Source: Escherichia phage vB_EcoP-101101UKE1. Taken from it: a stretch of 44,450 nt of DNA. Below, piece after piece: positions 1-44,450 of this stretch. Made by a program: the position numbers and the translations under genes. The notes beneath the pieces were generated by a model, which saw only the letters and a program-made list of their open reading frames with translations, did not search any database and had not been told where the DNA came from. The stretch lies in the sequence record MZ234012.1; one strand, given 5' to 3'. Within the stretch, counting starts at the first letter, position 1, and every line of letters starts with the position of its first letter.

Positions 1-924
1 ATGACTACTGAAAACATCCTCCTGTCTGTCCGTGAAGCTGCAACCGCTGAGATTAAGCAGCATTTGGATAATATCGGCACTTCTTACATCAAAGTTGGCG
101 CTTGTCTGAATGAATTACGCGGTGATTTCGAAGGTCAAAAAGACTTTTTAGCTTATGTAGAATCAGAGTTCGGCATCAAGAAAGCACAATGCTACAAGCT
201 GATGAGTGTAGCCCGTGTCTTTGAAGGAGACGAACGCTTTAAAGGTGTGGCTATGCGTGTAATGCTGGCGCTTGTTCCTTTCGCTGATGAAAATATGATC
301 ATGGAGAAGGCCGCAGAACTCGCCGCAGAGGGCAAGCTGGACACTAACGCCGTAAACGCCCTGATTGATCCTAAGAAAGAGACAAAGGCCGAGACGGTAC
401 AACCTAAGGTTGAGTCGGTAAAACCGCAGGAGAACGCGACTGAGGCCGCAGAAACTAGGCAAGGACATGCAACCTTTGAGGATTTCATATTAGAGAAGGC
501 GAAAGAGGAGCTACAAAGTGTGCCGCCAGCAAGTGAGTCGGATGACGACAAATCAGCACCGTGGGAAGAGGAAAGCAAGCCGGAAGCGCCAAAGGCCGCG
601 CCACTGGACAACACGGCTAACACCGAGAGTGCCGCTATTGCTGGCCTTCTGGCACAAATTAAAGCACTGACTGAGCAATTACAGGCAGCCAATGACCGCA
701 TCGCCTCCTTAAGTAGCGCACGCGAAAGCAAGAAGGCAGCCGCGCCTATGCTGCCGCAATTCAAATCTTCCTGCTTCTATGCTCGCTTAGGTTTAAGCGC
801 TGAGGAGGCAACGAAGAAAACAGCAGTTAACAAGGCACGCCGCGAACTGGTTAAGCTAGGCTACGGCGAAGGCCATGAAGCATGGCCCTTAATCTCTGAG
901 GCAGTAGAAGAATTAACTAAGTAA
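1..924 (+). CDS. hypothetical early protein immediately upstream of the RNA polymerase gene (307 aa; Ala/Glu-rich low-complexity middle)
   Basis: Long ORF starting at ATG 1, preceded at the end of the window (circular junction) by aaggtga spaced as an RBS. It occupies the slot that holds host-takeover genes before gene 1 in T7-like phages. No catalytic motif recognised. Confidence 0.5.
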   Translation: MTTENILLSVREAATAEIKQHLDNIGTSYIKVGACLNELRGDFEGQKDFLAYVESEFGIKKAQCYKLMSVARVFEGDERFKGVAMRVMLALVPFADENMIMEKAAELAAEGKLDTNAVNALIDPKKETKAETVQPKVESVKPQENATEAAETRQGHATFEDFILEKAKEELQSVPPASESDDDKSAPWEEESKPEAPKAAPLDNTANTESAAIAGLLAQIKALTEQLQAANDRIASLSSARESKKAAAPMLPQFKSSCFYARLGLSAEEATKKTAVNKARRELVKLGYGEGHEAWPLISEAVEELTK

Positions 925-987
925 CCTTATCGGTGGCATCTTCTTAGGTGTCACCTATTAAGGTTTCTTTCACTAGGAGTAAACAAG

Positions 988-3615
988 ATGCAAGACCTAC
1001 ACGCTATTCAACTTCAACTTGAAGAAGAAATGTTTAACGGTGGTATCCGTCGCTTTGAAGCGGACCAACAACGCCAGATTGCATCCGGTAATGAATCAGA
1101 CACGGCATGGAATCGCCGCTTATTGTCCGAGTTAATCGCGCCAATGGCTGAAGGTATTCAGGCTTATAAGGAAGAGTACGAAGGCAAGCGCGGTCGTGCA
1201 CCACGTGCATTGGCTTTCATTAACTGCGTAGAAAATGAAGTGGCAGCGTATATCACGATGAAGATCGTAATGGATATGCTTAACACTGATGTAACCTTGC
1301 AAGCTATCGCTATGAATGTAGCTGACCGCATCGAAGACCAAGTGCGCTTCAGTAAACTAGAAGGCCATGCAGCTAAATATTTTGAGAAGGTCAAGAAGTC
1401 ACTTAAGGCAAGTAAGACTAAATCATATCGCCATGCGCACAACGTAGCGGTCGTGGCTGAGAAGTCAGTAGCTGACCGTGACGCTGATTTCTCTCGCTGG
1501 GAAGCGTGGCCTAAAGATACCTTGCTACAAATTGGGATGACCTTGCTTGAAATCTTAGAGAATAGCGTATTCTTCAACGGGCAACCTGTCTTCCTCCGCA
1601 CCTTGCGCACTAATGGCGGCAAACATGGTGTTTACTACCTACAGACTAGTGAACACGTAGGTGAGTGGATAACTGCATTTAAAGAACATGTAGCGCAACT
1701 TAGTCCAGCCTATGCACCTTGCGTTATTCCTCCGCGTCCGTGGGTATCACCCTTTAACGGTGGGTTTCATACTGAGAAAGTAGCAAGCCGTATTCGTCTG
1801 GTAAAAGGCAATCGTGAGCACGTCCGCAAGCTGACCAAAAAGCAAATGCCAGCGGTTTACAAGGCTGTTAACGCTTTGCAGGCTACTAAGTGGCAGGTTA
1901 ATAAAGAGGTTTTACAGGTTGTGGAGGACGTTATACGTCTAGACCTCGGCTATGGTGTACCTTCCTTTAAACCACTCATCGACCGTGAGAACAAGCCAGC
2001 TAATCCGGTGCCGTTAGAGTTCCAGCACCTGCGAGGCCGTGAACTGAAAGAAATGCTTACGCCGGAACAATGGCAAGCCTTTATCAACTGGAAAGGTGAA
2101 TGTACTAAGCTGTACACCGCTGAAACTAAGCGCGGAAGCAAATCGGCGGCAACCGTTCGCATGGTTGGTCAGGCCCGTAAATATAGCCAGTTCGACGCAA
2201 TCTACTTCGTGTATGCACTGGACAGCCGCAGCCGTGTATACGCGCAATCTAGCACACTCTCACCGCAATCAAATGACTTGGGCAAGGCCTTGCTCCGTTT
2301 TACCGAAGGGCAGCGTCTTGATAGCGCTGAGGCGCTTAAGTGGTTTTTGGTGAACGGGGCGAATAACTGGGGTTGGGATAAGAAAACTTTTGACGTGCGC
2401 ACCGCTAACGTGCTGGATGGCGAATTTCAAGACATGTGCCGCGACATTGCAGCGGATCCGCTGACCTTCACTCAATGGGTAAATGCCGACTCCCCTTACG
2501 GCTTCCTTGCATGGTGCTTTGAATATGCGCGTTATCTGGATGCACTGGATGGAGGCACGCAAGACCAATTCATGACGCACCTCCCAGTCCATCAAGATGG
2601 TAGTTGTTCTGGTATCCAGCACTACAGTGCTATGCTACGCGATGCAGTAGGTGCGAAAGCAGTAAACCTTAAGCCCTCTGACTCTCCTCAAGATATTTAT
2701 GGTGCCGTTGCGCAGGTAGTAATTCAGAAGAATTATGCATACATGAATGCAGAGGATGCGGAAACCTTCACTTCTGGCAGCGTGACTTTAACAGGTGCGG
2801 AGCTGCGTAGTATGGCTAGTGCGTGGGATATGATAGGAATCACTCGCGGCCTGACCAAAAAGCCCGTAATGACACTACCTTATGGCAGCACACGTCTAAC
2901 CTGCCGTGAGTCAGTGATTGATTATATCGTTGATTTAGAAGAAAAAGAGGCCCAACGGGCTATTGCGGAAGGGCGTACCGCCAATCCTGTACACCCTTTT
3001 GATAATGACCGTAAGGACAGCCTGACACCTAGCGCAGCTTATAACTATATGACAGCTTTAATCTGGCCTTCTATTTCGGAAGTGGTTAAAGCTCCTATAG
3101 TGGCAATGAAAATGATTCGTCAGCTTGCACGTTTCGCAGCTAAAAGGAATGAAGGCTTAGAGTACACCTTGCCTACTGGCTTCATCTTGCAACAAAAGAT
3201 AATGGCGACAGATATGCTCCGCGTATCTACTTGCTTGATGGGAGAAATCAAGATGAGTCTACAGATTGAAACGGACGTAGTGGATGAAACGGCTATGATG
3301 GGCGCTGCTGCCCCTAACTTTGTGCACGGTCATGATGCCAGTCACCTTATCTTAACGGTCTGCGACCTTGTTGATAAAGGGATTACATCTATCGCAGTAA
3401 TTCATGATTCTTTTGGCACTCATGCAGGTCGCACCGCAGACCTACGTGATAGTCTAAGGGCAGAAATGGTGAAGATGTATCAAGGCCGTAACGCTCTGCA
3501 AAGCCTGTTAGATGAGCATGAAGAACGCTGGTTAGTAGACACCGGAATCCAAGTGCCAGAGCAAGGAGAGTTTGACCTTAACGAAATCTTAGTATCTGAC
3601 TATTGCTTCGCATAA
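988..3615 (+). CDS. single-subunit DNA-dependent RNA polymerase (T7/SP6 type), 875 aa
   Basis: RBS aggagt 7 nt upstream. Contains the motif B-like stretch [11 protein letters not shown] and motif C IHDSFGTH. Size matches SP6-type RNAPs (~875 aa). Confidence 0.95.
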
Positions 3616-3622
3616 TATTAAT

Positions 3623-3655
3623 AGGCCATTCCTTCGGGAGTGGCCTTTTCTTTTA
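3623..3655 (+). terminator. rho-independent terminator after the RNAP gene
   Basis: Hairpin aggccattcc-TTCG-ggagtggcct (10-bp stem with one G-U pair, UUCG tetraloop) followed by tttcttttt. Confidence 0.75.
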
Positions 3656-3688
3656 CCTACTACCGGTAACATTTCATTAACATAAAGT

Positions 3689-3704
3689 GTCTCACATGTG
3701 AGAC
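3689..3704. promoter_or_regulatory. conserved 16-bp palindrome GTCTCACATGTGAGAC (copy 1 of 6)
   Basis: Perfect inverted repeat immediately upstream of the phage promoter at 3707. Confidence 0.6.
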
Positions 3705-3706
3705 TT

Positions 3707-3729
3707 ATTTACCGGACACTATAGGATAG
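3707..3729 (+). promoter_or_regulatory. phage RNAP promoter (ATTTACCGGACACTATAGGATAG)
   Basis: Matches the recurrent element ATTTACYGGACACTATAGAAG found about 12 times in the window, which is close to the SP6 promoter ATTTAGGTGACACTATAGAAGAG. Confidence 0.75.
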
Positions 3730-3870
3730 CCGTCGGAGACGGGAAAGAAAGGGAAGATAAAGGATATAAAAGGAAGTAATAGGTATTAAAGGTTATATAG
3801 GTTATCTAGGAATACCTATTACCTTCTCCCTTCCTCTTATTACTACTTAGAGGAAGGGCAGATCTAGGTT

Positions 3871-3886
3871 GTCTCACATGTGAGAC
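3871..3886. promoter_or_regulatory. conserved 16-bp palindrome GTCTCACATGTGAGAC (copy 2 of 6)
   Basis: Perfect inverted repeat immediately upstream of the promoter at 3892. Confidence 0.6.
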
Positions 3887-3891
3887 TTCGT

Positions 3892-3914
3892 ATTTACCGG
3901 ACAGTATAGATAAG
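3892..3914 (+). promoter_or_regulatory. phage RNAP promoter variant (ATTTACCGGACAGTATAGATAAG)
   Basis: Consensus-like element with a C-to-G change in the CACTATA core (CAGTATA), upstream of the gp1.1-like gene. T7 likewise has promoters directly before gene 1.1. Confidence 0.55.
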
Positions 3915-3939
3915 ACTAACTTACTTTGGAGATTTAACC

Positions 3940-4068
3940 ATGCGTAACTTTGAGAAGATGACCCGTAAAGCTAACCGTTTTGACATGGAAGAAGGGCAGA
4001 AGAAAGGCAAGAAGCTGAATAAACCTGTCCGTGACCGTGCATCTAAACGCGCTGCGTGGGAGTTCTAA
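3940..4068 (+). CDS. T7 gp1.1-like small basic protein (42 aa, MRNFEKMTRKANRFDMEEGQKKGKKLNKPVRDRASKRAAWEF)
   Basis: Short ORF below the six-frame track cutoff. N-terminus MRNFEKMT and overall length and basic character match my recollection of T7 gene 1.1, and it sits directly after the RNAP gene as in T7. Confidence 0.6.
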   Translation: MRNFEKMTRKANRFDMEEGQKKGKKLNKPVRDRASKRAAWEF

Positions 4069-4071
4069 GTT

Positions 4072-6060
4072 ATGGCTATTATTCAGAATGTACCGTGTCC
4101 TGCCTGTCAAAAGAATGGACATGATATTACTGGCAACCATCTTATGATATTTGACGACGGAGCAGGATACTGTAACCGTGGTCACTTCCATGATAACGGT
4201 AAACCTTATTACCACAAGCCAGAGGGTGGCATCGAGATAACCGAATTGCCTATTACTGGCAATATCAAATATACACCTTCTCAATTCAAAGAAATGGAGA
4301 AGGAAGGGAAGATAAGCGACCCTAAGCTACGCGCCATCGCTCTTGGTGGTATGCGTATGAAAGACCGTTGGGAGGTCATGAATGAGCAAGAAAGGGCAGA
4401 CCAAGAAGCAGAGTGGAAACTTGATGTTGAATGGTTCCTCACGCTTAAGCGTAAGAACCTTGTTTCCCGACACATTCGCGGCGACATTTGCGCATTGTAT
4501 GATGTACGTGTTGGGCACGATGAAGAGGGTAGAGTCTCACGGCATTACTATCCGCGCTTCGAAAAAGGTGAGCTAGTAGGCGCTAAATGTCGCACATTAC
4601 CTAAAGATTTTAAGTTTGGTCATTTAGGTAAACTCTTTGGTATGCAAGATCTTTTCGGTATGAATACTTTGTCTCACGTGTTAGACAAGGGAAGACGAAA
4701 GGATTGCTTGCTTATTGTGGGTGGGGAACTGGATGCACTAGCAGCGCAGCAGATGCTCCTTGATTCTGCCAAGGGCACTAAGTGGGAAGGCCAGCCATAC
4801 CATGTATGGTCTGTCAACAAAGGCGAGTCTTGCCTTGAAGAGATAGTGCAGAACCGTGAGCATATCGCCCAATTCAAGAAGATTATATGGGGTTTTGATG
4901 GAGATGAGGTAGGGCAGAAGCAGAATCAGCAAGCGGCTCGCCTGTTTCCTGGCAAATCCTATATCCTTGAATACCCCTCTGGTTGCAAAGATGCTAACAA
5001 GGCATTGATGGCTGGCAAGGCTAAAGAATTTGTAGATGCATGGTTTAATGCCAAGTCATCTGATGAAGTCTTTGGTAGCCAGATTAAATCTATCGCATCT
5101 CAAAGGGATAAGCTCAAGGCTGCACGTCCAGAGCAAGGACTATCATGGCCTTGGCCTAAGCTGAACAAGGTAACGCTAGGTATTCGTAAGAATCAGCTTA
5201 TCATTGTAGGTGCAGGGTCTGGTGTAGGTAAGACTGAGTTCCTTCGTGAAGTAGTTAAGCACCTCATTGAAGAACACGGTGAATCTGTAGGCATCATTTC
5301 TACAGAAGACCCGATGGTCAAGGTGTCCCGTGCTTTTATCGGCAAGTGGATTGATAAGCGTATTGAGTTGCCGCCAACCAACGACCCGAAAGAAGATGGA
5401 TACCGTGAGGTGTTCGACTACACCGAGGAAGAAGCTAACGCCGCCATTGATTATGTAGCTGATACAGGTAAGCTGTTTGTAGCTGACCTAGAGGGTGACT
5501 ATTCGATGGAAAAGGTAGAGCAAACTTGCCTAGAGTTTGAGGCTATGGGTATTTCTAATATCATCATTGATAACTTAACGGGGATTAAATTAGATGAGCG
5601 TGCTTTTGGTGGGAAGGTTGGTGCACTTGATGAATGCGTCAAGCGGATTGGTACTATCAAAGACCGACACCCGGTTACTATATTCCTTGTATCACACCTT
5701 ACACGTCCTCCGGCAAACCGTACCCAACACGAAGAAGGTGGCGAAGTTATCCTTTCTGACTTCCGAGGCTCAGGCGCTATCGGATTCTGGGCATCTTACG
5801 CCTTGGGGATTGAGCGTAATACAAGAGCTGAAACGCTTGACGAAAGGACTACCACGTACATCTCATGTGTCAAAGACCGCGACCAAGGTATCTGGACTGG
5901 AACCAAGGTCATGCTTAAGGGTGACATTCAAACCGGACGTTTAATGGAACCACAAGCCCGTACTAAGTCATTTGACACCGGCGAAGCAAGGCAACAAGAA
6001 GTACCGGATTTACCGGACACTATAGAAGAGACTAACTTCGATGAAGAAAGTGAGTTCTGA
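4072..6060 (+). CDS. DNA primase/helicase (T7 gp4-like), 662 aa
   Basis: N-terminal zinc ribbon CPACQKNGHD...CNRGH, helicase Walker A GAGSGVGKT, and an acidic C-terminal tail ending DEESEF. Confidence 0.92.
   Translation: MAIIQNVPCPACQKNGHDITGNHLMIFDDGAGYCNRGHFHDNGKPYYHKPEGGIEITELPITGNIKYTPSQFKEMEKEGKISDPKLRAIALGGMRMKDRWEVMNEQERADQEAEWKLDVEWFLTLKRKNLVSRHIRGDICALYDVRVGHDEEGRVSRHYYPRFEKGELVGAKCRTLPKDFKFGHLGKLFGMQDLFGMNTLSHVLDKGRRKDCLLIVGGELDALAAQQMLLDSAKGTKWEGQPYHVWSVNKGESCLEEIVQNREHIAQFKKIIWGFDGDEVGQKQNQQAARLFPGKSYILEYPSGCKDANKALMAGKAKEFVDAWFNAKSSDEVFGSQIKSIASQRDKLKAARPEQGLSWPWPKLNKVTLGIRKNQLIIVGAGSGVGKTEFLREVVKHLIEEHGESVGIISTEDPMVKVSRAFIGKWIDKRIELPPTNDPKEDGYREVFDYTEEEANAAIDYVADTGKLFVADLEGDYSMEKVEQTCLEFEAMGISNIIIDNLTGIKLDERAFGGKVGALDECVKRIGTIKDRHPVTIFLVSHLTRPPANRTQHEEGGEVILSDFRGSGAIGFWASYALGIERNTRAETLDERTTTYISCVKDRDQGIWTGTKVMLKGDIQTGRLMEPQARTKSFDTGEARQQEVPDLPDTIEETNFDEESEF
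6008..6030 (+). promoter_or_regulatory. phage RNAP promoter (ATTTACCGGACACTATAGAAGAG)
   Basis: Exact consensus, embedded in the 3' end of the primase/helicase coding sequence. Confidence 0.75.
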
Positions 6061-6081
6061 TTAGTGTACTTATCAGGGCTT

Positions 6082-6097
6082 GTCTCACACGTGAGAC
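6082..6097. promoter_or_regulatory. conserved palindrome GTCTCACACGTGAGAC with extended arms (copy 3 of 6)
   Basis: Lies inside a longer imperfect hairpin gggcttGTCTCACACGTGAGACaggctc followed by ttatt, just after the primase/helicase stop. Confidence 0.6.
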
Positions 6098-6136
6098 AGG
6101 CTCTTATTAAGTACATTAAATAACTGGAGATTGATT

Positions 6137-6820
6137 ATGTATAAATTAGTATTGAATGTAGGTGATTATGTTCGTAACATCAATGTAACCTCACGTAGAT
6201 ATCGTTGCCGTGGTACTGTGACTAATGTAAGTGAAAACAGCTACTATGTAGAGTACAGTAATGGTATTAGACAGGCTTATCAAAAGGAATCAGCACATAA
6301 CTACCTTGAGAAGATTGGAGAGGTAAGCAATCAATGTAAGTGCGTACACGATGAGGTTTGCGATAAGTGTGCCCGCCAGCTGCATAAAATGCTATTATAC
6401 CCTCTTCGCTATGGTGCTGGTGTTCAAACATTAGCAGAGGCATATGGCAAAAGTAAGATCACACTCAAGAAAGAGCGCCGCAATGTAATCACTGGTAAGA
6501 CTCAAAGTGAAATGATTAAACTATGTGGCACTGCATTAGGTGTTACGCAGTTTAATACTCGTTCATTGGGTAAATCCACAGGGCAAGCTATGGTAAAGAT
6601 TGGCGAAGCCATGATGCATCCAAATGTACCTGTACGAATCATGGATGTTGACCATGCAATCACAGAACACGGTACGCAACGACGTGTAATTAATAAGCAT
6701 TTTGCCGACACTATAGAAGGTATTATTCGTAAGCAAGAGTTGAAGGGTCTTCACATCTTAAATGGTGAAGAATTACTGTACCTACCTATCGTTACTGAAG
6801 AAACATACGTGAATATCTAA
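6137..6820 (+). CDS. hypothetical protein (227 aa)
   Basis: ORF with RBS ggaga 6 nt upstream of ATG 6137 (the track's 6131 start is a TTG). No motif recognised. Confidence 0.5.
   Translation: MYKLVLNVGDYVRNINVTSRRYRCRGTVTNVSENSYYVEYSNGIRQAYQKESAHNYLEKIGEVSNQCKCVHDEVCDKCARQLHKMLLYPLRYGAGVQTLAEAYGKSKITLKKERRNVITGKTQSEMIKLCGTALGVTQFNTRSLGKSTGQAMVKIGEAMMHPNVPVRIMDVDHAITEHGTQRRVINKHFADTIEGIIRKQELKGLHILNGEELLYLPIVTEETYVNI
6699..6720 (+). promoter_or_regulatory. possible weak phage promoter (ATTTTGCCGACACTATAGAAGG)
   Basis: Core GACACTATAGAAGG is perfect but the upstream specificity region has 3 mismatches. It lies inside the 6137..6820 ORF. Confidence 0.35.
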
Positions 6821-6830
6821 GGAGTTAATC

Positions 6831-7049
6831 ATGACTAAGGTATTAATTTATATGCGTGGACCTCATAAATGCTATGCAGTTGTAGCACCAAATGGTGTTA
6901 AGCCCTATAGTACTTCAAAAGGATTGGCATTAATAGGTGCTAGTAGTAGTGCAAGTTTCCAAATGGAACTTTTTGGTCATTGGACTGAATGGCAATTCCG
7001 TGAGGATTTTAAAGTCATTGGCAGCTTCATGGTGAAACATGCAGAATAA
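6831..7049 (+). CDS. hypothetical protein (72 aa)
   Basis: Strong RBS taaggag upstream of ATG 6831. Confidence 0.45.
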   Translation: MTKVLIYMRGPHKCYAVVAPNGVKPYSTSKGLALIGASSSASFQMELFGHWTEWQFREDFKVIGSFMVKHAE

Positions 7050-7225
7050 ACATAGTCTTAAAATGTTCGATGGTCATGAAGACCTGCAAGCCAAGATTAC
7101 TAACCAAGCCTTCCTGTTCGCACAGTTAACTATGGCTGAAGCAAAGAAGAATAGCCTGACGCGTGAACAGGTTATCAAGGAAAGTGAAGTGAAACGTAAG
7201 ATTCGCAGTCGATAAGTCAAGGGTT

Positions 7226-7241
7226 GTCTCACACGTGAGAC
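7226..7241. promoter_or_regulatory. conserved palindrome GTCTCACACGTGAGAC with extended arms (copy 4 of 6)
   Basis: aagggttGTCTCACACGTGAGACagccttt forms a roughly 12-bp imperfect stem followed by a T-rich stretch. Confidence 0.6.
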
Positions 7242-7272
7242 AGCCTTTCATCATATTGATTGGAGGTGCATT

Positions 7273-7380
7273 ATGCCACGTGATTATGATTCTGATTGGG
7301 ATTTCCAAGATTCAATGAATCCAAAACCAGAACGTTCAGATGATTACTACGAAACAGAGGCAATGTATGAAGACTATTAA
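7273..7380 (+). CDS. small acidic protein (35 aa, MPRDYDSDWDFQDSMNPKPERSDDYYETEAMYEDY)
   Basis: Strong RBS ggaggtg before ATG 7273. Below the ORF-track size cutoff. Confidence 0.35.
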   Translation: MPRDYDSDWDFQDSMNPKPERSDDYYETEAMYEDY

Positions 7381-7585
7381 ATTAAGCAAGGTTTGCTCTT
7401 GCGGTAAAGGTTATCGCAGTCGTATTGATGGTAAGTGTGGGCATTGCAGGTCTAAGAAAGAGGCTGCTTTGTTTGATAAGTACCACAATGAATTAGCATA
7501 TAACTATCCTCATCTAACACCTAATTCTTTATTAGGACTTGGTTATAGGGTTAAATACTTTGGAGCAATCTATGAAATCAATTGA
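7367..7585 (+). CDS. small zinc-ribbon protein (CxxC...CxxC)
   Basis: Internal start MKTIKLSKVCSCGKGYRSRIDGKCGHCRSKK with RBS agagg. Its 3' end overlaps the DNA polymerase start. Confidence 0.4.
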   Translation: MKTIKLSKVCSCGKGYRSRIDGKCGHCRSKKEAALFDKYHNELAYNYPHLTPNSLLGLGYRVKYFGAIYEIN

Positions 7586-10118
7586 TTGGAAGAAGGAGGC
7601 AGAAGGTCGTATCCTCGTGATGGATGCGGAAGCTAAAGGACTCCTTGACGCTATCCGATATGGACACCGTGAAGATGTGCATATCATTTGCTGCATGGAT
7701 TTGCTTACTACCGAGGAGTTTCTCTTCTTTGACCCGTATGAGATGCGTGACCCTGAAGCAAGAGAACGCCTGAAGGAATGGGAAGGTCATCAAGACGGAA
7801 CCTTGGTTGATGGTGTTAACTTCCTGAAGCATTGTGAAGCTATTGTGTCACAGAACTTACTAGGGTATGACGGACTTCTCTTTGAGAAAGCATTCCCTGA
7901 TATTTGGAAGGGCTTTAACTATACCGAGAAGCGCGGTAAGGGCAGACTCCGTGCTGACCTGTGTCCGGTGCGAGTCATGGATACGCTGGTGATGAGTCGC
8001 CTGTTAAACCCCGATAGACGCCTTCCTCCGCAAGCATATGCCAAAGGTATGGGTAACGTCGCCCCTCACTCAATTGAGGCGCACGGCATCCGTATAGGCC
8101 GCTATAAACCGGAGAACGAGGACTGGTCTAAACTAACTGACCACATGGTTCACCGTGTACGTGAGGACGTGGCGATTGGTCGTGACTTGTTCCTCTGGCT
8201 CTTTAACGGGGAATGGATGGAGCACAAACGCCGTGGCGTGAATAAACGCACTGGCCTAGGTATTGAGACAGCCTTCCACATGGAGTCCATTGTGGCGCTG
8301 GAGATGAGCCGTCAGGCAGAGCGTGGATTCCGTCTGGATATTGACAAAGCACTAGCGCGATGCGAAGAACTGGACGCTAAGATTGACGAGACAGTCGCAG
8401 CGTTCCGCCCTCACATGCCTATGCGTATCAAGTCTAAGCCTTTTAAACCGGAAGAAAAGAATGAAGTATGCCAACGCGCAAATGAGTATGGAGCTAGCAA
8501 CAATATACCTACTGTCCTTGACCCCTCACACTTTCTTCATGCCGAGAGACGAGGAGATCGCAAGACAGTATGGAGTGTCACTACTAAGTCTGGTGATTGG
8601 TCGGCTAGTGTCAAGAAAGACTTTCCTCACCTTAGAGGAAACCGTAATGACACGCCAAGCATCAAGTGGATTGGCGCTTACTCGCCTGTTACTTTCGAAG
8701 AGATTCCCTTGGGTAACAGGGATACAGTTAAGCAAGTGCTCTATGATTATGGATGGAAAGGTGTTGAATTTAACGATACCGAGCAAGCGCATCTCGATGA
8801 GCACGGAGTGTTACCCAAACCTTGGAGTGGTAAGATAAATGAAAAGTCCCTTACTTTATGGCAAGAGAGAGCCGCACGTGAAGGTAAAACAGTCCCTGAT
8901 TGGTGCTTGGGTATCGCTGCATGGTACATACTCGTATCCCGTCGTGGTCAGATACTCAACCGTGGTGACGTTGAAGCCTTCAACGAGAAGGGAACGTGGC
9001 CCTCGCAGGCTGGTGTACGAAAGTGTCGCGGCCTTGTACCTGTAGCATTCAACAAGGAGCTAGGAATCAATGCGCAGCAATACTACGAGAGGTACGGATG
9101 TTGGCCTACGTCTGACAAAGATGATGGAGAGTGGCGTGTTCCAGCTGTTGCTATTAGCATTGGCACTTCTACGTTCCGTATGCGTCATCGTAACGTGGTC
9201 AATATTCCTGCCCGTGGCTTGTATCCTTTACGTGATTTATTCATAGCAGGGAAAGGCAAGCTAATCCTTGGTTGTGACGGTGCAGGTCTTGAACTGCGTG
9301 TCCTGTCTCACTTCATGAATGACCCTGAGTACCAAGAGATTGTACTGCACGGTGATATTCATACGCATAACCAGATGAAGGCTGGTCTTCCTAAGCGTGA
9401 TATGGCGAAGACGTTTATATACGCCTTCCTCTATGGCTCTGGTATAGCCAACCTTGCAGCAGTATGTGGTGTTACTGAGGAAGAAATGAAGGAAGTTGTG
9501 GCAAGATTCGAGATTGAACTGCCGTCTCTTGCACGTCTTCGTGAGAATGTTATCGCACAAGGTAACAAGTTTGGCTACCTGCAAGCACCTGATGGGCATT
9601 GGGGTCGCATCCGCATGTCTGGTGGTGAACTTAAAGAGCACACGATGCTTAACGTATTACTCCAGATGACTGGCTCTTTGTGTATGAAATATGCATTAGT
9701 CAAGGCATTTGCAGTAATGCGCAAGGAAGGTGTAGCCTTGGATGCTATGGGAAATCCTTGTGGTGTGGCTAACGTGCATGATGAAATCCAGATGGAAGTT
9801 CCTGAAGAGGAGGTCTTGTATCTTAACTACGACCTACCTTTCACCTTAGATGGGTTCGAAACAGAGAAGGCTGCCGTGAAGGCAGTGTTCGATGCAGAGG
9901 AGAAACGTGTTCATGTGGATTCTGAAGGACGTATGTGGTCTGCTGCAAACCTCGTTAGTGTTGATGCTGATGCTGGTGTATTGCATTGCCAGCGCCGTTA
10001 TCACCGTGCAGGTCATATCATTGCCGACGCCATGACTTGGGCAGGGCAGTATCTGAAGATGCGTTGCCCGATGGCAGGCGAATATAAGATTGGCGCAAGT
10101 TGGAAGGAAACACACTGA
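7572..10118 (+). CDS. family A DNA polymerase with 3'-5' exonuclease domain (T7 gp5-like)
   Basis: Exo I motif ILVMDAEAKG, pol motif A DGAGLELRVLSHF, motif B KTFIYAFLYG and motif C VHDEIQ. Start chosen at ATG 7572 (RBS tggag); the track ORF opens at 7539. Confidence 0.92.
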   Translation: MKSIDWKKEAEGRILVMDAEAKGLLDAIRYGHREDVHIICCMDLLTTEEFLFFDPYEMRDPEARERLKEWEGHQDGTLVDGVNFLKHCEAIVSQNLLGYDGLLFEKAFPDIWKGFNYTEKRGKGRLRADLCPVRVMDTLVMSRLLNPDRRLPPQAYAKGMGNVAPHSIEAHGIRIGRYKPENEDWSKLTDHMVHRVREDVAIGRDLFLWLFNGEWMEHKRRGVNKRTGLGIETAFHMESIVALEMSRQAERGFRLDIDKALARCEELDAKIDETVAAFRPHMPMRIKSKPFKPEEKNEVCQRANEYGASNNIPTVLDPSHFLHAERRGDRKTVWSVTTKSGDWSASVKKDFPHLRGNRNDTPSIKWIGAYSPVTFEEIPLGNRDTVKQVLYDYGWKGVEFNDTEQAHLDEHGVLPKPWSGKINEKSLTLWQERAAREGKTVPDWCLGIAAWYILVSRRGQILNRGDVEAFNEKGTWPSQAGVRKCRGLVPVAFNKELGINAQQYYERYGCWPTSDKDDGEWRVPAVAISIGTSTFRMRHRNVVNIPARGLYPLRDLFIAGKGKLILGCDGAGLELRVLSHFMNDPEYQEIVLHGDIHTHNQMKAGLPKRDMAKTFIYAFLYGSGIANLAAVCGVTEEEMKEVVARFEIELPSLARLRENVIAQGNKFGYLQAPDGHWGRIRMSGGELKEHTMLNVLLQMTGSLCMKYALVKAFAVMRKEGVALDAMGNPCGVANVHDEIQMEVPEEEVLYLNYDLPFTLDGFETEKAAVKAVFDAEEKRVHVDSEGRMWSAANLVSVDADAGVLHCQRRYHRAGHIIADAMTWAGQYLKMRCPMAGEYKIGASWKETH

Positions 10119-10234
10119 TGGATAGGCTTGACATTGTTTACCTATTCTTCACTTTCTTTCTTACACTCCTTATGCTTGCTTGTTATGGGAGTATGAGACT
10201 AGATATATCTGATGAAGAAGAGGGTTACGACTAA
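10118..10234 (+). CDS. small hydrophobic peptide (38 aa, MDRLDIVYLFFTFFLTLLMLACYGSMRLDISDEEEGYD)
   Basis: ATG overlaps the polymerase stop (TGATG). One predicted transmembrane helix plus an acidic C-terminus. Confidence 0.3.
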   Translation: MDRLDIVYLFFTFFLTLLMLACYGSMRLDISDEEEGYD

Positions 10235-10332
10235 TGCAAACTGCTTTTATTATTCTTGGTATCATATTATTTATGGTAGTATTCTGGGCTTTCTCTGGCA
10301 TTGACCCAGATTGTGATGGTAACTACGACTGA
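10234..10332 (+). CDS. small hydrophobic peptide (32 aa, MQTAFIILGIILFMVVFWAFSGIDPDCDGNYD)
   Basis: TAATG-coupled to the preceding peptide, with the same architecture (TM helix plus acidic tail ending YD). Confidence 0.3.
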   Translation: MQTAFIILGIILFMVVFWAFSGIDPDCDGNYD

Positions 10333-10391
10333 GTTATACTCAAGGTCACTTACGAGTGGCCTTTATGAATAACTTAACTGGAGGAAATATA

Positions 10392-10949
10392 ATGAATGAA
10401 CTGAACACTAAGATGCTCAAGAAAGTTTATAATCTTGTATATAGTATCACGGGCCTACACTTCTACCCTGTAGGCGGTGCGGTTCGTGACACCCTGTACG
10501 GATTAACACCTAAAGACTATGATATGGTGTTGCCTGTAGGGTCTATGGCAGATTCTCAGGCGCACGAAATCATGGAAAATATCTCTGAAGAGATGGCAAT
10601 TATGGGATTTAGTACCAAACTCTACCAATCATACGGTATCAATTTAGGTTATGAAATCAACCCTACCTCTTTTCAGGCTATGTTCCTTAGCTGCATGAAA
10701 GTGCAGATGCGTAATTGCCAACTTGATTTGCTTCTTTCTAAGGCTGAAACCATCCAAGATCATGTACGTAAGCACGATTGCAATATGAATATGGTGTGGT
10801 TCGATGGTAAAGATATCAAGTGGGAGCACGGCGGTGTTACTCCTTTCGTTCCTGTGTTAGAGTTCAACCCTGACGGATGTGATCGTCGCATTGCTTACAT
10901 GGACAAGAAGCGCCATGAACTTATCCGTCACAAATTAATGCATCTTTGA
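10392..10949 (+). CDS. minimal Pol-beta-superfamily nucleotidyltransferase with CCA-adding-enzyme/poly(A)-polymerase head motif
   Basis: Motif VGGAVRDTLYGLTPKDYDMV (GGxVRD followed by DxD) matches the class II CCA-adding enzyme head signature. RBS ggagga 7 nt before ATG 10392. Protein is only ~185 aa. Confidence 0.6.
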   Translation: MNELNTKMLKKVYNLVYSITGLHFYPVGGAVRDTLYGLTPKDYDMVLPVGSMADSQAHEIMENISEEMAIMGFSTKLYQSYGINLGYEINPTSFQAMFLSCMKVQMRNCQLDLLLSKAETIQDHVRKHDCNMNMVWFDGKDIKWEHGGVTPFVPVLEFNPDGCDRRIAYMDKKRHELIRHKLMHL

Positions 10950-10970
10950 TTTACCGGACACTATAGAAGG
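10949..10970 (+). promoter_or_regulatory. phage RNAP promoter (ATTTACCGGACACTATAGAAGG)
   Basis: Consensus match. Confidence 0.75.
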
Positions 10971-11035
10971 AAGTCCTAGGTAATCTAGGTTTATAAGGTA
11001 GTATAGGTAATTAAGTAAATATAGGAGATATAAAC

Positions 11036-11413
11036 ATGTCTATGGTAACTACTCTGGTATTTGTAGCTCAATACTTTCGTGGTCTGGCTAATAAGTTCAA
11101 GTCCAAGGCTATCAAAGCTATTGAGTCTCGCATCGAGGCAGTACAGGCAGAGCAAGTTAAAGTTGAAGAACATCGTAGTTCTCAAATGATTGACTGCCAT
11201 AACCGCTACTATGCATCTCGTGATGACCTTAATGCACGCCAAGTCAAAGAGGTTGAAGAGATGCTGGCACGTCACCAGCAAGAGCGCGACAGCCTGAAAG
11301 CTGAATTTGAAGAGAACAAGGCATCCATCGCCCTTGTACATCAAGCCGCATCTGACAACCTGAAGAAAGAGATTGTTATGCTGGAAATTGAGTTAGACAA
11401 CCTGACCAAATAA
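11036..11413 (+). CDS. hypothetical membrane-anchored coiled-coil protein (125 aa)
   Basis: RBS aggag. N-terminal hydrophobic segment MSMVTTLVFVAQYF followed by heptad-like charged sequence. Confidence 0.45.
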   Translation: MSMVTTLVFVAQYFRGLANKFKSKAIKAIESRIEAVQAEQVKVEEHRSSQMIDCHNRYYASRDDLNARQVKEVEEMLARHQQERDSLKAEFEENKASIALVHQAASDNLKKEIVMLEIELDNLTK

Positions 11414-11434
11414 TTACTGGACACTATAGAACAA
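11412..11434 (+). promoter_or_regulatory. phage RNAP promoter (AATTACTGGACACTATAGAACAA)
   Basis: Consensus match. Confidence 0.7.
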
Positions 11435-11490
11435 TAGGTCGGCTTAGTTCGGCCTATGATTGTGTAGTGTAACAATAGGAGACTAAATAA

Positions 11491-12297
11491 ATGGCACGTG
11501 GTGATTTTGATTTTGGTGCTCAGGTTACTAAAGCTGAAGGTAAGGTTTTTAAGAACCCTGAAGTTGGTGATCATGAAGCAGTAATCTCTGGCATCATTCA
11601 TGTGGGTTCCTTCCAAGATATCTTTAAGAAAGGTAATACCACTGAAGTTAAGAAGCCAGCAAACTTTGTTCTTGTTAAGATTGTACTGATGGGTGACGAT
11701 GACAAGAACGAAGATGATTCTCGCATGGAACAGTGGATGGCTGTGCCTCTGAAGTCTGGTGACAAGGCAACCTTGACTAAGTTCCTGAATGCAGTTGACC
11801 CTAAAGAGCTGCTTGGTGGTTTCGATGACTTCATCGGTGAATGCCTGACTGCAACTATGGTTGGCTCTGGCGACAAGAATGATGATGGTACTTTCAAGTA
11901 TGTTAACTGGAAAGGCTTTGGCGGTATGCCTGATAAGTTGAAGAAGCTTGTACTGGCTCAGGTAGAAGAGGAAGGTCTGTCTATGACAGGTCATATCACC
12001 TTCGACAAGCTGACCAAAGAAATCCTTGATGACATTCCTGCTAACTTGGTGCGTCAATACTTCCTTAATGAAACACCTCGTGGTAAGAACCTGTCTGTTG
12101 CTGGTTCTCACGTAGAAGCAATCATTAAAGCTGCTCGTGAAGAAGACCCAGAGTGGAAGAAAGCCAAGAAGAAAGATGACGAGGATGCTACTCCAGCTAA
12201 TCGTAAGTCTCTGGATACTGGCGAGTCTGTTCCACAGGAAGTACCTGAAGCAGAAGATACTCCTGCACCGGAGATGGATGAGGACGCGGAATATTAA
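11491..12297 (+). CDS. putative single-stranded DNA-binding protein (gp2.5-like), 268 aa
   Basis: Own promoter, strong RBS aggag, highly biased codon usage, and an acidic C-terminal tail ending DEDAEY (T7 gp2.5 has an acidic tail ending in F). The assignment is tentative. Confidence 0.45.
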   Translation: MARGDFDFGAQVTKAEGKVFKNPEVGDHEAVISGIIHVGSFQDIFKKGNTTEVKKPANFVLVKIVLMGDDDKNEDDSRMEQWMAVPLKSGDKATLTKFLNAVDPKELLGGFDDFIGECLTATMVGSGDKNDDGTFKYVNWKGFGGMPDKLKKLVLAQVEEEGLSMTGHITFDKLTKEILDDIPANLVRQYFLNETPRGKNLSVAGSHVEAIIKAAREEDPEWKKAKKKDDEDATPANRKSLDTGESVPQEVPEAEDTPAPEMDEDAEY

Positions 12298-12306
12298 GGA
12301 GAAAGG

Positions 12307-12525
12307 ATGAAAGTACAAATCGTAACTCTGCACTGCAAGAAAGGTATCACAACGCTCGGAGGTAGCACTTTCCACTCTTTCTCCGAAGGGGAGATTTATG
12401 CTGACCTGCACTACATCTGGCGCGACGGACAGCACGTGGTGAACTACAGCGACCCCGCTACGGGGAAGCGCCACGGCGTATCGCTTCCGGCGCATGACAT
12501 TGCTCAGGTGAACACAGTTTTATAA
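12307..12525 (+). CDS. hypothetical protein (72 aa)
   Basis: Strong RBS taaggagaaagg before ATG 12307. Confidence 0.4.
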   Translation: MKVQIVTLHCKKGITTLGGSTFHSFSEGEIYADLHYIWRDGQHVVNYSDPATGKRHGVSLPAHDIAQVNTVL

Positions 12526-12526
12526 A

Positions 12527-12542
12527 GTCTCACGTGTGAGAC
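12527..12542. promoter_or_regulatory. conserved palindrome GTCTCACGTGTGAGAC (copy 5 of 6)
   Basis: Immediately after the stop of 12307..12525 and 15 nt upstream of the promoter at 12558. Confidence 0.6.
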
Positions 12543-12557
12543 AAATCGGTGTCCGGT

Positions 12558-12580
12558 ATTTACTGGACACTATAGAAGAG
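12558..12580 (+). promoter_or_regulatory. phage RNAP promoter (ATTTACTGGACACTATAGAAGAG)
   Basis: Exact consensus. Confidence 0.8.
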
Positions 12581-12629
12581 AAGAATTTTAATCGGCGATA
12601 ATGCCACAACTAACAAAGGAGAATTTAAT

Positions 12630-13010
12630 ATGTTCAAGATTGAAACTATCGTAAACCGTGTTGTTAAAGGTGCTGCTCTGGTATCCGTTGAGTCTTTCAT
12701 TATCGTCGATGAAGCTGATCAACTGGTAGCTGGTACTAAGGCTTACGATACCCGTGAAGAAGCTCAGGCTAAGATTGACAGCATGGGTAACTTCGCTGCT
12801 GGTCTGGAGTTCGCTCGCGCTTGCTTCCCTGAGCAGGCTGACAAAGCTCAGATTGGTAAGGCTAATATCGTAGCTGAATATCTGGATTGGATTGCTGCTG
12901 GTAAGCCGGTGAAAGAAGTTAAGTCTGCTGAAGAAGCTGAATCTCAGGCAGTAGAAGAAGAAGTAGCTGCACCGGTAGATGCTCCGGTAAGCGAAGAGGA
13001 AGAGTTTTAA
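12630..13010 (+). CDS. abundant acidic protein (126 aa) with C-terminal acidic tail ending SEEEEF
   Basis: Strong RBS aaaggag, own promoter, codon usage like the capsid gene, and a terminator directly downstream. Confidence 0.5.
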   Translation: MFKIETIVNRVVKGAALVSVESFIIVDEADQLVAGTKAYDTREEAQAKIDSMGNFAAGLEFARACFPEQADKAQIGKANIVAEYLDWIAAGKPVKEVKSAEEAESQAVEEEVAAPVDAPVSEEEEF

Positions 13011-13012
13011 TT

Positions 13013-13047
13013 GATGCCCTGTCTGCCTTAGTGTAGGCAGGGTCTTT
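13013..13047 (+). terminator. putative rho-independent terminator
   Basis: Imperfect hairpin gccctgtctgcc...ggcagggtc followed by ttttg. Confidence 0.45.
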
Positions 13048-13074
13048 TGCGTAATAGTTATTGGAGAATGAATT

Positions 13075-13380
13075 ATGCCGACTATTAAATCTCGTTTAGT
13101 AGCAGACTATGTGTATGGTCGTGACTTAAAGTTAATGCAAGATTACTTTAAAGTAATCATCCTGCTGGATGGAGAAGTGTTTCACACTAAAACATTCACC
13201 CTTCCTGAATTGTTTGATTTAGGTTATTGGGGTTATACATATCAGGCCATAGCAGACAAGGTGCTACTCAGTGTATTAGAGGAGTGGCCTACATGCGACC
13301 AAACTTCGACTTCGGAGCTACAGTATCGGAAGACAATAACCTGTTGCTGTGGCCAACTGAAGGTAATAGAATCGCTTTAA
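13075..13380 (+). CDS. hypothetical protein (101 aa), 3' end overlapping the exonuclease gene
   Basis: RBS ggaga before ATG 13075. Overlaps the exonuclease gene out of frame. Confidence 0.3.
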   Translation: MPTIKSRLVADYVYGRDLKLMQDYFKVIILLDGEVFHTKTFTLPELFDLGYWGYTYQAIADKVLLSVLEEWPTCDQTSTSELQYRKTITCCCGQLKVIESL

Positions 13381-14321
13381 TAGATGCTGACATGTTACCC
13401 TACATCGTAGGTTATACAATCAGTGACATGACTTATGTACGAGCCACAACTCGTGTTAAGTCAGGACAAGTCCCATCAATCAAAGATACACCTGAGTGTA
13501 AGCAAGCGTGTGACCGTGTGAACTCCTTGCTCAACTCTTGGGTGTATGCAGCAGAGTGTGATGCAGCTAAGTTATTCATGACGAAATCAGAAGCTAACTT
13601 CCGTGTTCGCCTAGCCTTCACCAAGCCTTATAAGGGTCAACGTAAGACCGAGAAGCCTCCGTTCTTCTATGAATTGCGAGAGCATCTCTTAGAGGTTCAT
13701 GGTGCAATCTTGGCAGATGGAGAAGAGGCTGATGACCTCATGAGCATTGCACAATGGGACAGCCACCGCCGCTTCCAGCAAGATACAGGTAACGAGTTCC
13801 CTATCGGTAGTCCAGAGCATAAAGCATTCTCTGATACTTGCATCGTTTCCTTAGATAAGGATTTGATGATTGTTCCCGGTTGGCATCTTCAGCCGGGTCA
13901 AGAGAAGAAATGGGTAGAGCCTATGGGTTGGCTTGAGCTACGCCGTAAGGCTAATGGTCAGGTTAAAGACCTTAAAGGTGCTGGCCTCATGTTTCATTAT
14001 GCACAGATGATTATCGGTGATGATATTGATAACTATGCTGGCATACCTGGACGTGGTGCTAAATACGCCTATGATCTTCTCAAAGATTGTAAGACAGAGA
14101 AAGAGTTGTACATGGCAGTGCTTGGTGCTTACAAGGCTAAGTTCGGACATGGACAAGTTAAGATTAAGAATTACCGAGGTGGTTATCGTATCGGCAAGTC
14201 TTTTGACCTGATGCTCGAATGTGGTCGCCTAGCTCACATGGCAAGATTCAAAGGTGATATATGGCGAGCCGATAAGAACCCAATCTTGTGGGGAGATGAT
14301 GCGAAATGGTTAGCAAATTAA
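13293..14321 (+). CDS. 5'-3' exonuclease (T7 gp6-like, FEN family)
   Basis: Motifs IVSLDKDL and GDDIDNYAGIPGRG resemble T7 gp6 CDKDF and GDITDGYSGIAGWG. Start at ATG 13293 with RBS gaggagtgg; the track ORF opens at 13227. Confidence 0.85.
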   Translation: MRPNFDFGATVSEDNNLLLWPTEGNRIALIDADMLPYIVGYTISDMTYVRATTRVKSGQVPSIKDTPECKQACDRVNSLLNSWVYAAECDAAKLFMTKSEANFRVRLAFTKPYKGQRKTEKPPFFYELREHLLEVHGAILADGEEADDLMSIAQWDSHRRFQQDTGNEFPIGSPEHKAFSDTCIVSLDKDLMIVPGWHLQPGQEKKWVEPMGWLELRRKANGQVKDLKGAGLMFHYAQMIIGDDIDNYAGIPGRGAKYAYDLLKDCKTEKELYMAVLGAYKAKFGHGQVKIKNYRGGYRIGKSFDLMLECGRLAHMARFKGDIWRADKNPILWGDDAKWLAN

Positions 14322-14716
14322 AATCATCGGAGGTAGCAGCTTATAAGAGGGAATTGCTAGAGAAGCAAGGGTGGAAGTGCCCACTATGTGGCGGCAGTCT
14401 CAAGGCTGTTACTCCTATAAACCGTGTACTTGACCATGACCATGAGACAGGATTCTGCCGTGCTGTTGTATGCCGAGGCTGCAATGGTGCAGAAGGAAAG
14501 ATTAAGGGTGTTATCTCTGGTTACGGTAAGGCTGGTAACAACCGTTACTTCCAGCTTCAATGGTTAGAGCGACTATATGAATACTGGAAGTTACATAGTA
14601 CGCCTCAGACAGATAAGTTATATCACAAACATCAAACGGAGGCAGAGAAGCGCGAGGCTAAGAACCGTAAGGCACGCCTTGCTTATGCAAGAAAGAAGGA
14701 GGTTAAAGTTGGGTAA
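14306..14716 (+). CDS. endonuclease VII-like Holliday junction resolvase
   Basis: Zinc-binding signature CPLCGG...LDHDHETGFCRAVVCRGCNGAEGK, typical of the T4 endonuclease VII family. Confidence 0.8.
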   Translation: MVSKLKSSEVAAYKRELLEKQGWKCPLCGGSLKAVTPINRVLDHDHETGFCRAVVCRGCNGAEGKIKGVISGYGKAGNNRYFQLQWLERLYEYWKLHSTPQTDKLYHKHQTEAEKREAKNRKARLAYARKKEVKVG

Positions 14717-15716
14717 GCTTCGCAGCTTGTACAAAGACTCCGAGGTACTTGATGCAATCGAGCAAGCTACCGACGAGAAAGGTAATGTTAATTATAATGA
14801 GATGGCACGTGTATTATCGTGTCACCCTGTGGGTAAGAAGATTACCCGCCAGTTGGCTCGATACTGGCATGGTCAATTCAAGAAGACCAAGAAGAAAGGT
14901 GATTATTACCAGACCCTTCTGCAAGAAGATAAGCGTATCAAAGAAGAGCGTAAGCTCAGGACTCCTGACCGCTACGAGGATTTGGCTATTGTACCATTGC
15001 CTGACTCGCCTCATCGAAGTGTACTGGTAATCCCTGATACTCATGCACCTTATGAGCATCCAGATACCTTAGAGTTCCTTGCAGCAGTCGCGGCACGTTA
15101 CCGTCCAGATACAGTGGTTCACTTAGGAGATGAGGCAGATAAACACGCCCTCTCCTTCCATGACTCTGACCCTAATCTGGATAGTGCTGGCATGGAGCTA
15201 GAGAAGGCTCGTGTCTTCATGCACAAGTTGCACAAGATGTTCCCTGTGATGCGCCTGTGTCATTCTAATCACGGCTCTATGCACTTCCGTAAGGCAAGCG
15301 CCAAGGGTATTCCAGTGCAATATCTTCGCACCTACCGTGAAGTCTTTTTCCCAAATGGAGGTGGCGACCAGTGGGATTGGCAGCATACACATGTTCTTGA
15401 GTTGCCGAATGGTGAACAAGTGGCATTCAAGCATCAACCTGCTGGCTCTGTCCTAGCAGATGCAGCGCATGAGCGTATGAACCTTGTGTGTGGTCACTTG
15501 CACGGTAAGATGTCTGTGGAGTACGCACGTAATACACATGAACAGTATTGGGCTGTGCAAGGTGGCTGCTTAATTGATGAGTCATCCCGTGCATTTGCCT
15601 ATGGTCGTGAGTCTAAATACAAGCCAGCATTAGGTTGTGTGGTCATTCTGGAGGGTGTGCCTCACATTGTCCCGATGCAAACCAATAGCGACAACCGTTG
15701 GATTGGCAAGATTTAG
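14709..15716 (+). CDS. calcineurin-like metallophosphoesterase with ~100-aa N-terminal extension
   Basis: Phosphoesterase motifs IPDTHAPYEHPD (DxH), HLGDEAD (GD), HSNHG (NH) and CGHLHG (GHxH). Probable TTG start at 14709 after RBS aaggagg; the track ORF opens at 14577. Confidence 0.75.
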   Translation: MGKLRSLYKDSEVLDAIEQATDEKGNVNYNEMARVLSCHPVGKKITRQLARYWHGQFKKTKKKGDYYQTLLQEDKRIKEERKLRTPDRYEDLAIVPLPDSPHRSVLVIPDTHAPYEHPDTLEFLAAVAARYRPDTVVHLGDEADKHALSFHDSDPNLDSAGMELEKARVFMHKLHKMFPVMRLCHSNHGSMHFRKASAKGIPVQYLRTYREVFFPNGGGDQWDWQHTHVLELPNGEQVAFKHQPAGSVLADAAHERMNLVCGHLHGKMSVEYARNTHEQYWAVQGGCLIDESSRAFAYGRESKYKPALGCVVILEGVPHIVPMQTNSDNRWIGKI

Positions 15717-15734
15717 TTGACACTATAGAACAAA
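15711..15734 (+). promoter_or_regulatory. phage RNAP promoter (ATTTAGTTGACACTATAGAACAAA)
   Basis: One mismatch from the SP6 promoter core ATTTAGGTGACACTATAGAA. Overlaps the phosphoesterase stop codon. Confidence 0.75.
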
Positions 15735-15816
15735 GGGTTAGGTAAGACTTTATCGGCTGGCGTATCCAAATGATATTGCACTAGCCCTTGATTGTATAGT
15801 GAATGGAGGATTCAAT

Positions 15817-16320
15817 ATGTCACACTATGAATGTAAGAAGTGTCATAAGCGTTATGATTACTGTACTTGTGGTCAAGAGAAAACATCTTTTAAAGTTGGA
15901 GACAAGGTATTTCGTAATGAAAAAGATTCGATTCCTTGGAATCAATACTGCAAAGAAGCTGGTATTGACCCTGATAACCCTGTAACCATAGATGATATTG
16001 ATGGCATTAACTTGTGCTTTCGTGAGGTGAGAGGTACAGGTTGGGATTCCAAAAAATTCAAACTTGCATCTGATAAGTTAGACAACAATATGGTAACTCA
16101 GCCTAAGCACTACGAGTTCTTTGATGGTGTAGAGGCAATCACTATCATTGCCCGCAGTATGACTGAAAAGCAATTCGCTGGGTACTGCATGGGTAATGCC
16201 CTTAAGTATCGCCTGCGTGCAGGTAAGAAGTTCAATACTGAAGAAGACTTGAAGAAGGCAGACTATTATAAAGAGTTATTCCAGAAGCATCGTCACGAAT
16301 GTATTGATGAGGATATTTAA
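15817..16320 (+). CDS. conserved phage protein with N-terminal zinc ribbon (possibly DUF3310-like)
   Basis: CxxC...CxCG ribbon YECKKCHKRYDYCTCG, then PKHY...GNALKYRLRAGKK. RBS ggagga 6 nt before ATG 15817. Confidence 0.5.
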   Translation: MSHYECKKCHKRYDYCTCGQEKTSFKVGDKVFRNEKDSIPWNQYCKEAGIDPDNPVTIDDIDGINLCFREVRGTGWDSKKFKLASDKLDNNMVTQPKHYEFFDGVEAITIIARSMTEKQFAGYCMGNALKYRLRAGKKFNTEEDLKKADYYKELFQKHRHECIDEDI

Positions 16321-16321
16321 T

Positions 16322-16495
16322 ATGGAAGGTAAACTGTATAGAGGGTGCTTCGGTAACTTATATAAAGTAAGCCCTCGCGGTTTTGTATTGACCTCTGATG
16401 ATGAAGGTGCAATGTGGCACCTAAGTGCATATGGTTCTAACTTAGCATACTTTAAAGAGGCAATAGTCAAAGGTGTGATGAAGGAGGTGAAATGA
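16322..16495 (+). CDS. hypothetical small protein (57 aa)
   Basis: RBS gagga. Its stop overlaps the ligase start (ATGA). Confidence 0.3.
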   Translation: MEGKLYRGCFGNLYKVSPRGFVLTSDDEGAMWHLSAYGSNLAYFKEAIVKGVMKEVK

Positions 16496-17439
16496 ACATC
16501 TTCCAATTCCTAGGTCTTCCAGAAGACCACCGCAATCATCCATTCATGCTGGTGAAGCATCGCGGTGAAGTTCCTGAGAAGAAACTTACTTTTCCATGTT
16601 ATGCACAGGTGAAACGAGATGGAATATTCAGTGCTGTTGTGGTGCGCAATGATGGTGCTGTTGCCATCTTTGGTCGTACTGGTAAGAAGCTCGCAAATGT
16701 TGAATCCTTGGAAAAGACGTTTAGTGTATTTCCTGTCGGGTTGTATCTTGGTGAGTTGCAATCTATGGCTGTTGATGTTTATCTTGAAGCTCTGTCAGGA
16801 GTGGTAAACCCTAATCGTACAGAGCCACTTGACTTCATAGGCCAGCAGATTAAAGACAACCTGTATATCGACTTCTTCGATATGTTAACTATTAAGGCAT
16901 TCCATGATGGATTCACTGATGTTTCTTATCTCAAACGTTACGATGCTTTACATCGTCGTATCGGCACTCATCTTAGCGGGTGCAACGCTATCCTTCCTAT
17001 CACTCCTTGCCATAATGAGCGAGAAGTTGAAGCGTTTGCGCAAGAGCAAATAGATGCAGGACGTGAGGGTGCTGTATTCAAACTGGACTGCGATTATGAA
17101 GCAGGACACAAAGGTTATCGTCAGACTAAAGAAGTCCGTAAGGTAACTTATGACCTTACTTGTATTGGCTTTGAAGAAGGTAAAGGTAAATACAAAGGTA
17201 AGGTAGCTAACCTCATTTTCAAGTGGAAAGGGGGCAAGACAATCAAAGCTATGCTCGGTAAAGGGTGGACTCATGCAGATGCAGAACAGATGTTCCACGA
17301 TATTAAACATGGCGGACGGTTGAATGTCATTGGTAAAATCTTTGAAGTCAAAGGTCTTCAGGATTCAAGCAAGGGCAACATTCGTCTGCCCAAAGCGGGA
17401 GAATTAAGACATGACAAAGATGAACCAGATTTCTTTTGA
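16492..17439 (+). CDS. ATP-dependent DNA ligase
   Basis: Adenylation motif QVKRDGIF (KxDG), size 315 aa, and position after the exonuclease/endonuclease block. Confidence 0.85.
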   Translation: MNIFQFLGLPEDHRNHPFMLVKHRGEVPEKKLTFPCYAQVKRDGIFSAVVVRNDGAVAIFGRTGKKLANVESLEKTFSVFPVGLYLGELQSMAVDVYLEALSGVVNPNRTEPLDFIGQQIKDNLYIDFFDMLTIKAFHDGFTDVSYLKRYDALHRRIGTHLSGCNAILPITPCHNEREVEAFAQEQIDAGREGAVFKLDCDYEAGHKGYRQTKEVRKVTYDLTCIGFEEGKGKYKGKVANLIFKWKGGKTIKAMLGKGWTHADAEQMFHDIKHGGRLNVIGKIFEVKGLQDSSKGNIRLPKAGELRHDKDEPDFF

Positions 17440-17626
17440 TAGCATGAAGGCAACTCGTGCAGTTGAGGTAGCAGAAGCTATCTTTGAAACTTTATCATGT
17501 GGCATGGAAGTGCCATATACTTTACTTGCTGATGCAGAAGAACTTGGTCTTTCTGTAGAAGCTATCCAAGAGAAGGTTGACGAATTATATGGTACAGACG
17601 AAGAAGAAACCGACGATTTCATTTGA
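17411..17626 (+). CDS. small acidic protein (71 aa)
   Basis: RBS ggaga. Strongly acidic, ending DEEETDDFI. Confidence 0.4.
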   Translation: MTKMNQISFDSMKATRAVEVAEAIFETLSCGMEVPYTLLADAEELGLSVEAIQEKVDELYGTDEEETDDFI

Positions 17627-17764
17627 AGGAATGGAGATGCTTGAGATGATTCTCAAGCCTTCTTCTCCGAAGGTGACTAAGACTCATGAAGAGTTAATCG
17701 TTGATGAAGTGAAGCGTTACATCATGGATTGTGTCAGAGCACAACTGGTGGTCCAATGATACGT

Positions 17765-18217
17765 CCAGCTTCCTTCCTAGATATTCCTGAGATTATAAAC
17801 CTTGGGAATAAATATGTGGAAGAGGAAGTCAAGGTAGTGGCCCATCACTCAGCATCATGGAATGCAGAACAAAGCGCACATAACCTTTGCGCATCTCTTA
17901 GTAGGGAAGATTTATTCCTATGGGTTGCTGTAGATGAAGGGCGGATTGTAGGGTTCCTGTGGGCTGGCTATCACGAGTTGGCCCCTTGGACACCTGTAAG
18001 GGTTGCCTCTGACATTCTCTTTTATATTATACCAGAGAAGCGAGGAACACTACTTGGTATGCGTCTCATCAAAGCCCTAAAGCAATGGGCTAGTGATAAT
18101 GAATGCCCTGAGGTTCGCCTGTCTATCGCCTCTGGTATTAATGAAGAACGTGTCGGACGTATGTATAAGCGACTTGGCTTTGAACCGTTTGGCACTGTGT
18201 ATAACCTGAAGTTCTAA
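17765..18217 (+). CDS. GNAT-family N-acetyltransferase
   Basis: Acetyl-CoA-binding-like stretch RGTLLGMRLIKALKQWA and C-terminal RMYKRLGFEPFG. Start ATG 17765; the track ORF opens at 17729. Confidence 0.7.
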   Translation, partial: PASFLDIPEIINLGNKYVEEEVKVVAHHSASWNAEQSAHNLCASLSREDLFLWVAVDEGRIVGFLWAGYHELAPWTPVRVASDILFYIIPEKRGTLLGMRLIKALKQWASDNECPEVRLSIASGINEERVGRMYKRLGFEPFGTVYNLKF

Positions 18218-18226
18218 GGAGACAAC

Positions 18227-18436
18227 ATGGGTGTTGTAAAGAAAGCATTTAAGGCTATCGGTCTTGCTCAAGATGCACCACGTATTGAAGCCAAAGTCCC
18301 AGCACAGCAGCTTGAGCGTAAGCCTGAGACTGAAGCTGAAGATATTCAAATTGGTGCAGGTGGTGATGATGCGACTGCATCTGCAAAAGGTAAGCGCGGC
18401 CTTGTCCGTCCGGTAGCTTCTAGCTTGAAGGTGTAA
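18227..18436 (+). CDS. small protein upstream of portal (69 aa), possibly virion-associated
   Basis: Strong RBS taaggag. Placement analogous to T7 genes 6.7/7.3. Confidence 0.35.
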   Translation: MGVVKKAFKAIGLAQDAPRIEAKVPAQQLERKPETEAEDIQIGAGGDDATASAKGKRGLVRPVASSLKV

Positions 18437-18437
18437 T

Positions 18438-19988
18438 ATGAAACAGAGCACAGATTTGGAGTATGGAGGTAAGCGGTCTAAGATACCTAAGCTATGGGAG
18501 AAGTTCTCCACTAAACGTAGCTCTTTCCTTGATAGGGCGAAGCATTACTCCAAATTAACCTTGCCCTATCTGATGAATGACAAAGGTGATAACGAGACTT
18601 CGCAGAATGGATGGCAAGGTGTAGGTGCTCAGGCAACTAATCATCTAGCCAACAAGCTAGCGCAAGTACTATTCCCTGCACAGCGTTCCTTCTTCCGTGT
18701 AGACTTAACTGCACAAGGTGAGAAGGTTCTTAATCAGCGTGGCCTGAAGAAGACAGAGCTAGCTACCATCTTCGCTCAAGTGGAAACACGGGCAATGAAA
18801 GAGTTAGAGCAACGTCAATTCCGGCCTGCTGTAGTGGAAGCATTCAAGCATCTTATTGTTGCTGGTAGCTGTATGCTATACAAGCCGAGCAAAGGTGCAA
18901 TCAGTGCTATCCCAATGCATCACTACGTAGTTAACCGTGATACCAATGGCGACCTGTTAGACATTATCTTGCTACAAGAGAAAGCCTTACGTACCTTTGA
19001 CCCAGCTACACGTGCTGTAGTAGAGGTTGGCCTGAAAGGTAAGAAGTGCAAGGAAGATGACAGCGTTAAGCTGTACACACATGCTAAGTATCTTGGTGAT
19101 GGATTTTGGGAACTCAAGCAATCTGCGGATGATATCCCTGTGGGTAAGGTGAGTAAAATCAAATCAGAAAAGCTACCTTTCATCCCATTAACTTGGAAGC
19201 GAAGCTATGGTGAGGATTGGGGTCGCCCTCTTGCAGAGGATTACTCCGGTGATTTATTCGTTATCCAATTCTTATCTGAAGCGGTTGCCCGTGGTGCTGC
19301 GCTGATGGCAGATATCAAGTACCTGATTCGTCCGGGTGCTCAAACTGATGTTGACCACTTTGTTAACTCTGGCACTGGTGAGGTTGTCACTGGTGTAGAA
19401 GAAGACATCCATATTGTACAGTTAGGTAAGTACGCAGACCTCACACCTATTAGCGCGGTTCTAGAGGTATACACTCGCCGTATCGGTGTTGTCTTTATGA
19501 TGGAGACAATGACACGCCGTGACGCCGAACGTGTTACTGCTGTAGAAATCCAGCGAGATGCGTTAGAGATTGAGCAGAACATGGGTGGTGTATACTCCCT
19601 CTTTGCTACTACTATGCAATCGCCAGTAGCGATGTGGGGTCTGCTGGAGGCAGGGGAGTCCTTCACTAGTGACCTAGTGGACCCTGTGATTATCACAGGT
19701 ATTGAAGCTTTAGGACGCATGGCTGAGTTGGATAAACTGGCTAACTTTGCCCAGTATATGTCACTGCCATTACAATGGCCTGAGCCTGTCCTAGCTGCTG
19801 TGAAATGGCCTGACTATATGGATTGGGTGCGTGGTCAAATCTCTGCTGAACTGCCGTTCCTTAAATCGGCTGAAGAGATGGCACAAGAACAGGAAGCACA
19901 GATGCAAGCACAGCAAGCACAGATGCTTGAAGAAGGTGTGGCTAAGGCCGTGCCGGGTGTAATTCAACAAGAACTTAAGGAGGCGTAA
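18438..19988 (+). CDS. portal (head-tail connector) protein
   Basis: 516 aa, RBS gaaggtg, immediately upstream of scaffold and capsid genes as in T7 gene 8. Confidence 0.8.
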   Translation: MKQSTDLEYGGKRSKIPKLWEKFSTKRSSFLDRAKHYSKLTLPYLMNDKGDNETSQNGWQGVGAQATNHLANKLAQVLFPAQRSFFRVDLTAQGEKVLNQRGLKKTELATIFAQVETRAMKELEQRQFRPAVVEAFKHLIVAGSCMLYKPSKGAISAIPMHHYVVNRDTNGDLLDIILLQEKALRTFDPATRAVVEVGLKGKKCKEDDSVKLYTHAKYLGDGFWELKQSADDIPVGKVSKIKSEKLPFIPLTWKRSYGEDWGRPLAEDYSGDLFVIQFLSEAVARGAALMADIKYLIRPGAQTDVDHFVNSGTGEVVTGVEEDIHIVQLGKYADLTPISAVLEVYTRRIGVVFMMETMTRRDAERVTAVEIQRDALEIEQNMGGVYSLFATTMQSPVAMWGLLEAGESFTSDLVDPVIITGIEALGRMAELDKLANFAQYMSLPLQWPEPVLAAVKWPDYMDWVRGQISAELPFLKSAEEMAQEQEAQMQAQQAQMLEEGVAKAVPGVIQQELKEA

Positions 19989-20908
19989 TGTCTTTCTCAT
20001 TTACTGAACCGTCAACCACTCACCCTACTGCTGAAGAGGGTCCGGTAGAAACCAAGGAGGTAACAACTGATGCTGCTACTACTGATGTTCCTGCTGACGC
20101 TGGCACTGCTGTACAAGATGACAATGCTGGTGCACAACCTACTGAAGACACCGGAGGAGAAGCTTCTGGACAGCCTTCAGGAAAAGGAGACAATGGCGGA
20201 GAGAATGGTGAACCTAAGCCAGATGATACCGCGACCGACACTGAGGAAGTGCAATACTTCTTCGGAGAACATGAAGTAACAGTAGACATCCCACAGGATG
20301 TAACTGACAGCCTTAAAGAGAAAGGCATTGATGCCAAGCAGGTTGCCAAGGAACTCTATTCCAAAGGTGGCAAGTTTGAACTGTCAGATGCAACCAAGCA
20401 GAAATTGTATGATGCTTTTGGCAAGTTTGCGGTAGATGCTTACCTGTCAGGTCTTAAGGCTCAAAATGAAGCCTTCTTCCTGAAAGAAGCCAACGCAGCT
20501 AAAGAGTTGGAAGCAGCTAACACCCAACGCTTCTCTGATGTTTCTAAGGAAATTGGTGGCGAAGAAGGCTGGTCCCGTCTTGAGGAGTGGGCGCTTGAAA
20601 CGCTATCAGATGACGAACTCACGGCATTCAATGCGGTGATGGAGTCTGGCAACCAATACCTTCAGCAATATGCTGTGCGTGAACTAGAAAGCCGCCGGAA
20701 AGCTGCACAGGGTGATGACAAGCCAAACTTGATTGAACCCTCTGCACCTGCTGCTGCGTCTGAAGACAACGGCCCACTATCGCGTGAGCAGTACCTGCGT
20801 GAGATGATGACCCTTAGCTCTCGTTTCGGTACAGACAAGAAAGCGGCTGCTGAGTATCAGGCTAAACTGGATGCTCGCCGTCGTGCGGGGATGGCTCGCG
20901 GACTCTAA
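19988..20908 (+). CDS. capsid assembly scaffolding protein
   Basis: 306 aa, acidic and Ala/Glu-rich, RBS aaggagg, between portal and capsid. Confidence 0.7.
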   Translation: MSFSFTEPSTTHPTAEEGPVETKEVTTDAATTDVPADAGTAVQDDNAGAQPTEDTGGEASGQPSGKGDNGGENGEPKPDDTATDTEEVQYFFGEHEVTVDIPQDVTDSLKEKGIDAKQVAKELYSKGGKFELSDATKQKLYDAFGKFAVDAYLSGLKAQNEAFFLKEANAAKELEAANTQRFSDVSKEIGGEEGWSRLEEWALETLSDDELTAFNAVMESGNQYLQQYAVRELESRRKAAQGDDKPNLIEPSAPAAASEDNGPLSREQYLREMMTLSSRFGTDKKAAAEYQAKLDARRRAGMARGL

Positions 20909-20913
20909 TCAGT

Positions 20914-20936
20914 ATTTACTGGACACTATAGAAGGG
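20914..20936 (+). promoter_or_regulatory. phage RNAP promoter upstream of the capsid gene (ATTTACTGGACACTATAGAAGGG)
   Basis: Consensus match. A strong promoter before the capsid gene is typical of T7-like phages. Confidence 0.8.
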
Positions 20937-20984
20937 AGAAATGTCTCCCTAAAATATCACTTTGATTTATAAGGAGGTTTATTA

Positions 20985-22187
20985 ATGTCTACACCGAATA
21001 CTCTGACCAACGTTGCAGTCTCCGCTTCCGGTGAGGTAGACAGCCTGCTCATTGAGAAATTCAATGGTAAGGTGAATGAGCAGTACCTGAAAGGTGAGAA
21101 CATCATGTCCTACTTTGATGTTCAGACTGTTACTGGTACTAACACTGTAAGCAACAAATATTTGGGTGAAACCGAGTTGCAGGTTCTGGCACCGGGACAG
21201 TCTCCGGCTGCAACTTCTACTCAGGCCGATAAAAACCAACTGGTAATCGATGCCACTGTTATTGCTCGTAACACGGTTGCTCACCTGCATGATGTACAGG
21301 GTGACATTGATAGCCTGAAGCCGAAGCTGGCTACTAACCAAGCGAAGCAGCTGAAGAAGATGGAAGATGAAATGCTGATTCAGCAGATGCTGCTGGGCGG
21401 TATTGCCAACACTCAGGCTGAGCGTACTAATCCGCGTGTTAAAGGCCATGGCTTCTCTGTCAACGTAGAAGTTGCAGAAAGTGAAGCACTGGTCAACCCG
21501 CAGTATGTAATGGCGGCTGTAGAGTTTGCTCTGGAGCAGCAGCTTGAGCAGGAAGTAGACATCTCTGATGTAGCTATCCTGATGCCGTGGCGCTACTTCA
21601 ACGTACTGCGTGATGCAGACCGTATCGTTGACAAGAGCTACACAATTAGCCAGTCTGGTGCAACCATTCAGGGTTTTGTTCTGTCTTCTTACAACTGCCC
21701 TGTTATCCCGTCTAACCGCTTCCCTAAATACTCTGCTGGTCAGAAACATCACCTGCTGTCAAATGAAGACAACGGTTATCGTTATGACCCGACTGCAGTA
21801 ATGAATGGCGCTATCGCTGTACTGTTCACTGCTGATGCGCTGCTGGTTGGTCGTTCTATTGATGTAACCGGTGATATCTTCTATGAGAAGAAAGAGAAGA
21901 CCTATTACATTGACACCTTTATGTCTGAAGGTGCAATCCCTGACCGTTGGGAGGCAGTGTCTGTAGTTACCACCAAGCGAGAGACAAATGGCACGCCTAC
22001 CACTACTGCAACTCAGGCCGCACAGCATACTCAGGTTCTGAACCGTGCACAGCGTAAGGCTGTCTACGTCAAGAACGCTGCTCCGGCTGCCGCTGCTGCA
22101 AACCTGTCTGCTGAAGACTTGGTTGCTGCTGTTCGTGCTGTCATGGCTAATGACATTAAGCCGACTGCAATGAAGTCTGCTGAGTAA
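20985..22187 (+). CDS. major capsid protein
   Basis: 400 aa, strong RBS taaggagg, highly biased codon usage, own promoter upstream and terminator downstream. Confidence 0.8.
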   Translation: MSTPNTLTNVAVSASGEVDSLLIEKFNGKVNEQYLKGENIMSYFDVQTVTGTNTVSNKYLGETELQVLAPGQSPAATSTQADKNQLVIDATVIARNTVAHLHDVQGDIDSLKPKLATNQAKQLKKMEDEMLIQQMLLGGIANTQAERTNPRVKGHGFSVNVEVAESEALVNPQYVMAAVEFALEQQLEQEVDISDVAILMPWRYFNVLRDADRIVDKSYTISQSGATIQGFVLSSYNCPVIPSNRFPKYSAGQKHHLLSNEDNGYRYDPTAVMNGAIAVLFTADALLVGRSIDVTGDIFYEKKEKTYYIDTFMSEGAIPDRWEAVSVVTTKRETNGTPTTTATQAAQHTQVLNRAQRKAVYVKNAAPAAAAANLSAEDLVAAVRAVMANDIKPTAMKSAE

Positions 22188-22195
22188 TACCTATG

Positions 22196-22228
22196 CCCTA
22201 TCTACCTTGCGTAGGTAGGGTTCTTTTT
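22196..22228 (+). terminator. rho-independent terminator after the capsid gene (T-phi-like position)
   Basis: Hairpin ccctatctac...gtaggtaggg followed by ttcttttt. Confidence 0.7.
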
Positions 22229-22241
22229 GTTAGGAGGATTC

Positions 22242-22979
22242 ATGCCTGTAATTAAACAAACCAGTAAAGTAGGACACATGATGGAAGATGTGGCCTTCCA
22301 GATTATTGATAGCAAGCTTGAAGCGGTCAACTTGTGTATGCGAGCTATTGGTCGTGAGGGTGTGGATTCTCTCGACTCAGGCGATCTTGATGCAGAAGAT
22401 GCAAGTAAGATGATTGATATTGTATCCCAGCGCTTCCAGTATAACAAAGGCGGTGGCTGGTGGTTCAATCGTGAACCTAACTGGCAGCTTGCACCAGACA
22501 CGAACGGTGAGATTAACTTGCCTAATAACTGCCTAGCTGTATTGCAGTGCTACGCATTGGGTGAGAAGAAAGTGCCTATGACTATGCGTGCAGGTAAGCT
22601 TTACTCCACATGGAGTCACACCTTTGATATGCGCAAGCATGTTAATGCTAATGGCATGATTCGTCTTACCTTACTCACCTTACTACCCTACGAGCATCTA
22701 CCTACAAGTGTAATGCAGGCTATTGCCTATCAAGCTGCTGTAGAGTTTATTGTGTCTAAGGATGCAGATCAGACTAAGCTAGCCACTGCGCAGCAGATAG
22801 CCACTCAGCTTCTTATGGATGTACAATCTGAGCAAATGTCACAGAAGCGATTAAACATGCTGGTACATAACCCCACTCAGCGTCAGTTTGGTATCATGGC
22901 TGGTGGCTCTCAGAATGTACCTGCTTACTCTCATTCACCTTATGAAAGTTGGGCGCTCCGTCCGTGGGAGGATCGTTAA
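22242..22979 (+). CDS. tail tubular protein A (gp11-like)
   Basis: Position after capsid. RBS aggagga before ATG 22242; the track ORF opens at 22227. Confidence 0.7.
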   Translation: MPVIKQTSKVGHMMEDVAFQIIDSKLEAVNLCMRAIGREGVDSLDSGDLDAEDASKMIDIVSQRFQYNKGGGWWFNREPNWQLAPDTNGEINLPNNCLAVLQCYALGEKKVPMTMRAGKLYSTWSHTFDMRKHVNANGMIRLTLLTLLPYEHLPTSVMQAIAYQAAVEFIVSKDADQTKLATAQQIATQLLMDVQSEQMSQKRLNMLVHNPTQRQFGIMAGGSQNVPAYSHSPYESWALRPWEDR

Positions 22980-25381
22980 TGGAAGTACAAGGTTCATTAG
23001 GTAGACAAATCCAAGGTATTAGCCAGCAGCCGCCAGCGGTACGCTTGGATGGTCAGTGCACAGCTATGATTAATATGATACCTGATGTAGTGAATGGTAC
23101 TCAATCACGCATGGGTACAACTCATATTGCAAAGATACTTGATGCGGGGAATGATGACATGGCTACTCATCATTATCGCAGAGGTGATGGTGATGAAGAG
23201 TATTTCTTCACGTTGAAGAAAGGACAAGTTCCTGCGATATTTGATAAGTATGGGCGCAAATGTAATGTGACTTCACAAGATGCACCTATGGCTTACTTGG
23301 CTGAGGTGATAAACCCAAGAGAAGATGTGCAATTTATGACGATAGCTGATGTTACTTTCATGCTTAACCGCAGGAAGGTAGTTAAAGCTAGTAACAGAAA
23401 GTCACCCAAAGTTGGAAACAAAGCCATTGTGTTTTGTGCATATGGTCAATACGGTACATCTTATTCCATTGTAATTAATGGGGCCAACGCTGCTAGTTTT
23501 AAAACACCGGATGGTGGAAGTGCAGACCATGTTGAACAAATTCGAACTGAACGTATCACTTCTGAATTGTACTCTAAGTTACAGCAATGGAGCGGTGTGA
23601 GTGACTATGAAATACAAAGAGACGGTACTAGTATATTTATCGAGAGACGGGATGGTGCTAGCTTTACAATAACAACCACCGATGGTGCAAAAGGTAAGGA
23701 TTTAGTGGCTATCAAGAATAAAGTTAGCTCTACTGACCTACTCCCTTCTCGTGCGCCTGCGGGTTATAAAGTGCAAGTGTGGCCTACTGGCAGCAAACCT
23801 GAGTCTCGTTACTGGCTGCAAGCTGAGCCTAAAGAGGGAAACCTTGTATCTTGGAAAGAAACAATAGCTGCCGATGTATTACTTGGGTTTGATAAAGGCA
23901 CAATGCCTTATATCATTGAACGTACAGGTATCGTAGACGGCATAGCTCAATTCAAGATAAGACAAGGCGATTGGGAAGATCGTAAAGTAGGAGATGACCT
24001 GACTAACCCTATGCCTTCTTTTATTGATGAAGAAGTACCTCAGACAATAGGTGGGATGTTCATGGTGCAGAACCGCCTATGCTTTACAGCAGGTGAAGCT
24101 GTTATTGCTTCTCGTACATCATACTTCTTCGATTTCTTTCGTTATACGGTTATCTCTGCATTGGCAACTGACCCATTTGATATTTTCTCAGATGCTAGTG
24201 AAGTCTACCAGCTAAAACATGCAGTGACCTTAGATGGCGCTACCGTGTTGTTCTCTGATAAGTCACAATTCATACTGCCAGGAGATAAGCCTTTAGAGAA
24301 GTCAAATGCATTGCTTAAGCCTGTTACAACATTTGAAGTGAACAATAAAGTGAAGCCAGTAGTAACTGGTGAATCGGTAATGTTTGCCACTAATGATGGT
24401 TCTTACTCTGGTGTACGAGAGTTCTATACAGACTCTTATAGTGACACTAAGAAGGCACAAGCAATCACAAGTCATGTGAATAAACTCATCGAAGGTAACA
24501 TTACCAACATGGCAGCAAGCACCAATGTCAACAGGTTACTTGTCACTACCGATAAGTATCGTAACATAATCTACTGCTACGATTGGTTATGGCAAGGAAC
24601 AGACCGTGTACAATCAGCATGGCATGTATGGAAGTGGCCTATAGGTACAAAGGTGCGAGGTATGTTTTATTCTGGCGAATTACTTTACCTGCTCCTTGAG
24701 AGAGGTAATGGTGTCTATCTGGAGAAGATGGATATGGGTGATGCATTAACCTATGGTTTAAATGATCGCATCCGAATGGATAGACAGGCAGAGTTAATCT
24801 TCCAGCATTTCGAAGCAGAAGATGAATGGGTATCTGAACCGCTACCTTGGGTTCCTACTAACCCAGAACTTTTAGATTGCATCTTAATCGAGGGTTGGAA
24901 TTCATATATTGGTGGTTCTTTCCTATTCAAATACAACCCCGGTGATAACACCTTGTCTACAACCTTTGATATGCATGATGATAGCCACGTAAAAGCGAAG
25001 GTTATTGTTGGTCAGATTTACCCTCAAGAGTTTGAACCAACACCTGTAGTTATCAGAGATAGGCAAGACCGTGTATCCTATATTGATGTACCTGTTGTGG
25101 GATTAGTTCACCTTAATCTTGATATGTATCCTGATTTCTCCGTGGAGGTTAAGAATGTGAAGAGTGGTAAAGTACGCAGGGTGCTAGCGTCAAACCGGAT
25201 AGGTGGTGCTCTCAACAATACAGTAGGTTATGTTGAACCAAGAGAAGGTGTCTTCAGATTCCCACTGAGAGCTAAGAGTACGGATGCTGTTTATCGTATT
25301 ATTGTAGAATCACCTCACACATTCCAGCTTCGTGATATTGAGTGGGAAGGGAGCTACAATCCAACCAAAAGGAGGGTCTAA
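22979..25381 (+). CDS. tail tubular protein B (gp12-like)
   Basis: ~800 aa, TAATG-coupled to the tail tube A gene. Confidence 0.75.
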   Translation: MEVQGSLGRQIQGISQQPPAVRLDGQCTAMINMIPDVVNGTQSRMGTTHIAKILDAGNDDMATHHYRRGDGDEEYFFTLKKGQVPAIFDKYGRKCNVTSQDAPMAYLAEVINPREDVQFMTIADVTFMLNRRKVVKASNRKSPKVGNKAIVFCAYGQYGTSYSIVINGANAASFKTPDGGSADHVEQIRTERITSELYSKLQQWSGVSDYEIQRDGTSIFIERRDGASFTITTTDGAKGKDLVAIKNKVSSTDLLPSRAPAGYKVQVWPTGSKPESRYWLQAEPKEGNLVSWKETIAADVLLGFDKGTMPYIIERTGIVDGIAQFKIRQGDWEDRKVGDDLTNPMPSFIDEEVPQTIGGMFMVQNRLCFTAGEAVIASRTSYFFDFFRYTVISALATDPFDIFSDASEVYQLKHAVTLDGATVLFSDKSQFILPGDKPLEKSNALLKPVTTFEVNNKVKPVVTGESVMFATNDGSYSGVREFYTDSYSDTKKAQAITSHVNKLIEGNITNMAASTNVNRLLVTTDKYRNIIYCYDWLWQGTDRVQSAWHVWKWPIGTKVRGMFYSGELLYLLLERGNGVYLEKMDMGDALTYGLNDRIRMDRQAELIFQHFEAEDEWVSEPLPWVPTNPELLDCILIEGWNSYIGGSFLFKYNPGDNTLSTTFDMHDDSHVKAKVIVGQIYPQEFEPTPVVIRDRQDRVSYIDVPVVGLVHLNLDMYPDFSVEVKNVKSGKVRRVLASNRIGGALNNTVGYVEPREGVFRFPLRAKSTDAVYRIIVESPHTFQLRDIEWEGSYNPTKRRV

Positions 25382-26127
25382 TGGCTATAGGTTCAGCCGT
25401 TATGGCTGGTATGTCTTCTATTGGTAGTATGTTTGCAGGTAGCGGTGCAGCAGCCGCTGCTGGGGGTACTGCCGCAGCAGCAGGAGGGACAGCCGCCGCA
25501 GGTGGCGGAGGTTTGCTTGGCTCCCTTGGTAGTTTCTTAGGAGGTTCTTCTGCTGGCTTCTCTAATGCAGGGCTGCTTAGTGCAGGTATGCAAGGTCTTG
25601 GGCTTCTAGGCAATCTTTTTGGTGGAAGTGATGAAGCCAAAGCTATGAAGAAAGCTCAGGAGGAGCAATGGCGGCAGCAGTTAATTGCTACACAAGAAGC
25701 ATATAAGACAGTAGCAGATGCAGAACGCTCTGCTGCTAAACAGTATCATGCGGATGCAATAAGCAATCAGGCTTCACTGCTACAGCAAAGAGCGCAGGTT
25801 GCACTACTTGCAGGTGCAACTGGCACTGGTGGTAACTCTGTATCTTCTATGCTGAATGACTTAGCAGCAGAGGGCGGGAGGAACCAGAGTACAATTATTG
25901 ATAACTATGAGAATCAGAAGATTAACTTCACCAATCAGCTTAAGTCTATCCAGCGAGGTGGACAGATGCAGATGCGTGAGTTTAAGAAGCCTTCTGCCGT
26001 GAGCACCTTGGTGCAAGGTATACCGAGTCTGGCATCTGCCTATGTAACAGGTAGTAAGTCCGGCATGGCTTTAGGTAAAGCTTTAACTGACTCTCGTACA
26101 TATTCATCTGGAACAAGAGGTATTTAA
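25381..26127 (+). CDS. internal virion protein A (Gly/Ala-rich N-terminus)
   Basis: TAATG-coupled to the previous gene. First of three consecutive genes in the T7 gp14-16 position. Confidence 0.6.
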   Translation: MAIGSAVMAGMSSIGSMFAGSGAAAAAGGTAAAAGGTAAAGGGGLLGSLGSFLGGSSAGFSNAGLLSAGMQGLGLLGNLFGGSDEAKAMKKAQEEQWRQQLIATQEAYKTVADAERSAAKQYHADAISNQASLLQQRAQVALLAGATGTGGNSVSSMLNDLAAEGGRNQSTIIDNYENQKINFTNQLKSIQRGGQMQMREFKKPSAVSTLVQGIPSLASAYVTGSKSGMALGKALTDSRTYSSGTRGI

Positions 26128-29075
26128 TGGCAATTGAGCGACAAGCAGTACAAGGTCTGCCACAAGTGCAGGCCACTTCTCCTAATGTCATGACCTTTGC
26201 ACCTCAACAAGTGGGAGGTGTGGAGGCTGGCGTGGCTTCTACCTCCGGTAGTAGATTTATCGAAGACCTTATTCGTGCAGCCAGCAGCGTGGCTGATGTT
26301 ACCACTGGTATCCTTAATCAGAAGATTGAGGAAGATAAGGTTATTCAAATGGAGCGGGCATATAATGGATTAATGCCTTCTGAGGATGCAACTCGTGGTG
26401 GCGCTCGTGCTAACATGCTTGTCAAAGCTCAACTGCTAGCTAATGATGAAGCAGCACGAATGAAAGACATGGCTACTCGTTTCCAAGGGACGGATGACGA
26501 GTGGACACAACTTATGGTTGACTCTCGTAATGAGATGCAGAATAAGCTGTTCCAGCAATACCCTGAGTTGCAAGGTGACAAAGACACTATGCGTATGGTC
26601 ACTAATGTCTTCCAAGAACAGCAGCCTCAGATTTGGGCTACACGAACCCAGCATAAACTTGACCGTGAACAAGCAGACCGTGAGGATACCTTTGACGGGC
26701 GAGTGGCTTCTACTTGGGATTCTAATATTGACCCTGAAGCCTCTGGCTATGCTTTACAGGAACGAATCCGCGAAGGTCTTACTCAAGGATTACTACCTGA
26801 ACAGATGCACAAGAAGTTAGTCCAGCGAGCAATTTCACTTGCACAAGGCGGTGATGTTAGCATGGCTGAAGCCCTGAAGTATGTGAAGGACGATAAGGGT
26901 GTTTCTGTTTATGCTAAGAACCCACAGCTTATCACAGCCATCACTAGTGGTAATGCAGTTTGGGCTAGGAATAATGTAGCTGATGTAACTCGTATGTCTT
27001 TCGAGGTTAAAGAATCCTACCTTGCAGGTGATTTAACTGATGAAGAATTGTTGGAACGAGCACAGCACATTAATAATCTTACAGGTAACTCTGTCTTCTC
27101 TAATCCAGAACTAGAGGCACTGATGCGCCAACGGGCTAAGCAGAATGCAGAGCTAGGTGCAATGCAGGATATGCGACGTGAGCTTTACTCCGATCGCCTG
27201 ACTGGCTTCCAAGGTAAGACTGATAAAGAGAAGAAGGCTTACATTGATGTTATCAAACAAGATAGCCAACTTTATGCAGACCAGCAAATCAAACAACGTG
27301 GCTTGGACCCTTACAGTCAAGAGGCTGAAGCTATTCGTGGTGCAGTGGAAGTGCAGCGCCTGCAATTCATGAACTCCAAAGGCTTAGTGGATGATACCTT
27401 TGAGTCTCGTATCAAAGCCATGGAATCTATACTATCGCCTGAGCACTTTGCCAAGGGCGAACCACAAGAGTTGATGACTATTCGCCAGTTGTGGGAACAG
27501 TTGCCAGAAGAGAGCCGAGGTGTCTTTGGTGACACGGTGAATGGCTACATGGATAACTACAACACTGCACTACAAATGGGAGAGACACCTTTGCAGGCTG
27601 CAAGGTTTGCGCGTGAAGCACAGCAGAAATTCTCTCGTACTGAGAAGGAAACCAAGAAGTTCAACTCAGCTATTGGAGATGCACTGGATGAGGTATCTGG
27701 TGCTGGCTGGTTCGATGGTAAAACCGAAGTGTCAGACTTAGGTAAAGCTATTGCAGAAGAGGAGTTACGAGCTAAGGCTAATATGCTGTGGTCTAGTGGT
27801 ATGCGTAACATGGATTCCATCAAGAAGGCTTTAATTACTTGGGGCAGTAAACGCTACACTCAATCAGAGGATGCAAAGACTTCCGGTGGCTATTTCATTA
27901 AAGGTGATTACACTTCTGCATCTGATATGCTTATGTCAGTTGGGAAAGGCGTAAACCCTACCGATGTACCTCTGGCGCTTGGTAGGTATGTAGAAACACA
28001 GATGCCAGAATTGAAGAAGGAGCTTCAAGAGTGGGAAACTAAAGATGATATATACATTGATTACAATGAACAGAAAGGAACTTTTGTGATTCGTGCTGGT
28101 GCAGCAGGTCGCCCTCTTTCTGGAGTAATCCCTGTAACCTCTTTAGATACCACTTCACTACTAGATTCTGCCTATCAGAAGAAAGTAGAGGCACGAGATA
28201 AAGGCGAGTATGTTCACCCGTATCGTACAGATATTGGTGCACAAGAGCCTATGCCAGCTAAACCAACTGCCAAAGATATTGGTAAATTTGGACTAGCTAA
28301 CTTCCTCATGTCTTCTGCTTTTGCTTCTGGTGAGAATCTGCCTTCTAACTTCGAGATTAACTATCGAGGTAATATGCAACAATTCTATGACAAGCTAGCT
28401 ATGGATGAGAATAAAGATAAAGTTGGCTTTAATAAGGCAACTGGAACCTTTACTCCATATAAAGACGCTCGCGGTGAGTCTATCGGTTACGGTCATTTCT
28501 TAACGGAAGAAGAGAAGCGAAACGGGTATATTAAGATTGGTGATGAACTAGTTCCCTATCGAGGGTCTATGTCTCAGCTTACAGAGAGCAAGGCTCGCGC
28601 TCTTATGGAGCAAGATGCTAAGAAGCATGTGCCTCCTACTCGTGACTGGAAGATTCCGTTTGACCAGATGCATCCTGCACAGCAACGTGGCTTAATGGAT
28701 TTAACCTACAATTTAGGTAAAGGTGGAATCCAGAACTCACCGCGTGCTCTTGCTGCATTCAAAGCTGGTAGGCTTACGGAAGGCTTTATCGAAATGCTGG
28801 GTACTGCATCAAGTGAAGGTAAGCGTATTCCGGGCCTACTGAAGCGACGCGCTGAGGCATACAATATGGCATCTGCTGGTGGTGTGCCTAAGATTACCGA
28901 AGTGGAGACTCGTGAAGATGGCTCCATGTGGGTTAGGTTTGGTGGACCTATGCCAGCAGGTTCTGTCTCGGCATGGACTCATAAACGTATTGGCGCGGAT
29001 GGTTGGTATCAGGTTTATGAGGCTGCACCTACCAAGTTAGCTAAAGGTTCTAAGGTGGGTAAATTTAAGTTGTAG
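26127..29075 (+). CDS. internal virion (ejection) protein B with C-terminal lysozyme-like domain
   Basis: 982 aa. C-terminal region ...ESIGYGHFLTEEEK...LMDLTYNLGKGG... resembles T4-type lysozyme folds. Confidence 0.7.
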   Translation: MAIERQAVQGLPQVQATSPNVMTFAPQQVGGVEAGVASTSGSRFIEDLIRAASSVADVTTGILNQKIEEDKVIQMERAYNGLMPSEDATRGGARANMLVKAQLLANDEAARMKDMATRFQGTDDEWTQLMVDSRNEMQNKLFQQYPELQGDKDTMRMVTNVFQEQQPQIWATRTQHKLDREQADREDTFDGRVASTWDSNIDPEASGYALQERIREGLTQGLLPEQMHKKLVQRAISLAQGGDVSMAEALKYVKDDKGVSVYAKNPQLITAITSGNAVWARNNVADVTRMSFEVKESYLAGDLTDEELLERAQHINNLTGNSVFSNPELEALMRQRAKQNAELGAMQDMRRELYSDRLTGFQGKTDKEKKAYIDVIKQDSQLYADQQIKQRGLDPYSQEAEAIRGAVEVQRLQFMNSKGLVDDTFESRIKAMESILSPEHFAKGEPQELMTIRQLWEQLPEESRGVFGDTVNGYMDNYNTALQMGETPLQAARFAREAQQKFSRTEKETKKFNSAIGDALDEVSGAGWFDGKTEVSDLGKAIAEEELRAKANMLWSSGMRNMDSIKKALITWGSKRYTQSEDAKTSGGYFIKGDYTSASDMLMSVGKGVNPTDVPLALGRYVETQMPELKKELQEWETKDDIYIDYNEQKGTFVIRAGAAGRPLSGVIPVTSLDTTSLLDSAYQKKVEARDKGEYVHPYRTDIGAQEPMPAKPTAKDIGKFGLANFLMSSAFASGENLPSNFEINYRGNMQQFYDKLAMDENKDKVGFNKATGTFTPYKDARGESIGYGHFLTEEEKRNGYIKIGDELVPYRGSMSQLTESKARALMEQDAKKHVPPTRDWKIPFDQMHPAQQRGLMDLTYNLGKGGIQNSPRALAAFKAGRLTEGFIEMLGTASSEGKRIPGLLKRRAEAYNMASAGGVPKITEVETREDGSMWVRFGGPMPAGSVSAWTHKRIGADGWYQVYEAAPTKLAKGSKVGKFKL

Positions 29076-29092
29076 TATCTAACTCAAGGCTT

Positions 29093-29108
29093 GTCTCACA
29101 TGTGAGAC
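29093..29108. promoter_or_regulatory. conserved palindrome GTCTCACATGTGAGAC with extended arms (copy 6 of 6)
   Basis: aaggcttGTCTCACATGTGAGACaggtcttt, between internal virion protein genes B and C. Confidence 0.6.
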
Positions 29109-29139
29109 AGGTCTTTATGATAGGCACTATGGAGGAATT

Positions 29140-32100
29140 ATGGAACAAGACATTAAGACTAATTGGGCTGGATATGTCCAGTCTACTCCTGAGCCGTTTT
29201 CTATTGAGGCGGCTCCGGTATCGGCTCCTACGATACGCCAGCGTAATGAGTTACAAGAGCAAGTTCTTGAAGCTAAAGCTGATGCTGATATCTTAGGTGC
29301 TGTAGGTGCTGCCTTCCAGAATGAGTGGTTGGCATTCGGAGGCAAGCGGTGGTATGACCGTGCCACTGCTGATTTCACACCTCAACCAGACTTCGAGATA
29401 CAACCTGAGCAACGTGAAGCACTACGTTTCAAATATGGTACAGATATGATGCAGACAATCACTGAGGGTGTTCGTTCTGAGGATGAATTGAACTTCCGTA
29501 TTCAGAATGCTGATGAAGACCTTGAGCGCAATAAGCGCATTGCTCAGGCTGGCTGGGTTGGCTCTGTGGCGACGATTGGCGCTGCTGTGCTTGACCCAGT
29601 GGGTTGGGTTGCCTCTATCCCAACTGGCGGTGCAGCCAAAGTCGGCCTCGTAGGTCGTGCCGTGCGTGGCGCTATCGCCGCTGGCGTGAGCAATGCCGCT
29701 ATTGAATCCGTATTGGTCCAAGGTGACATGACTCGTGATTTAGATGACATTATGGTAGCACTAGGTTCCGGTATGGCTATGGGTGGCGTTATTGGCGCTG
29801 TAGCGCGTGGTAGGGCCACTAAGCTCAGTGAGCAAGGGGATGACAGGGCTGCGAGCATTGTGCGCAGTGCAGACGCAGGGGACCGCTATGTGCGTGCTGT
29901 TGCTGATGACAGTATCGGTGCGATGCGTGTTAAGGGCGAAGAGGTACTCACTGAGGGCGCATTTGATATATCTAGTAAAGGCGAAGACTTGCTGAAAACA
30001 TTGCAGAGGGAGGGGAACTCTATTGATATGACCCCTCGCCGCTGGGCCGGAACCATGTCTGCCCTTGGGACTGTCGTGCACTCCTCTCATGATGCTAGTG
30101 TTCGTGGCCTCGGTGCTCGCCTGTTTGAGTCTCCGCAAGGTTTAGGTATGCAAAAGGCATCTGCCAGTCTTATGCAGAATACCAACTTGAATCGACTGAA
30201 GTCTGCTGATATGAACCGTTTCAATGACGGGTTTGACTTATGGCTCAAAGAAAATAATATCAATCCAGTTGCAGGCCATACTAACTCTCACTATGTGCAG
30301 CAATATAATGAGAAGGTATGGGAAGCTGTACGCATCGGTATGGATGAGTCTACGCCTAAGTCTATCCGTATGGCAGCAGAGGGGCAGCAAGCTATGTACC
30401 GAGAAGCCTTAGCTTTAAGGAAGCGCTCCGGTGAAGCTGGCTTTGAAAACATTAAAGCAGATAGTAAGTATATGCCTGATATCTTTGACACTATGAAAGC
30501 TCGCCGTCAATTTGATAGGATAGGAAAGGATATAGATAAAGAAGATATCATTGAGTTATTCTCTCGTGCTTATCAGAACGGCGCTCGTAAAATTCCAAAA
30601 GAAGTAGCGGATGAAATTGCACGAGCACAAGTAAACCGTGTTGTGGATGCCACTCTGACAGGACGTATGAGTTTCGAAAAGGCTATGTCTGGTCAGACTA
30701 AAGCCGAGTATGAAGCAATAATGCGCAAGGCAGGATTCAGTGATGAAGAAATTGAAAAGATGGTAGAAGCTCTGGATAACAAAGAAACCAGAGATAACAT
30801 CTCTAACCGAGCTAAAATGAGTTTAGGACTAGATGTTACTCAAGAATACAATGGTATTCGTATGCGTGACTTCATGAATACCAACGTGGAAGAGCTAACA
30901 GATAACTATATGAAGGAGGCAGCAGGTGGCGCTGCATTGGCCCGTCAAGGATTCTCTACCTATCAGGCTGCACTTAATGCAATTGACCTTGTAGAGCGAA
31001 ATGCACGAAACGCGGCTAAGGATAGCAAGGCTAGCTTAGCACTAGATGAAGAGATTCGTCAAATGCGAGAAGGGCTTCGCTTGATTATGGGTAAATCTAT
31101 CGATGTAGACCCACAGGCTTTGTCTACTAAAATGCTGCGACGTGGTCGTGACATTACAGGTGTACTTCGCTTAGGTCAGATGGGCTTCGCACAGCTAGGC
31201 GAACTTGCTAACTTCATGGGTGAGTTTGGTATTGCTGCAACCACTATAGCTTTAGGTAAGCAATTCCGCTTTACATCTAAGGCTTTGCGGAGCGGTGATG
31301 GCTTCTTTCGAGATAAGAACTTGGCAGAAGTAGAGAGAATGGTAGGTTACATTGGTGAGGATAACTGGCTAACAACCAAGGGTGCACGTCCAGATGAGTT
31401 TGGTGATGTAACCACAGTAAAAGGAATGATGGCTCACTTTGACCAATCCATGAACTCAATACGTCGTGCTCAGACCAACCTATCACTTTTCCGCATGGCG
31501 CAGGGTTCTCTGGAGCGAATGACCAATAGGCAAATAGCTTTGTCTTTCATTGACCACCTTGAAGGCAAGAAGATTATTCCTCAGAAGAAACTGGAGGAAC
31601 TTGGTCTTACTCAGGAGTTCATGACTAATCTACAGAAGCACTATGATGCTAACTCTAAAGGTTCTGGCTTGCTTGGCTTTGATACAATGCCTTATGCCAT
31701 GGGTGAAACTTTAGCTAATGCTATTCGTCGTAAGTCAGGTCTAATTATCCAACGTAACTTCATTGGTGATGAAGGTATCTGGATGAACAAAGCACTAGGT
31801 AAGACATTTGCACAGCTTAAGTCATTCTCTCTTGTATCTGGTGAGAAGCAATTTGGTCGAGGGATTCGCCACGATAAAATCGGTCTTGCTAAGAAGACAG
31901 CTTACGGGTTTGCTTTGGGTTCAATAGTGTATGCGGCAAAAGCCTATGTGAACTCTATTGGGCGAGAAGACCAAGATGAATATTTGGAAGAGAAGTTATC
32001 TCCTAAAGGGTTGGCCTTTGGTGCAATGGGTATGATGAGTACAACTGCTGTATTTAGTCTAGGTGGAGATTTCTTAGGTGGCCTAGGTGTTCTACCTTCT

Positions 32101-32337
32101 GAATTAGTACAATCCCGTTATGAGGCTGGCTTTCAGACTAAGGGTTTGATAGACCAAATACCACTAGTAGGTGTTGGTCAAGATGCATATCGTTTAGCAG
32201 ATTCTATAACTAAATATGCAGAGGGTGATACAGAAGGTGTAGATGTGGCACGTAGGGCTTTACGCTTAGTGCCTCTAACTAATGTAATAGGAATCCAGAA
32301 CGCATTGCGTTATGGCTTAGATGAACTGGAGGATTGA
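29140..32337 (+). CDS. internal virion (core/ejection) protein C
   Basis: 1065 aa, RBS ggagga, in the T7 gp16 position. Confidence 0.7.
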   Translation: MEQDIKTNWAGYVQSTPEPFSIEAAPVSAPTIRQRNELQEQVLEAKADADILGAVGAAFQNEWLAFGGKRWYDRATADFTPQPDFEIQPEQREALRFKYGTDMMQTITEGVRSEDELNFRIQNADEDLERNKRIAQAGWVGSVATIGAAVLDPVGWVASIPTGGAAKVGLVGRAVRGAIAAGVSNAAIESVLVQGDMTRDLDDIMVALGSGMAMGGVIGAVARGRATKLSEQGDDRAASIVRSADAGDRYVRAVADDSIGAMRVKGEEVLTEGAFDISSKGEDLLKTLQREGNSIDMTPRRWAGTMSALGTVVHSSHDASVRGLGARLFESPQGLGMQKASASLMQNTNLNRLKSADMNRFNDGFDLWLKENNINPVAGHTNSHYVQQYNEKVWEAVRIGMDESTPKSIRMAAEGQQAMYREALALRKRSGEAGFENIKADSKYMPDIFDTMKARRQFDRIGKDIDKEDIIELFSRAYQNGARKIPKEVADEIARAQVNRVVDATLTGRMSFEKAMSGQTKAEYEAIMRKAGFSDEEIEKMVEALDNKETRDNISNRAKMSLGLDVTQEYNGIRMRDFMNTNVEELTDNYMKEAAGGAALARQGFSTYQAALNAIDLVERNARNAAKDSKASLALDEEIRQMREGLRLIMGKSIDVDPQALSTKMLRRGRDITGVLRLGQMGFAQLGELANFMGEFGIAATTIALGKQFRFTSKALRSGDGFFRDKNLAEVERMVGYIGEDNWLTTKGARPDEFGDVTTVKGMMAHFDQSMNSIRRAQTNLSLFRMAQGSLERMTNRQIALSFIDHLEGKKIIPQKKLEELGLTQEFMTNLQKHYDANSKGSGLLGFDTMPYAMGETLANAIRRKSGLIIQRNFIGDEGIWMNKALGKTFAQLKSFSLVSGEKQFGRGIRHDKIGLAKKTAYGFALGSIVYAAKAYVNSIGREDQDEYLEEKLSPKGLAFGAMGMMSTTAVFSLGGDFLGGLGVLPSELVQSRYEAGFQTKGLIDQIPLVGVGQDAYRLADSITKYAEGDTEGVDVARRALRLVPLTNVIGIQNALRYGLDELED

Positions 32338-33299
32338 TGAGTTATACTTTCACAGAACATATAGCCAACGGTACGCAAGTAACCTATCCCTTTAGATTTG
32401 CTGGCAGGGATAAAGGCTATCTTCGTGCCTCAGATGTGATAGTGGAATCTCTTCAAGGTAACACTTGGATTGAAGTTACATCTGGCTGGCAACTAACTGG
32501 CACGCACCAGATTACTTTTGATGTAGCACCAGTTGCAGGTTTGAAGTTCCGTATTCGAAGGGAAGTACAAAAGGAGTATCCATACGCTGAGTTTGACCGT
32601 GGTGTTACCTTGGATATGAAGTCTTTAAATGGTTCTTTCATTCATATACTGGAGATTACACAGGAGTTACTTGACGGGTTTTATCCAGAAGGATACTTCA
32701 TTAAACAGAATGTAAGCTGGGGCGGCAATAAGATTACTGATTTGGCTGATGGCACAAATCCTGGAGATGCAGTAAATAAAGGGCAGCTTGATGCCATCGA
32801 CAAGAAGCATACAGATTGGAACGCCAAACAGGACATTGAGATTGCTGGCCTTAAGGCTGGTATGACTTCTGGTATTGCGCACAGAACTGTTCCTTGGTAC
32901 ACGATAGCCAAAGGTGGTGAGATTTCCGTAAAACCACCTTATGAGTTTCAAGATGCACTAGTTTTCCTTAATGGGGTGTTGCAGCACCAAATTGTAGGCG
33001 CATACTCTATAAGCAACAACACTATCACTTTCGCAGAGCCGCTTGTGGCGGGTACAGAGGTGTATGTGCTGATTGGTAGTCGTGTGGCTACATCTGAACC
33101 TAATATTCAGTTAGAGTTGAACTTTGACTTAATAGAAGGCCAACAAGTAGTACAGATTGGCTCTGCATTTAAGTACATTGAGGTCTACCTTGATGGATTA
33201 TTACAACCTAAACTTGCTTACCAGGTAGACGGTGACATTGTTACTTTCTCAGAAAGAGTACCAGAATGCCGGATGACTGCTAAGATTATCACAGCATAA
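32337..33299 (+). CDS. tail fiber-like adaptor protein (T7 gp17 N-terminal-domain-like)
   Basis: ~320 aa, in the gene 17 position before the holin. Too short to be a full fiber, and distal tailspikes are encoded separately at the right end. Confidence 0.6.
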   Translation: MSYTFTEHIANGTQVTYPFRFAGRDKGYLRASDVIVESLQGNTWIEVTSGWQLTGTHQITFDVAPVAGLKFRIRREVQKEYPYAEFDRGVTLDMKSLNGSFIHILEITQELLDGFYPEGYFIKQNVSWGGNKITDLADGTNPGDAVNKGQLDAIDKKHTDWNAKQDIEIAGLKAGMTSGIAHRTVPWYTIAKGGEISVKPPYEFQDALVFLNGVLQHQIVGAYSISNNTITFAEPLVAGTEVYVLIGSRVATSEPNIQLELNFDLIEGQQVVQIGSAFKYIEVYLDGLLQPKLAYQVDGDIVTFSERVPECRMTAKIITA

Positions 33300-33308
33300 G
33301 GAGGTGGG

Positions 33309-33503
33309 ATGATTAACTCCGAACTGGTAGATAGTGGTGTGAAGCTTGCGCCACCTGCACTCGTATCAGGTGGGTACTTCCTCGGTATCAGTTGGGATAA
33401 TTGGGTGTTAATAGCAACATTCATTTATACCGTGTTGCAAATTGGGGACTGGTTTTATAATAAGTTCAAGATTTGGAGGGAGAAGCGTGAGCGTACACAA
33501 TAA
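33309..33503 (+). CDS. class II holin (T7 gp17.5-like)
   Basis: 64 aa. FIYTVLQIGDW resembles T7 gp17.5 IAYTVVQIG. RBS taaggagg. Confidence 0.65.
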   Translation: MINSELVDSGVKLAPPALVSGGYFLGISWDNWVLIATFIYTVLQIGDWFYNKFKIWREKRERTQ

Positions 33504-33786
33504 ACATGCAGCTACAGAGGATGAGGTTGGCATTCTGCATGGTGCTATTACCAAAATCTTCAATAAGAAAGCACAGGCAATACTGGACACTATAGAAGAA
33601 GACCCTGATGCAGCATTACATTTAGTGTCTGGTAAGGATATTGGTGCGATGTGTAAGTGGGTTCTTGATAACGGCATTACCGCCACACCTGCTGCACAGC
33701 AGGAAGAGTCCAAGTTATCTAAGCGCCTCAAGGCTATCCGAGAGGCATCCAGTGGCAAGATTATTCAGTTTACAAAAGAGGAGTGA
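33487..33786 (+). CDS. putative terminase small subunit (assigned by position)
   Basis: GTG start after RBS ggaggg, located between the holin and the HNH/large terminase genes as for T7 gene 18. No motif recognised. Confidence 0.4.
   Translation: MSVHNKHAATEDEVGILHGAITKIFNKKAQAILDTIEEDPDAALHLVSGKDIGAMCKWVLDNGITATPAAQQEESKLSKRLKAIREASSGKIIQFTKEE
33579..33600 (+). promoter_or_regulatory. phage RNAP promoter variant (AATACTGGACACTATAGAAGAA)
   Basis: Core ACTGGACACTATAGAAG is perfect. It lies inside the putative small terminase gene, upstream of the HNH and large terminase genes. Confidence 0.55.
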
Positions 33787-33787
33787 T

Positions 33788-34231
33788 ATGCATAGATGGT
33801 GTGAATCTCAAGGTTATACCATCTTACCTTCTGGTGTCATCCTTTCAAAGGGTGGCACCCCTCTCAAACCATTCAAGGCGGGTAGGGGTTATTTAGCAGT
33901 TAAAATTAAAAATAAAGAAGGTAGATGGCGTAATGTCTATGTTCATCAATTAGTGGCTTATAAGTATTTACCTAAAACTAATAATGAAGTAAACCACAAA
34001 GACGGCGATAAGCACAACAATGATGTTAGCAACTTGGAGTGGGTAACAAGAAGCGAGAATAACTATTTAAAATGCAATGGAAATGATAGGAGTACCTTAA
34101 ATAGCTATTTAGCAAGATTAAAAGATTGCTTCTTGCAAGGTAAGGGTGTAGCAGAAACCGCTAGACTTACTGGTAAAAGTGAACCAAGAGTTTCTTCTCT
34201 CTTTAAGGAGTGGCGAAATGGCAAAGGCTAG
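33788..34231 (+). CDS. HNH homing endonuclease
   Basis: HNH motif VNHKDGDKHNNDVSNLEWVTRSEN. AT-rich compared with its neighbours. Start ATG 33788 with RBS aagaggag; the track ORF opens at 33641. Confidence 0.8.
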   Translation: MHRWCESQGYTILPSGVILSKGGTPLKPFKAGRGYLAVKIKNKEGRWRNVYVHQLVAYKYLPKTNNEVNHKDGDKHNNDVSNLEWVTRSENNYLKCNGNDRSTLNSYLARLKDCFLQGKGVAETARLTGKSEPRVSSLFKEWRNGKG

Positions 34232-36116
34232 AGAATCACAGGCAGAGGCATTAAAGCGGTGGGAAAACCTTAAAGAACTACAAGACACTTTTAAATATAC
34301 AGCGGAAGGTTTGCTTCTCTTTGCAGATACAGTTATTCATAACTTAATTGCAGGCAACCCTCATCTGATTCGTATGCAGGCTGATATCTTGAAGTTCCTA
34401 TTTTACGGACACAAGTACCGCCTCATCGAAGCGCCTCGTGGTATCGCTAAGACAACACTATCAGCAATCTATACGGTATTCCGTATTATTCATGAACCGC
34501 ATAAGCGTATCATGGTTGTGTCCCAAAACGCCAAGCGAGCAGAGGAAATCGCAGGTTGGGTAGTTAAAATCTTCCGTGGCTTAGACTTTCTTGAGTTTAT
34601 GCTGCCGGATATCTACGCTGGGGACCGTGCATCCGTTAAGGCGTTTGAGATTCATTACACCCTACGTGGTAGTGATAAGTCTCCTTCTGTATCCTGTTAC
34701 TCAATCGAAGCAGGTATGCAGGGTGCTCGTGCTGATATTATTCTAGCGGATGACGTAGAGTCGATGCAGAATGCTCGTACGGCAGCGGGCCGTGCCTTGC
34801 TTGAGGAACTGACTAAGGAGTTTGAATCTATCAACCAGTTTGGGGATATCATTTACCTTGGTACACCTCAGAACGTAAACTCTATCTACAACAACCTACC
34901 TGCTCGTGGTTACTCTGTTCGTATCTGGACTGCGCGTTACCCTTCAGTAGAGCAAGAGCAATGTTATGGCGACTTCCTTGCACCTATGATTGTTCAAGAT
35001 ATGAAGGACAACCCAGCACTTCGCTCAGGGTACGGGTTGGATGGTAATAGTGGTGCACCTTGTGCCCCTGAAATGTATGATGATGAAGTCCTGATTGAGA
35101 AGGAAATCTCTCAGGGTGCTGCTAAGTTCCAGCTTCAGTTCATGCTTAACACTCGCATGATGGATGCTGACAGATACCCATTACGCCTGAACAATCTAAT
35201 CTTCACCTCGTTTGGTACAGAGGAAGTCCCTGTGATGCCTACGTGGAGTAATGATTCCATAAACATCATTGGTGATGCACCTAAGTATGGTAACAAGCCT
35301 ACGGATTTCATGTACAGACCTGTAGCTCGCCCATATGAATGGGGCGCTGTCTCCCGCAAGATTATGTATATTGACCCTGCGGGTGGTGGTAAGAACGGAG
35401 ATGAGACGGGTGTAGCCATCGTATTCCTGCACGGCACATTCATTTATGTGTATCAGTGCTTTGGTGTACCTGGCGGATACCGAGAGTCGTCCCTGAATCG
35501 CATTGTGCAAGCCGCAAAGCAGGCGGGTGTTAAAGAGGTATTCATTGAGAAGAACTTTGGTCATGGCGCGTTTGAGGCGGTAATTAAGCCGTACTTTGAA
35601 CGAGAGTGGCCTGTAACTCTGGAAGAGGATTACGCCACCGGACAGAAAGAGTTGCGTATCATTGAGACGCTGGAGCCGCTCATGGCAGCACATAGGCTTA
35701 TCTTCAATGCAGAGATGGTGAAGTCAGACTTTGAGTCGGTACAGCACTATCCGCTTGAACTACGCATGTCCTACAGTCTTTTCAATCAAATGTCGAACAT
35801 AACGATTGAGAAGAACAGCCTCCGGCACGATGACCGCCTAGACGCCCTGTATGGCGCTATACGGCAATTAACTTCTCAGATAGACTATGACGAGGTTACA
35901 CGGATTAATCGCCTCAGAGCGCAGGAGATGCGCGATTACATCCATGCTATGAATACACCTCATTTACGCAGGGCAATGCTATATGGAGATTACGGTACTG
36001 AGCGAAGAGTGACCAACACTTCCGTAGCGATGCAGCAGCGAGTTTACGGGCAGAACTACCGAAATAAATCGGCAAGCAGAAATACACTTTCTGCAAGGAT
36101 TTCAAGGACTTATTAA
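34218..36116 (+). CDS. terminase large subunit (T7 gp19-like)
   Basis: Walker A-like PRGIAKTT and Walker B-like ILADDVE. Probable start ATG 34218 (RBS aaggag); the track ORF opens at 34179. Confidence 0.9.
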   Translation: MAKARESQAEALKRWENLKELQDTFKYTAEGLLLFADTVIHNLIAGNPHLIRMQADILKFLFYGHKYRLIEAPRGIAKTTLSAIYTVFRIIHEPHKRIMVVSQNAKRAEEIAGWVVKIFRGLDFLEFMLPDIYAGDRASVKAFEIHYTLRGSDKSPSVSCYSIEAGMQGARADIILADDVESMQNARTAAGRALLEELTKEFESINQFGDIIYLGTPQNVNSIYNNLPARGYSVRIWTARYPSVEQEQCYGDFLAPMIVQDMKDNPALRSGYGLDGNSGAPCAPEMYDDEVLIEKEISQGAAKFQLQFMLNTRMMDADRYPLRLNNLIFTSFGTEEVPVMPTWSNDSINIIGDAPKYGNKPTDFMYRPVARPYEWGAVSRKIMYIDPAGGGKNGDETGVAIVFLHGTFIYVYQCFGVPGGYRESSLNRIVQAAKQAGVKEVFIEKNFGHGAFEAVIKPYFEREWPVTLEEDYATGQKELRIIETLEPLMAAHRLIFNAEMVKSDFESVQHYPLELRMSYSLFNQMSNITIEKNSLRHDDRLDALYGAIRQLTSQIDYDEVTRINRLRAQEMRDYIHAMNTPHLRRAMLYGDYGTERRVTNTSVAMQQRVYGQNYRNKSASRNTLSARISRTY

Positions 36117-36136
36117 TTACTGGACACTATAGAAGG
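36115..36136 (+). promoter_or_regulatory. phage RNAP promoter (AATTACTGGACACTATAGAAGG)
   Basis: Consensus match, overlapping the terminase stop codon. Confidence 0.75.
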
Positions 36137-36272
36137 AAGGCCCAGATAATAAGAGAAAATAATAGGTAATATATAGGTTAACCTAGGTTATATAGGTATG
36201 CCTTAGTATGGGTGTACTCTGTACACCCTATTCCTTACTACCTTACTATATTTACATAATAGGAGAGAGACA

Positions 36273-36551
36273 ATGGCTAATGATTATAGTAGTCAACCAT
36301 TAACAGGTAAGTCTAAGAGAAAGCAGGTACAACCTGTAAGTGAAGCACTAATGCTTCCGGTAATCTCAAAAGAGGAAGCTAGTAAGAAAATCAATGTTAT
36401 TAATGATGCCACCAAATCAGGTAAACAGAAAGGGGCCATGGTGTGCCTTGAAGTGGAAGATGGCGTATTGAAGATTGCTATCGCGGTTGATGGCAAAGAA
36501 GATTCAGAGTGGAAGTTAGTGACAGTGGAACCAACTGTTACCCCAGTTTAA
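36273..36551 (+). CDS. small protein, paralog 1 (92 aa)
   Basis: RBS ggagagag. Shares SGKQKGAMV...IAVA with the next ORF. Confidence 0.5.
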   Translation: MANDYSSQPLTGKSKRKQVQPVSEALMLPVISKEEASKKINVINDATKSGKQKGAMVCLEVEDGVLKIAIAVDGKEDSEWKLVTVEPTVTPV

Positions 36552-36569
36552 GAGAAGGAGGAAGATTAC

Positions 36570-36863
36570 ATGGCTAAATATGGTACTACAGGTTCTGTTA
36601 CTGGTCAGGCTTTTCGAGTAAAAGCAGTACAAACTATTGCAACGGCAATCCCGATGCCTGTTGTTAAAGAAGCAGACCTTAAGGATAAAGATCACCCTAT
36701 CAACATCAAACACCTGTCAGGTAAGCAGAAAGGTGCAATGGTTGCTGTTGAGAGAGGTGACACAACCATGCATATTGCTGTTGCACGTGGTAGTGAACCA
36801 ACAGACTCTTGGGATGTAACTGGTATGGAATCGTCAGCCATTACTCTAGCAGGTGGAGAATAA
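36570..36863 (+). CDS. small protein, paralog 2 (97 aa)
   Basis: RBS gaaggagg. Shares the SGKQKGAMVAVE...IAVA core with 36273..36551. Confidence 0.5.
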   Translation: MAKYGTTGSVTGQAFRVKAVQTIATAIPMPVVKEADLKDKDHPINIKHLSGKQKGAMVAVERGDTTMHIAVARGSEPTDSWDVTGMESSAITLAGGE

Positions 36864-37207
36864 TGCTTAACAAATACTTCAAGCGCCGTGAGTTCGCTTG
36901 CCGTTGTGGGTGCGGTACATCCACTGTTGATGCTGAATTACTACAGGTAGTCACAGATGTGCGTGAGCACTTTGGTTCTCCTGTAGTTATCACTTCTGGG
37001 CACCGCTGTGCTAAGCACAATGCTAATGTAGGAGGAGCTAAGAACTCCATGCATCTTACTGGTAAGGCTGCTGACATTAAGGTACGAGGCATCTTACCTT
37101 CTGATGTACATAAGTATCTTACTGATAAGTACCAAGGCAAATATGGGATTGGTAAGTATAACTCCTTTACTCATATTGATGTACGTGACTGGTGTGCACG
37201 ATGGTAG
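36863..37207 (+). CDS. endolysin, peptidase M15-type (L-alanyl-D-glutamate peptidase)
   Basis: Motif SGHRCAKHNANVGGAKNSMHLTGKAADI (zinc-binding H...D...H of M15 peptidases). TAATG-coupled start at 36863. Confidence 0.85.
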   Translation: MLNKYFKRREFACRCGCGTSTVDAELLQVVTDVREHFGSPVVITSGHRCAKHNANVGGAKNSMHLTGKAADIKVRGILPSDVHKYLTDKYQGKYGIGKYNSFTHIDVRDWCARW

Positions 37208-37315
37208 GTTGTGTTGCATGGTGTGAACGCATGGTTGCTAAGGCTTCAGAGGAAGGCAACTATGAAGATTGGCAGAACTACTCAACTTTATTAGCTCAAT
37301 GGAAAGGGAGATGCA

Positions 37316-37465
37316 ATGAAAAAGCTGTTCAAATCTAAGAAGGTTGTAGGTGCACTAGTTGCATTGGCAATTGCTCTTGTTTCTGTAGGTCTTGGTGTAG
37401 ACCTTGGCTCTGGCACGGAATCCTCTGTGACAGATGTGGTCTGCCAAGTGATCACCTGTGAATAA
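37316..37465 (+). CDS. small membrane protein (49 aa), possible holin or antiholin
   Basis: MKKLFKSKKVVGALVALAIALVSVGLGV has one TM helix. RBS gggag 6 nt upstream. Lies between the endolysin and the spanins. Confidence 0.35.
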   Translation: MKKLFKSKKVVGALVALAIALVSVGLGVDLGSGTESSVTDVVCQVITCE

Positions 37466-37679
37466 GTTTCTAGAAGTTCTGGCAGGTCTTATTGGCCTGC
37501 TTGTCTCTGCTAAGAAGAAACAAGAAGAGAAGGAGGCACAAAGTGAAGCGAATCATGTTAGTGACAACCCTTCTGATTGGTTCGCTGACCACTTCCGGGT
37601 GTCAGCAGGCGTTACCAGAGAAAGCAATGGTGAAACCTCTGAGGCCGACGCTGACGGAAGTTTACGAGGTAGACGATAA
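37458..37679 (+). CDS. putative i-spanin (Rz-like), unusually short
   Basis: N-terminal TM segment FLEVLAGLIGLLVSA. Contains the o-spanin start in the +1 frame. Confidence 0.35.
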   Translation: MNKFLEVLAGLIGLLVSAKKKQEEKEAQSEANHVSDNPSDWFADHFRVSAGVTRESNGETSEADADGSLRGRR

Positions 37680-37752
37680 GGTCTGCTTTAGTAAGCCTGA
37701 CGCTACAAAATTAGGTTTGTATATTCTTTCGCTAGAACGCGGATATAATTAA
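37555..37752 (+). CDS. putative o-spanin (Rz1-like outer-membrane lipoprotein)
   Basis: Lipoprotein signal MLVTTLLIGSLTTSGC with a lipobox Cys, then a Pro-containing mature region. Overlaps the i-spanin ORF out of frame. Confidence 0.55.
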   Translation: MLVTTLLIGSLTTSGCQQALPEKAMVKPLRPTLTEVYEVDDKVCFSKPDATKLGLYILSLERGYN

Positions 37753-37781
37753 TACATAGCTTTATGTATCAGTGTCTTACG

Positions 37782-37805
37782 ATTTACTGGACACTATAGA
37801 AGAGG
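37782..37805 (+). promoter_or_regulatory. phage RNAP promoter upstream of the tailspike genes (ATTTACTGGACACTATAGAAGAGG)
   Basis: Exact consensus. Confidence 0.8.
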
Positions 37806-37883
37806 TAAGATAGCGCCGTTCTTTTGAGCGGCCTATTACTAGCCAATCTTCATAGGGAGGGTTGGAAAGTAATAGGAGATAGC

Positions 37884-39782
37884 ATGGCTAAATTAACCAA
37901 ACCTAATACTGAAGGAATCTTGCATAAAGGACAATCTTTGTATGAGTACCTTGATGCGAGAGTTTTAACATCAAAGCCGTTTGGTGCTGTAGGTGACGCC
38001 GCTACTGATGATACGGAGGTTATAGCTGCTTCATTAAACTCTCAGAAAGCTGTCACAATCTCAGACGGTGTATTCTCTAGCTCTGGTATTAATAGTAATT
38101 ACTGTAACTTAGACGGTAGAGGTAGTGGGGTGCTAAGTCACCGTTCCAGTACAGGTAACTACTTAGTATTTAACAATCCACGTACAGGTCGCTTAAGTAA
38201 TATTACGGTAGAAAGTAATAAGGAGACTGATACAACTCAGGGACAGCAGGTATCTCTTGCGGGTGGAAGTGATGTTACTGTAAGTGACGTTAACTTCTCA
38301 AACGTTAAAGGTACTGGTTTCAGTTTAATCGCATACCCTAATGATGCGCCACCTGATGGACTTATGATTAAAGGCATTCGAGGTAGCTATTCCGGCTATG
38401 CTACTAATAAGGCAGCCGGATGCGTACTTGCTGACTCATCAGTTAACTCCCTCATAGATAACGTCATTGCTAAGAACTACCCTCAGTTCGGAGCAGTAGA
38501 GTTGAAAGGTACAGCCAGTTACAACATAGTCAGTAATGTTATAGGGACAGATTGCCAGCATGTAACTTACAACGGCACTGAAGGGCCAATAGCTCCTTCT
38601 AATAACCTTATCAAGGGGGTGATGGCTAATAACCCTAAGTATGCAGCGGTTGTTGCAGGCAAAGGAAGTACGAACTTGATCTCAGACGTGCTCGTAGGTT
38701 ACTCAACTTCTGATGCTAGGCAGGTTCATGGTGTTACCGTAGAAGGATCTGATAACGTCATAAATAATGTGCTTATGTCAGGATGTGATGGTACTAACTC
38801 TTTAGGACAAAGGCAGACTGCTACAATTGCACGCTTTATAGGTACAGCTAATAACAACTATGCGTCTGTATTTCCTAGCTACAGTGCTACAGGTGTTATT
38901 ACTTTCGAATCCGGCTCTACCCGTAACTTCGTAGAGGTAAAGCACCCTGGCAGGAGAAACGACCTTCTCAGTTCTGCTAGTACTATTGACGGTGCAGCTA
39001 CTATTGACGGCACTAATAATAGTAACGTAGTGCACGCACCTGCCTTAGGGCAGTACATAGGTAGTATGTCAGGTAGGTTCGAATGGCGGATTAAGTCCAT
39101 GTCACTCCCTTCAGGCGTTCTTACTTCTGCTGATAAGTACAGAATGCTTGGGGATGGTGCTGTATCATTAGCTTTAGGTGGGGGTACTTCTTCTCAAGTT
39201 CGCCTATTTACTTCTGATGGTACTTCTCGGACAGTGTCCCTCACCAACGGTAACGTGCGTCTTTCTACCAGTAGCACAGGCTATTTGCAGTTAGGTACTG
39301 ATGCAATGACCCCAGATAGTACTGGTACATACGCATTAGGTTCCGCCAGTCGAGCATGGTCTGGCGGTTTTACTCAAGCAGCATTCACTGTTACATCAGA
39401 TGCTCGGTGTAAAACAGAACCTCTTACTATCTCAGATGCCTTACTGGATGCTTGGTCTGAAGTTGACTTTGTGCAGTTTCAGTATTTGGATCGTGTTGAG
39501 GAGAAGGGTGCAGACTCAGCTAGATGGCACTTCGGTATCATCGCTCAGCGAGCTAAGGAGTCTTTCGAACGTCACGGTATAGATGCACATCGCTATGGCT
39601 TCTTGTGCTTCGACAGTTGGGATGATGTATACGAGGAAGATGCCAATGGCTCTCGTAAACTGATTACACCAGCAGGTTCCCGCTACGGTATTCGTTACGA
39701 GGAAGTGCTGATATTAGAGGCTGCGTTGATGCGGCGGACTATTAAGCGTATGCAGGAAGCACTAGCTTCCCTGCCTAAGTAA
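37884..39782 (+). CDS. tailspike 1: beta-helix depolymerase with C-terminal intramolecular chaperone (peptidase S74) domain
   Basis: N-terminal FGAVGDAATDDTEVIAA is pectate-lyase-like. C-terminal SDARCKTEP...WHFGIIAQRAKESFERHGIDAHRYGFLCFDSWDD matches the auto-cleaving chaperone domain of endosialidases, K5 lyase and the T5 L-shaped fiber. Start ATG 37884. Confidence 0.85.
   Translation: MAKLTKPNTEGILHKGQSLYEYLDARVLTSKPFGAVGDAATDDTEVIAASLNSQKAVTISDGVFSSSGINSNYCNLDGRGSGVLSHRSSTGNYLVFNNPRTGRLSNITVESNKETDTTQGQQVSLAGGSDVTVSDVNFSNVKGTGFSLIAYPNDAPPDGLMIKGIRGSYSGYATNKAAGCVLADSSVNSLIDNVIAKNYPQFGAVELKGTASYNIVSNVIGTDCQHVTYNGTEGPIAPSNNLIKGVMANNPKYAAVVAGKGSTNLISDVLVGYSTSDARQVHGVTVEGSDNVINNVLMSGCDGTNSLGQRQTATIARFIGTANNNYASVFPSYSATGVITFESGSTRNFVEVKHPGRRNDLLSSASTIDGAATIDGTNNSNVVHAPALGQYIGSMSGRFEWRIKSMSLPSGVLTSADKYRMLGDGAVSLALGGGTSSQVRLFTSDGTSRTVSLTNGNVRLSTSSTGYLQLGTDAMTPDSTGTYALGSASRAWSGGFTQAAFTVTSDARCKTEPLTISDALLDAWSEVDFVQFQYLDRVEEKGADSARWHFGIIAQRAKESFERHGIDAHRYGFLCFDSWDDVYEEDANGSRKLITPAGSRYGIRYEEVLILEAALMRRTIKRMQEALASLPK
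39406..39779 (+). other. intramolecular chaperone / peptidase S74 auto-processing domain within tailspike 1
   Basis: Begins at the conserved Ser of the SDARxK motif. Predicted self-cleavage immediately before this Ser. Confidence 0.7.
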
Positions 39783-39788
39783 GCAACA

Positions 39789-39812
39789 GGCAGTGCGTAA
39801 GCACTGCTTTTC
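39789..39812 (+). terminator. rho-independent terminator-like hairpin between the two tailspike genes
   Basis: gcagtgc-GTAA-gcactgc (7-bp perfect stem) followed by ttttc. Confidence 0.55.
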
Positions 39813-39867
39813 ACGCAACTTTTCTTAAAGGTTATCATGGTGGTAGCCTTTCAGAAAAGGAGGTTAC

Positions 39868-41580
39868 ATGCTTCAAAGATTAAGTGCTTACTTGGTGAAG
39901 TACAAGAGTAAACTAACAGGTACTATTGAGCGCCTGCTATCTGATAAACTATCGGATACTATAGATGTTGCGGATTTTGGAGTTAATCCCTCTTCTAATG
40001 ACAACAGGCAAGCCCTTCAAGCTGCATTTAATGCGGTCAGATTGCTAGGCGGTGGTACTGTATCAGTCACTAAGGCTGGCGAATATAAACTAAGTGGTAC
40101 TGTTGAGATATTTGCTAATACACACTTCAAGGTTGCTAAAGGTGTAACATTTGTACGTGACTACGAAACAGGAGATACGCTATTCAGATTATCACAAGGG
40201 CAAGCTAGTAATGTAACAGTCAGTGGAGGTGTCTATGAAGGCAATGGTCACACTAAAGGAGATACACCTTTTGTAGTATTTGCATCTACTAGTAATAATG
40301 ATTTGAAGTTTGAAGGCATAATAGTTAACAATGTAGTGGACTACCACGCCATAGATTTAGCAGATTGGAACAACGTAGTTATTCGTGATTGTAAATTCCT
40401 AGGGTTTAAGAATACAGGCAGTCGTAACTTCTCAGAGGCTATACAGTTAGACCCAGGACTTATTACAGTAGGTCGCTATGTGCAGTCTAGTGGTTTACTG
40501 GTAGAGAATTGCTATGCTGGCCCAAACCTTGATTCTGGATTTGGCGGGTATGGTGCTCTAGTAGGAAATCATGCATCAGCTTATGGTGTTCAAGATAACA
40601 ACATTAGAATCCTAAATTGCACTACAGATGGTGCGCTCTTTGCAGGTGTACGTGTATTTAACTGGAAAAACTGGATAGTACGTGGTTGCACATTTAGAAA
40701 TTCTAATGCAAGAGGTGTTCATGTTACACCTGTCTCCTCTCAAACTAAACCGCAAGGAACTCGACAAGGTAGTGTTGTAGATTGTACTTTTGATGGCGTA
40801 AGAACACCAGTGCTAATTGCTGCACCATCTTGGCCTTTTACCGATATTAGTGACATTTGGCATGACCATATTGAAATTTCTAATAATACTATGATCCTCA
40901 CAGAGGATGTATCCTATGGTGTAGATGCAAGGTGGTGTAAGAATTTAATTGTAAAGGGTAATACAGGCTCTGGTGGCTTAGGGTTAATCGGTTTACGCTT
41001 TGGGACAAAATACCACATAGAAGGTAATACTTGGGAAAACGGAAGAGGTAGTGGGATTTGGTTAGGTGAGTCTGATGCTACTACATTCATTGGTACTGGA
41101 TTATCGGGCGAAGGTATACTTAGTCGTAATATCCTCTCTAAATTAGGGCAATATGGTATTCATGTAAACTGCAAGGTTGGCGGTCTAGTGATTAAGGCTA
41201 ATAATATGAAGGAAGTATCTACAGCTGAAGCAGGTAGGCACTTCATTAGCATAGACACAGGAGCTAACAACATCCTAGTAGAAGGTAATATTGGAGTAGA
41301 TGGAGAAAGCCCTAACAAGCCAAGCCTTGGTATTCGTGTTACTTCTTCTTGTTCCAATATTAAACTCATTGGCAATGATTGCTATGGTACACAGGCGCCT
41401 CAGAATAACCAAGGAGTCGGTTCTAGTACGGTGATTGTTTATGGACTAAATGGCGATCCTACAACTTTAGGCGTAGGTGCACCTGTAGGCTCTTTAGCAA
41501 CTGATATCAATGGGTCTGGTGGTAGTACATTGTACGTTAAAGAATCTGGTACATCTGCTCAAGGTTGGGTTGCAAAGTAG
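39868..41580 (+). CDS. tailspike 2: pectate-lyase-like right-handed beta-helix protein
   Basis: RBS aaaggagg. DVADFGVNPSSNDNRQALQAAFNA is typical of pectate-lyase-superfamily tailspikes, and Gly/Asn/Val-rich repeats follow. Confidence 0.75.
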   Translation: MLQRLSAYLVKYKSKLTGTIERLLSDKLSDTIDVADFGVNPSSNDNRQALQAAFNAVRLLGGGTVSVTKAGEYKLSGTVEIFANTHFKVAKGVTFVRDYETGDTLFRLSQGQASNVTVSGGVYEGNGHTKGDTPFVVFASTSNNDLKFEGIIVNNVVDYHAIDLADWNNVVIRDCKFLGFKNTGSRNFSEAIQLDPGLITVGRYVQSSGLLVENCYAGPNLDSGFGGYGALVGNHASAYGVQDNNIRILNCTTDGALFAGVRVFNWKNWIVRGCTFRNSNARGVHVTPVSSQTKPQGTRQGSVVDCTFDGVRTPVLIAAPSWPFTDISDIWHDHIEISNNTMILTEDVSYGVDARWCKNLIVKGNTGSGGLGLIGLRFGTKYHIEGNTWENGRGSGIWLGESDATTFIGTGLSGEGILSRNILSKLGQYGIHVNCKVGGLVIKANNMKEVSTAEAGRHFISIDTGANNILVEGNIGVDGESPNKPSLGIRVTSSCSNIKLIGNDCYGTQAPQNNQGVGSSTVIVYGLNGDPTTLGVGAPVGSLATDINGSGGSTLYVKESGTSAQGWVAK

Positions 41581-41589
41581 TAGGATTGC

Positions 41590-41739
41590 ATGCCAATAAT
41601 CAAATCAGTTAAGCAAAGTGCTGTACGCCAGAACACAGAAGAGCTTATTCAATCAGGCCGTGACCCTAAGCAAGCTTATGCCATTGCCAAGGATGTACAA
41701 CGTCGTGCCTTGAAGAAACCTTCTGCATCTTCTGCGTAA
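41590..41739 (+). CDS. small basic protein (49 aa)
   Basis: ORF directly after tailspike 2 with a weak RBS. Confidence 0.3.
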   Translation: MPIIKSVKQSAVRQNTEELIQSGRDPKQAYAIAKDVQRRALKKPSASSA

Positions 41740-42045
41740 GCAGGTTAATATCTTAGTGTACACAAGGGCAGACCTAGGTTTGCTCTTAGTGTATTTACAA
41801 TGGAGGTCTTATGTATATACCTATGGAAGCAATAGTAGGTTGCCTGTGTTTGTTGGTAGGCTTCATTATAGGCTTAATAGCAAACCCTTAGTGTAATCCA
41901 AGGAGGTAACATGCAAGAAGAGAATTGGGATGTGTAATATTGGGTTTGGAGGAGGTTGAACCTTAGTCCTGTACAAGGATTAACCAAAGTCAAAATTTTG
42001 ATATATGCGTGTGTCAGTTCTCTCGCCCTCGCCCTCGCCGGGTTG

Positions 42046-42066
42046 CCCCCCCCCCCCCCCCCCCCC
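42046..42066. repeat. 21-nt poly(C) homopolymer
   Basis: Uninterrupted run of 21 C, preceded by (CGCCCT)x3 and followed by TATAGGG. Confidence 0.9.
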
Positions 42067-42326
42067 TATAGGGTGGCCTGAGGGAATCCGTCTTCGACGG
42101 GCAGGGCTGATGTACTCCTTGGATAGTACAAGGGAGGCGGAGGGAACGCCTAGGACGGCCTAGGGAATGGCTTAGTGGTGGACAAGGTGATTACCTTAGT
42201 GAAGCCTCTTAGTGCATTCCTGAGGCCATTCAGGGCGTTTATGAGGGATTGACAGGGTGAATGGGTGTGGGCTATCTGTTCGTTTCGTTCACTCCGCTTG
42301 CGCTCCGTTCACTCGCTCACGTGTAC

Positions 42327-42453
42327 CTTAGGTTATTACTTGATGGATAGCTTAGGTTAACCTTAGTGGAATGCCTTAGTTAAAGACTTAGTGCTTATCT
42401 TAGTAACAGCTTAGTAGTGTACCTTAGTTGGTCTTAGTGAATAGCCTTAGTGA
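42327..42453. repeat. array of about 10 CTTAGT short repeats with 10-13-bp spacing
   Basis: CTTAG occurs at 42327, 42351, 42362, 42375, 42387, 42399, 42410, 42423, 42433 and 42446. Further copies at 42171, 42196, 42208 and between 42590 and 42775. Confidence 0.85.
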
Positions 42454-42648
42454 TTGCACATGCAAGAATGTAAGATGCCAATAGGTCGCGGTCGGTAGAC
42501 CGCTAAAGAGAGAGAATAGTAATAAGATGCAGTAGGAGGAACACCAGAAACCTAGCCAACCTAGCCTATCCTAGCTCTGTATCTATTGCTTTTCCTTAGT
42601 CTAACATGTGAGACAACCTAGATTTATCTTAGTGATGATATCTTAGTG

Positions 42649-42677
42649 TTGACAAGGCCATCTCAATATAATACTAT
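42649..42677 (+). promoter_or_regulatory. candidate sigma70 early promoter (TTGACA-17-TACTAT)
   Basis: Perfect -35 hexamer, 17-bp spacer and a good -10, upstream of the first early gene. Confidence 0.55.
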
Positions 42678-42820
42678 TCATCACGTAGGCAGCACTGAGG
42701 TGCTTAGTAGCCAGCTAGTAAGGCATACGAAGAGACTAGCGCTTACATTGCTCTTTAACAATTTGCTTAGTGTAACCTATGTATGCCGTGGTCAATTACT
42801 TATTGAATGAGGAATTAACT

Positions 42821-43000
42821 ATGACATTAAACAACCGTGAACTGTCCGTTCTCTTCACTCTGTTGTGCTACATGATTCGTAACAACGAATTACTTACAGA
42901 CGATGAGTTAGCCTTGTATCACCGCTTTCTTAACGAAGGTTGGACCGATACAGTTAATCAATACCGTAACATGATAGATGAGTTGAGGGAGGGTAAATAA
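42821..43000 (+). CDS. early hypothetical protein (59 aa)
   Basis: RBS gagga 8 nt before ATG 42821; the track ORF opens at 42779. Confidence 0.4.
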   Translation: MTLNNRELSVLFTLLCYMIRNNELLTDDELALYHRFLNEGWTDTVNQYRNMIDELREGK

Positions 43001-43224
43001 TGTATCAGCATGAGGTTTTCTTTGAGTCAGCTAGTGAAGCTATCCGCTTCCTTGAAGATATGCTACAAGCTGGCGTAGGTGTTGATGTACATCACTTCCT
43101 ACTAGATTACGACACTGAATATCACCGAGTTACCTTAGTATCTGAGTATGACAACCAAGTCATTACTGAGTACCTAGGCAGTGAAGATTACGATTACGAT
43201 GAAGTAATCACGACAAATCTCTAA
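43000..43224 (+). CDS. early acidic protein (74 aa, Asp/Glu/Tyr-rich)
   Basis: TAATG-coupled to the preceding gene, RBS gagggagg. Strong net negative charge. Confidence 0.4.
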   Translation: MYQHEVFFESASEAIRFLEDMLQAGVGVDVHHFLLDYDTEYHRVTLVSEYDNQVITEYLGSEDYDYDEVITTNL

Positions 43225-43232
43225 ATTAACTG

Positions 43233-43261
43233 TTGACAGCCACGGCATACAAGGTTACATT
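43233..43261 (+). promoter_or_regulatory. candidate sigma70 early promoter (TTGACA-17-TACATT)
   Basis: Perfect -35 hexamer with a 17-bp spacer. Confidence 0.45.
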
Positions 43262-43353
43262 AAGCATCAAGACGGCGACGTCTTTAAACATCCCGCTCTT
43301 TAACAATACGGTTTGTGTCTTGATAGGCTAACTAACTAACTAAGGTAATTATC

Positions 43354-43464
43354 ATGAAAGGTTTAATTTGTGTAGAACGTATGGTCAATGGTAAACTTGA
43401 AATATTACCACTGGAAAACCAATCTAGCTTCAAAGAGTGGTATGGCTGTTTCTCACTGATTTAA
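43354..43464 (+). CDS. early small protein (36 aa)
   Basis: ORF after the TAACTAACTAA stop cluster with a weak RBS. Confidence 0.3.
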   Translation: MKGLICVERMVNGKLEILPLENQSSFKEWYGCFSLI

Positions 43465-43614
43465 GGTAGAGGCTGGCACTAGTCAGCCTATCAAGGCGCA
43501 AACCAAGCTCTTTAACAATTTGGATAAAGCTTCTTAGTCTGGATAGGTTAAACCTAGGAGATTCTCTTGAGTCTCCTATAATGTAACCTAACTAACTAAA
43601 TGAGGATTAATAAC

Positions 43615-43968
43615 ATGGCTATGTCTAATATGACTTACTCTCAGGTTTACAACACCGCTCATGCTGCATTAGTTGAACGTATCTGGAATGATGATATTGA
43701 TTGTATCGATAACGCACATGATGCAATCCATGATGCGGCGGATAGCGCTGTACCAATCTATTATGCTGACATCTTCTCCGTGATGGCGAGTGAAGGTATT
43801 GATCACTTCTTCGAAGACTCCGGCCTGATGCCAGATACTAAGGATGTAACGGTCGTACTACAAGCCCGTATTTATGAACAACTCACCATTGATTTATGGG
43901 AACGTGTTCAAGATATGATTGTTGAGTACACCACTTACGCTGAGTATTCAGAAGAAGAGGAAGAATAA
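43615..43968 (+). CDS. ocr: Ocr-like DNA-mimic anti-restriction protein (T7 gene 0.3 homolog)
   Basis: MAMSNMTY..., [43 protein letters not shown] and [15 protein letters not shown] closely match my recollection of T7 Ocr. 117 aa with an acidic C-terminus. RBS gagga 7 nt before ATG 43615. Confidence 0.8.
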
Positions 43969-43969
43969 G

Positions 43970-44083
43970 ATGGAAAAGCTATACAACTTCATCTTTTCAG
44001 ACGGTGTAACCCTGAAGTGTTCCCTACGATTCGCACAAATTCGTGAGGAAGTACTAGGCACTACATACAAACTATTTAGCTGA
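43970..44083 (+). CDS. early small protein (37 aa)
   Basis: Begins 2 nt after the ocr stop, in the slot of T7 gene 0.4. No sequence similarity recognised. Confidence 0.3.
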   Translation: MEKLYNFIFSDGVTLKCSLRFAQIREEVLGTTYKLFS

Positions 44084-44098
44084 CACTATAAGAGAAGG
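44074..44098 (+). promoter_or_regulatory. degenerate phage-promoter-like element (ATTTAGCTGACACTATAAGAGAAGG)
   Basis: Strong resemblance to the consensus but with TATAAGAG in place of TATAGAAG. Confidence 0.3.
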
Positions 44099-44159
44099 CT
44101 TAACAAGGCGTTGCTACGGTAGCGCCTGATTAAACTTTCACTTACTAGGAGTTAAGACT

Positions 44160-44387
44160 ATGGATTTAGATAGCATCATTATGGCATTTGCTCTTATTGG
44201 CTTAAGCTGGTGCTCCTATCACCTTTACCGTGAGTTCTTATTTGATAAAGCTAAACGCAAACTAAGAAAGGAAGGCGGCAATTACCTTTGTGTAAGAGGT
44301 GGGCTTGTAGAATACATTGCACCTAACGGCACGGAATGCGCCATTAGCAAAGATGCATTTATAGAAACGTGGCATTACATCAAGTAA
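44160..44387 (+). CDS. early membrane protein (75 aa)
   Basis: RBS aggag. N-terminal TM helix IIMAFALIGLSWCSY. Confidence 0.4.
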   Translation: MDLDSIIMAFALIGLSWCSYHLYREFLFDKAKRKLRKEGGNYLCVRGGLVEYIAPNGTECAISKDAFIETWHYIK

Positions 44388-44421
44388 CTAGCCTATAGTC
44401 TACCTGAGTGGGCTATGTGAT

Positions 44422-44446
44422 ATTTACTTACACTATATAAGGTGAC
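44422..44446 (+). promoter_or_regulatory. degenerate phage-promoter-like element (ATTTACTTACACTATATAAGGTGAC)
   Basis: Partial match to the consensus, immediately upstream (across the circular junction) of the ORF at 1. Confidence 0.25.
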
Positions 44447-44450
44447 TATT

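Follow-up and report, generated by a model that had tools for sequence, protein, structure and literature searches.

Introduction

The closest described counterparts of the element reported here are the RNase III signals of phage T7. They lie between genes on the transcribed strand, often adjoining phage promoters, and are irregular hairpins totalling about 20-25 bp in which an internal loop separates the lower stem from the upper one, with the boxes CUCAAGG and CCUUUAUGA as sequence hallmarks; their upper stems resemble one another within one genome. All of these properties recur in the hairpins described below. [quoted passage not shown]

The DNA analyzed here (the window) is the 44,450-nucleotide sequence MZ234012.1 of Escherichia phage vB_EcoP-101101UKE1, a K1-5/K1E-like coliphage (Vectrevirus). 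The phages K1-5, K1E and SP6, whose RNA polymerases and promoters serve as standard tools, are workhorses of phage therapy and engineering. Mapped mRNA-processing signals aid genome refactoring and the design of expression cassettes.

Results

Exact matches to the 16-base palindrome GTCTCACRYGTGAGAC were found at six positions across the window (3689, 3871, 6082, 7226, 12527 and 29093; Table 1), when compared to 0.00 matches expected by chance from 100 dinucleotide-preserving shuffles. This count agreed with the original prediction of six perfect copies, as did their placement in intergenic gaps 3' of stop codons, with preceding genes ending at 3615 (RNAP), 6060 (primase), 7215 (gp11), 12525 (gp17) and 29075 (gp35). 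Three copies were also confirmed to lie just upstream of phage promoters, the gaps being 2, 5 and 15 nt (3 to 15 nt as first described). A mismatch-tolerant search of the window detected two further copies at 4671 and 42599, each with one mismatch. The latter, previously taken for a half-site at 42604, was actually a full copy occupying 42599-42614 (GTCTAACATGTGAGAC), and was syntenic with copies in K1-5 (559), SP6 (493), ULIP33 (456), PP1 (482) and a Proteus phage (562, where it abuts a phage promoter). The former (GTCTCACGTGTTAGAC), not noticed before, lies inside the primase/helicase gene, where a perfect palindrome would introduce a TGA stop codon; in genomes of the GTCCAAC type these codons read GTCCAACGTGTTGGAC and specify S-N-V-L-D.

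Table 1. Palindrome copies and associated features in the window. A point marks features listed with no strand; dG is in kcal/mol, and z compares the fold with shuffled sequences.
Feature	Position	Strand	Context	Fold	T7-trained model (bits; rough E)
RNase III-like processing hairpin, complete, T7-type	6059..6121	+	3' of primase/helicase gene; palindrome core 6082-6097 forms the tip	dG -32.5; z -8.9	21.7; 0.015
RNase III-like hairpin, complete	7203..7265	+	between gp11 and gp12; core 7226-7241; flanks GUCAAGGGUU…AGCCUUUCAUCAU	dG -27.8; z -5.6	22.0; 0.012
RNase III-like hairpin, complete	29070..29132	+	between internal virion protein genes gp35 and gp36; core 29093-29108; flanks ACUCAAGGCUU…AGGUCUUUAUGAU		29.1; 2.3e-4
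Bare palindrome	3689..3704	.	43 nt past early terminator (3623-3646); 2 nt before promoter 3707	z -0.8	
Bare palindrome	3871..3886	.	5 nt before promoter 3892		
Bare palindrome	12527..12542	.	2 nt past gp17 stop codon; 15 nt before promoter 12558	z -0.4	
Phage RNAP promoter	3707..3727	+	directly 3' of the 3689 copy		
Phage RNAP promoters	3892-3912, 12558-12578		same arrangement after the 3871 and 12527 copies		
One-mismatch copy in primase/helicase gene	4671..4686	+	encodes S-H-V-L-D		
One-mismatch copy, GTCTAAC/GTGAGAC	42599..42614	.	near genome left end; ~40 nt upstream of first TTGACA early host promoter		
T7-type RNase III-like site without palindrome	10328..10376	+	T7-type upper stem GGUCACU/AGUGGCC		49.6; 2.5e-9

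The recurrent palindrome is real and ancient. A look at related phage genomes had been proposed in the original prediction; the element was present at equivalent map positions in the relatives, where it takes three arm variants, GTCTCAC, GTCTAAC and GTCCAAC. The copy at 3689 was syntenic in K1-5, SP6, ULIP33, Proteus, PP1, F4M1D and S2 phages, and that at 12527 in K1-5, SP6, Proteus, PP1 and S2 phages. A survey of 1.77 Mb of related loci, comprising about 240 sites, showed that arm positions 4-5 were limited to the dinucleotides TC, TA and CA, and that the spacer was a 2-nt purine-pyrimidine step (AT, AC, GT or GC). The exceptions were one probable chance match (AT/TC arms, GA spacer), which departed from both rules, and five sites with 3-nt spacers in the Proteus phage Pm5460, which kept one 2-nt site. 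Copies within genes matched the variant of their own genome, even where this entailed an Asn-to-His change. The view that such conservation calls for a sequence-specific explanation was upheld. Gene conversion is unlikely to account alone for variants changing genome-wide, as the bare and in-gene copies have no shared flanking homology; it may have acted on the hairpin copies, which have conserved flanks.

To describe the T7 signals, we used the sites R0.3, R0.5, R1, R1.1, R1.3, R3.8, R4.7, R6.5, R13 and R18.5, at the coordinates given for them (Dunn & Studier 1983). Folding of T7 around the ten sites gave the consensus ACUCAAGG-[stem-loop]-CCUUUAUGAU together with a lower stem. A covariance model (R1) built from seven T7 RNase III sites alone, the E-values of which are rough owing to a shortened calibration, recovered the held-out T7 R6.5 with 42.4 bits. 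The top four matches of this model in the window were all on the + strand, in the order 10328, 29070-29132, 7203-7265 and 6059-6121, so that the three long hairpins capped by the palindrome ranked second to fourth.

Each of these three hairpins spans 63 nt of the sense strand, with an internal loop between an upper stem of 13 bp and a lower stem of 9-12 bp; dG ranged from -24 to -32 kcal/mol and z from -3.4 to -8.9. Of the T7 boxes that flank the internal loop, CUCAAGG on its 5' side and CCUUUAUGA(U) on its 3' side, both were complete at 29093, and both were partial at 7226 (GUCAAGG/CCUUUCAUCA) and 6082 (AUCAGGG/CUCUUAUUA). The gp35 site reads ACUCAAGGCUU[core]AGGUCUUUAUGAU, the same order as the T7 consensus, and the flanks of the 7203-7265 hairpin are similar to those of T7 R4.7 (CCUCAAGG…CCUUCAUGAAU). 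Homologues of the gp35 site in six other genera scored 33-46 bits with the T7-trained model, and its lower stem covaried, with both sides changed in 7 of 21 pairs and with G-U pairs present on the sense strand. Counterparts of the 6059-6121 hairpin were found in SP6, Proteus, PP1 and F4M1D phages. Pairing within the core was broken at none of 23 sites in a processing-site context, when compared with 12 of 44 elsewhere (Fisher p = 0.0055). Longer hairpins followed by T-rich sequence had been described around several copies; the hairpins were found at 6082, 7226 and 29093, while the T-rich stretch turned out to be a CCUUUAUGA-type box rather than a terminator U-run. The box consensus is kept in phages whose RNAP is only about 31-32% identical to that of T7, which shows the great age of this type of processing signal.

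The copies at 3689, 3871 and 12527 were different in structure. Their stems were only 6-7 bp and folded no better than shuffled sequence, no RNase III boxes were present at these three sites, and the T7-trained model gave no match there (E > 10). As these stems are shorter than the required 11-bp helix, the bare copies alone cannot be RNase III substrates. The copy at 3689 may rarely be transcribed, as a strong early terminator precedes it and the first phage promoter comes only after it. RNase III-like processing, one of the roles proposed for the copies, is supported, by homology to T7, for half of them: the T7-like boxes and architecture, the covarying lower stem and the + strand model matches argue for it at 6082, 7226 and 29093, but not at the three bare sites.

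The best match of the model, at 10328, has counterparts in K1-5 (12507) and SP6 (12222) and lacks the palindrome, which shows that palindrome and processing signal are modules that can be separated. Since RNase III has no need of a conserved apical sequence and a site without the palindrome exists, RNase III does not explain the palindrome's own role. As a separable module, the palindrome is subject to sequence-specific constraint. The way in which bare copies track the variant of the genome they belong to suggests that this well-studied group of phages has a sequence-specific interaction that has gone unrecognised.

An Rfam 15 scan of the window gave no relevant family; two microRNA models matched elsewhere, with scores far below gathering. 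A full-text literature search on the palindrome sequences and on RNase III sites of SP6 and K1-5, the reach of which did not extend to the 2004 SP6 and K1-5 genome papers, returned no description of the element, and transcript-end data for SP6-like phages were not found in the searchable literature.

Discussion

The reading we favor, and consider probable, is that the palindrome serves as an apical module which caps RNase III signals at three sites and is bare and sequence-specifically recognized at three others. The module would be an apical stem-loop conserved in the SP6/K1-5 group of phages, which takes in Molineuxvirinae as well as relatives farther away. It appears to cap, at 6082, 7226 and 29093, a complete T7-type signal made up of the lower stem, the boxed internal loop and the upper stem. 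Host RNase III would most likely cut polycistronic mRNA arising from read-through, on the 3' side of the loop, with cleavage predicted from homology to T7 near 6107/6108, 7251/7252 and 29118/29119, after which, again by homology to T7, the hairpin may be retained as a protective 3' end of the upstream message. At 3689, 3871 and 12527 the module stands alone, 2-15 nt upstream of promoters for DNA metabolism. The strict sequence constraints at the bare copies imply sequence-specific recognition, which might be exerted by some factor or by pairing among identical copies, such as a 16-bp duplex between 3689 and 3871.

A tentative second reading, which we regard as possible but clearly less probable, takes the palindrome as an independent cis-element, read by a phage protein or through copy-to-copy RNA pairing, that has been grafted onto the tips of RNase III hairpins. 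Regulation at middle promoters and at genome ends would thereby gain an extra layer, and the three variants would be markers of specificity switches.

The palindrome could be the double-stranded DNA site of a dimeric phage-encoded protein that, for example, regulates or insulates middle promoters or forms a roadblock behind terminators, although we consider this rather unlikely. Its perfect dyad symmetry and the strand-symmetric purine-pyrimidine rule of the 2-nt spacer across the surveyed sites fit such a protein, and AC and GT centres interchange at one site between close relatives. Either arm can carry the half-site variant: the sense strand has U-G at 22 sites and C-A at 14, with no consistent bias, and PmP19 and F4M1D differ in this way at one shared site. 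Copies are found 0-18 nt upstream of promoters in every lineage, as well as at the left end and within genes, and arm mismatches are tolerated away from the hairpin context. A DNA site could be tolerated at RNA hairpin tips because a palindromic insertion in a hairpin loop leaves folding undisturbed. The gp10 gene (6137-6820), located between two copies, is present in all motif-carrying genomes, and no such gene was detected in Aeromonas phage Tola, which lacks the motif. However, its product showed only a KOW/SH3-like N-terminal barrel in a weak model (AlphaFold2 pLDDT 65, followed by Foldseek), and no DNA-binding domain was detected by Pfam and PHROGs in ten early/middle proteins. The search for a partner protein, conducted with Pfam/PHROGs, PADLOC, presence/absence across genomes and a gp10 profile against PDB and Pfam, gave nothing decisive, so that the suggestion of a dimeric DNA-binding protein kept its fit to the strict symmetry but gained no candidate. 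The mixture of 3-nt and 2-nt spacers within the Pm5460 genome, the presence of both GTCTCAC and GTCCAAC cores in single Vectrevirus genomes and the strict pairing kept in the three RNA hairpins also argue against it.

Pairing of identical palindromes in RNA, within or between transcripts, into a 16-bp duplex cut by RNase III appears improbable to us. Such a duplex, perhaps nucleated by self-complementary CRYG loops, would explain one shared sequence per genome without a sequence-specific protein. In minimum-energy folds, both the region 3610-3945 and its ULIP33 equivalent join the two post-RNAP copies, here 3689 and 3871 in a duplex of at least 16 bp, rather than forming local hairpins. All three GTCTCAC to GTCCAAC swaps in Vectrevirus occurred at copies in processing hairpins and never at bare copies, which is compatible with this pairing as the hairpin copies need local pairing only. 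On the other hand, local hairpins form first during transcription, only one post-RNAP copy exists in PP1, F4M1D and the Proteus phages, the centres of partner copies are sometimes non-complementary, and the left-end and 3689 copies may go untranscribed.

A role in pausing or terminating transcription by the phage RNA polymerase, included in the original prediction, was not borne out and is highly improbable: the copies do lie 3' of stop codons and in distant relatives often adjoin intrinsic terminators, but the hairpins lack a U-run (tails UUAUUUACC, UUCGUAUU, AGGCUCUU, AGCCUUUC, AAAUCGG and AGGUCUUU), the T7 class II element ATCTGTT is absent from the core, copies occur within essential genes (RNAP, primase, ligase), and ordinary terminators are separate, for example the early one. 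Sites of host transcription factors (CRP, SlmA and MetJ) were rejected, as the order or spacing of their half-sites differs and the variants do not track host taxonomy.

Comparison with other known systems places the probable apical module apart from each of them. The nut/boxB elements of the lambda family are likewise short RNA hairpins, with a lineage-specific sequence co-varying with a phage protein. Unlike them, the present element is perfectly palindromic as DNA and obeys strand-symmetric rules, and many of its copies are upstream of promoters rather than downstream; no N-like partner is known for the palindrome of the SP6 group. The REP/BIME elements of enterobacteria, which function in mRNA 3'-end protection and protein binding, share with it the form of short imperfect palindromes 3' of stop codons and a species-specific consensus in which the copies change together. 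In contrast to REP/BIME, only 7-9 copies are present here, at map positions fixed across genera, with no transposase and with some copies inside genes. The RNase III signals of T7 remain the nearest relatives, but T7 itself has no recurrent perfect palindrome. In the SP6/K1-5 group an invariant perfect palindrome of 7 bp, with purine-pyrimidine at its centre, lengthens the upper stem; this palindrome also occurs alone upstream of promoters, at the genome end and in genes, in three variants that change genome-wide.

Structural classes of the palindrome copies

The window was identified as a K1-5/K1E-like coliphage of the genus Vectrevirus, subfamily Molineuxvirinae, sharing 99.9% identity with vB-Eco-KMB47 over the compared 10-kb stretch (3000-13000). 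Its genes all lie on the + strand and its first base falls within gp6. All six copies of GTCTCACRYGTGAGAC in the original prediction (3689, 3871, 6082, 7226, 12527 and 29093) proved to be exact, against an expectation of 0.00 in shuffled sequence. The three copies described as lying just upstream of phage promoters did so, with gaps of 2 nt (3689), 5 nt (3871) and 15 nt (12527).

The copies fell into two structural classes. Those at 6082, 7226 and 29093 capped long sense-strand hairpins in which an asymmetric internal loop separates a 13-bp upper stem from a lower stem of 9-12 bp, with fold energies of -24 to -32 kcal/mol and z-scores of -3.4 to -8.9. The bare copies at 3689, 3871 and 12527 formed the core hairpin alone (6-7 bp), and their folding was no better than that of shuffled sequence.

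Features of the window and of prophage loci
Feature	Position	Strand	Details
RNA polymerase gene	988-3615	+	
One-mismatch palindrome	4671		within primase/helicase gene
One-mismatch palindrome	42599		near the genome's left end, upstream of first TTGACA early promoter
Long hairpin	6082		AUCAGGGCUU-core-AGGCUCUUAUUAAG
Long hairpin	7226		GUCAAGGGUU-core-AGCCUUUCAUCAU; resembles T7 R4.7
Long hairpin	29093		ACUCAAGGCUU-core-AGGUCUUUAUGAU
T7-model match	10328-10376	+	49.6 bits, E 2.5e-9; T7-type upper stem, without palindrome
T7-model match	29070-29132	+	29.1 bits, E 2.3e-4; palindrome at tip
T7-model match	7203-7265	+	22.0 bits, E 0.012; palindrome at tip
T7-model match	6059-6121	+	21.7 bits, E 0.015; palindrome at tip
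Weak T7-model match	43541-43593		19.2 bits, E 0.057; early region
Weak T7-model match	916-972		18.0 bits, E 0.12; just upstream of RNA polymerase gene
Prophage hairpin and promoter	L013:4788-4990		lambdoid prophage locus
Prophage hairpin and promoter	L188, about 2590-2800		E. coli O157:H7 FRIK944

Within 12543-12575, the spacer that separates the 12527 palindrome from its promoter repeats promoter positions of about -12 to -5 in inverted orientation (GGTGTCCGGT/ACTGGACAC). This is a conserved hairpin, and the spacer complement shifts with promoter specificity (GTGTC/GACAC in SP6, GGTGGTCT/AGACCAC in Proteus and CCGCCC/GGGCGG in PP1). The transcript from the 3707 promoter opens with the hairpin CCGUC-GGA-GACGG (3731-3743), with compensatory changes in PP1 (CCAUC/GAUGG) and F4M1D (CCUUC/GAAGG). 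The two post-RNAP palindromes are separated by 166 nt of non-coding sequence, including 3744-3870, that is purine-rich and then pyrimidine-rich with a strong fold. This stretch might serve as an origin of replication or specify a small RNA, flanked on both sides by the palindromes.

RNase III-like signals

T7 was folded around its ten RNase III sites, at the positions reported by Dunn & Studier 1983, giving the consensus ACUCAAGG-stem-loop-CCUUUAUGAU plus a lower stem. A covariance model with seven T7 sites as its sole training input recovered T7 R6.5, outside the training set, at 42.4 bits. When the window was scanned with filters off, the top four matches were all on the + strand, and the scan gave no match at the bare copies. 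Homologues of the gp35 site in SP6, Proteus Pm5460, PP1, F4M1D, K1-ULIP33 and Erwinia S2 scored 33-46 bits with the same model. In the alignment of twelve gp35-site hairpins, 7 of the 21 pairs, most of them belonging to the lower stem, had changed on both sides, and sense-strand G-U pairs were present.

Among the functions originally proposed, the terminator and pause readings were not supported. The proposal of RNase III processing stood in part: the T7-like hairpins and model matches supported the long hairpins at 6082, 7226 and 29093 as T7-type RNase III signals, at which we infer cleavage, and the bare copies, with 6-7 bp and no match, were rejected as stand-alone substrates.

The strongest T7-type site of the window, at 10328-10376, includes the ATG (10365) of a nucleotidyltransferase ORF inside its CCUUUAUGA box. 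This gene is missing from K1-5 and SP6, and the RNase III-like site is kept in both. The weak match at 916-972 occupies the position of T7 R1, just before the RNA polymerase gene.

Distribution of the palindrome

When related phages were searched, as had been suggested, a palindrome was present at corresponding map positions: at both ends of the genome, after the polymerase gene before the promoters (one or two copies), within the primase gene and again downstream of it, upstream of gp12, downstream of gp17 before a promoter, downstream of gp35 and, in some genomes, within the RNA polymerase and ligase genes. The arms varied by lineage, being GTCTCAC in Vectrevirus, Erwinia phage S2 and many IMG/VR contigs with proteins just 30-50% identical to those of the window, GTCTAAC/GTTGGAC in SP6, and GTCCAAC in K1-ULIP33, PP1, F4M1D, PmP19 and Proteus Pm5460. 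The palindrome was absent from Aeromonas phage Tola and T7.

Perfect palindromes are also read in a second frame, as (C/S/R/G)-L-T-R-E-T, both in the gp10 homologue of Erwinia phage S2 (locus L119, 9992) and, in distant phages, within the large internal virion protein (IMG/VR loci L002, L049, L065, L074, L081 and L110, which came from the motif search and carry its selection bias).

In lambdoid prophages, a perfect GTCTCACACGTGAGAC hairpin lies 14 nt upstream of a K1-5-type phage promoter, ATTTACTGGACA[C/G]TATAG. Among 5426 complete E. coli genomes, the full-length 451-bp segment holding this hairpin occurred in about 600, with a partial match in 2430. The promoter is followed by a strong ribosome-binding site and then by a 40-codon ORF without annotation (MFHSTSHQAVIMAASVCAKDLFRFTLSLIHFYLTGSPLSF), both upstream of iss/bor. 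The loci around the hairpin showed no protein similarity to the phage, and PADLOC gave no match there. The segment might be a cassette turned on by the polymerase of an infecting SP6-like phage.

Sequence constraint and putative partner

Across related loci totalling 1.77 Mb, arm positions 4-5 were TC, TA or CA only and the spacer was AT, AC, GT or GC only. The exceptions were five Pm5460 sites, which have a 3-nt spacer, and a single match with AT/TC arms and a GA spacer that is probably due to chance. Copies within genes matched the variant of their own genome; the primase codons are TCT CAC GTG TTA GAC (S-H-V-L-D) in the window and TCC AAC GTG TTG GAC (S-N-V-L-D) in the GTCCAAC genomes, and a perfect GTCTCAC-type copy at this position would create a stop codon. 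Mismatched core arms were found at none of the 23 processing-hairpin sites versus 12 of the 44 other sites (p = 0.0055). The palindrome is separable, because the 10328 site is RNase III-like without it and the bare copies lack the processing hairpin. It is a conserved module under sequence-specific constraint.

Several observations complicate a simple model of a co-evolving factor. Variants were mixed inside single Vectrevirus genomes: GTCCAAC cores occupied the gp12 site of K1-5, the gp35 site of ACG-C91 and the primase site of another Vectrevirus contig, the latter two with immediate flanks identical to those of GTCTCAC-type genomes. The variant swaps within Vectrevirus were at hairpin copies in three of three cases. 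Arm asymmetry occurred in both orientations (22 sense-strand U-G versus 14 C-A), and was opposite in PmP19 and F4M1D at the same site. Identical palindromes can also pair with one another, with no protein needed; when 3610-3945 was folded, the minimum-energy structure had the copies at 3689 and 3871 paired with each other over at least 16 bp.

A search for a DNA- or RNA-binding candidate protein yielded none. The distribution of gp10 among genomes fits a partner role and the gene sits between two palindrome copies; its structure, from a mediocre model, gave a KOW/SH3-like barrel and nothing more. In this uncharacterised protein (6137-6820, PHROG 6703), the barrel is N-terminal, the C-terminal domain is conserved (RNVITG…FNTRALGKSTGQA…DVDHAI) and there is a CxC…CxxC cluster. 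The protein was present in all motif-bearing genomes examined, with none detected in Aeromonas phage Tola.

No description of the palindrome was found in the literature searched, a scope that excluded the 2004 SP6 and K1-5 genome papers. The palindrome itself is conserved, is under sequence-specific constraint as a module and has a putative partner. At three of its six exact copies, the other three being rejected as stand-alone substrates, the RNase III interpretation known from T7 is supported.

Follow-up and report, generated by a model that had tools for sequence, protein, structure and literature searches.

To our knowledge, accounts of the replication origins of T7-type phages have usually gone no further than a phage promoter with AT-rich DNA after it, and no particular sequence has been shown to turn some promoters into origins. 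Origins that combine a promoter with an unwinding element and work through an R-loop include ori(uvsY) and ori(34) of T4, RNA II of ColE1 and the LSP-CSB region of mitochondria, the machinery of which is T7-like; in these, the promoter is followed by a stretch in which the transcript is thought to stay hybridised, thereby priming DNA synthesis. The T7 primary origin comprises the promoters phi1.1A and phi1.1B and an AT-rich region; that of T3 comprises phi1.05 and the annotated rep_origin at 5682-5758, and the T3 RefSeq record places a 'primary origin of DNA replication' at the position of T7 phi1.1A/phi1.1B. In T3, phi1.05 and phi1.1 are ~340 nt apart, with gene 1.05 between them. Replication of T7 starts at phi1.1A/phi1.1B, secondary origins such as phiOR and phi6.5 can also start it, and a phiOR plasmid replicates with a T7 RNA polymerase variant when RNase H is inactivated (PMC8373140).

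The window analysed here, the 44,450-nt stretch from Escherichia phage vB_EcoP-101101UKE1, is a near-complete Vectrevirus genome (99.9% identity to Escherichia phage vB-Eco-KMB47) and belongs to an SP6/K1E-like phage of the group Molineuxvirinae. Among the members of the SP6/K1E group are phages in wide therapeutic and biotechnological use. Three promoters of this genome lead directly into tandem arrays of TAGGT-containing units, and we tentatively propose that the three sites may be T7-type 'replication promoter' modules carrying a group-specific repeat, that is, transcription-started origins and not mRNA leaders only.

Tandem TAGGT arrays follow three phage promoters

SP6-type promoters (TTACYGGACACTATAG) number ~14 genome-wide against 0.28 expected, and predicted promoters of this type precede all three arrays (consensus matches at 3709, 10951 and 36117), as would be looked for in a T7-type origin. 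The sites, designated regions A, B and C, are laid out as follows.

Region A
988-3615, RNA polymerase gene, ahead of the region
3623..3656 (+), terminator-like hairpin and T run just 3' of the RNA polymerase gene; left border
3689..3704 (+), 16-bp palindrome GTCTCACATGTGAGAC, 5 nt 5' of promoter A1
3707..3729 (+), promoter A1, SP6 type, +1 G at 3724; TTACCGGACACTATAG matched exactly
3730..3742 (+), predicted 5' hairpin of the A1 transcript, CCGUCggaGACGG (CCGTC-GGA-GACGG), 5 pairs
3741..3812 (+), array A, C-free, GG every 9-10 nt; cores ATAGGTAT, AAAGGTTA and ATAGGTTA at 3780, 3789 and 3798, then CTAGGAAT
3772..3827 (+), predicted long irregular hairpin, in which the ACCU-rich arm further downstream, AATACCTATTACCTTC, is matched by the first array units
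3828..3857 (+), predicted second hairpin, CCCTTCCTCT...AGAGGAAGGG, inside a G-free tract (3811-3849)
3871..3886 (+), second copy of the 16-bp palindrome, 5' of promoter A2
3892..3914 (+), promoter A2, tandem with A1, +1 G at 3909; consensus match at 3894, one mismatch
3940..4068 (+), gene 1.1 homologue, 42 aa (56% identity to T7 gp1.1; Pfam PF08200, E 8e-16); right border

Region B
10949..10971 (+), promoter B, matched exactly; +1 G at 10966
10977..11030 (+), array B; AGG at 10978, 10987, 10996 and 11005, decayed unit at 11014
11036, start codon after array B

Region C
34179-36116, terminase large subunit gene, just ahead of promoter C
36115..36137 (+), promoter C, directly after the terminase gene, +1 G at 36132
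36147..36199 (+), array C; TAGGT units at 36163, 36174, 36184 and 36193
36201..36208 (+), conserved CCTTAGTA box between array C and the hairpin; its word family recurs near the genome end
36210..36228 (+), predicted hairpin, GGGTGTAC-tct-GTACACCC
36222..36261 (+), G-free pyrimidine tract with CCTTACTA x2 at 36233-36248, extending up to the Shine-Dalgarno of the ORF at 36273-36551

Over the whole genome, + strand chains of at least three [AT]AGGT[AT] words spaced 8-12 nt apart occur only after the promoters at 3707, 10949 and 36115 (words at 3780/3789/3798, 10977/10986/10995/11004 and 36163/36174/36184/36193, respectively, all on the + strand), and the - strand contains none. Genome-wide dinucleotide shuffles gave chains in 0/300 cases; when each leader was shuffled separately, keeping its own AT-rich dinucleotide make-up, P was ≤0.0002 per chain. 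The preliminary description had reported related AT-rich leaders here, and the strings that it quoted are readily located, at 3778-3810, 10975-11010 and 36160-36198, each after an SP6-type promoter. Local-alignment scores set against shuffles gave P<0.001 for leaders A-C, 0.02 for A-B and 0.07 for B-C; the arrays are real and far beyond chance. Taken together, the alignment and chain statistics therefore identify what is shared as a common periodic word, a degenerate tandem repeat of ~9.4 nt, and not as a leader that is colinear throughout.

As an independent check, Tandem Repeats Finder detects arrays of period 9-10 at 3759-3810, 10977-11025 and 36147-36178, and the periodicity of array A peaks at lag 9 (z 4.4); the 65-nt C-free run of array A is the genome's longest. 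When leaders are delimited purely by position (+1..+90), TAGGT is their top-enriched 5-mer in 7/7 genomes, and the remaining promoter leaders of this genome hold at most one TAGGT each. All three arrays lie on the transcribed strand, in 5' UTR sequence that contains no start codon. The start codon that follows array A is ~130 nt away, beyond promoter A2, and array C is ~70 nt from the downstream start codon; array B runs into the Shine-Dalgarno of its downstream gene, the AGGAG at 11023 forming a sixth unit in exact 9-nt register. TATAG is ~20-fold enriched in the arrays, the units of which resemble the promoter initiation region. Additionally, the 16-bp palindrome GTCTCACATGTGAGAC is present in 8 copies in the genome (0.07 expected).

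Conservation of the arrays

K1E, SP6 and Klebsiella K1-ULIP33 carry arrays at all three of these positions, as does Lelliottia phD2B in weaker form; Proteus Pm5460 has them in regions A and C only, and Erwinia Era103 has them for regions A and C. The array that follows the RNA polymerase (RNAP) gene is traceable in IMG/VR relatives down to ~60% RNAP identity. Copy number ranges from 3 to 8, and up to 22 in Era103, where the arrays are perfect 27-bp repeats (x6.5 copies); one relative carries the Era103-type 27-bp unit only once. A further perfect tandem repeat in the Era103 genome has a 16-bp unit (x6.5).

The AGGT core is found in the arrays of all 7 genomes. Between genera the spacers have diverged freely, but the arrays keep a single orientation, and conservation is higher in the AGG core than in the spacers (in array C, 0.92 for the AGG columns vs 0.67 for the spacers among 14 relatives); leader length and architecture are likewise conserved. 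The AT-richness noted earlier describes the composition of the leaders here (63-70% AT) but not a conserved property, the Era103 arrays being ~52% GC. After the terminase gene, more distant Autographiviridae carry 9-10-nt periodic arrays of other words (CTAGTAGTC, AGAGCGTAT and AGAGAGTACA) that are not Shine-Dalgarno-like: the periodic architecture is kept, and 26 non-redundant leaders from this position have a mean z of 1.7-1.9 at lags 9 and 10, and ≤0.9 at other lags. Neither the searchable literature nor the reference GenBank annotations held anything on these arrays.

Comparison with the T7 and T3 origins

With the RNA polymerase gene on its left and the gene 1.1 homologue on its right, region A matches in position the primary origin of T7 and T3, which is directly after the polymerase gene, before gene 1.1 and after the first phage promoter past that gene. 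The two tandem promoters are a further likeness to T7, and the stretches concerned are noncoding, rank among the least stable duplex segments and contain periodic short words. There are differences too: the T7/T3 word is CTTTAAG at 11-13 nt, whereas that of region A is TAGGTA(A/G)T at 9-10 nt, and array A lies between its two promoters, whereas the T7 stretch follows the second. Region C resembles phiOR of T7 and T3, a secondary origin in T7, in that its promoter is the first to follow the terminase large subunit gene and in having a noncoding leader of ~140-160 nt with periodic words; the T3 and T7 leaders even contain AGGTTA and TATATAG words. However, the genes downstream of phiOR are not homologous to those after region C, and the SP6 group has several more genes between this site and the genome end. 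No T7 site corresponds in position to region B, and Pm5460, which lacks the gene downstream of region B, lacks the region as well.

When 50-bp segments are ranked by duplex stability, the three arrays of the window are the 1st, 3rd and 4th least stable in the genome. The T7 controls behave similarly, with the segments after phiOL, phi1.1B and phiOR at ranks 1, 2 and 5, as do those from T3, where the annotated primary origin and the phiOL leader rank 1 and 2. A DNA-level origin role fits position, duplex instability and the T7/T3 controls at least as well as an RNA role. Low stability is not universal, the Era103 arrays ranking only 52nd and 70th, region C of SP6 73rd and Pm5460 83rd. AT-richness is not the conserved feature; the AGG(T) word is, and a plain unwinding element gives no explanation for that word.

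A candidate role in replication initiation

Each of the three sites has a promoter for the phage RNA polymerase and, immediately after it, an easily melted, C-poor stretch, which in the SP6/K1E group (Molineuxvirinae) is made up of the tandem (C/A)TAGGTA(A/G)T units, ~9.4 nt apart on the non-template strand. From these properties we infer origin activity, and with it every step of the following scheme. Transcription from the promoter would open the array; the purine-rich transcript would stay paired with the template and present its 3' end to the phage DNA polymerase, and the displaced TAGGT strand could offer a landing site for the primase-helicase. In relation to the latter, the SP6 primase site is reportedly 5'-GCA-3', and the arrays contain no C; a GGGCAGA box follows array A in some relatives only. 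The retention of the AGG(T) core amid free spacers suggests that the word itself is also read by something, perhaps a phage factor, or else serves as GC 'clamps' in the RNA:DNA hybrid. The transcripts are genuine mRNA leaders with RNA hairpins as well. Unlike these arrays, the elements of the R-loop origins are not tandem arrays of a 9-nt word; moreover, nearest-neighbour estimates of hybrid versus duplex stability are not consistently favourable for the arrays, nor are they favourable for the T7 primary origin. The ~9.4-nt spacing of the arrays, which falls short of the DNA helical repeat, also speaks against this scheme.

A broader notion, which we consider fairly unlikely, is that the Autographiviridae share a family-wide, lineage-specific 'word code', in which tandem 9-11-nt repeats after replication-type promoters are read by a co-evolving phage protein that switches the site from transcription to DNA replication. 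The putative word would be TAGGTAAT for the SP6 group and CTTTAAG for T7/T3, with other clades using CTAGTAGTC, AGAGCGTAT or AGAGAGTACA. The protein might be the primase-helicase, or the RNA polymerase itself, given that the units resemble the promoter core TATAG, and it might recognise the words in the nascent RNA or in the displaced single strand. If true, such a code would represent an origin iteron of a new type and would account for what defines a T7-type origin beyond 'promoter plus AT-rich DNA'.

The origin proposal is directly testable, as the candidate regions carry a discrete, conserved repeat whose units can be counted and which lends itself to deletion, scrambling or inversion. Whichever way the arrays act, three regulatory sites can be annotated from this simple sequence signature in >100 sequenced phages.

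The leader RNAs

It is possible, if on the unlikely side, that the arrays act in the RNA: the (U)AGGU(A) repeats, left unpaired within the 5' UTR, would be bound by a trans factor, be it the 30S subunit (through weak Shine-Dalgarno-like standby pairing), protein S1 or a phage RNA-binding protein, that raises or regulates translation or shields a fast-made, ribosome-free transcript from RNase E. The sense orientation, the start-codon-free 5' UTRs and the Shine-Dalgarno register of region B are predicted equally by such a role, and AGGU corresponds to four nucleotides of the Shine-Dalgarno consensus. The array stays unpaired in RNAalifold predictions, and the flanking hairpins covary: one pair of the 3730-3742 hairpin is GC, AU, CG or UA among relatives, and the 36210..36228 hairpin (predicted at -12.8 kcal/mol, z -3.7) has double changes at 5/8 pairs among 14 relatives, its structure being kept across lineages and its sequence not. 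Selection therefore acts on the leader RNA. This last hairpin had been noted previously, and its presence stands, albeit one base from the 36211..36229 given for it.

Against this, only the 4-nt AGGU fits the 16S anti-Shine-Dalgarno, and the neighbouring bases are those that do not extend the pairing (T before AGGT in 60/76 units and G in 2/76; A or T after it in 69/76 and G in 3/76), which is not the selected complementarity of a standby site. Moreover, the words of the distant relatives have no Shine-Dalgarno character, array A is far from its start codon with a promoter intervening, and the most expressed late gene (capsid, promoter 20916) is without an array. Rfam 15 gave 0 matches at gathering score over the whole window. 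CsrB/RsmZ-type sponge RNAs present many purine GG motifs in unpaired RNA, as the arrays are predicted to do, but CsrA requires GGA; the core here is AGGU (AGGT in 7/7 genomes), the Era103 units are without GGA and the RNA is an mRNA leader, so that a CsrB-like sponge was rejected. Were the arrays nonetheless to act in RNA, they would constitute a new repeated leader motif for transcripts of fast single-subunit polymerases, with possible use in SP6/T7-style expression systems.

The suggestion of a shared 5' leader conferring common mRNA control is therefore upheld in part: the leaders do contain real RNA hairpins, but the array that the three share is not in a common fold. Region A folds better than its shuffles, but leaders B and C do not (z +0.6 and +0.1). 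Given the region A, 3730-3742 and 36210-36228 hairpins, control of the stability or processing of these transcripts is plausible.

Other explanations

We also considered the arrays as iterons or operators, that is, direct repeats read on double-stranded DNA by a phage DNA-binding protein that acts as a roadblock or regulator of the three promoters or as an origin-binding initiator. Iterons and the operator arrays of ribbon-helix-helix proteins (for example, ParR-parC and omega heptads), which read 7-11-bp tandem repeats, likewise consist of directly repeated units, each no longer than roughly one helical turn, in variable copy number; the conserved core, the variable spacers and the range of 3 to 8 copies (22 in Era103) are in keeping with this, and the lineage-specific word with a kept period suggests a co-evolving phage partner. 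Nevertheless, we regard it as doubtful: PHROGs and Pfam scans of the adjacent genes gave no candidate binding protein, and these neighbours are without a known DNA-binding domain. Furthermore, the 9.4-bp spacing puts successive sites on different faces of B-DNA, and the arrays, which have no known cognate protein, are part of a transcribed leader and show a strict sense orientation that the model does not require.

Rather improbable as a general account is that the arrays are one arm of long irregular hairpins cut by RNase III to set mRNA ends, as at the R1.1 site of T7. Region A has just such a predicted hairpin between its tandem promoters, which makes it the positional counterpart of T7 R1.1 (T3 R1.1 is just after phi1.1), although there is no sequence similarity. 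Array A pairs with its ACCU-rich arm, leaving three AGGT units in the apical part, and the hairpin beats shuffles in 8/8 lineages tested (z -2.1 to -3.8; this genome, -2.6); G-free tracts are found directly 3' of arrays A and C. However, region B is without a complementary arm and folds like shuffled sequence, and array:anti-array pairing in region C is unsupported among 14 relatives (z +0.25 to -4.1), so RNase III processing may explain region A, but not the feature common to all three.

Finally, a functionless by-product of replication slippage near strong promoters is highly improbable: the perfect 27-bp and 16-bp repeats of Era103, the relative with a single 27-bp unit and the resemblance of the units to the initiation region (TATAG) are what slippage would give, but the genomes are compact (44-kb) and the arrays persist at the same three positions and in one orientation, with an AGG core better conserved than the freely diverged spacers.

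Three promoter leaders with a common periodic word

The window represents a virtually complete genome of a Vectrevirus (K1E/K1-5/SP6-like; Autographiviridae, Molineuxvirinae). Over 9 kb it shares 99.9% identity with Escherichia phage vB-Eco-KMB47, with whose record it is colinear at an offset of 1,908 bases, and all of its genes lie on the + strand. It contains about 14 SP6-type promoters, TTACYGGACACTATAG(A/G)A, against 0.28 expected by chance; those relevant here are placed as follows.

988-3615, + strand: RNA polymerase gene, upstream of region A, with a terminator-like hairpin at its 3' side
3724 (+1), + strand: region A promoter, after the RNA polymerase gene and the terminator-like hairpin
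10966 (+1), + strand: region B promoter, whose leader runs into the ORF at 11036-11413
36132 (+1), + strand: region C promoter, directly 3' of the terminase large subunit gene (34179-36116)

When the whole genome was scanned for chains of at least three [AT]AGGT[AT] words spaced by 8-12 nt, the only ones found were 3780/3789/3798, 10977/10986/10995/11004 and 36163/36174/36184/36193, all on the + strand; none arose in 300 dinucleotide shuffles of the genome, and in the control contemplated by the preliminary description, where each AT-rich leader is shuffled alone, P ≤ 0.0002 per chain. Tandem Repeats Finder independently reported arrays of period 9-10 at regions A, B and C, and the autocorrelation of these leaders peaks at lag 9 or 10. 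The leaders of the remaining promoters each hold at most one TAGGT and have no consistent 9-10 peak, with a weak lag-10 signal (z 2.3) in two. The three leader strings quoted in the preliminary description are indeed present at their places; the relationship that it drew from them holds as a common periodic word, but not as a colinear common sequence, as in pairwise local alignment A-C reaches significance (P < 0.001), A-B is borderline (0.02) and B-C falls short of it (0.07).

The repeat unit is (C/A)TAGGTA(A/G)T, with a spacing of 9.35 ± 0.77 nt (n = 43 adjacent-unit spacings); of 76 units, 60 have T immediately 5' of AGGT and 69 have A or T immediately 3' of it. Region B keeps an exact 9-nt register: AGG at 10978, 10987, 10996 and 11005 is followed in step by a degenerate unit at 11014 and by the genuine Shine-Dalgarno sequence at 11023. 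Region A contains the longest C-free run of the genome (3741-3805), with GG every 9-10 nt throughout. The two longest G-free tracts of the genome, 3811-3849 and 36222-36261, are located 3' of arrays A and C, respectively, where there is also, in both regions, a GC-rich hairpin. No + strand ORF of at least 20 aa lies within the arrays; the sole one nearby (36208-36303) crosses the region C hairpin.

Conservation of the arrays

Syntenic arrays are present in K1E, SP6 and Klebsiella phage K1-ULIP33. Proteus phage Pm5460 has them at regions A and C but lacks array B together with the gene that follows it, and in Lelliottia phage phD2B the promoter is different and the arrays are weaker. Erwinia phage Era103 has arrays at regions A and C, and its post-DNA-polymerase promoters are without one. 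Among IMG/VR relatives, the array after the RNA polymerase gene is seen down to ~60% identity of the polymerase C-terminus, and is lost where the intergenic region itself is lost. In leaders defined by position only (+1 to +90), TAGGT shows the strongest enrichment of any 5-mer in each of seven genomes. The AGG core is retained while the spacers diverge: the consensus fractions, which depend on the alignment, are 0.92 for the core versus 0.67 for the spacers in region C, and 0.74 versus 0.63 in region A.

Unit copy number ranges from 3 to 8, and reaches 22 in Era103, where 6.5 perfect copies of a 27-bp unit after the terminase promoter (L055, 40265-40440) have a GC content of ~52%; AT-richness is therefore not a conserved property of the arrays. 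The expansion is recent, since the 27-bp unit occurs only once in a related IMG/VR contig (L083). Era103 also has a second perfect tandem repeat (13562-13665; 16 bp × 6.5, unit AGGTTATAAGGCTGTG), which runs from the end of gp16, a small HNH-like ORF, into the start of the next such ORF, gp17.

In more distant Autographiviridae, with terminase C-terminal regions ~45-55% identical, the post-terminase promoter is followed by the same layout of purine-rich start, periodic array, hairpin, pyrimidine tract and Shine-Dalgarno sequence, with different array words (CTAGTAGTC, AGAGCGTAT, AGAGAGTACA five times, and CCAGTAGC). Across 26 non-redundant regions of this kind, autocorrelation is highest at lags 9 and 10 (mean z 1.67 and 1.88, respectively), and no other lag exceeds a mean z of 0.9. 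Left-end ACCT clusters in the Proteus and Klebsiella relatives consist of a different word (CCTTAGTG), and a relation to promoter specificity, as TAGGTG occurs inside SP6 promoters, fails because K1E-type promoters (CCGGA or CTGGA) carry the same arrays.

Comparison with the origins of T7 and T3

The gene 3' of region A is a homologue of gene 1.1 (56% identity to T7 gp1.1; Pfam Phage_1_1, E 8e-16), so that region A occupies the place of the T7 segment gene 1 - phi1.1A - R1.1 - phi1.1B - gene 1.1. The start sites of T7 replication are phi1.1A/phi1.1B, initiation is also possible at secondary origins, among them phiOR and phi6.5, and a phiOR plasmid with a T7 RNA polymerase variant replicates when RNase H is inactivated (PMC8373140). 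In the T3 RefSeq record, the 'primary origin of DNA replication' is annotated at 5682-5758, directly 3' of the first T3 promoter after the RNA polymerase gene. Region C resembles T7 phiOR in position, both being the first promoter after the terminase large subunit gene. Like the SP6-group arrays, the T7 and T3 origin regions consist of periodic words (CTTTAAG, at lags 11-13), and the phiOR leaders of both phages contain AGGTTA and TATATAG words. Duplex stability was compared in a blind test, with the following outcome.

Nearest-neighbour duplex stability ranks (50-bp windows; rank 1, least stable)
T7, after phiOL, phi1.1B, phiOR: 1, 2, 5
T3, annotated origin, phiOL leader: 1, 2
Window, arrays C, B, A: 1, 3, 4
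SP6, A, B, C: 5, 1, 73
K1-ULIP33, A, B, C: 3, 3, 29
Pm5460, A, C: 15, 83
phD2B, A, B, C: 21, 19, 26
Era103, A, C: 70, 52

On the grounds of position (at two of the three sites), low stability and the T7 and T3 controls, the reading with the best support, offered with rather more reserve than conviction, is that regions A-C may be the SP6-group version of the T7 'replication promoter' modules. Transcription would open an easily melted, C-poor stretch, and the same transcription would supply the primer. GC skew over the genome rises monotonically with the transcription strand and gives no origin signal. An estimate of R-loop energetics, taken as the nearest-neighbour energy of RNA:DNA less that of DNA:DNA, was not informative, because the percentiles differ between phages and are unfavourable at the T7 primary origin itself.

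T7-type origins with a promoter and a low-stability leader are already known in kind, as are leader hairpins. The TAGGT array, its Molineuxvirinae-wide conservation and the 9-10-nt post-terminase arrays were not found in the searchable full-text literature, a scope outside which lie the 2004 SP6 and K1-5 genome papers (Dobbins et al.; Scholl et al.); the SP6 and K1-5 GenBank records have no annotation at the array sites.

RNA structure and alternative functions

A plain unwinding element leaves both the conservation of the AGG(T) word and its strict sense orientation unexplained, and there is therefore room for a role of the array at the RNA level, or as a protein-bound site. The first of these, in which the array is read in the leader transcript, is possible, albeit doubtful. 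The preliminary description had envisaged a leader conferring common control of mRNA stability, translation or processing, and the leaders do hold real RNA elements, yet the shared array is not one fold: hairpins are conserved, whereas the arrays are unpaired in the consensus structures, and leaders B and C as a whole fold like shuffled sequence. RNAalifold yields only the small hairpins, and one fold common to all three leaders is rejected. In region A, the 5' hairpin CCGUCggaGACGG (3730-3742) is conserved, with one pair appearing as GC, AU, CG and UA across relatives; the first array units are predicted to base-pair with a downstream ACCU-rich arm, forming a long irregular hairpin, and the fold is better than shuffles in eight of eight lineages (z -2.1 to -3.8). 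The hairpin 3' of array C exists as previously described, at 36210-36228 rather than one base further on (36211-36229); its position is kept in relatives, whereas the stems differ (GGGUGUAC, GGGAGGUA, GGGUACUC, AUCCCCUC), with double changes at five of eight pairs, and fold z-scores for region C in relatives run from +0.25 to -4.1. An Rfam scan of the whole window returned no family match.

Several specific RNA motifs were also considered. GGA motifs of the CsrA type are not what is kept; a G-quadruplex, given GG every 9-10 nt, is a weak candidate, having two-G tracts with 7-8-nt loops and no GG runs in the distant lineages; and both the bases that flank AGGT and the words of the distant lineages argue against selection for anti-Shine-Dalgarno pairing.

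A protein-bound iteron or operator, for which the same conservation and orientation leave room, is an unlikely alternative, and an iteron could itself belong to an origin. The region A hairpin is probably subject to RNase III processing, but this cannot be a function common to the three arrays, and as an account of the arrays it is quite improbable. That they are a pure slippage by-product is very improbable indeed, since they are conserved.

Other repeats and genes

A 16-bp palindrome, GTCTCAC-NN-GTGAGAC, occurs in eight copies (0.07 expected), mostly intergenic and in several cases just 5' of phage promoters (3709, 3894, 12560).

3689-3704: 16-bp palindrome
3871-3886: 16-bp palindrome
4671-4686: 16-bp palindrome
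6082-6097: 16-bp palindrome
7226-7241: 16-bp palindrome
12527-12542: 16-bp palindrome
29093-29108: 16-bp palindrome
42599-42614: 16-bp palindrome

In relatives the corresponding sites read GTCCAAC-NN-GTTGGAC, so that both arms change together; the palindrome could be an insulating or terminating transcript hairpin, or a site for a dimeric protein. AAGGGCAGAYCTAGGTT occurs twice, after the region A hairpins (3848-3870) and in the right-end noncoding region (41764-41782), and GGGCAGA, after array A, is only partly kept in relatives.

The early host-transcribed region contains three exact copies of GCTCTTTAACAA (42750-42761, 43295-43306 and 43507-43518; four matches with one mismatch allowed, versus 0.37 expected), which is the core of the rrn-type boxA antitermination sequence and suggests, from sequence, Nus-factor antitermination of early transcription. 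The genome-end region 41752-42772 is dense in (C)CTTAGTG words on the + strand, spaced by ~11-14 nt, and holds 17 of the 36 genome-wide matches to CTTAGTR (15 expected genome-wide); these may correspond to the CCTAAAG end repeats of T7. One CTTAGTG-type copy lies at 36202, between array C and its hairpin. At 42046-42066, a run of 21 C adjoins three copies of CTCGCC, and probably marks either the physical end of the genome or an artefact of assembly or tailing at the join of the permuted record.

A small PHROG 2725-type gene (in the window at 36273-36551, with a paralogue at 36570-36863) follows the periodic leader in many distant Autographiviridae (IMG/VR post-terminase loci L086-L130). It has no Pfam match, the paralogue, which was the one queried, has no PDB sequence match, and the label 'acetyl-CoA acetyltransferase' in GenBank records is an error. 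Finally, the ORFs at 11491-12297 and 12630-13010, of unassigned family, each have a strongly acidic C-terminus (…DEDAEY and …SEEEEF), reminiscent of the tail of the T7 single-stranded DNA-binding protein gp2.5; the 268-aa ORF may be the single-stranded DNA-binding protein of this phage group.

Follow-up and report, generated by a model that had tools for sequence, protein, structure and literature searches.

The genome of Escherichia phage vB_EcoP-101101UKE1 carries a repeated element resembling the SP6 promoter, which raises two questions: whether the RNA polymerase encoded by this phage shares the specificity of SP6 RNA polymerase, and whether the copies that depart from the consensus are degenerate. 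The window analysed here is the whole 44,450-nt stretch of record MZ234012.1, a Vectrevirus genome in circularly permuted form, with 99.9% identity to phage vB-Eco-KMB47 and ~95% to K1-5. We are confident that these elements make up the promoters of a K1-5/K1E-type (Vectrevirus) phage and that they are read by the polymerase encoded at 988-3615. The set is already known, and its members are standard transcription signals, real but ordinary.

Genome layout and the encoded RNA polymerase

The order of the genes is the same in the window and in SP6, as a sequence-only reading of this DNA had proposed. That reading had also placed two imperfect promoter copies, at 44074 and 44422, near the genome start, a placement that does not hold in a permuted window. 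Homology to the terminal repeat of K1-5 puts the physical left end near 42023, and both sites are therefore 2.0 to 2.4 kb within the early region, 5' of the RNA polymerase gene. The polymerase and the signals that may delimit transcription units are as follows.

988..3615, + strand: single-subunit RNA polymerase gene, 875 aa (identity ~99% to K1-5, 85% to SP6, 35% to T7)
3220..3279, + strand: codons of the specificity loop (residues 745-764), located by alignment
42649..42677, + strand: candidate host sigma-70 early promoter (TTGACA, 17 nt spacer, TACTAT), by consensus match only
43233..43261, + strand: candidate host sigma-70 early promoter (TTGACA, 17 nt spacer, TACATT), by consensus match only
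3623..3654, + strand: terminator-like hairpin and T run just 3' of the polymerase gene (10-pair stem with 6 G-C, then TTTCTTTT), likely the end of the early transcription unit
13016..13052, + strand: terminator-like hairpin and T run, a candidate phage-polymerase terminator resembling in sequence the hairpin after the capsid gene
22195..22231, + strand: terminator-like hairpin and T run 3' of the major capsid gene, equivalent in position to T7 T-phi

The best solved-structure matches of the encoded polymerase are to T7 RNA polymerase, with which its catalytic motifs align. Within the specificity loop, Ser747, Lys755 and Ser757 correspond to Asn748, Arg756 and Gln758 of T7. The sequence-only reading had suggested comparing the loop residues with those of SP6 and K1-5; the comparison separates the two, since the loop is identical to those of K1-5 and K1E and differs from that of SP6 at Ser747 (Arg in SP6) and Glu753 (Asp in SP6).

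Identification of promoter elements

A scan of the whole window for ATTTACYGGACACTATAGAAG with up to 3 mismatches returned 12 matches, all on the + strand (3707, 3892, 6008, 6699, 10949, 11412, 12558, 15711, 20914, 33578, 36115 and 37782), five of them exact, compared with none in 100 dinucleotide-preserving shuffles. This bears out the estimate of about 12 copies before middle and late genes. The sites at 44074 and 44422 are additional to these. A position weight matrix was trained on the 11 clean copies; in 30 random genomes it reached at most 13.9 bits, and no site was found when the minus strand was scanned. The element is 21 bases long, occurs in many copies and is oriented as the genes are; all 14 elements lie in an intergenic gap or the 3' end of a gene, with the next gene directly downstream. 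The core CACTATAG (-7 to +1, with G at +1) is present in 11 copies, listed below, and deviates at 3892 (CAGTATAG), 44074 (CACTATAA) and 44422 (CACTATAT).

3707..3727, + strand: promoter ATTTACCGGACACTATAGGAT, first of two tandem promoters 3' of the polymerase gene; orthologues at K1-5 6020, K1E 6824 and SP6 6118
6008..6028, + strand: promoter, exact consensus, in the 3' end of the primase/helicase gene, 5' of gene 10; found by pattern and matrix
6699..6719, + strand: promoter ATTTTGCCGACACTATAGAAG, in the 3' end of gene 10; orthologues at K1-5 9010, K1E 10190 and SP6 9112
10949..10969, + strand: promoter, exact consensus; SP6 orthologue at 12542
11412..11432, + strand: promoter AATTACTGGACACTATAGAAC; SP6 orthologue at 13005, with a GAACAA start in both
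12558..12578, + strand: promoter, exact consensus; SP6 orthologue at 14286
15711..15731, + strand: promoter ATTTAGTTGACACTATAGAAC, 5' of the nucleotide kinase gene; same sequence in K1-5 and K1E, SP6 orthologue at 17428 (ATTTAAGTGACACTATAGAACAA)
20914..20934, + strand: promoter, exact consensus, 5' of the major capsid gene; SP6 orthologue at 22413
33578..33598, + strand: promoter CAATACTGGACACTATAGAAG, in the small terminase gene, 5' of the HNH endonuclease and large terminase genes; identical in K1-5 and K1E
36115..36135, + strand: promoter AATTACTGGACACTATAGAAG, at the large terminase stop codon; SP6 orthologue at 37773
37782..37802, + strand: promoter, exact consensus, 5' of the tailspike genes; SP6 orthologue at 39910

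Promoter dialect and polymerase specificity

The commonest sequence at -12 to -8 in the window is CTGGA or CCGGA, and each of the 13 elements alignable without gaps (the 44422 element excluded) has C or T at -11. Across related phages, -11 is G in 53/53 sites from 7 SP6-type genomes, compared with C or T in 93/95 sites from 12 Vectrevirus genomes or contigs; the two groups overlap at -12 and -10. The window thus combines Ser, Lys and Ser at the positions of T7 residues 748, 756 and 758 with CYGGA at -12 to -8, as in the K1E/K1-5 class, and has neither the Arg at the T7 Asn748 position nor the G at -11 of the SP6 (Zindervirus) class. Because -11 tracks Ser747 versus Arg, the window promoters are, as far as sequence can tell, a sister dialect of SP6 and not one of the same specificity. 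It is important to note that this pairing is not a general one-residue code, as among eight dialects the Arg-bearing K13PH07C1L and L031 have T or A at -11.

The copy at 15711 illustrates how close the two dialects can come. The statement that it is one base from the SP6 promoter core is true over -17 to +3; relative to the SP6 consensus ATTTAGGTGACACTATAGAAG it differs at -11 and +4. It is SP6-like at -12 and -10 and keeps the Vectrevirus pyrimidine at -11, so that its sole difference over -17 to +3 falls at the discriminating position.

The alternative, that the encoded polymerase has the specificity of SP6 polymerase and that neutral drift explains the sequence differences at -12 to -10, we consider unlikely. 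The two promoters are identical over -17 to -13 and -9 to +4, and the polymerases are 85% identical. RNA polymerase No. 2049, with 97% identity to the window enzyme across 531 aa and a shared RVSTCLMG loop, can transcribe in vitro from both TATTTACTGGACACTATAG... and the SP6 promoter (PMC13029058), its activity on the latter being at least that on its own consensus; a natural Vectrevirus contig with a Ser loop (L023:2709) even carries an exact SP6 consensus promoter at the position of the tailspike promoter. However, these observations do not account for the split of the two groups at -11 together with Arg versus Ser, nor for the placement of K1E and SP6 in distinct clusters of loop residues and promoter bases (PMC11880802). 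The sister-dialect reading accommodates both sides if cross-recognition is one-way, as is probably the case: the Vectrevirus enzyme would tolerate the SP6 promoter, and the SP6 enzyme, it can be argued, requires G at -11, because none of the SP6-type genomes has a pyrimidine there. The earlier description of the specificity as very close to SP6 is therefore apt for the relatedness of promoters and polymerases and fails at -11 and at the Ser/Arg residue.

Off-consensus promoter copies

The three copies with a deviating core, and the hairpin that follows one of them, are listed below.

3892..3912, + strand: promoter ATTTACCGGACAGTATAGATA (conserved variant), second of the tandem pair, 31 nt 5' of gene 8; 21.8 bits
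44074..44094, + strand: early-region promoter variant ATTTAGCTGACACTATA-AGAG (+1 after ATTTAGCTGACACTATA); 24.1 bits
44097..44136, + strand: conserved 5'-leader hairpin directly 3' of the 44074 start site, by consensus folding
44422..44442, + strand: promoter-like element, probably a relic, ATTTACTTA-CACTATATAAGG, overlapping the gene 6 ribosome-binding site (AAGGTG); 6.2 bits

The copies at 44074 and 44422 had been called degenerate, and all three had been put forward as possibly weaker or early-firing promoters. Degeneracy suits only the copy at 44422 (core TATATAAGG); as to early firing, the analysis shows for 44074 a location 5' of the polymerase gene. The 44422 copy scores far below the 21.6 bits of the K1-5 version (K1-5 position 2323) because it has one base fewer. 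Insertions and deletions alter the spacing between its halves even among close relatives within Vectrevirus, and CC2, Klebsiella phage cp4 and SP6 lack the element altogether; it is therefore probably a non-functional relic.

The copies at 44074 and 3892 are, judged from the alignments, conserved variants and not products of decay, because their deviations are conserved across genera. The core at 3892, CAGTATAGATA with CAGTATA, has G at -5 and a GATA start; both features occur in every Vectrevirus copy of this promoter, two of which differ at -10, and again at position 6801 of the distinct lineage L031. The core at 44074 is TATAAGAG, with a predicted +1 at the A at 44091. The element overlaps the gene 4 stop codon; gene 5 starts 69 nt downstream, with gene 6 and then the RNA polymerase gene beyond it. 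The sequence of the element is identical in K1-5, K1E and KMB47. Seven promoter dialects share the TATAAGA deviation at this position of the early region, always 5' of the polymerase gene, and the -12 to -5 region of the element tracks the dialect of each lineage (GACAC, GCTAC, GCGAG, GCGGAC, TAGCAC, CCCAC). That imperfection is conserved at both sites suggests that promoter strength or the start nucleotide is tuned there.

A tentative extension of this reading, which we regard as possible but not probable, is that 44074 represents a specialised promoter present across the whole subfamily, always 5' of the polymerase gene, with an ATP start or a +1 shifted by one base. If so, polymerase synthesis would be under weak positive feedback that may respond to nucleotide levels and has no counterpart in T7.

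The hairpin after 44074 offers a different explanation, namely that the element and hairpin are mainly a processing or stability site on host-made early RNA and that the likeness to a promoter has no role in initiation. In T7, RNase III cleaves early RNAs at comparable intergenic hairpins. The hairpin lies inside the early transcription unit and covaries: of 15 pairs predicted by consensus folding across five lineages, 8 are retained through two-sided changes. However, two lineages (L033 and L043) have the element without the hairpin, and a shift of -12 to -5 with lineage dialect would be expected only of an element that its cognate polymerase reads, which makes this explanation improbable for the element itself. 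The hairpin alone could nonetheless function in early RNA made by the host polymerase, for instance as a site for RNase III, and not in RNA started at 44074. Least probable, and in our view very doubtful, is that 44074, 44422 and 3892 are all decaying, non-functional promoter remnants: all three bear substitutions in the otherwise invariant CACTATAG core and 44422 does behave as a relic, but decay would give differing, lineage-specific lesions, whereas 44074 is unchanged among K1-5, K1E and KMB47, TATAAGA is kept in seven dialects despite diverged specificity regions, and the -5 G and GATA start of 3892 persist throughout Vectrevirus and in L031.

Proposed transcription model

Taken as a conserved promoter variant, 44074 can be placed in the following scheme. 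Host RNA polymerase would start at the sigma-70-type promoters close to 42649 and 43233 and transcribe the early region, including the polymerase gene, as far as the terminator at 3623. By analogy with SP6 and T7, the phage polymerase would then initiate at G(+1) of ...CACTATA, followed by GAAG, at the eleven canonical promoters, those from 3707 to 15711 presumably serving DNA-metabolism genes and those from 20914 to 37782 the structural, packaging and tailspike genes. Homology to T7 predicts that an N-terminal AT-rich-recognition loop reads ATTTA at -17 to -13 and that the specificity loop reads -12 to -7, where Ser747 (Arg in SP6) would go with the pyrimidine at -11 (G in SP6). At 44074, where TATA is followed by AGAG, the start may be at A or be shifted by one base, or the promoter may simply be weak, and weak polymerase-dependent transcription of the polymerase gene would be allowed because no strong terminator was found between the two, the interval containing a weak, G-U-rich terminator-like hairpin at 44394-44417. 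A conserved imperfect promoter 5' of the polymerase gene hints at positive feedback on polymerase synthesis.

Position -11 and one loop residue (Ser/Arg) separate the Vectrevirus and SP6 dialects, and natural and in vitro evidence together suggest one-way cross-recognition. Such a dialect rule is useful for the design of non-cross-reacting polymerase/promoter pairs.

Comparison with known systems

K1-5 and K1E contain the same 13 elements at the same relative positions, mostly identical base for base, the differences being the pyrimidine (C or T) at -11 of two copies and a 44422 element one base shorter than that of K1-5. The GenBank records of K1-5 and K1E contain no promoter annotation; their promoters were reportedly presented when the two genomes were first published (Scholl et al. 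2004; Stummeyer et al. 2006). The window differs from both phages in an additional HNH endonuclease gene 3' of the 33578 promoter.

The SP6 promoter has the same length and architecture, and nearly all window elements have a positional counterpart in SP6, with which copy-specific start sequences such as GAACAA are shared; the counterpart of the 33578 promoter (SP6 35949) is degenerate. The -12 to -10 consensus is CYG in the window and GGT in SP6.

T7 likewise pairs a single-subunit polymerase, with AT-rich-recognition and specificity loops, with 23-bp class II/III promoters. A tandem pair directly 3' of the polymerase gene (phi1.1A/phi1.1B in T7, 3707/3892 in the window) and a terminator after the capsid gene are common to both; however, identity between the polymerases is only 35%, and the promoter sequences differ over -17 to -8. 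T7 phi2.5 is a natural T7 promoter that starts with A. It and 44074 are both natural phage-promoter variants with +1 A by sequence, an analogy only, the 44074 start being predicted. T7 is not known to have a phage promoter directly 5' of gene 1, unlike this subfamily, in which the 44074-type element lies 5' of the polymerase gene.

The polymerase/promoter pair is already in biotechnological use, both as enzyme No. 2049 and in the C3P3 system, where the K1E polymerase and K1E promoter drive expression in cells (PMC6412113). When the K1E and SP6 clusters were grafted into T7 RNA polymerase, T7-derived recognition rules were not followed (PMC11880802).

Sequence searches and comparisons

The window was searched on both strands with the pattern ATTTACYGGACACTATAGAAG, allowing up to three mismatches, and 100 dinucleotide-preserving shuffles served as control. 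A position weight matrix was trained on 11 clean copies. A promoter catalogue was drawn from 28 IMG/VR contigs (designated L followed by a number) surrounding related polymerases, and the element at 44422 was compared in an alignment of 11 phage records. Elements are named by start coordinate and promoter positions are relative to +1. Coordinates in the KMB47 record equal window coordinates plus 1908. The GenBank records of K1-5, K1E, SP6, and KMB47 contain no promoter features.

Genome identity and layout

The first 20 kb of the window shares 99.9% identity with Escherichia phage vB-Eco-KMB47 and 93 to 97% with many Vectrevirus (K1-5/K1E type) genomes, K1-5 among them, and the gene order of the window agrees with that of K1-5, K1E, and SP6, as the sequence-only reading had recognized in calling it SP6-type. 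The window is circularly permuted, its first base region being the gene 6 ATG, and homology with the 234-bp terminal repeat of K1-5 places the physical left end near 42023, with one repeat copy at approximately 42023-42274. The elements at 44074 and 44422, which had been placed near the genome start, thus lie 2.0 to 2.4 kb into the early region and precede the polymerase gene (988-3615). Good matches to the sigma-70 consensus at 42649 and 43233 are candidate early promoters for the host polymerase.

Two differences from K1-5 concern gene content. Between the genes for the small and large terminases, immediately 3' of the 33578 promoter, the window has an HNH endonuclease gene (33788-34231; Pfam HNH_3, E = 2.6e-11); K1-5 has no gene at this position. 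The second tailspike gene (39868-41580) encodes a 570-aa right-handed beta-helix protein where K1-5 has an 811-aa K1 endosialidase; in the near-identical KMB47 record, short ORFs alone are annotated across the equivalent interval.

The promoter set

The promoter-like repeat proposed from the sequence is borne out: the pattern matched 12 sites in the window, all on the + strand and five of them exact, and none in the 100 shuffles. Of 14 + strand occurrences of the CACTATA core, 13 belong to the elements treated here, and the one at 31242 is an unrelated site. The 11 clean copies scored 27 to 38 bits with the weight matrix, 44074 scored 24.1 bits, and 3892 scored 21.8 bits, compared with a maximum of 13.9 bits (mean 8.6) among 30 composition-matched random genomes, while 44422 reached just 6.2 bits. 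Three further candidates (29738, 32644, and 39947) scored 7 to 8 bits, inside the random range, and were discarded as noise. All elements occupy an intergenic gap or the last codons of a gene, immediately upstream of the following gene.

Placement of promoter elements (start, + strand coordinates)
3707, 3892: tandem pair 3' of the polymerase gene and a terminator (3623-3646)
6008: 3' end of the primase/helicase gene
6699: 3' end of gene 10
10949, 11412, 12558, 15711: amid DNA-metabolism genes
20914: ahead of the major capsid gene
33578: within the small terminase gene
36115: at the large terminase stop codon
37782: ahead of the tailspike genes

K1-5 and K1E have an orthologue for every window element, mostly identical, and SP6 has orthologues for nearly all, including copy-specific starts (GAACAA at 11412 and 15711). 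The left-side promoters (44074, 3707, 3892, 6008, 6699, and 10949) carry C at position -11, and the right-side promoters, from 11412 to 37782, carry T; this split may be drift, since K1-5 and K1E depart from it at single sites.

Two terminator-like hairpins, which are likely phage-polymerase terminators, share a near-identical stem, GCCCTnTCTnCCTT...AGGnAGGGT, with a T run after it.

Terminator-like hairpins
13016-13043
22195-22221, 3' of the capsid gene

Another repeated sequence, the 16-bp palindrome GTCTCAC(A/G)(T/C)GTGAGAC, is present in eight copies against 0.28 expected. Seven of the eight are intergenic, and three closely precede promoters 3707, 3892, and 12558, at a distance of 2 to 15 nt. 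Related phages carry their own versions, often beside promoters (GTCTAACATGTTGGAC in SP6, TGTCCAACGTGTTGGACA in K13PH07C1L, and GTCTCACACGTGAGACA in phiEa1H). The palindrome might bind a protein or form a small hairpin in RNA.

Copies of the 16-bp palindrome
3689-3704
3871-3886
4671-4686
6082-6097
7226-7241
12527-12542
29093-29108
42599-42614

Polymerase specificity loop and position -11

The encoded polymerase (875 aa) is approximately 99% identical to that of K1-5, 85% to that of SP6, and 35% to that of T7. Its N-terminal AT-rich-recognition loop is near-identical to that of SP6 (GKRGRAP in the window, GKKGRAP in SP6), which fits the ATTTA at -17 to -13 common to both. Within the specificity loop, Lys and Ser occupy the positions corresponding to T7 Arg756 and Gln758 in both enzymes, but the counterpart of T7 Asn748 differs: Ser747 in the window, Arg in SP6. 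In T7, Asn748 reads promoter positions -10 and -11. This contact is described again in PMC11880802, in which K1E and SP6 form separate clusters; both were grafted into T7 polymerase, and neither obeys the T7 rules. Among solved structures there is no SP6-type polymerase, the matches being T7 and mitochondrial enzymes only.

The base at -11 covaries with this residue, being G at 53 of 53 sites in SP6-type phages (7 genomes; Arg) and C or T at 93 of 95 sites in Vectrevirus (12 genomes or contigs; Ser). As the two groups overlap at -12 and -10, and -9 (G) and -8 (A) are invariant at every site of both, -11 is the clean discriminator between them. A single residue-to-base code does not extend over eight dialects (lineage-specific polymerase/promoter specificities): Arg accompanies G at -11 in SP6, phD2B, and L029, T in K13PH07C1L, and A in L031, and Ser accompanies C at both -12 and -11 in Erwinia phages. 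The contrast is clean solely between SP6 and Vectrevirus. In L029, a Lys-to-Phe change at the Arg756-aligned position coincides with altered -9 and -8.

The promoter at 15711 (ATTTAGTTGACACTATAGAAC) departs from the SP6 consensus only at -11 over -17 to +3, as the one-base difference noted earlier implied, and also differs at +4. The single base is thus the discriminating one. Cross-recognition appears to run in one direction. Over 531 aa, polymerase No. 2049 (PMC13029058) shares 97% identity with the window enzyme, and a 13-residue stretch of the loop differs at one position; in vitro, No. 2049 transcribed from its own consensus (TATTTACTGGACACTATAG...) and used the SP6 promoter at least as well (PMC13029058). 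An exact SP6 consensus (ATTTAGGTGACACTATAGAAGAG) also stands before the tailspike gene at 2709-2731 of L023, a Vectrevirus-type contig that encodes a Ser-loop polymerase, in a position orthologous to window 37782. A pyrimidine at -11 was found in none of the 7 SP6-type genomes, which suggests that the Ser enzyme is permissive at this position and the Arg enzyme strict. A polymerase specificity "very close to SP6" is for this reason just partly right.

The off-consensus elements

The elements at 44074, 3892, and 44422 do carry TATAAGAG, CAGTATA, and TATATAAGG, respectively, as first read, but only 44422 resembles a decayed copy. The 44074 element is identical in K1-5, K1E, and KMB47, and an element with the TATA-AGA(G) start is present upstream of the polymerase loop codons in every dialect examined, at a distance of approximately 3.3 to 3.6 kb (approximately 4.6 kb in the Erwinia-type contig).

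Counterparts of the 44074 element
SP6-type: AATTATGTGACACTATAAGAGG
L029: AATTATGTAGCACTATAAGAGGC
phD2B: AATAAGAGGCTACTATAAGAGAG
L033: AATAAAGGCGGACTATAAGAGGG
Klebsiella K13PH07C1L type: TAATAGTGGCGAGTATAAGATAG
Erwinia type (L043): ATTAACCACCCACTATAAGAGGA

The upstream half of these elements tracks the dialect of each lineage and the odd start region is unchanged, a pattern that would be expected for a promoter of the cognate polymerase deliberately held off-consensus; the description of 44074 as degenerate does not hold. With no strong terminator between 44074 and the polymerase gene, although a weak, G-U-rich terminator-like hairpin was flagged at 44394-44417, the element could let the phage polymerase transcribe genes 5 and 6 and its own gene. 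Directly downstream of its start site is a hairpin (44097-44136), flanked by TTAACA and GATTAA, in which 8 of the 15 pairs are supported by compensatory changes in a comparison of five lineages (Vectrevirus, SP6-type, L029, and phD2B included); the hairpin may be a leader structure or 5' stabiliser, or a processing (RNase III) site. In Klebsiella phages of the K13PH07C1L type, a second element with a TATAAGA start occurs (L006:21689, L035:19369, and L044:19059); in L035 and L044, a canonical promoter follows approximately 46 nt downstream.

Nor is 3892, the second promoter of the tandem pair, degenerate: its deviations (G at -5 and a GATA start) are kept in every Vectrevirus copy and recur in L031 (AATTAGAGACCAGTATAGATATA), a distinct lineage. 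The Klebsiella and Erwinia dialects have G at -5 as their consensus, and the second tandem promoter is slightly off-consensus in other lineages as well.

At the 44422 position, the spacing between ATTTACTTA and CACTATA differs among the 11 related phages: the window, vB_EcoP_D, and Phi100-A have no additional base, and K1-5, LL11, and vB_EcoP_B have one. The element is shorter still (ATTTACTTACACTATAAGG) in Sem1 and VEc3, and in this alignment absent from CC2, Klebsiella phage cp4, and SP6; an IMG/VR scan for variants returned one contig. The invariant features here are the ribosome-binding site AAGGTG, which the element overlaps, and a hairpin upstream. This hairpin (AGCCTATAG...CTATGTGA, 44390-44420, between genes 5 and 6) is near-invariant in the 11 phages, including SP6, in contrast to the variable 44422 sequence immediately downstream of it. 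Because a promoter of fixed geometry would not stand such spacing variation, 44422 is regarded as a probable promoter relic. Read by eye as a sigma-70 promoter, it would have a -10 hexamer overlapping the gene 6 start codon, and this reading was rejected.

Comparison with known systems

The window elements are the K1-5/K1E promoter set, real, rightly taken as phage promoters, and already known. The original genome papers reportedly described this set. The K1-5/K1E-type polymerase and promoter pair has been put to experimental use (PMC6412113, PMC13029058) and has been classified (PMC11880802). Only one point is potentially new, namely that the TATAAGAG promoter ahead of the polymerase gene is conserved throughout the subfamily.

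Follow-up and report, generated by a model that had tools for sequence, protein, structure and literature searches.

Organization of the polymerase–gene 1.1 intergenic region

The window, by which we mean the whole 44,450-nucleotide stretch of Escherichia phage vB_EcoP-101101UKE1 analysed here (MZ234012.1), carries a spacer between the phage RNA polymerase gene and a 42-amino-acid open reading frame (ORF) that is followed by a primase-helicase gene. This ORF matches T7 gp1.1 (56% identity, E 1e-12; phrog_2490), opens with the same codons as T7 gene 1.1 and has a counterpart annotated 'similar to T7 gp1.1' in one relative. The initial annotation had placed the spacer in the equivalent of the gap between T7 genes 1 and 1.1, and this placement is borne out: the flanking genes are orthologous to those two genes, and the T7 gap also holds two promoters. 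Given these orthologous flanks, the spacer occupies the place of T7 phi1.1A–R1.1–phi1.1B, the primary origin. No ORF of at least 30 amino acids was found in 3616–3933 on either strand; one relative has short ORFs annotated on the reverse strand, which overlap the terminator and the gene 1.1 start. The segment is transcribed but non-coding: it forms the leader of the first promoter for the phage polymerase past the polymerase gene, and has the following parts.

3623–3655, + strand: terminator-like hairpin and T-run; 10-bp stem with 6 GC pairs, then TTTCTTTT
3656–3688, + strand: AT-rich spacer, CCTACTACCGGTAACATTTCATTAACATAAAG; strongly conserved
3689–3704, + strand: palindrome 1, 16 bp, GTCTCACATGTGAGAC; ends 2 nt upstream of P1
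3707–3724, + strand: promoter P1 (phage polymerase), ATTTACCGGACACTATAG; presumed start G3724
3730–3742, + strand: 5' stem-loop of the P1 transcript, CCGUC-GGA-GACGG
3741–3810, + strand: C-free tract with seven phased AGG units; the C-free run itself is 3741–3805
3772–3827, + strand: hairpin 2, predicted; 16–17-bp stem, one bulge, 23-nt apical region
3811–3849, + strand: G-free pyrimidine-rich tract; forms the 3' side of hairpin 2 and the 5' side of hairpin 3
3828–3858, + strand: hairpin 3, predicted; CCCUUCCUCU / AGAGGAAGGG, 10 bp, 11-nt loop; abuts hairpin 2
3871–3886, + strand: palindrome 2, same sequence as palindrome 1; 5 nt upstream of P2
3892–3909, + strand: promoter P2 (phage polymerase), ATTTACCGGACAGTATAG; presumed start G3909
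3940–4068, + strand: T7 gene 1.1 homologue, 42 amino acids; anchors the synteny with T7

Start positions of both promoters were assigned by analogy with SP6 and T7 promoters, and a start at G3909 gives the gp1.1-like gene a 31-nt leader. The terminator-like hairpin stands directly 3' of the polymerase stop codon and is kept in relatives; its counterpart carries a terminator annotation in Proteus phage PM93 and Vibrio phage AS51, and it is probably the end of the early, host-polymerase transcription unit. The AT-rich spacer behind it is almost identical in Vectrevirus, Zindervirus and Klebsiella phages, and a 20-mer from it pulled family members out of viral and metagenome collections. A sigma-70 promoter was looked for in this spacer (3656–3688), with no match.

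As first described, the structured region is bracketed by palindrome–promoter pairs (GTCTCACATGTGAGAC at 3689–3704 and 3871–3886; promoters at 3707–3724 and 3892–3909). The local duplication proposed to account for this arrangement does not hold up, because both elements are genome-wide motifs: the palindrome occurs 8 times in the window (0.28 expected) and the promoter 9 times, always on the + strand (0.02 expected). P1 agrees with the promoter consensus of the genome at 17 of 18 positions, and the differences between P1 and P2 recur in the same form in many lineages. Vectrevirus, Zindervirus, SP6-like Klebsiella phages and Acadevirus all keep the tandem promoters, with a second promoter in the place of P2, and a two-promoter layout was found also in more distant contigs and in phage AS51. 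Since this layout is conserved across genera and in the distant contigs, the tandem promoter–palindrome arrangement is an old architecture rather than a recent copy.

Predicted fold of the P1 leader

The perfect 12-bp inverted repeat reported earlier, GTAATAGGTATT/AATACCTATTAC, lies at 3776–3787 and 3811–3822. A perfect stem of this length was reached in 1 of 300 dinucleotide shuffles. In folding predictions the repeat grows to a 16–17-bp stem with one bulge (3772–3787/3811–3827), with pair probabilities mostly at least 0.9 in its 12-bp core. Hairpin 3 (CCCTTCCTCT/AGAGGAAGGG, 3828–3837/3849–3858) and the 5' stem-loop have pair probabilities of 0.86–1.0 and 0.98–1.0, respectively, and palindrome 2 folds as a 6-bp hairpin within the P1 transcript. 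The purine-rich and pyrimidine-rich tracts are present as described and are extremes of the 44-kb window, 3741–3805 (65 nt) being its longest C-free run and 3811–3849 (39 nt) its second-longest G-free run.

The initial annotation had joined these tracts into one purine/pyrimidine hairpin of about 120 nt and had proposed RNA folding as a check. Stable structure is indeed predicted, with a whole-region minimum free energy z-score of −2.1 to −2.7 on the + strand, and the 12-bp repeat does pair; the single long hairpin, however, is not recovered, and no pairing of the pyrimidine arm with the far purine arm (gggaaagaaagggaag...) is predicted. The purine tract 3743–3771 has a probability of being paired of 0.09 and is predicted to be single-stranded up to 3771, with 0.4 expected pairs between it and 3822–3841. 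The pyrimidine arm is predicted to pair instead with 3772–3776 and with downstream AGAGGAAGGG (duplex energy −18.3 versus −13.0 kcal/mol). Because the far purine arm is predicted to be unpaired with the pyrimidine arm, the modelled fold is not one ~120-nt hairpin; it is made up of a 5' stem-loop (3730–3742), a repeat tract left single-stranded and two hairpins side by side. Searching the whole window against Rfam 15 at gathering thresholds gave no match, and permissive E-values in 3500–4100 gave chance-level matches alone (E of at least 0.46). The hairpins and the 5' stem-loop are real, whether they form in the + strand transcript or in the displaced strand.

Conservation and covariation

Against K1-5 the intergenic region is 96.9% conserved and the flanking coding DNA 94.3%. 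The layout of the spacer is kept in the SP6-like genera examined, each lineage having a 10–14-bp stem of its own; in 7 of 9 SP6-group lineages, comprising 9 of 14 tested sequences, this is a perfect stem of 11–14 bp, a match for which turned up in no more than 1 of 300 shuffles. In 12 of 14 lineages folding is better on the + strand than on the − strand. RNAalifold across genera retained only the 5' stem-loop and the palindrome, both with compensatory changes; a single cross-genus structure fails because the register of the central stem shifts by one repeat unit between lineages.

Compensatory evolution is clearest in the 5' stem-loop, where a G-C pair has become A-U in 5 of 22 Vectrevirus sequences and C-G and U-A variants occur in other lineages, which points to selection on this element as RNA. 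The palindrome shows symmetric compensatory changes between lineages. For the central hairpins, covariation within the genus was not found among the 22 Vectrevirus sequences, whose variation is too low; a further scan of viral collections yielded almost no additional loci. Within hairpin 2, substitutions leave pairing intact in 5 cells and disrupt it in another 5, and the outermost pair of hairpin 3 is C-G in 2 of the 22 sequences (this window included) and U-G in the other 20. Between lineages L091 and L093 the stems differ by a compensatory A-U to U-A change.

RNase III signatures

T7 RNase III sites reportedly (Dunn and Studier 1983) lie just past promoters, including R1.1 between phi1.1A and phi1.1B, and a hairpin between these two promoters was found in the T7 sequence. 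We searched for the T7-type pattern, defined as a lower stem, an ACUC/UAUGA internal loop and an AAGG...CCUU upper stem, with the conserved sequence ACUCAAGG ... CCUUUAUGA flanking the upper stem. In T7 itself the search returned hairpins of this shape at five positions, which we take to be the known RNase III sites R0.3, R0.5, R1.1, R4.7 and R18.5, and one extra match (26589) without such a fold. Counterparts occur in the window at 7210, 10333 and 29077, and also in SP6 and PM93; within 3616–3939 the pattern had no match.

The earlier suggestion of an RNase III site at the spacer is not supported in its T7 sense, as the hairpin at 3772–3826 does not carry the T7-type signature. Hairpin 2 resembles the T7 sites in lying just downstream of a phage promoter at the R1.1 position, and CUAGGUU, the 5' flank of palindrome 2, looks like the AAGG that opens the T7-type upper stem. 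Whereas the T7-type shape comprises a lower stem, an asymmetric internal loop and an upper stem of ~10–13 bp, hairpin 2 is a single stem with a large apical region, without the lower stem, the ACUC/UAUGA internal loop or the AAGG...CCUU upper stem. A generic RNase III substrate is a mostly regular RNA duplex of about two helical turns, or some 20 bp, and bare 6-bp hairpins such as those of palindromes 1 and 2 are too short for the enzyme. Hairpin 2 has 16–17 bp, and the 10-bp hairpin 3, abutting it with no unpaired base between, could stack on it in the modelled fold.

AGG-repeat leaders at three promoters

The seven AGG units of the C-free tract begin at 3750, 3761, 3771, 3781, 3790, 3799 and 3808, that is, at spacings of 11, 10, 10, 9, 9 and 9 nt (TRF periods 10 and 9). 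Such repeat leaders occur at exactly three of the nine promoters of this genome, the other two being the following.

10966–11035, + strand: leader 2; promoter at 10949, C-poor leader, 4–5 phased TAGGT units
36132–36272, + strand: leader 3; promoter past the large terminase gene, four TAGGT units, central hairpin, G-free complementary tract

Leader 2 has no complementary arm, and its TAGGT units continue into the ribosome-binding site for the gene at 11036. SP6 carries the repeat at three positionally homologous promoters of the 10 compared, with the leader 2 homologue at 12559; in SP6 as well as in PM93 and Erwinia phage phiEa1H, a homologue of leader 3 lies 3' of the terminase gene. In both PM93 and phiEa1H the post-polymerase and post-terminase leaders carry the repeat. 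Spacings of 9–11 nt make up 69% of 61 leader spacings, compared with 6.7% genome-wide. The AGGT core is kept in Vectrevirus, Zindervirus, Acadevirus, Eracentumvirus and further lineages, constant while promoter specificity and spacer composition vary. Unit number differs by whole units among close relatives, and phiEa1H has a longer tandem expansion.

Duplex stability and the T7 calibration

T7 replication starts at phi1.1A/phi1.1B, with secondary origins at phiOR and phi6.5 (PMC8373140). We ranked 60-bp segments by duplex stability, using provisional nearest-neighbour parameters for duplexes and RNA:DNA hybrids. The four least stable segments of T7 are the leaders of phiOL, phi1.1B, phi6.5 and phiOR. 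In the window they lie at 10977, 6101, 3754 and 36146, and three of these four are AGG-repeat leaders: leader 2 holds the least stable segment of the genome, and 3754–3813 falls in the top 0.1–0.2%. The corresponding regions of SP6 rank 1, 3 and 5, the third lying ~100 nt downstream of its promoter, past the repeats. Low duplex stability was not found in the repeat leaders of PM93 and phiEa1H, despite their conserved AGGT motif; the conserved property is therefore the AGGT motif and not AT-richness. Long non-coding leaders are, moreover, generally AT-rich, which makes the T7 calibration suggestive but not specific.

For RNA:DNA hybrid over duplex stability, the initial 60 nt of the P1 transcript come fourth in the genome. 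Leaders 2 and 3 are unremarkable by this measure (z = −0.8 and −1.1), and we set R-loop thermodynamics aside as a class-wide property, since the P1 leader alone is extreme. GC skew was monotonic and uninformative about origin position.

A candidate origin and its alternatives

Three features seen at T7 origins coincide at the spacer: a consensus promoter, an easily melted AT-rich stretch downstream of it, and the location between genes 1 and 1.1. We also count in favour of an origin the parallel of the post-polymerase and post-terminase leaders with phi1.1 and phiOR, and the phased repeats, strand composition and intergenic conservation. By analogy with T7, the module from P1 to P2 may be the SP6-group counterpart of phi1.1A/phi1.1B and their AT-rich region. 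The reading we favour, tentatively and with less than even confidence, is that it is a putative T7-type transcription-primed origin with a structured leader. The phage polymerase would start at P1 and run through the purine-skewed DNA that melts most easily in this part of the genome; the C-free purine-rich RNA, or the opened duplex, would admit the phage DNA polymerase and primase-helicase, and synthesis would start as at T7 origins. The promoters of the other two repeat leaders would be secondary origins, and the central hairpins might determine what becomes of the RNA or help to hold the complex open. Against this reading stands a paper citing Dobbins et al. 2004, according to which an SP6 origin had been proposed at the DNA polymerase gene.

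The covarying 5' stem-loop and the lineage-specific hairpins are not predicted by the origin model and point to selection at the RNA level. They are the core of an alternative that we consider rather unlikely, in which the module acts in cis as a 5' leader, purely as RNA: its stem-loop and hairpins would shield the P1 transcript from 5'-end-dependent decay, one hairpin would be cut by RNase III as a generic double-stranded stem, and the defined ends would set the stability and translation of the message for the gp1.1-like protein and primase-helicase. Consistent with this are the compensatory changes in the 5' stem-loop and between L091 and L093, four hairpins with pair probabilities of about 0.9 or above, the long perfect stems that 7 of 9 SP6-group lineages have each for themselves, the better folding of the + strand in 12 of 14 lineages, and the hairpin visible in the T7 gap, given that T7 RNase III sites are likewise said to lie just downstream of promoters. 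Yet hairpin 2 does not carry the T7-type signature although three sites elsewhere in the window do, its substitutions in Vectrevirus are evenly divided (5 pairing-preserving, 5 breaking), and the cross-lineage consensus keeps only the 5' stem-loop and the palindrome. The early terminator past the polymerase gene, moreover, removes the need that R1.1 meets in T7, and P2 supplies the same genes with a short unstructured leader. A cis-acting leader also leaves the phased repeats unexplained, including those of leader 2, which has no complementary arm.

The repeats are instead the centre of a further proposal, to which we give a low probability: that the AGGT units are putative sequence-specific sites, in DNA or single-stranded RNA, to which a conserved protein of the phage or its host would bind and thereby control two or three promoters, the inverted unit behind the hairpin being one more site in the opposite orientation. 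The AGGT core persists across genera despite changed promoter specificity and spacer composition, its 9–11-nt phasing is near one helical turn, the units are confined to a few specific promoters, and their number varies by whole units. Replication slippage would yield whole-unit variation equally well, however, and no candidate protein was found; the units are shorter than classical iterons, the GGA of CsrA-type sites is not conserved outside Vectrevirus, and AGGU pairs weakly with the anti-Shine-Dalgarno sequence, while leaders 2 and 3 show no excess of Shine-Dalgarno-like sites. Slippage of a short unit near a promoter, with an occasional inverted copy, could have produced the tract as a by-product, only the promoters, palindromes and 5' stem-loop mattering. 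Whole-unit insertions and deletions among close relatives, the expansion in phiEa1H, the one-unit shift of stem register between lineages and the neutral-looking substitutions in hairpin 2 all fit such an account. We regard it as the least probable of these readings: the tract is kept at the same promoters in several genera, the intergenic region is conserved above neighbouring coding DNA, long perfect stems have arisen independently in 7 of 9 SP6-group lineages, and the C-free and G-free runs are genome extremes.

Several narrower functions of the repeats were considered and, for the most part, set aside. A CsrA sponge would present GGA, counted by eye at about seven in the Vectrevirus leader and one to four in SP6, L094 and others; most other lineages have GGU, and the conserved core is AGGU. 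For Shine-Dalgarno-like sites the P1 leader is in the top 1%, but an array of such sites is a weak explanation: the AGGU units fall short of −4 kcal/mol in pairing with the anti-Shine-Dalgarno sequence, and enrichment is lacking in leaders 2 and 3. Mimicry of the upstream half of the promoter is plausible in SP6 (TTAGGTTAC versus TTAGGTGAC); we rejected it because the motif is unchanged where promoter specificity differs (K1-5, L094, phiEa1H). The SP6 primase reportedly recognises 5'-GCA-3' (Tseng et al. 2000), and the sole + strand GCA, by reading, is at 3857–3859 and is not conserved in BP12B-like or Klebsiella phages. An iteron-type origin would have direct repeats of ~17–22 bp and a dedicated initiator protein, encoded nearby, that binds them; the units here are 9–11 nt, and no initiator-like gene was found among the annotated neighbours (polymerase, gp1.1 homologue and primase-helicase).

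Phages of the SP6/K1-5 group find wide use, both in therapy work directed at K1 E. coli and for their RNA polymerases, and we know of no mapped replication origin in the group. The present analysis yields three precise candidate sites (~3724–3860, 10966–11035 and 36132–36272) and a simple, T7-calibrated criterion for locating such sites in relatives. Three easily confused conserved non-coding elements are now separated: T7-type RNase III sites, dispersed 16-nt palindromic hairpins and AGG-repeat leaders. Should the origin reading be wrong, a deeply conserved structured leader at a few promoters still wants explanation. A T7 origin is not known to need more than a promoter and AT-rich DNA. The AGGT units might conceivably, though we hold it improbable, be a putative sequence-specific array, for example one on which the primase-helicase or some other conserved protein of the phage is loaded, that marks two or three 'replication promoters' of SP6-like phages; if so, origin recognition would be by sequence in a T7-supergroup phage, and the motif would have outlasted several changes of promoter specificity. 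Our literature search found no description of these elements, and an earlier mention in Scholl et al. 2004 or Dobbins et al. 2004 is possible.

Comparison with known systems

CsrB/RsmZ sponge RNAs resemble the P1 leader in being non-coding, with many regular short G-rich motifs, part single-stranded and part in hairpins; unlike them, the leader has no terminator to release a discrete RNA, and no Rfam match. Like the 5' stem-loop stabilisers of the T7 phi10 leader and ompA, it has a short stable hairpin less than 20 nt from the transcript start and shows compensatory evolution, but what comes next here is not a ribosome-binding site: ~190 nt of structured RNA without coding function follow, and then a second promoter.

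The closest likeness is to the T7 primary origin, whose activity has been shown, whereas the module described here is a candidate origin. Both lie in the same gap and have two tandem phage promoters with an easily melted stretch directly past a promoter, and the T7 AT-rich region consists of about seven TTAAG-like units 9–13 nt apart. The order of parts differs: promoter, RNase III hairpin, promoter and AT-rich tract in T7, compared with terminator, palindrome, promoter, 5' stem-loop, repeat tract, hairpins, palindrome and promoter here. The motif is AGG(T/A) rather than TTAAG, and the tract is only ~65% A+T. With respect to the other T7 origins, the third leader lies at another position than phi6.5, the order of DNA-metabolism genes is different, and the post-terminase promoter precedes lysis and tail-spike genes rather than the genome end as phiOR does. 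One repeat-leader promoter nevertheless stands, like phiOR, past the large terminase gene, and as with phiOR, phi6.5 and phiOL, a small subset of promoters have leaders in which the duplex is less stable than elsewhere in the genome.

Organization of the gap downstream of the polymerase gene

The window is the genome of a K1-5/K1E-like Vectrevirus (SP6 group, subfamily Molineuxvirinae). Over 901 bases around the target, Escherichia phage vB-Eco-KMB47 is 100% identical and ~70 other genomes are 93-99% identical. The phage RNA polymerase is encoded by ORF 988-3615, and the 42-codon ORF 3940-4068, which opens with the same codons as T7 gene 1.1, is a homologue of that gene (56% identity, E = 1e-12); the primase-helicase gene follows at 4072. 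Because the polymerase gene lies upstream and the gene 1.1 homologue downstream, the 324-nt gap holding the target is the positional counterpart of the T7 gene 1/1.1 gap, in which promoters phi1.1A and phi1.1B sit, as the initial annotation had correctly proposed. In T7 this gap also contains the primary origin of replication and R1.1, an RNase III site. The gap in the window is arranged as follows.

Features of the gap
3623-3655, terminator-like hairpin with T-run
3656-3688, AT-rich spacer, strongly conserved
3689-3704, 16-bp palindrome (GTCTCACATGTGAGAC)
3707-3724, + strand, promoter P1
3725-3870, transcribed spacer (the target)
3730-3742, 5' stem-loop
3828-3837/3849-3858, pairing arms of hairpin 3
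3871-3886, second copy of the 16-bp palindrome
3892-3909, + strand, promoter P2
3910-3939, 31-nt leader to the gene 1.1 homologue

The two palindrome-promoter pairs had suggested a local duplication, for which we find no evidence, since both elements are motifs dispersed genome-wide. The window holds eight copies of the palindrome (GTCTCACNNGTGAGAC; at 3689, 3871, 4671, 6082, 7226, 12527, 29093 and 42599) against 0.28 expected, and nine promoter copies, every one on the + strand, where 0.02 would be expected. Three of the eight palindromes precede phage promoters by 2-15 nt, and another three fold into intergenic hairpins of 13 bp. Phages of Erwinia, Vibrio and Pseudomonas share this palindrome; it differs symmetrically between lineages, GTCTCAC..GTGAGAC versus GTCCAAC..GTTGGAC, the latter being the variant of SP6, Klebsiella and Proteus phages.

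Other observations concern the surroundings. The spacer at 3656-3688 (CCTACTACCGGTAACATTTCATTAACATAAAG) is almost invariant in Vectrevirus, Zindervirus and Klebsiella phages, more conserved than the sequence around it, and no sigma-70 promoter match was found in it. In Escherichia phage ULINTec4 (MZ997839, locus 740-950) the polymerase terminator is followed by ~230 nt of almost pure T, overlapping an annotated hypothetical protein; this insertion most likely arose through a sequencing or assembly error at the T-run of the terminator. The promoter-proximal gap is a hotspot for insertions: several relatives (BP12B, pSL2, Pantoea phage Nifs112, PM93 and locus L110) carry HNH homing endonuclease genes or unrelated small ORFs just 3' of P2 or the gene 1.1 homologue. 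Elsewhere (42020-42140), a run of 20 C (42047-42066), whose length may vary or may reflect assembly, is followed by TATAGGG. The run probably falls within the terminal-repeat region, in which case the window would be a rotated genome; T7 has a comparable CCCCCATAGGGGG close to its left end.

Predicted fold of the P1 transcript

The initial annotation had described one long hairpin between a purine-rich and a pyrimidine-rich arm, including a perfect 12-bp inverted repeat. The repeat is there (3776-3787/3811-3822), and one dinucleotide shuffle in 300 gave a perfect stem of this length. Secondary-structure prediction did give defined structure, in the form of four hairpins: in the thermodynamic ensemble the P1 transcript forms the 5' stem-loop, hairpin 2 (3772-3827), hairpin 3 and palindrome 2. 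Hairpin 2 has core pair probabilities mostly at or above 0.9 and a stem that extends to 16-17 bp with a bulge. The picture of a single long hairpin is wrong on these predictions. Prediction leaves the purine tract 3743-3771 single-stranded (P(paired) = 0.09), pairing between the two arms contributes an expected 0.4 base pairs only, and the pyrimidine arm favours the downstream AGAGGAAGGG (-18.3 versus -13.0 kcal/mol). Minimum free energy z-scores for the whole region are modest (-2.1 to -2.7), a measure limited by the fact that shuffles of a sequence of complementary composition also fold well. The compositional bias itself is extreme, with the longest C-free run in the window at 3741-3805 (65 nt) and the second-longest G-free run at 3811-3849.

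Phased AGG units and their distribution

The C-free tract is built of seven AGG units, passed over in the initial annotation, which start at 3750, 3761, 3771, 3781, 3790, 3799 and 3808 (spacings 11, 10, 10, 9, 9 and 9 nt); Tandem Repeats Finder gives periods of 10 and 9. Across the compared leaders, 69% of 61 AGG spacings are 9-11 nt, versus 6.7% genome-wide. The full layout (terminator, palindrome, P1, 5' stem-loop, AGG(T) units, pyrimidine tract, palindrome, P2, gene 1.1 homologue) recurs in relatives at 70-84% polymerase identity: SP6 and other Zindervirus, Klebsiella phages of the Molineuxvirinae, Proteus phages (Acadevirus) and, from viral and metagenome collections, three additional lineages. 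L091, L093 and L094, the most distant among these, keep both promoters and lack the second palindrome. More distantly, Eracentumvirus phages of Erwinia and Pantoea keep the promoter, TAGGT units and terminal hairpin, and Vibrio phage AS51 (Colwellvirinae) has TAGAG-type units between two annotated promoters. Relative to K1-5, the intergenic region is more conserved (96.9% identity) than neighbouring coding DNA (94.3%). These sequence features are real, conserved and beyond chance.

Repeat leaders, defined by at least four (A/T)AGG(A/T) units within the first 100 nt after a promoter, follow three of the nine window promoters: P1, 10949 and 36115, the last just 3' of the large terminase gene. 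Leader 2 (10966-11035) and leader 3 (36132-36272) both carry phased TAGGT units and are conserved in SP6; leader 3 additionally contains a central hairpin (GGGTGTAC..GTACACCC) and, at 36222-36261, the genome's longest G-free run. In SP6 the three positionally homologous promoters have repeats and seven others compared do not, and in PM93 and phiEa1H repeats follow both the post-polymerase and the post-terminase promoters. The phiEa1H terminase-promoter leader (~40649-40800) contains at least three CCAGG-rich tandem units of 33 nt (AGGTTATCCAGGTCTATAGGTAGGCCC plus flanks), an expansion showing that slippage makes the repeat tracts grow.

Probable RNase III sites

The gap had been likened to T7 R1.1 as a processing site. 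A pattern derived from T7 RNase III sites matches R0.3, R0.5, R1.1, R4.7 and R18.5. In most of the T7 sites examined, an ACUC/UAUGA internal loop separates a lower stem from an upper one, which begins with AAGG and ends with CCUU.

Matches to the T7-derived pattern
T7: R0.3, R0.5, R1.1, R4.7, R18.5; also 26589, without such a fold
Window: 7210-7261, 10333-10376, 29077-29128
SP6: 12227, 30554
PM93: 32113; also 29590, without such a fold

Judged by shape and sequence, the signature hairpins of the window, SP6 and PM93 probably serve SP6-like phages as RNase III sites. The arms of the 10333 site are nearly identical to those of R1.1, and the 16-nt palindrome forms the upper stem of sites 7210 and 29077, whose U-G pairs are possible only on + strand RNA; most SP6 palindrome copies likewise have such a U-G pair. 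T7-type sites are thus recognizable in the window, at 7210, 10333 and 29077; the target hairpin lacks the signature and is not a T7-type RNase III site. Palindromes 1 and 2 differ from such sites in being bare 6-bp hairpins without a lower stem. The terminator directly after the polymerase gene also makes the T7 role of R1.1 redundant here. Hairpin 2 may be cut as generic double-stranded RNA; with 16-17 bp of its own, it could stack on hairpin 3 (10 bp).

Duplex stability and candidate functions

When 60-bp windows were ranked by nearest-neighbour duplex energies, the least stable in T7 were the leaders of the origin-linked promoters phiOL, phi1.1B, phi6.5 and phiOR. Three of the four least stable in our genome (10977, 6101, 3754 and 36146) are repeat leaders. 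Their SP6 counterparts take ranks 1, 3 and 5, the last-named region of the three leaders lying ~100 nt downstream of its promoter. The PM93 and phiEa1H repeat leaders are absent from the least stable 60-bp windows, so the conserved property is the AGGT motif, not AT-richness. The remaining stretch of low stability in our genome, 6101-6160, lies downstream of promoter 6008 and the palindromic hairpin at 6082, without AGG repeats; if the origin model holds, this would add a fourth candidate origin. When RNA:DNA hybrid stability is set against duplex stability, the initial 60 nt of the P1 transcript come fourth in the genome, and leaders 2 and 3 are unremarkable by this measure.

The best-supported account, which we hold tentatively, is that the target corresponds, in the SP6 group, to the primary origin module of T7: the promoter would fire into a repeat tract that is phased, purine-skewed and easily melted, giving a structured transcript. 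What the analysis shows is the sequence, its predicted structure, conservation and distribution, and every functional step is our inference. GC skew is monotonic. According to a paper citing Dobbins et al. 2004, an SP6 origin at the DNA polymerase gene had been proposed.

Its main rival, a leader acting purely at the RNA level, seems to us less likely. The 5' stem-loop shows a compensatory G-C to A-U change in 5 of 22 Vectrevirus sequences and C-G and U-A variants in other lineages, its G(G/A)A loop kept. A perfect central stem of 11-14 bp occurs in seven of nine SP6-group lineages (9 of 14 sequences tested; matched by at most 1 of 300 shuffles), with a compensatory A-U to U-A exchange between L091 and L093; a consensus fold misses it because its register moves by a repeat unit between lineages. 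Within Vectrevirus this stem is nearly invariant, the few substitutions keeping pairing in five cells and breaking it in five. In 12 of 14 lineages the fold of the + strand is better than that of the - strand, a bias that fits RNA and would also be compatible with a DNA hairpin. Rfam returned no family matches. A factor binding the AGGT array is less probable still. We rejected a CsrA-type sponge, as GGU replaces GGA outside Vectrevirus, and a promoter half-site mimic, since the same motif persists while promoter specificity changes. A Shine-Dalgarno-like array is a weak alternative.

In T7, replication initiates at phi1.1A/phi1.1B, with phiOR and phi6.5 as further possible start sites (PMC8373140). 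The AT-rich region of the T7 origin has about seven TTAAG-like units 9-13 nt apart. The post-polymerase and post-terminase positions of the repeats parallel those of phi1.1A/B and phiOR.

Follow-up and report, generated by a model that had tools for sequence, protein, structure and literature searches.

Acidic C-terminal tips with an aromatic end on three replication-module proteins of a K1-5/SP6-like phage, and a possible third client of a T7-type tail-docking hub

In phage T7, gp4 and gp2.5 carry acidic C-terminal tails that dock on the gp5 DNA polymerase, an organizing principle of the replisome that is usually portrayed with two clients, helicase and SSB, competing for the polymerase. The locus described here raises the question of whether such a hub can have a third client. 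The window, a stretch of 44,450 nucleotides from Escherichia phage vB_EcoP-101101UKE1 (MZ234012.1), is that of a Vectrevirus (K1-5/SP6-like; 99.9% identity to phage vB-Eco-KMB47) and covers the replication module of an SP6/K1-5-type phage. We screened the ≈54 nonoverlapping plus-strand ORFs of the window for C-termini in which acidic residues outnumber basic ones by at least four in the last 10 positions and the terminal residue is Phe, Tyr, or Trp. Exactly three ORFs pass, all of them within the replication module: the primase-helicase (662 aa, ...ETNFDEESEF), a 268-aa protein (...EMDEDAEY), and a 126-aa protein (...VSEEEEF). These are the very ORFs and termini that a first-pass annotation of this DNA had claimed, and the screen returns them alone (Table 1). 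With a looser filter, 14 related loci yield only ≈4 ORFs that belong to none of the three families. A 71-aa ORF ending in EEETDDFI was considered as a further carrier and rejected, as its relatives end in DEDSE and do not keep the aromatic residue. A 44-aa membrane ORF, likewise considered, ends in EEEGYD, as does the single close relative found. The ORF at 43600..43968 ends in EEEEE, an acidic end that lacks a terminal aromatic.

Table 1. Features of the replication module and their coordinates in the window
Feature	Position (nt)	Strand	Basis or remark
gp4-type DNA primase/helicase, 662 aa	4072..6060	+	DnaB_C; phrog_239; BLASTP vs T7 gp4
Primase-helicase C-terminal tail, roughly residues 646-662	6007..6057	+	ends TNFDEESEF
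Family A DNA polymerase, presumed tail receptor	7539..10118 (ATG at 7572 probably the real start)	+	profile matches; MAFFT alignment
118-aa polymerase insertion, 19 K+R	8382..8735	+	at the place of the T7 thioredoxin-binding domain
Lineage-specific basic loop of the polymerase, GHWGRIRMSGGELKEH	9594..9641	+	just past the position of the T7 front basic patch
Consensus phage promoter TTACTGGACACTATAGAA	11414..11431	+	upstream of the SSB gene
268-aa OB-fold protein, probable phage SSB (PHROG 862)	11491..12297	+	predicted fold
268-aa protein, confident core (residues 19-227) and disordered linker (residues 228-258)	12172..12264 (linker)	+	
268-aa protein, tip P-E-M-D-E-D-A-E-Y	12265..12294	+	
Consensus phage promoter GTATTTACTGGACACTATAGAAG	12556..12578	+	51 nt upstream of the 126-aa ORF
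126-aa protein (SP6 gp20 family, PHROG 4429)	12630..13010	+	phrog_4429 profile match
126-aa protein, folded alpha/beta core (residues 1-96) and acidic low-confidence linker (residues 97-118)			
126-aa protein, tip P-V-S-E-E-E-E-F	12984..13007	+	
Terminator-like hairpin with T-run	13016..13050	+	directly after the 126-aa ORF

The primase/helicase call holds: the protein is a true homolog of T7 gp4 (25% identity, E = 3e-29 over 459 aa in BLASTP), with a Pfam match to DnaB_C (1.4e-14), a weak one to Toprim_2 (E = 3.2e-4; 21.4 bits against a cut-off of 22.1 bits), and a match to phrog_239 that covers residues 2-645 (3.5e-188). Its last ≈17 residues form the acidic tail ...PDTIEETNFDEESEF, in which the terminal Phe of T7 is kept, and an acidic tail with an aromatic is present at every related locus that has an intact helicase ORF. 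The likeness to T7 gp4 extends to a second aromatic residue at position −7 (NFDEESEF here and DWSNDTDF in T7).

The 268-aa protein is likely the phage SSB, an assignment that comes from structure modeling. The model is a five-stranded OB barrel with a helix between strands 3 and 4, and the nearest solved structures are ssDNA binders, among them the noncanonical OB-fold proteins PrgE (plasmid pCF10), baculovirus LEF-3, and RPA70, to which identity is low (7-15%) and from which the 268-aa protein differs by a further, helical subdomain at the C-terminal end (residues 148-227) and by an FDFG motif conserved at the N-terminus, part of the family signature MARxFDFGA. The layout of core, disordered acidic linker, and acidic tip is SSB-like. 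The tip, with the profile P-[DE]-[ML]-D-E-x-x-E-[YF], is kept in 44 of 47 clusters, and the terminal aromatic in 43 of 43 distinct tails, with linkers drifting. The earlier suggestion of a putative SSB is thus supported by the ssDNA-binding type of OB fold together with the disordered linker and acidic tip; homology to T7 gp2.5 is not detectable in sequence. Searches of Pfam, NCBIfam, and PDB sequences gave no significant match; the sole near match (residues 20-106 to NF046043, E = 9e-4) falls far under the cut-off. PHROGs names no second SSB candidate in the replication module. None of the SSB-gene records of the SP6/K1-5 group examined names an SSB, PHROG 862 is listed as “unknown function,” and we found nothing specific in the literature on the SSB of SP6-group phages.

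The third protein belongs to the family of SP6 gp20, which occupies the same locus; phrog_4429 covers it in full length (residues 1-126, E = 2.3e-56). The family records, among the 40 of 215 matches listed, read hypothetical, gp20, unknown function, or carry no annotated feature, and our search of the literature on gp20 of the SP6 group found nothing specific. Pfam, NCBIfam, and PDB sequence searches returned nothing significant for the protein, and the predicted core has no convincing structural neighbor and no fold similarity to DNA-binding domains. This core is net acidic (11 K+R versus 15 D+E, pI 4.8) and conserves few near-invariant polar residues, namely K37, K72, K77, and N79. Three possible relationships were rejected by hhalign, which finds no relation to T7 gp5.5 (syntenic and abundant), to the 268-aa family (of which the protein might have been a duplicate minus the OB fold), or to DUF1508/YegP (UPF0339), a database label carried by one relative (P0192) for which neither the Pfam model nor the YegP sequence or fold gave a match.

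The tip of this family, P-[VL]-S-E-E-E-E-F as a position-specific profile, ends in EEEF in 120 of 120 close relatives, among which it stays invariant while the linker varies in length and sequence across the family; some 15 of 20 distant representatives (30-74% identity) end in acidic-x-F, and the terminal aromatic is kept in 63 of 67 distinct tails. The tip is missing in some distant members (...KEEERKAKLAA in L029, ...DAEEA in L030, and P0182, P0184, and P0187, the most distant of these, P0182-P0187, being from contigs of 0.5-1.3 kb). These tip-less homologs show that the core has a role independent of the tip and that the 126-aa protein is not simply a tail decoy.

All three tail genes occur in the same order in 22 related phage loci, in each of which the 126-aa homolog lies between the SSB and exonuclease genes, and the order helicase-polymerase-SSB-126-aa gene-exonuclease holds in Molineuxvirinae and Colwellvirinae. 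Judged from the tails of relatives, conservation of the tips goes far beyond chance, and they have a common format, hydrophobic(−7)-x-four or five mostly acidic residues-aromatic-COOH, on a disordered acidic segment. This format shifts in step among the proteins of a given phage, a co-variation that comes from few independent lineages (≈2 or 3 events). Helicase, SSB, and 126-aa protein all end in EY in L014-16 and all in EF in L008/9 and L027. In a Pseudomonas-phage clade (L007, L010-13), the SSB runs one to two residues past the aromatic (EQEFGE, EEVFE, EQTFD), the 126-aa protein is likewise extended (EESFEG, EETFE, EESFS), and in L012/13 the helicase too has residues past the aromatic; in L029, helicase (EEDFG) and SSB (DEDFS) are both extended. 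A point against is the window's own clade, where Tyr closes the SSB tail and Phe the tails of the helicase and 126-aa protein. The claim that a third protein carries the same type of tail is strengthened, its tip being strongly conserved and changing format with the SSB tip from lineage to lineage. We consider it probable that the three tips are functional and share one class of partner.

The 126-aa gene shares its expression signals with the major capsid gene. Its promoter is identical over 23 nt to the one 50 nt upstream of the capsid gene, and the hairpin that follows it, the strongest terminator-like site in 4000..23000, nearly copies the hairpin after the capsid gene (22195..22221), these being the two best terminators of the region. 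The same promoter, a strong ribosome-binding site, and a terminator hairpin accompany both genes in every lineage examined, and directly after the 126-aa homolog, 22 of 22 related phage loci have, as the window does, a hairpin of −18 to −25 kcal/mol. The adjacent SSB and 126-aa genes each have a perfect consensus promoter. Capsid-like signals imply that the product is probably made in very large, stoichiometric amounts; “abundant,” a guess in the first-pass annotation, is therefore matched by the signals and is a prediction from them. The terminator could, however, serve mainly to attenuate the downstream nuclease genes.

The presumed receptor was compared in a MAFFT alignment of the window polymerase, eight relatives, and T7 gp5 (27.6% identity between the window polymerase and gp5). 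The front basic patch of T7 gp5 consists of K587, K589, R590, and R591, of which only one aligns with a basic residue in the window polymerase. The 14-residue T7 insertion that bears the patch is absent, so that the T7 sequence KWKRRW aligns with KFGY, and the T7 docking site is thus not transferable by homology. Just after the patch position is a different basic loop, GRIRMSGGELKEH, which reads GRIRRSGKKIKVH in others. At the location of the T7 thioredoxin-binding domain is the 118-aa insertion of the polymerase, the sequence of which does not resemble that domain.

We favor, at a probability of roughly 0.45, a reading by analogy in which the 126-aa protein would be a third, abundant client of a T7-type tail-docking hub with a putative phage partner; that this partner is the phage polymerase or replisome is a tentative assignment. 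The helicase and SSB tips would be the counterparts of the T7 gp4 and gp2.5 tails, most likely tethering their two proteins to the phage DNA polymerase as in T7, and, by the same precedent, the SSB tail probably also folds back onto its own DNA-binding cleft. The 126-aa protein, encoded by a self-contained promoter/ribosome-binding site/terminator unit that copies the signals of the capsid gene, would present the same tip from its alpha/beta core on a flexible acidic linker and plug it into the same docking site(s) as the SSB and helicase tips, thereby becoming a third client of the replisome hub. Its tip might deliver the core domain to the fork, or the protein might, by mass action, tune the time for which the helicase and SSB tails occupy the polymerase, with polymerase loading, polymerase exchange, or SSB displacement as the outcome. 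A point against this reading is that a competitor as plentiful as capsid protein might be expected to poison the replisome if its tail were not masked.

The resemblance to T7 lies in the homologous helicase and in a layout of folded domain, disordered acidic segment, and terminal aromatic on the helicase and SSB of an Autographiviridae replisome. The differences are an SSB that is not detectably homologous to gp2.5, a polymerase without the front basic patch insertion and with a longer, unrelated insertion where the thioredoxin-binding domain lies in T7, and a third tail-bearing protein that has no T7 equivalent: in the T7 record, gp4 ends in ...SNDTDF and gp2.5 in ...EDGDF, and no third tail of this kind occurs among the proteins of that region. 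Bacterial SSB (...DFDDDIPF in E. coli) shares the disordered linker, acidic tip, terminal aromatic, and hydrophobic residue ≈7 from the end, and its single tip format serves several partners, as is proposed here. It differs in that one SSB serves many clients, whereas here several proteins carry the tip, and the tips of the 126-aa protein and phage SSB are E-rich and lack I-P-F.

The tail of the 126-aa protein might instead act in cis or on the phage SSB, as a DNA-mimicking lid over a basic surface, be it the conserved lysines of the protein itself or the cleft of the OB fold in the 268-aa SSB. On this view, the protein would be a factor that binds nucleic acid or regulates the SSB, and the tails would resemble one another through a shared logic of acidic tail versus DNA and not through a shared polymerase site. 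The T7 gp2.5 tail sets a precedent, since it binds the DNA-binding cleft of gp2.5 itself in competition with ssDNA and modulates ssDNA binding, and its removal raises ssDNA affinity in simulations; the near-invariant K37, K72, K77, and N79 on an otherwise acidic core, the neighboring SSB and 126-aa genes with their perfect promoters, and an activity of the core itself, as the tail-less homologs show, fit as well. We nevertheless think such a lid unlikely, given that a net acidic core is unusual in a DNA binder, that it lacks fold similarity to DNA-binding domains, and that so strict a need for an aromatic at the free C-terminus, or next to it, typifies pocket docking in trans.

Docking in trans could also be directed at the host, with the 126-aa protein a decoy made in bulk that imitates the tip of bacterial SSB, quoted as DDDIPF (PMC5872125). 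Exonuclease I, RecQ, PriA, RecO, the chi subunit of Pol III, or DnaG would be its targets, and host repair or replication would be shut down or those host proteins recruited. The tip logic of acidic residues, terminal aromatic, and hydrophobic residue at −7 is that of bacterial SSB, very high predicted expression would suit a titrating inhibitor, and the gene position matches that of the host-directed T7 genes 5.5-5.9. The bacterial SSB tip is, however, nearly invariant, whereas the 126-aa tip changes its format from lineage to lineage together with the SSB and helicase tips of the same phage, an argument for a phage-encoded partner; the tip lacks the I-P-F signature, tail-less family members exist, and the literature searched describes no phage-encoded non-SSB mimic of the bacterial SSB tip. 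Such a decoy is, in our judgment, very unlikely. We give still less credence to the idea that the tails are alike by convergence or composition and serve unrelated roles such as solubility or protease resistance. In its favor, the 71-aa ORF and the ORF at 43600..43968 do have acidic ends with no conserved aromatic, and the aromatic is missing from some relatives of the 126-aa protein; against this stand its retention in both families of tails despite linker drift, the confinement of the tip to replication-module proteins, and the co-varying formats. The boldest reading, in which the SP6 gp20 family is either a new class of abundant tail-sharing replisome regulator that competes for the polymerase docking site or a bulk decoy for host SSB-docking proteins, is quite unlikely.

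Helicase and SSB tails of this kind are known from T7; the SP6/K1-5 phage group appears to have a third client that is conserved and probably very abundant, and an SSB candidate is now supplied for these phages. Among them are many candidates for therapeutic use against E. coli K1, Salmonella, Klebsiella, Erwinia, and Vibrio. If the gp20 family is indeed a tail-sharing regulator or a host decoy, it would be the first non-SSB, non-helicase protein shown to have such a tip as its working end, and as a regulator it would set the balance of helicase-bound, SSB-bound, and free polymerase. If the 126-aa protein binds the hub, these phages would offer a natural experiment on tail competition in polymerase loading, polymerase exchange, and SSB displacement, and a gene present in more than 200 sequenced phages would gain a function.

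Three proteins of the replication module, the primase-helicase (...NFDEESEF), a 268-aa protein (...EMDEDAEY), and a 126-aa protein (...VSEEEEF), carry an acidic C-terminal tail capped by an aromatic residue, and these C-termini are exactly as the first-pass annotation gave them. We screened ~54 non-overlapping plus-strand ORFs of the window for a net charge no higher than −4 over the last ten residues and a terminal Phe, Tyr, or Trp, and only these three proteins pass; the ligase (...HDKDEPDFF), a 71-aa ORF (...EEETDDFI), and a 44-aa membrane ORF (...DEEEGYD) narrowly fail. Outside the three families, ~4 ORFs in 14 related loci pass a looser filter. In the T7 record, gp4 ends in ...WSNDTDF and gp2.5 in ...ADEDGDF, and such a tail is absent from all 23 other proteins of the corresponding region. 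The three-tail observation is real, and a compositional accident is excluded. A D-[FY] C-terminus lies just 5–6 residues past motif VI (RxDK) in 17 of 21 ligases (the window and its relatives L003–L019 and L026–L029), and the ligase end may be a minimal fourth aromatic tip of the module or merely a structural residue. Both the 71-aa and the 44-aa ORF end acidic, with an aromatic in penultimate position; relatives of the former terminate in EEETDY or DEDSE, so that the aromatic is not conserved.

Over 11400..13100, the sequence shares 99.9% identity with Escherichia phage vB-Eco-KMB47 and 96–99% with many Vectrevirus genomes, and the window is affiliated with Vectrevirus (K1-5/K1E/SP6-like Autographiviridae, Molineuxvirinae). 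The plus strand carries every gene, and the module runs from RNA polymerase through primase-helicase, DNA polymerase, the 268-aa ORF, a 72-aa ORF, the 126-aa ORF, exonuclease, and endonuclease VII to ligase. The 42-aa basic ORF is similar to T7 gp1.1 (...GRKLNKTKRDRSHKRSWEGQ) and occupies the same place, directly 3' of the RNA polymerase gene. Between the polymerase gene and the 125-aa ORF lies a nucleotidyltransferase (poly(A) polymerase/CCA-adding head domain), an accessory gene covered to at least 80% in only 8 of 86 matching phage records and missing at the corresponding position of phage LL11 (L001). The name "polysaccharide chain length determinant protein" that the 125-aa ORF has inherited (PHROG 7450, RefSeq) is probably an annotation artefact, as the ORF resembles a plain coiled coil within the replication module. 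HNH endonuclease genes are found upstream of the helicase and polymerase genes in LL11 and are absent from the window (4068..4072 and 7215..7539); in phage phiEa100 (L019), the polymerase gene is in two parts, with HNH genes annotated beside the helicase gene and after the second part, and homing endonucleases appear to move through the module. A distant SP6-like contig, L029, harbors a ThyX (Thy1) thymidylate synthase and a DUF1289 gene between its polymerase and SSB genes (8979..9653).

Genes and expression signals of the window, in order of position
Feature	Position	Strand	Remark
42-aa basic ORF	3940..4068	+	ends ...KKLNKPVRDRASKRAAWEF
Primase-helicase	4072..6060	+	
DNA polymerase	7539..10118	+	
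44-aa ORF	10100..10234	+	predicted membrane protein
197-aa nucleotidyltransferase	10356..10949	+	Pfam PF01743, E 8.6e-5; phrog_1614
125-aa ORF	11036..11413	+	
Promoter core, SSB gene	11418		
268-aa ORF	11491..12297	+	
N-terminal motif of 268-aa protein	11491..11520	+	
Promoter core, 126-aa gene	12564		
126-aa ORF	12630..13010	+	
Hairpin 3' of 126-aa gene	13016..13043		
Promoter-like site	15717		
Ligase	16492..17439	+	ends ...RHDKDEPDFF
71-aa ORF	17411..17626	+	
Promoter core, major capsid gene	20920		
Hairpin 3' of capsid gene	22195..22221		

The 268-aa protein belongs to PHROG 862, a family annotated as function unknown, and has no match in Pfam, NCBIfam, or PDB sequences. An AlphaFold2 model built on a 29-sequence alignment has a confident core at residues 19–227 (block means mostly 80–94), whose strands and helices are ordered as in an OB barrel with a helical subdomain after it; a disordered stretch (residues 228–258) and then the tip come next. 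A perfect consensus phage promoter precedes the gene. No other ORF of the module is named as an SSB by PHROGs; several of these ORFs fall, like the 268-aa and 126-aa proteins themselves, in function-unknown families. The 268-aa protein is likely to be the phage SSB as first annotated, on the strength of its modelled fold and architecture but not as a relative of T7 gp2.5, to which it has no profile similarity. Its N-terminal motif, M-A-R-x-F-D-F-G-A, is near-invariant down to 33% identity yet modelled as disordered (pLDDT ~38); by analogy with the N-terminal domain of T4 gp32, it may mediate self-association or cooperativity.

The 126-aa protein corresponds to SP6 gp20 (PHROG 4429) and is found by tblastn in 215 phage records, each an SP6-like genome of ~38–48 kb, with no function given among the 40 records listed of these 215. 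The AlphaFold2 model (mean pLDDT 84.8) consists of a β-hairpin (residues 3–26), three helices (42–51, 55–65, and 71–89), and a low-confidence acidic segment (97–126). The core is net acidic (pI 4.8), with K37, K72, K77, N79, and W87 among its near-invariant residues. No convincing structural relative of the folded core (residues 1–96) was found. Kinship with T7 gp5.5 or with the 268-aa protein was considered and ruled out, no relation being found in either case.

Every one of the 120 close homologues listed for the 126-aa protein terminates in EEEF, and the ~25-residue segment that precedes this tip differs in length and sequence. Only 24 relatives were found among 1.84 billion representatives (59–149 aa, 32–89% identity), and 15 of the 20 full-length members (~108–149 aa) end in [DE]-x-F or in Phe plus one residue. 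In 44 of the 47 SSB clusters, which extend down to 33% identity, the protein likewise ends in Tyr, Phe, or Phe-then-Ser. Aligned on the aromatic, the SSB gives the profile P-[DE]-[ML]-D-E-x-x-E-[YF] and the 126-aa family P-[VL]-S-E-E-E-E-F; the two share one register, with the aromatic at the end and a hydrophobic residue at −7 (100% and 71%, respectively). The helicase tails are acidic with Phe or Tyr last and, as in T7 gp4, often a second aromatic upstream.

We assembled 22 related loci from IMG/VR contigs and GenBank phages of Escherichia, Proteus, Klebsiella, Pantoea, Erwinia, Pseudomonas syringae, Vibrio, and Marinomonas, covering Molineuxvirinae and Colwellvirinae, with proteins 28–86% identical to their window counterparts. 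Gene order is identical and all three proteins bear the tail in 22 of 22 loci. Tip formats co-vary across lineages: every member of the Pseudomonas-phage clade has one to two residues beyond the aromatic in both SSB and 126-aa protein, an extension that also reaches the helicase in two loci, and the distant L029 has an extended format common to helicase and SSB. This co-variation points to a common phage-encoded reader of the tips, and is suggestive rather than statistical proof because few independent events are involved.

C-terminal tip formats in related phage loci
Loci	Helicase	SSB	126-aa protein
L014–L016	EY	EY	EY
L008, L009, L027	EF	EF	EF
L007, L010, L011 (Pseudomonas-phage clade)	EEAKY, EKETY, EEKQY (terminal Y, no extension)	EQEFGE	EESFEG, EETFE
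L012, L013 (Pseudomonas-phage clade)	ETFD, KTFE	EEVFE, EQTFD	EEAFEG, EESFS
L029 (separate distant lineage)	EEDFG	DEDFS	no tip

The 126-aa homologues of L029 (97 aa, ...KEEERKAKLAA, E 8e-23 to the family profile) and of a second distant lineage, L030 (89 aa, ...DAEEA), lack the tip despite SSB and helicase tails of the usual type, and three distant representatives of the family lack it as well. From these tip-less homologues we infer that the core has a function of its own and that the tip was added in the Molineuxvirinae/Colwellvirinae branch, making a pure decoy less likely and a recruited adaptor more so.

The first-pass annotation had called the 126-aa protein abundant, which promoter, terminator, and ribosome-binding signals back, although the level itself is only predicted. 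Seven mismatch-free copies of the promoter consensus core TGGACACTATAGAA occur in the window, three of them upstream of the SSB, 126-aa, and major capsid genes. The 126-aa and capsid genes have a 23-nt promoter in common, at 51 and 50 nt from the ATG, and are directly followed by the two strongest terminator-like hairpins of 4000..23000, which are near copies of one another. Such sharing between the 126-aa homologue and the capsid gene recurs in other lineages, as nearly identical hairpins (L017), an identical 23-nt promoter and ribosome-binding site (phiEa100), or a common 24-mer that matches the published phiA318 promoter consensus (L008). [quoted passage not shown] Given these shared signals, the 126-aa gene is predicted to be a self-contained high-expression unit. 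Downstream of its terminator are the exonuclease, endonuclease VII, and phosphoesterase genes, for which the next promoter-like site is at 15717, and the terminator may also attenuate these nuclease genes.

In T7, the tails compete at a docking site on the polymerase and are important in polymerase loading, exchange, processivity, and SSB displacement (PMC12339929; bioRxiv 10.64898/2026.05.20.726333). Since the window helicase and polymerase are homologues of gp4 and gp5 (27.6% identity for the latter), transfer of this docking principle by analogy is reasonable. Mutations in the T7 polymerase are known to suppress loss of the terminal Phe of gp2.5. The T7 site itself cannot be transferred because the insertion that bears the front basic patch is missing from the window polymerase, where KFGY aligns with KWKRRW. 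In SP6-group polymerases, a basic insertion of six residues of their own lies just downstream of the patch position (GRIRMSGGELKEH in the window, GRIRRSGKKIKVH in Pseudomonas phages), and these enzymes also have a 118-aa thumb insertion with 19 Lys and Arg at the position of the T7 thioredoxin-binding domain and unrelated to it in sequence. With the T7 site not carried over, the receptor on the polymerase is putative, and the basic loop and the thumb insertion are no more than candidates for it. The earlier interpretation of a polymerase-docking replisome factor is partly supported: helicase homology and tip conservation agree with it, and the T7 patch is not conserved in the window polymerase.

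We favor the 126-aa protein as a third client of the docking site that the SSB and helicase tips would use, since its tip is conserved like that of the SSB, keeps the same register, and follows the unusual SSB formats. Its probable abundance suggests a stoichiometric role, in which it would compete for or buffer docking sites or deliver its core in mass to replicating DNA; a catalytic role is less likely. As a less likely reading, the tail would be a DNA mimic that acts in cis or on the SSB. The protein might also imitate the bacterial SSB tip to act on the host, in agreement with its probable abundance but at odds with the lineage-specific co-variation of the tips. That the three tails lack any shared partner is unlikely because the tips are conserved.

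The tail-docking principle is known already from T7. New here are a third protein with such a tail, conserved, uncharacterised, and probably very abundant, and a fold-level SSB assignment for the SP6/K1-5 phage group.

Follow-up and report, generated by a model that had tools for sequence, protein, structure and literature searches.

Two micropeptide genes behind the DNA polymerase gene of an SP6/K1E-like phage: coding signal, distribution and a proposed role in the host envelope

The question raised by this locus is whether two very short open reading frames directly downstream of a phage DNA polymerase gene encode proteins and, if so, where those proteins might act. The frames, here called ORF1 and ORF2, lie in a 44,450-nucleotide sequence of Escherichia phage vB_EcoP-101101UKE1 (MZ234012.1), which is referred to here as the window. 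The window is a near-complete Vectrevirus genome (SP6/K1E-like podophage), and its positions 9800 to 10700 are 99.9% identical to OR424385.

Position and identity of the two reading frames

The features of the locus are listed in Table 1. The original prediction had given the positions of the two frames, their lengths of 38 and 32 aa and their TGATG and TAATG overlaps, and all of these proved exact on the sequence. At the first junction the polymerase stop codon TGA occupies 10116–10118 and the ORF1 ATG 10118–10120; at the second the ORF1 stop codon TAA occupies 10232–10234 and the ORF2 ATG 10234–10236. The predicted products are MDRLDIVYLFFTFFLTLLMLACYGSMRLDISDEEEGYD (ORF1, 38 aa) and MQTAFIILGIILFMVVFWAFSGIDPDCDGNYD (ORF2, 32 aa). 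In the record of phage LL11, ribosome-binding sites are annotated at the places equivalent to both Shine-Dalgarno sequences. Matches to the SP6-type phage promoter numbered eight in the window, with none expected. A frameshift fusion of the polymerase with ORF1 was considered and rejected, since no slippery heptamer was seen near the junction on reading the sequence.

Table 1. Features of the polymerase/micro-ORF transcription unit and its borders (positions in the window)
Feature	Position	Strand	Remarks
SP6-type phage promoter	6699..6719	+	Heads the transcription unit with the polymerase gene and both micro-ORFs; 3 mismatches to SP6 promoter consensus
DNA polymerase gene, K1E gp13 homologue	7572..10118	+	Annotated as DNA-directed DNA polymerase in OR424385; stop overlaps ORF1 start
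Shine-Dalgarno-like AAGGA	10104..10108	+	Within the final polymerase codons, 9 nt 5' of ORF1 ATG; read from sequence
ORF1, 38 aa, K1E/K1-5 gp13.5, phrog_15860	10118..10234	+	MDRLD N-terminus, hydrophobic helix, acidic tail DISDEEEGYD
Shine-Dalgarno GAGGG	10220..10224	+	In the EEEG codons of the ORF1 tail, 9 nt 5' of ORF2 ATG
ORF2, 32 aa, K1E/K1-5 gp14, SP6 gp15, phrog_4539	10234..10332	+	Hydrophobic helix, no basic residue, acidic tail IDPDCDGNYD
DPDCDGNYD, DxDxDGxxD motif	10303..10329	+	Fits positions 1–9 of an EF-hand loop
Two-tier RNA hairpin, conserved	10330..10376	+	Starts at the ORF2 stop codon; constant 3' limit of the variable slot
Next SP6-type phage promoter	10949..10969	+	End of the polymerase/micro-ORF transcription unit

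Profile matches, tblastn identity and gene order identify ORF1 and ORF2 as gp13.5 and gp14 of the K1E/K1-5/SP6-like phages. ORF1 matched PHROG 15860 over residues 1–38 of 38 (E = 6.4e-25) and ORF2 matched PHROG 4539 over residues 1–28 (E = 2.9e-17); neither PHROG has an assigned function. In all, 67 phage records were matched by ORF1 and 68 by ORF2. Amino-acid identity to K1E was 84% for ORF1 and 91% for ORF2, and both were 100% identical to OR424385. The GenBank counterparts are K1E/K1-5 gp13.5 (YP_424989) and gp14 (YP_424990) and LL11 CPT_LL11_019 and 020; the SP6 counterpart of ORF2 is gp15 (gene 14 in an alternative numbering). As in the K1E-type orthologues, the frames lie directly after the family-A DNA polymerase gene and before the gp15 homologue, and the K1E, K1-5, SP6 and LL11 genes have the same position after the polymerase and the same overlaps as in the window. 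The window ORF1 carries S31 where most homologues have P31; apart from a nucleotidyltransferase gene, which lies downstream of the ORF pair in the window and is missing from most relatives, nothing essential differs otherwise.

It had been supposed that the frames fall below the usual ORF-calling cutoffs. They are indeed short, but they had not been overlooked: orthologues are annotated as CDSs in five genomes or records (OR424385, K1E, K1-5, SP6 and LL11), and the micro-genes entered GenBank with the SP6, K1-5 and K1E genomes. Because they are already annotated features, sighting them is no discovery. What the present analysis adds is evidence of coding, the cassette slot, the focus of selection on the tail-proximal helix and tail, and the restriction of both families to few phages of enterobacteria.

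The expectation that each peptide has one predicted transmembrane helix and an acidic tail ending in YD was borne out by hydropathy and AlphaFold2. Each consists of one hydrophobic helix followed by an anionic tail of 10–14 residues. The single 19-residue hydrophobic stretch has a Kyte-Doolittle mean of 2.25 in ORF1 and 2.68 in ORF2, and the AlphaFold2 models predicted a helix at residues 3–35 of ORF1 and, for ORF2, a helix at 2–20 followed by a coil tail. The net charge of the tail is −5 in ORF1 and −4 in ORF2, and ORF2 has no Lys, Arg or His. The LL11 annotation likewise gives a single TMD, "TMD N in C out".

The two peptides had also been described as similar to each other. This holds for their architecture, which they share together with the end PDxxxxYD, but not for their sequences, which have no significant similarity. 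An hhalign comparison gave a probability of 1.2% (E = 0.044) over the eight columns of PDxxxxYD, and Smith-Waterman shuffles gave p = 0.1–0.5 for the complete peptides; with only the tails, p was 0.07. The sole DNA common to ORF1 and ORF2 is TACGACTRA at their ends. This similarity is too weak to demonstrate paralogy.

Coding signal and distribution among relatives

Conservation of the reading frames among relatives had been proposed as a check on the prediction. The frames passed it, being kept with in-frame pN/pS values of 0.22 for ORF1 (95% bootstrap 0.13–0.37) and 0.23 for ORF2 (0.11–0.42), against 0.82–1.02 in the two shifted frames. The sample comprised 17–19 relatives that keep both reading frames, and because their divergence is modest (74–100% amino-acid identity) the conservation argument is limited in power. 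Selection was uneven along the peptides. The C-terminal half of each helix and the tail are nearly invariant despite synonymous changes, and pN/pS of the C-terminal halves was 0.12 for ORF1 and 0.09 for ORF2, comparable to the 0.09 found for the last 120 polymerase codons. All codon changes in the tails were synonymous except P31S in ORF1 and C27Y in ORF2. The ORF1 tail is not conserved merely for the Shine-Dalgarno sequence of ORF2, since phages with ORF1 and without ORF2 keep the tail just as invariant. The substitution pattern indicates that both micro-ORFs are protein-coding and under purifying selection. Disrupted copies do occur: ORF1 has a 4-nt insertion in ULINTec6, and ORF2 of L007 has three indels and a GTG start. 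The benefit of the genes may therefore be conditional, or some of these copies may be sequencing errors.

Depending on the relative, both genes, ORF1 only, ORF2 only or neither was found. ORF1 alone is present in L009, L044-46 and L048, ORF2 alone in SP6, UAB_Phi78, mutPK1A2 and L011, and neither in L010, L012-14, L016 and L027. In every configuration the stop/start overlap of one nucleotide is held as TGATG, TAATG or TAGTG, and the same hairpin adjoins the final stop codon. As judged from these genome comparisons, ORF1 and ORF2 are independent optional cassettes between the polymerase stop codon and the conserved RNA hairpin. Their patchy presence in close relatives indicates dispensable accessory genes that are not part of the replication machinery. 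Other accessory genes are found in this slot too, among them a nucleotidyltransferase, HNH endonucleases and an 86-aa ORF. The hairpin has a free energy of −17.5 kcal/mol (z = −3.5) and had no match in Rfam; its 41-nt core is nearly invariant among 19 distinct relatives, and L014 and L016 have three compensated pairs.

Phages with the genes infect Escherichia, Salmonella, Citrobacter, Raoultella and Klebsiella aerogenes. None of the Klebsiella, Erwinia and Vibrio relatives inspected has the genes, and Proteus phages were missing from the matches. A phmmer search with ORF2 of 1.84 billion representatives returned its own cluster only; scans of IMG/VR with degenerate DNA for both tails returned the same SP6-like contigs only; none of 185,579 bacterial genomes matched the ORF2 tail in such a scan; and window positions 10100–10345 had no blastn match in E. 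coli complete genomes. Both families thus appear to be limited to a narrow group of enterobacteria-infecting phages. Small hydrophobic ORFs after the polymerase were considered as a trait of a wider group, but none was seen in the Klebsiella (Ulipvirus), Erwinia Era103 or Vibrio relatives. One metagenomic clade (L031-L036), the only such clade found, has an unrelated pair of small hydrophobic ORFs in this place.

Neither peptide matched Pfam or NCBIfam, the PADLOC-DB defense and counter-defense profiles gave 0 families at E ≤ 1, and ORF1 had no match in the PDB. Nothing in these family, defense-system and structure comparisons speaks for or against the earlier suggestion that such peptides might be inhibitors of host division or transport. 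Among the PHROG, Pfam, NCBIfam, PADLOC, PDB and phmmer results there was no homologue with an assigned function, and a literature search on gp13.5, K1-5, Vectrevirus membrane proteins and SP6 essentiality screens found nothing relevant.

Proposed expression and action

The reading that we prefer, with a probability of roughly 0.55, is that ORF1 and ORF2 encode accessory, anionic, single-pass inner-membrane micropeptides that are made by reinitiation and probably act on a component of the host envelope. Ribosomes ending the polymerase would reinitiate at the overlapping ATG, and a Shine-Dalgarno sequence lies 9 nt upstream of each ATG; if so, synthesis of the peptides would fall in the middle (replication) period and scale with translation of the polymerase. 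Insertion into the inner membrane would be post-translational, because the peptides are too short for co-translational targeting. The probable topology is N-in, C-out, with the membrane potential driving the tail outward, because there are almost no basic residues and 4–8 acidic ones; this argument is based on general charge rules. Since selection is strongest on the tail-proximal half-helix and the tail, the action most likely involves specific helix-to-helix and tail contacts with the host component. The partner would be an envelope component of Escherichia, Salmonella or Citrobacter, with a transporter, an envelope-biogenesis enzyme and a membrane-embedded defense or exclusion effector as candidates, and the outcome would be a fitness benefit that depends on the host, not an essential step.

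There are precedents for such peptides. Iap of phage D3 (31 aa) inhibits the O-antigen polymerase Wzy, LysM (37 aa) is a single-gene lysis peptide of an ssRNA phage that targets MurJ, and AcrZ, MgtS, KdpF and CydX of E. coli are small single-pass regulators of membrane proteins. Like ORF1 and ORF2, regulators of the Iap, LysM and AcrZ type have about 30–50 aa, one transmembrane helix and no enzymatic domain, and their specificity is expected to come from helix packing and a short juxtamembrane tail, as proposed here; the phage examples, Iap and LysM, also have the accessory, host-specific role proposed here. The likeness does not extend to an established sequence relationship, and the tails of ORF1 and ORF2 differ in being unusually anionic and almost without basic residues. 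If a host target is found, the peptides would be added to the small number of phage micropeptides whose membrane target is known. Because K1-5/SP6-like phages are used therapeutically, an accessory gene with an effect on host range or exclusion would be of practical relevance.

With the opposite topology (N-out, C-in) the tails would be cytoplasmic and might imitate the acidic, aromatic-ended tails of replisome proteins, docking a tail-binding factor, the phage polymerase or some other, at the membrane, or competing for it with the helicase and SSB. We consider this unlikely, although several observations suggested it. Translational coupling links the micro-ORFs to the polymerase gene directly 5' of them. 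Three proteins of the window have similar C-termini, the primase-helicase ending in DEESEF, the gp16 homologue (which we take to be a gp2.5-like SSB) in DEDAEY and a 126-aa protein in SEEEEF, compared with DEEEGYD for ORF1 and DGNYD for ORF2. Tails of T7-type gp2.5 SSB and gp4 helicase, like those of ORF1 and ORF2, are short, disordered and strongly acidic with an aromatic residue near the end. The N-terminus of ORF2, with four uncharged residues, would cross the membrane at small cost. Binding of an acidic tail to polymerase has a precedent in T7, where a basic patch of the polymerase receives the gp2.5 tail, the last residue of which, Phe, is essential (PMC12339929). In the micro-ORFs, however, the aromatic residue is penultimate, not C-terminal; the tails are borne on a membrane helix and are probably outside the cytoplasm, to judge from the scarcity of basic residues, the acidic flank and the C-out annotation in LL11; and the EF-loop-like tail of ORF2, described below, is better suited to the cation-rich periplasm. 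Moreover, many close relatives with the same polymerase (C-terminus 97–100% identical) lack one or both of these dispensable genes, so the replisome does not need them.

It is quite improbable that the peptides damage the membrane in the manner of type I toxins, holins or antiholins, depolarizing or permeabilizing the inner membrane for host shut-off or lysis timing. Their size and single hydrophobic helix are like those of type I toxins (Fst, Ldr, Hok and TisB), which are small, hydrophobic toxic peptides controlled by cis- or trans-encoded antisense RNA; in Fst of Enterococcus the helix even precedes a charged tail that is partly acidic, and small lethal membrane peptides are common in phages. 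The promoter scan, however, gave no convincing promoter for antisense RNA across the ORFs, and selection is concentrated on specific tail residues, not on general hydrophobicity. Of the features expected of a holin or antiholin, at least one predicted transmembrane domain is present, whereas the basic charged tail and the late lysis-cassette location are lacking: holin C-terminal tails are basic and those of ORF1 and ORF2 purely acidic, with no basic residue in ORF2, and the genes are part of the replication unit, which is served by a middle promoter and bounded by the promoter sites at 6699 and 10949, with the annotated holin, endolysin and spanin genes far downstream (K1E gp38 and gp43-45 are >23 kb away). 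Least probable of all is that the stretch is kept for nucleic-acid reasons, as an mRNA 3' region or recombination junction, and that the frames are incidental and non-functional as proteins. Hydrophobic ORFs arise in random T-rich sequence, and these two are T-rich and very short; frame-disrupted copies exist; the stretch is dispensable in many relatives; and ACNACTRA at all module ends (polymerase ...ACACACTGA, ORF1 ...TACGACTAA, ORF2 ...TACGACTGA) has the look of a recombination junction. Against this, substitutions are strongly biased to synonymous ones in the annotated frame only, and start codons, Shine-Dalgarno spacing and stop/start overlaps are kept through sequence change. The adjacent hairpin is conserved at the nucleotide level, whereas the ORFs vary with codon periodicity.

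The acidic tail of ORF2

Across its six frames the window has D.D.DG at one place, the ORF2 tail; when the tail was shuffled, DxDxDGxxD arose in 0.2% of the shuffles. The D residues at loop positions 1, 3, 5 and 9 and the G at 6 are invariant in relatives; only the non-ligand position 4 varies (C or Y). An EF-hand loop has 12 residues, with ligands at positions 1, 3, 5, 7, 9 and 12 (Glu), Gly at 6, an aliphatic residue at 8 and two flanking helices. Against PROSITE PS00018, positions 1–7 and 9 of the ORF2 tail fit and position 8 is Tyr, which is outside the set. The peptide ends at position 9 and so lacks loop positions 10–12, the bidentate Glu12 among them, and the exiting helix. With no Pfam EF-hand match either, ORF2 falls outside the EF-hand family, and ORF1 has no such motif.

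A speculative extension, to which we give little credence, is that gp14 is a membrane-anchored half EF-hand, with the invariant DPDxDGNYD as a putative periplasmic loop for a divalent cation (Ca2+-type) and a site that a homodimer or pairing with gp13.5 might complete. The transmembrane helix would serve as the entering helix, placing F20 and I23 at loop positions −4 and −1. If true, gp14 would be a minimal metal-binding or metal-sensing micro-protein by which the phage acts on the host envelope. In the PDB comparison, ORF2 residues 19–32 (AFSGIDPDCDGNYD) aligned with lanmodulin (6mi5, AFDKLDPDKDGTLD) at a non-significant E = 0.8. All four lanmodulin loops align to these residues, and the alignment pairs the Pro at loop position 2 of ORF2 with the same residue in lanmodulin, for which this uncommon Pro has been noted (PMC12603986).

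Layout, annotation and distribution of the micro-ORFs

A 901-base query around the micro-ORFs matched Escherichia phage vB-Eco-KMB47 (OR424385) at 99.9% identity and dozens of Vectrevirus genomes, K1E, K1-5 and LL11 among them, at 92–99%. Judged from these matches, the window is nearly the whole genome of an SP6/K1E-like podophage (Autographiviridae, Molineuxvirinae). The two coupled micro-ORFs predicted after the polymerase, ORF1 and ORF2, were present with exact coordinates, lengths and 1-nt stop/start overlaps (see table). The Shine-Dalgarno sequences AAGGA and GAGGG are located 9 nt 5' of the ORF1 and ORF2 ATG, respectively, and the LL11 annotation places ribosome-binding sites at equivalent positions. 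A hydrophobic helix followed by an acidic tail was supported for each peptide: each has one strongly hydrophobic 19-residue stretch (Kyte-Doolittle 2.25 for ORF1 and 2.68 for ORF2), acidic and basic residues number 8 vs 2 in ORF1 and 4 vs 0 in ORF2, and AlphaFold2 (single-sequence) predicted a helix at residues 3–35 of ORF1 and at 2–20 of ORF2, the latter followed by a coil tail.

Features of the window discussed in the text
Feature	Position	Strand	Remark
Primase-helicase	4072–6060		tail ...DEESEF
SP6-type promoter	6699		5' flank of the polymerase-ORF1-ORF2-nucleotidyltransferase unit
35-aa ORF	7273–7380		tail ...AMYEDY
Polymerase stop TGA	10116–10118	+	last base common to ORF1 ATG
ORF1, 38 codons	10118–10234	+	TAA stop; last base common to ORF2 ATG
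ORF2, 32 codons	10234–10332	+	ATG overlaps ORF1 TAA by one base
Two-tier hairpin	10330–10376	+	starts at ORF2 stop codon; −17.5 kcal/mol, z = −3.5
Nucleotidyltransferase, 185 aa	10392–10949		PF01743, 23.5 bits; phrog_1614, E = 5e-39
SP6-type promoter	10949		3' flank of the same unit
gp15 homologue	11036–11413
gp16 homologue	11491–12297		tail ...DEDAEY
126-aa protein	12630–13010		tail ...SEEEEF

The ORFs, noted as falling below typical ORF-calling cutoffs, are nonetheless already known. Both are annotated CDSs in OR424385, in K1E and K1-5 (ORF1 as gp13.5, ORF2 as gp14) and in LL11, where they carry the label 'TMD N in C out'; ORF2 is also annotated in SP6 as gp15 (gene 14 in an alternative numbering), and UAB_Phi78 orf21 (32 aa) is listed as an unknown protein homologous to SP6 Gp15 (PMC4837284). 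ORF1 matched PHROG 15860 (E = 6e-25) and ORF2 matched PHROG 4539 (E = 3e-17), both unknown-function families; neither had a match in Pfam, NCBIfam or PADLOC. They are long-annotated accessory genes of a narrow phage group. The present analysis adds, modestly, the evidence that they are coding, their behaviour as cassettes bordered by a fixed hairpin, and the resemblance of the ORF2 tail to an EF loop.

The tblastn hits to ORF1 came from 67 records of phages of Escherichia, Citrobacter, Raoultella and Klebsiella aerogenes, and those to ORF2 from 68 (Escherichia, Salmonella, one Klebsiella aerogenes phage); no Proteus phage was in either hit list. A homologous polymerase C-terminus was present in 215 records, 92 of them at ≥90% identity. 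Both ORFs were absent from the Klebsiella pneumoniae, Erwinia and Vibrio relatives inspected. An exhaustive phmmer search with ORF2 against 1.84 billion representatives returned its own cluster only; within IMG/VR, both tail motifs were confined to this set of phage contigs, the ORF2 motif occurred in none of 185,579 bacterial genomes, and DNA across both ORFs found nothing in E. coli complete genomes. Two records appear mis-annotated: OR594179 (SHAK7163) matches this Vectrevirus region, yet its record places it in Studiervirinae/Kayfunavirus and calls it a myovirus, and OR594181 (SHAK7704) labels the ORF1/ORF2 region 'similar to head-tail adaptor'.

Coding evidence

Homologous DNA was collected from GenBank records and from 39 IMG/VR loci obtained via the polymerase C-terminus, and pN/pS was determined for the pooled 13 distinct ORF1 and 11 distinct ORF2 sequences. 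In the annotated frame it was 0.22 for ORF1 (bootstrap 0.13–0.37) and 0.23 for ORF2 (0.11–0.42) vs 0.82–1.02 in shifted frames; the last 120 polymerase codons gave 0.09. The reading frames are conserved among relatives, the check proposed with the original prediction, and by this substitution pattern ORF1 and ORF2 are real genes. Constraint was uneven, with N-terminal halves at 0.33 and 0.35 and C-terminal halves at 0.12 and 0.09 for ORF1 and ORF2, respectively. Among the sampled relatives, ORF1 codons 32–38 (DEEEGYD) had five synonymous variants and no replacements, and the only replacement site in the ORF2 tail was C27 (Tyr in SP6). Because the ORF1 tail was equally invariant in phages without ORF2, we rejected the encoded Shine-Dalgarno sequence as the reason for its conservation. 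The 1-nt overlap was kept in every arrangement, as TGATG, TAATG or TAGTG (GTG start), which argues for selection on termination-reinitiation coupling. Two copies appeared disrupted: ORF1 of ULINTec6 by a 4-nt insertion, and ORF2 of locus L007 by three indels together with a GTG start, possibly a sequencing error because L007 is a metagenomic contig.

A variable slot with a fixed hairpin border

The content of the slot between the polymerase stop codon and the conserved hairpin varied across relatives. K1E-like phages have both ORFs; SP6, UAB_Phi78, Kenya-K30, GRNsp51, mutPK1A2 and L011 have only ORF2, coupled straight to the polymerase; CrRp3, R4596, Raoultella P3a, LF31P3 and NTNC80A (with an HNH endonuclease gene 5' of ORF1) have only ORF1; and loci L010, L012–14, L016 and L027 have neither. 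Other occupants were the nucleotidyltransferase, HNH endonucleases and an 86-aa ORF. Every module ends in ACNACTRA, and the final stop always adjoins GTTATACTCAAGG...; short-homology recombination between such ends could therefore allow precise gain or loss of a module. The 41-nt hairpin core (GTTATACTCAAGGTCACTTACGAGTGGCCTTTATGAATAAC) was nearly invariant in 19 distinct relatives and more conserved than the flanking genes, with three compensated base pairs in L014 and L016. An Rfam search had no match; by analogy with T7, the hairpin is probably an RNase III-type processing site or a 3'-/mRNA-stabilising structure.

In Escherichia phage NTNC80A the homing-endonuclease gene (186–717 of locus L044) lies between the polymerase and ORF1; the junction is mosaic, with a substituted ORF1 N-terminus (MSTSD...) and a polymerase C-terminus that shares only 54% identity with that of the window. 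The nucleotidyltransferase, with a poly(A) polymerase/CCA-adding head domain, was at the same spot in only 4 of 87 close records, and similar genes lie 3' of the polymerase in Proteus phage Pm5460 (L029) and metagenomic loci L013, L014, L016, L020 and L021; it may be an accessory gene for tRNA repair or counter-defence. A metagenomic clade (L031–L036; polymerase C-terminus 53% identical) has two unrelated hydrophobic ORFs (30 and 32 aa) that lack acidic tails, ~10–205 nt past the polymerase stop and 5' of a 249-aa ORF (putative ThyX-like); in L033–L035 the first has a different C-terminal end.

Possible functions of the peptides

The original prediction described the two peptides as similar, a likeness that held for their architecture and was not significant for their sequence. 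Profile-profile comparison aligned 8 columns (PDEEEGYD vs PDCDGNYD) with a probability of 1.2%, and the Smith-Waterman score was reached by 10–50% of shuffles (7% for tails alone). Common ancestry is possible, not demonstrable, from these alignments.

Because SP6-type promoters flank them, the polymerase, ORF1, ORF2 and nucleotidyltransferase are, on promoter positions, one middle-period unit. The peptides would be made by ribosome reinitiation after polymerase translation. In the most likely reading, both are anionic micropeptides that span the inner membrane once, and we infer that they act on a host envelope component. Alternatively, cytoplasmic tails might contact the polymerase. The primase-helicase, the 126-aa protein and the gp16 homologue, a putative gp2.5-like SSB of the phage, have strongly acidic C-termini that finish in an aromatic residue, as does the 35-aa ORF. 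Tails of this kind bind a basic patch of the polymerase in T7 (PMC12339929). The ORF1 (...EEEGYD) and ORF2 (...DGNYD) tails resemble these loosely, with the aromatic residue penultimate, in support of this alternative; a likely C-out topology of both peptides and the dispensability of the genes weigh against it.

Against PDB sequences, ORF2 matched only lanmodulin and an EF-hand protein, not significantly (E = 0.8 and 1.1). Its residues 19–32 (AFSGIDPDCDGNYD) aligned to every EF loop, e.g. AFDKLDPDKDGTLD, and DPDCDGNYD fits positions 1–7 and 9 of the PROSITE EF-hand loop. The D.D.DG pattern occurs once in the six frames of the window, in this tail; DxDxDGxxD arose in 0.2% of tail shuffles, and in relatives the ligand positions were invariant, with variation only at non-ligand position 4. 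Calmodulin-type loops rarely have proline at position 2, whereas lanmodulins typically do (PMC12603986). Unlike an EF-hand, ORF2 stops at loop position 9 and so lacks Glu12 and the exiting helix; a true EF-hand was rejected by definition, and metal binding by this motif is speculation.

Several records and phrog_7450 name the gp15 homologue a 'polysaccharide chain length determinant protein'. This name is probably spurious, because Pfam gave no match in its support, the protein appears coiled-coil, and two Vibrio phages have comparable coiled-coil ORFs at the same position.
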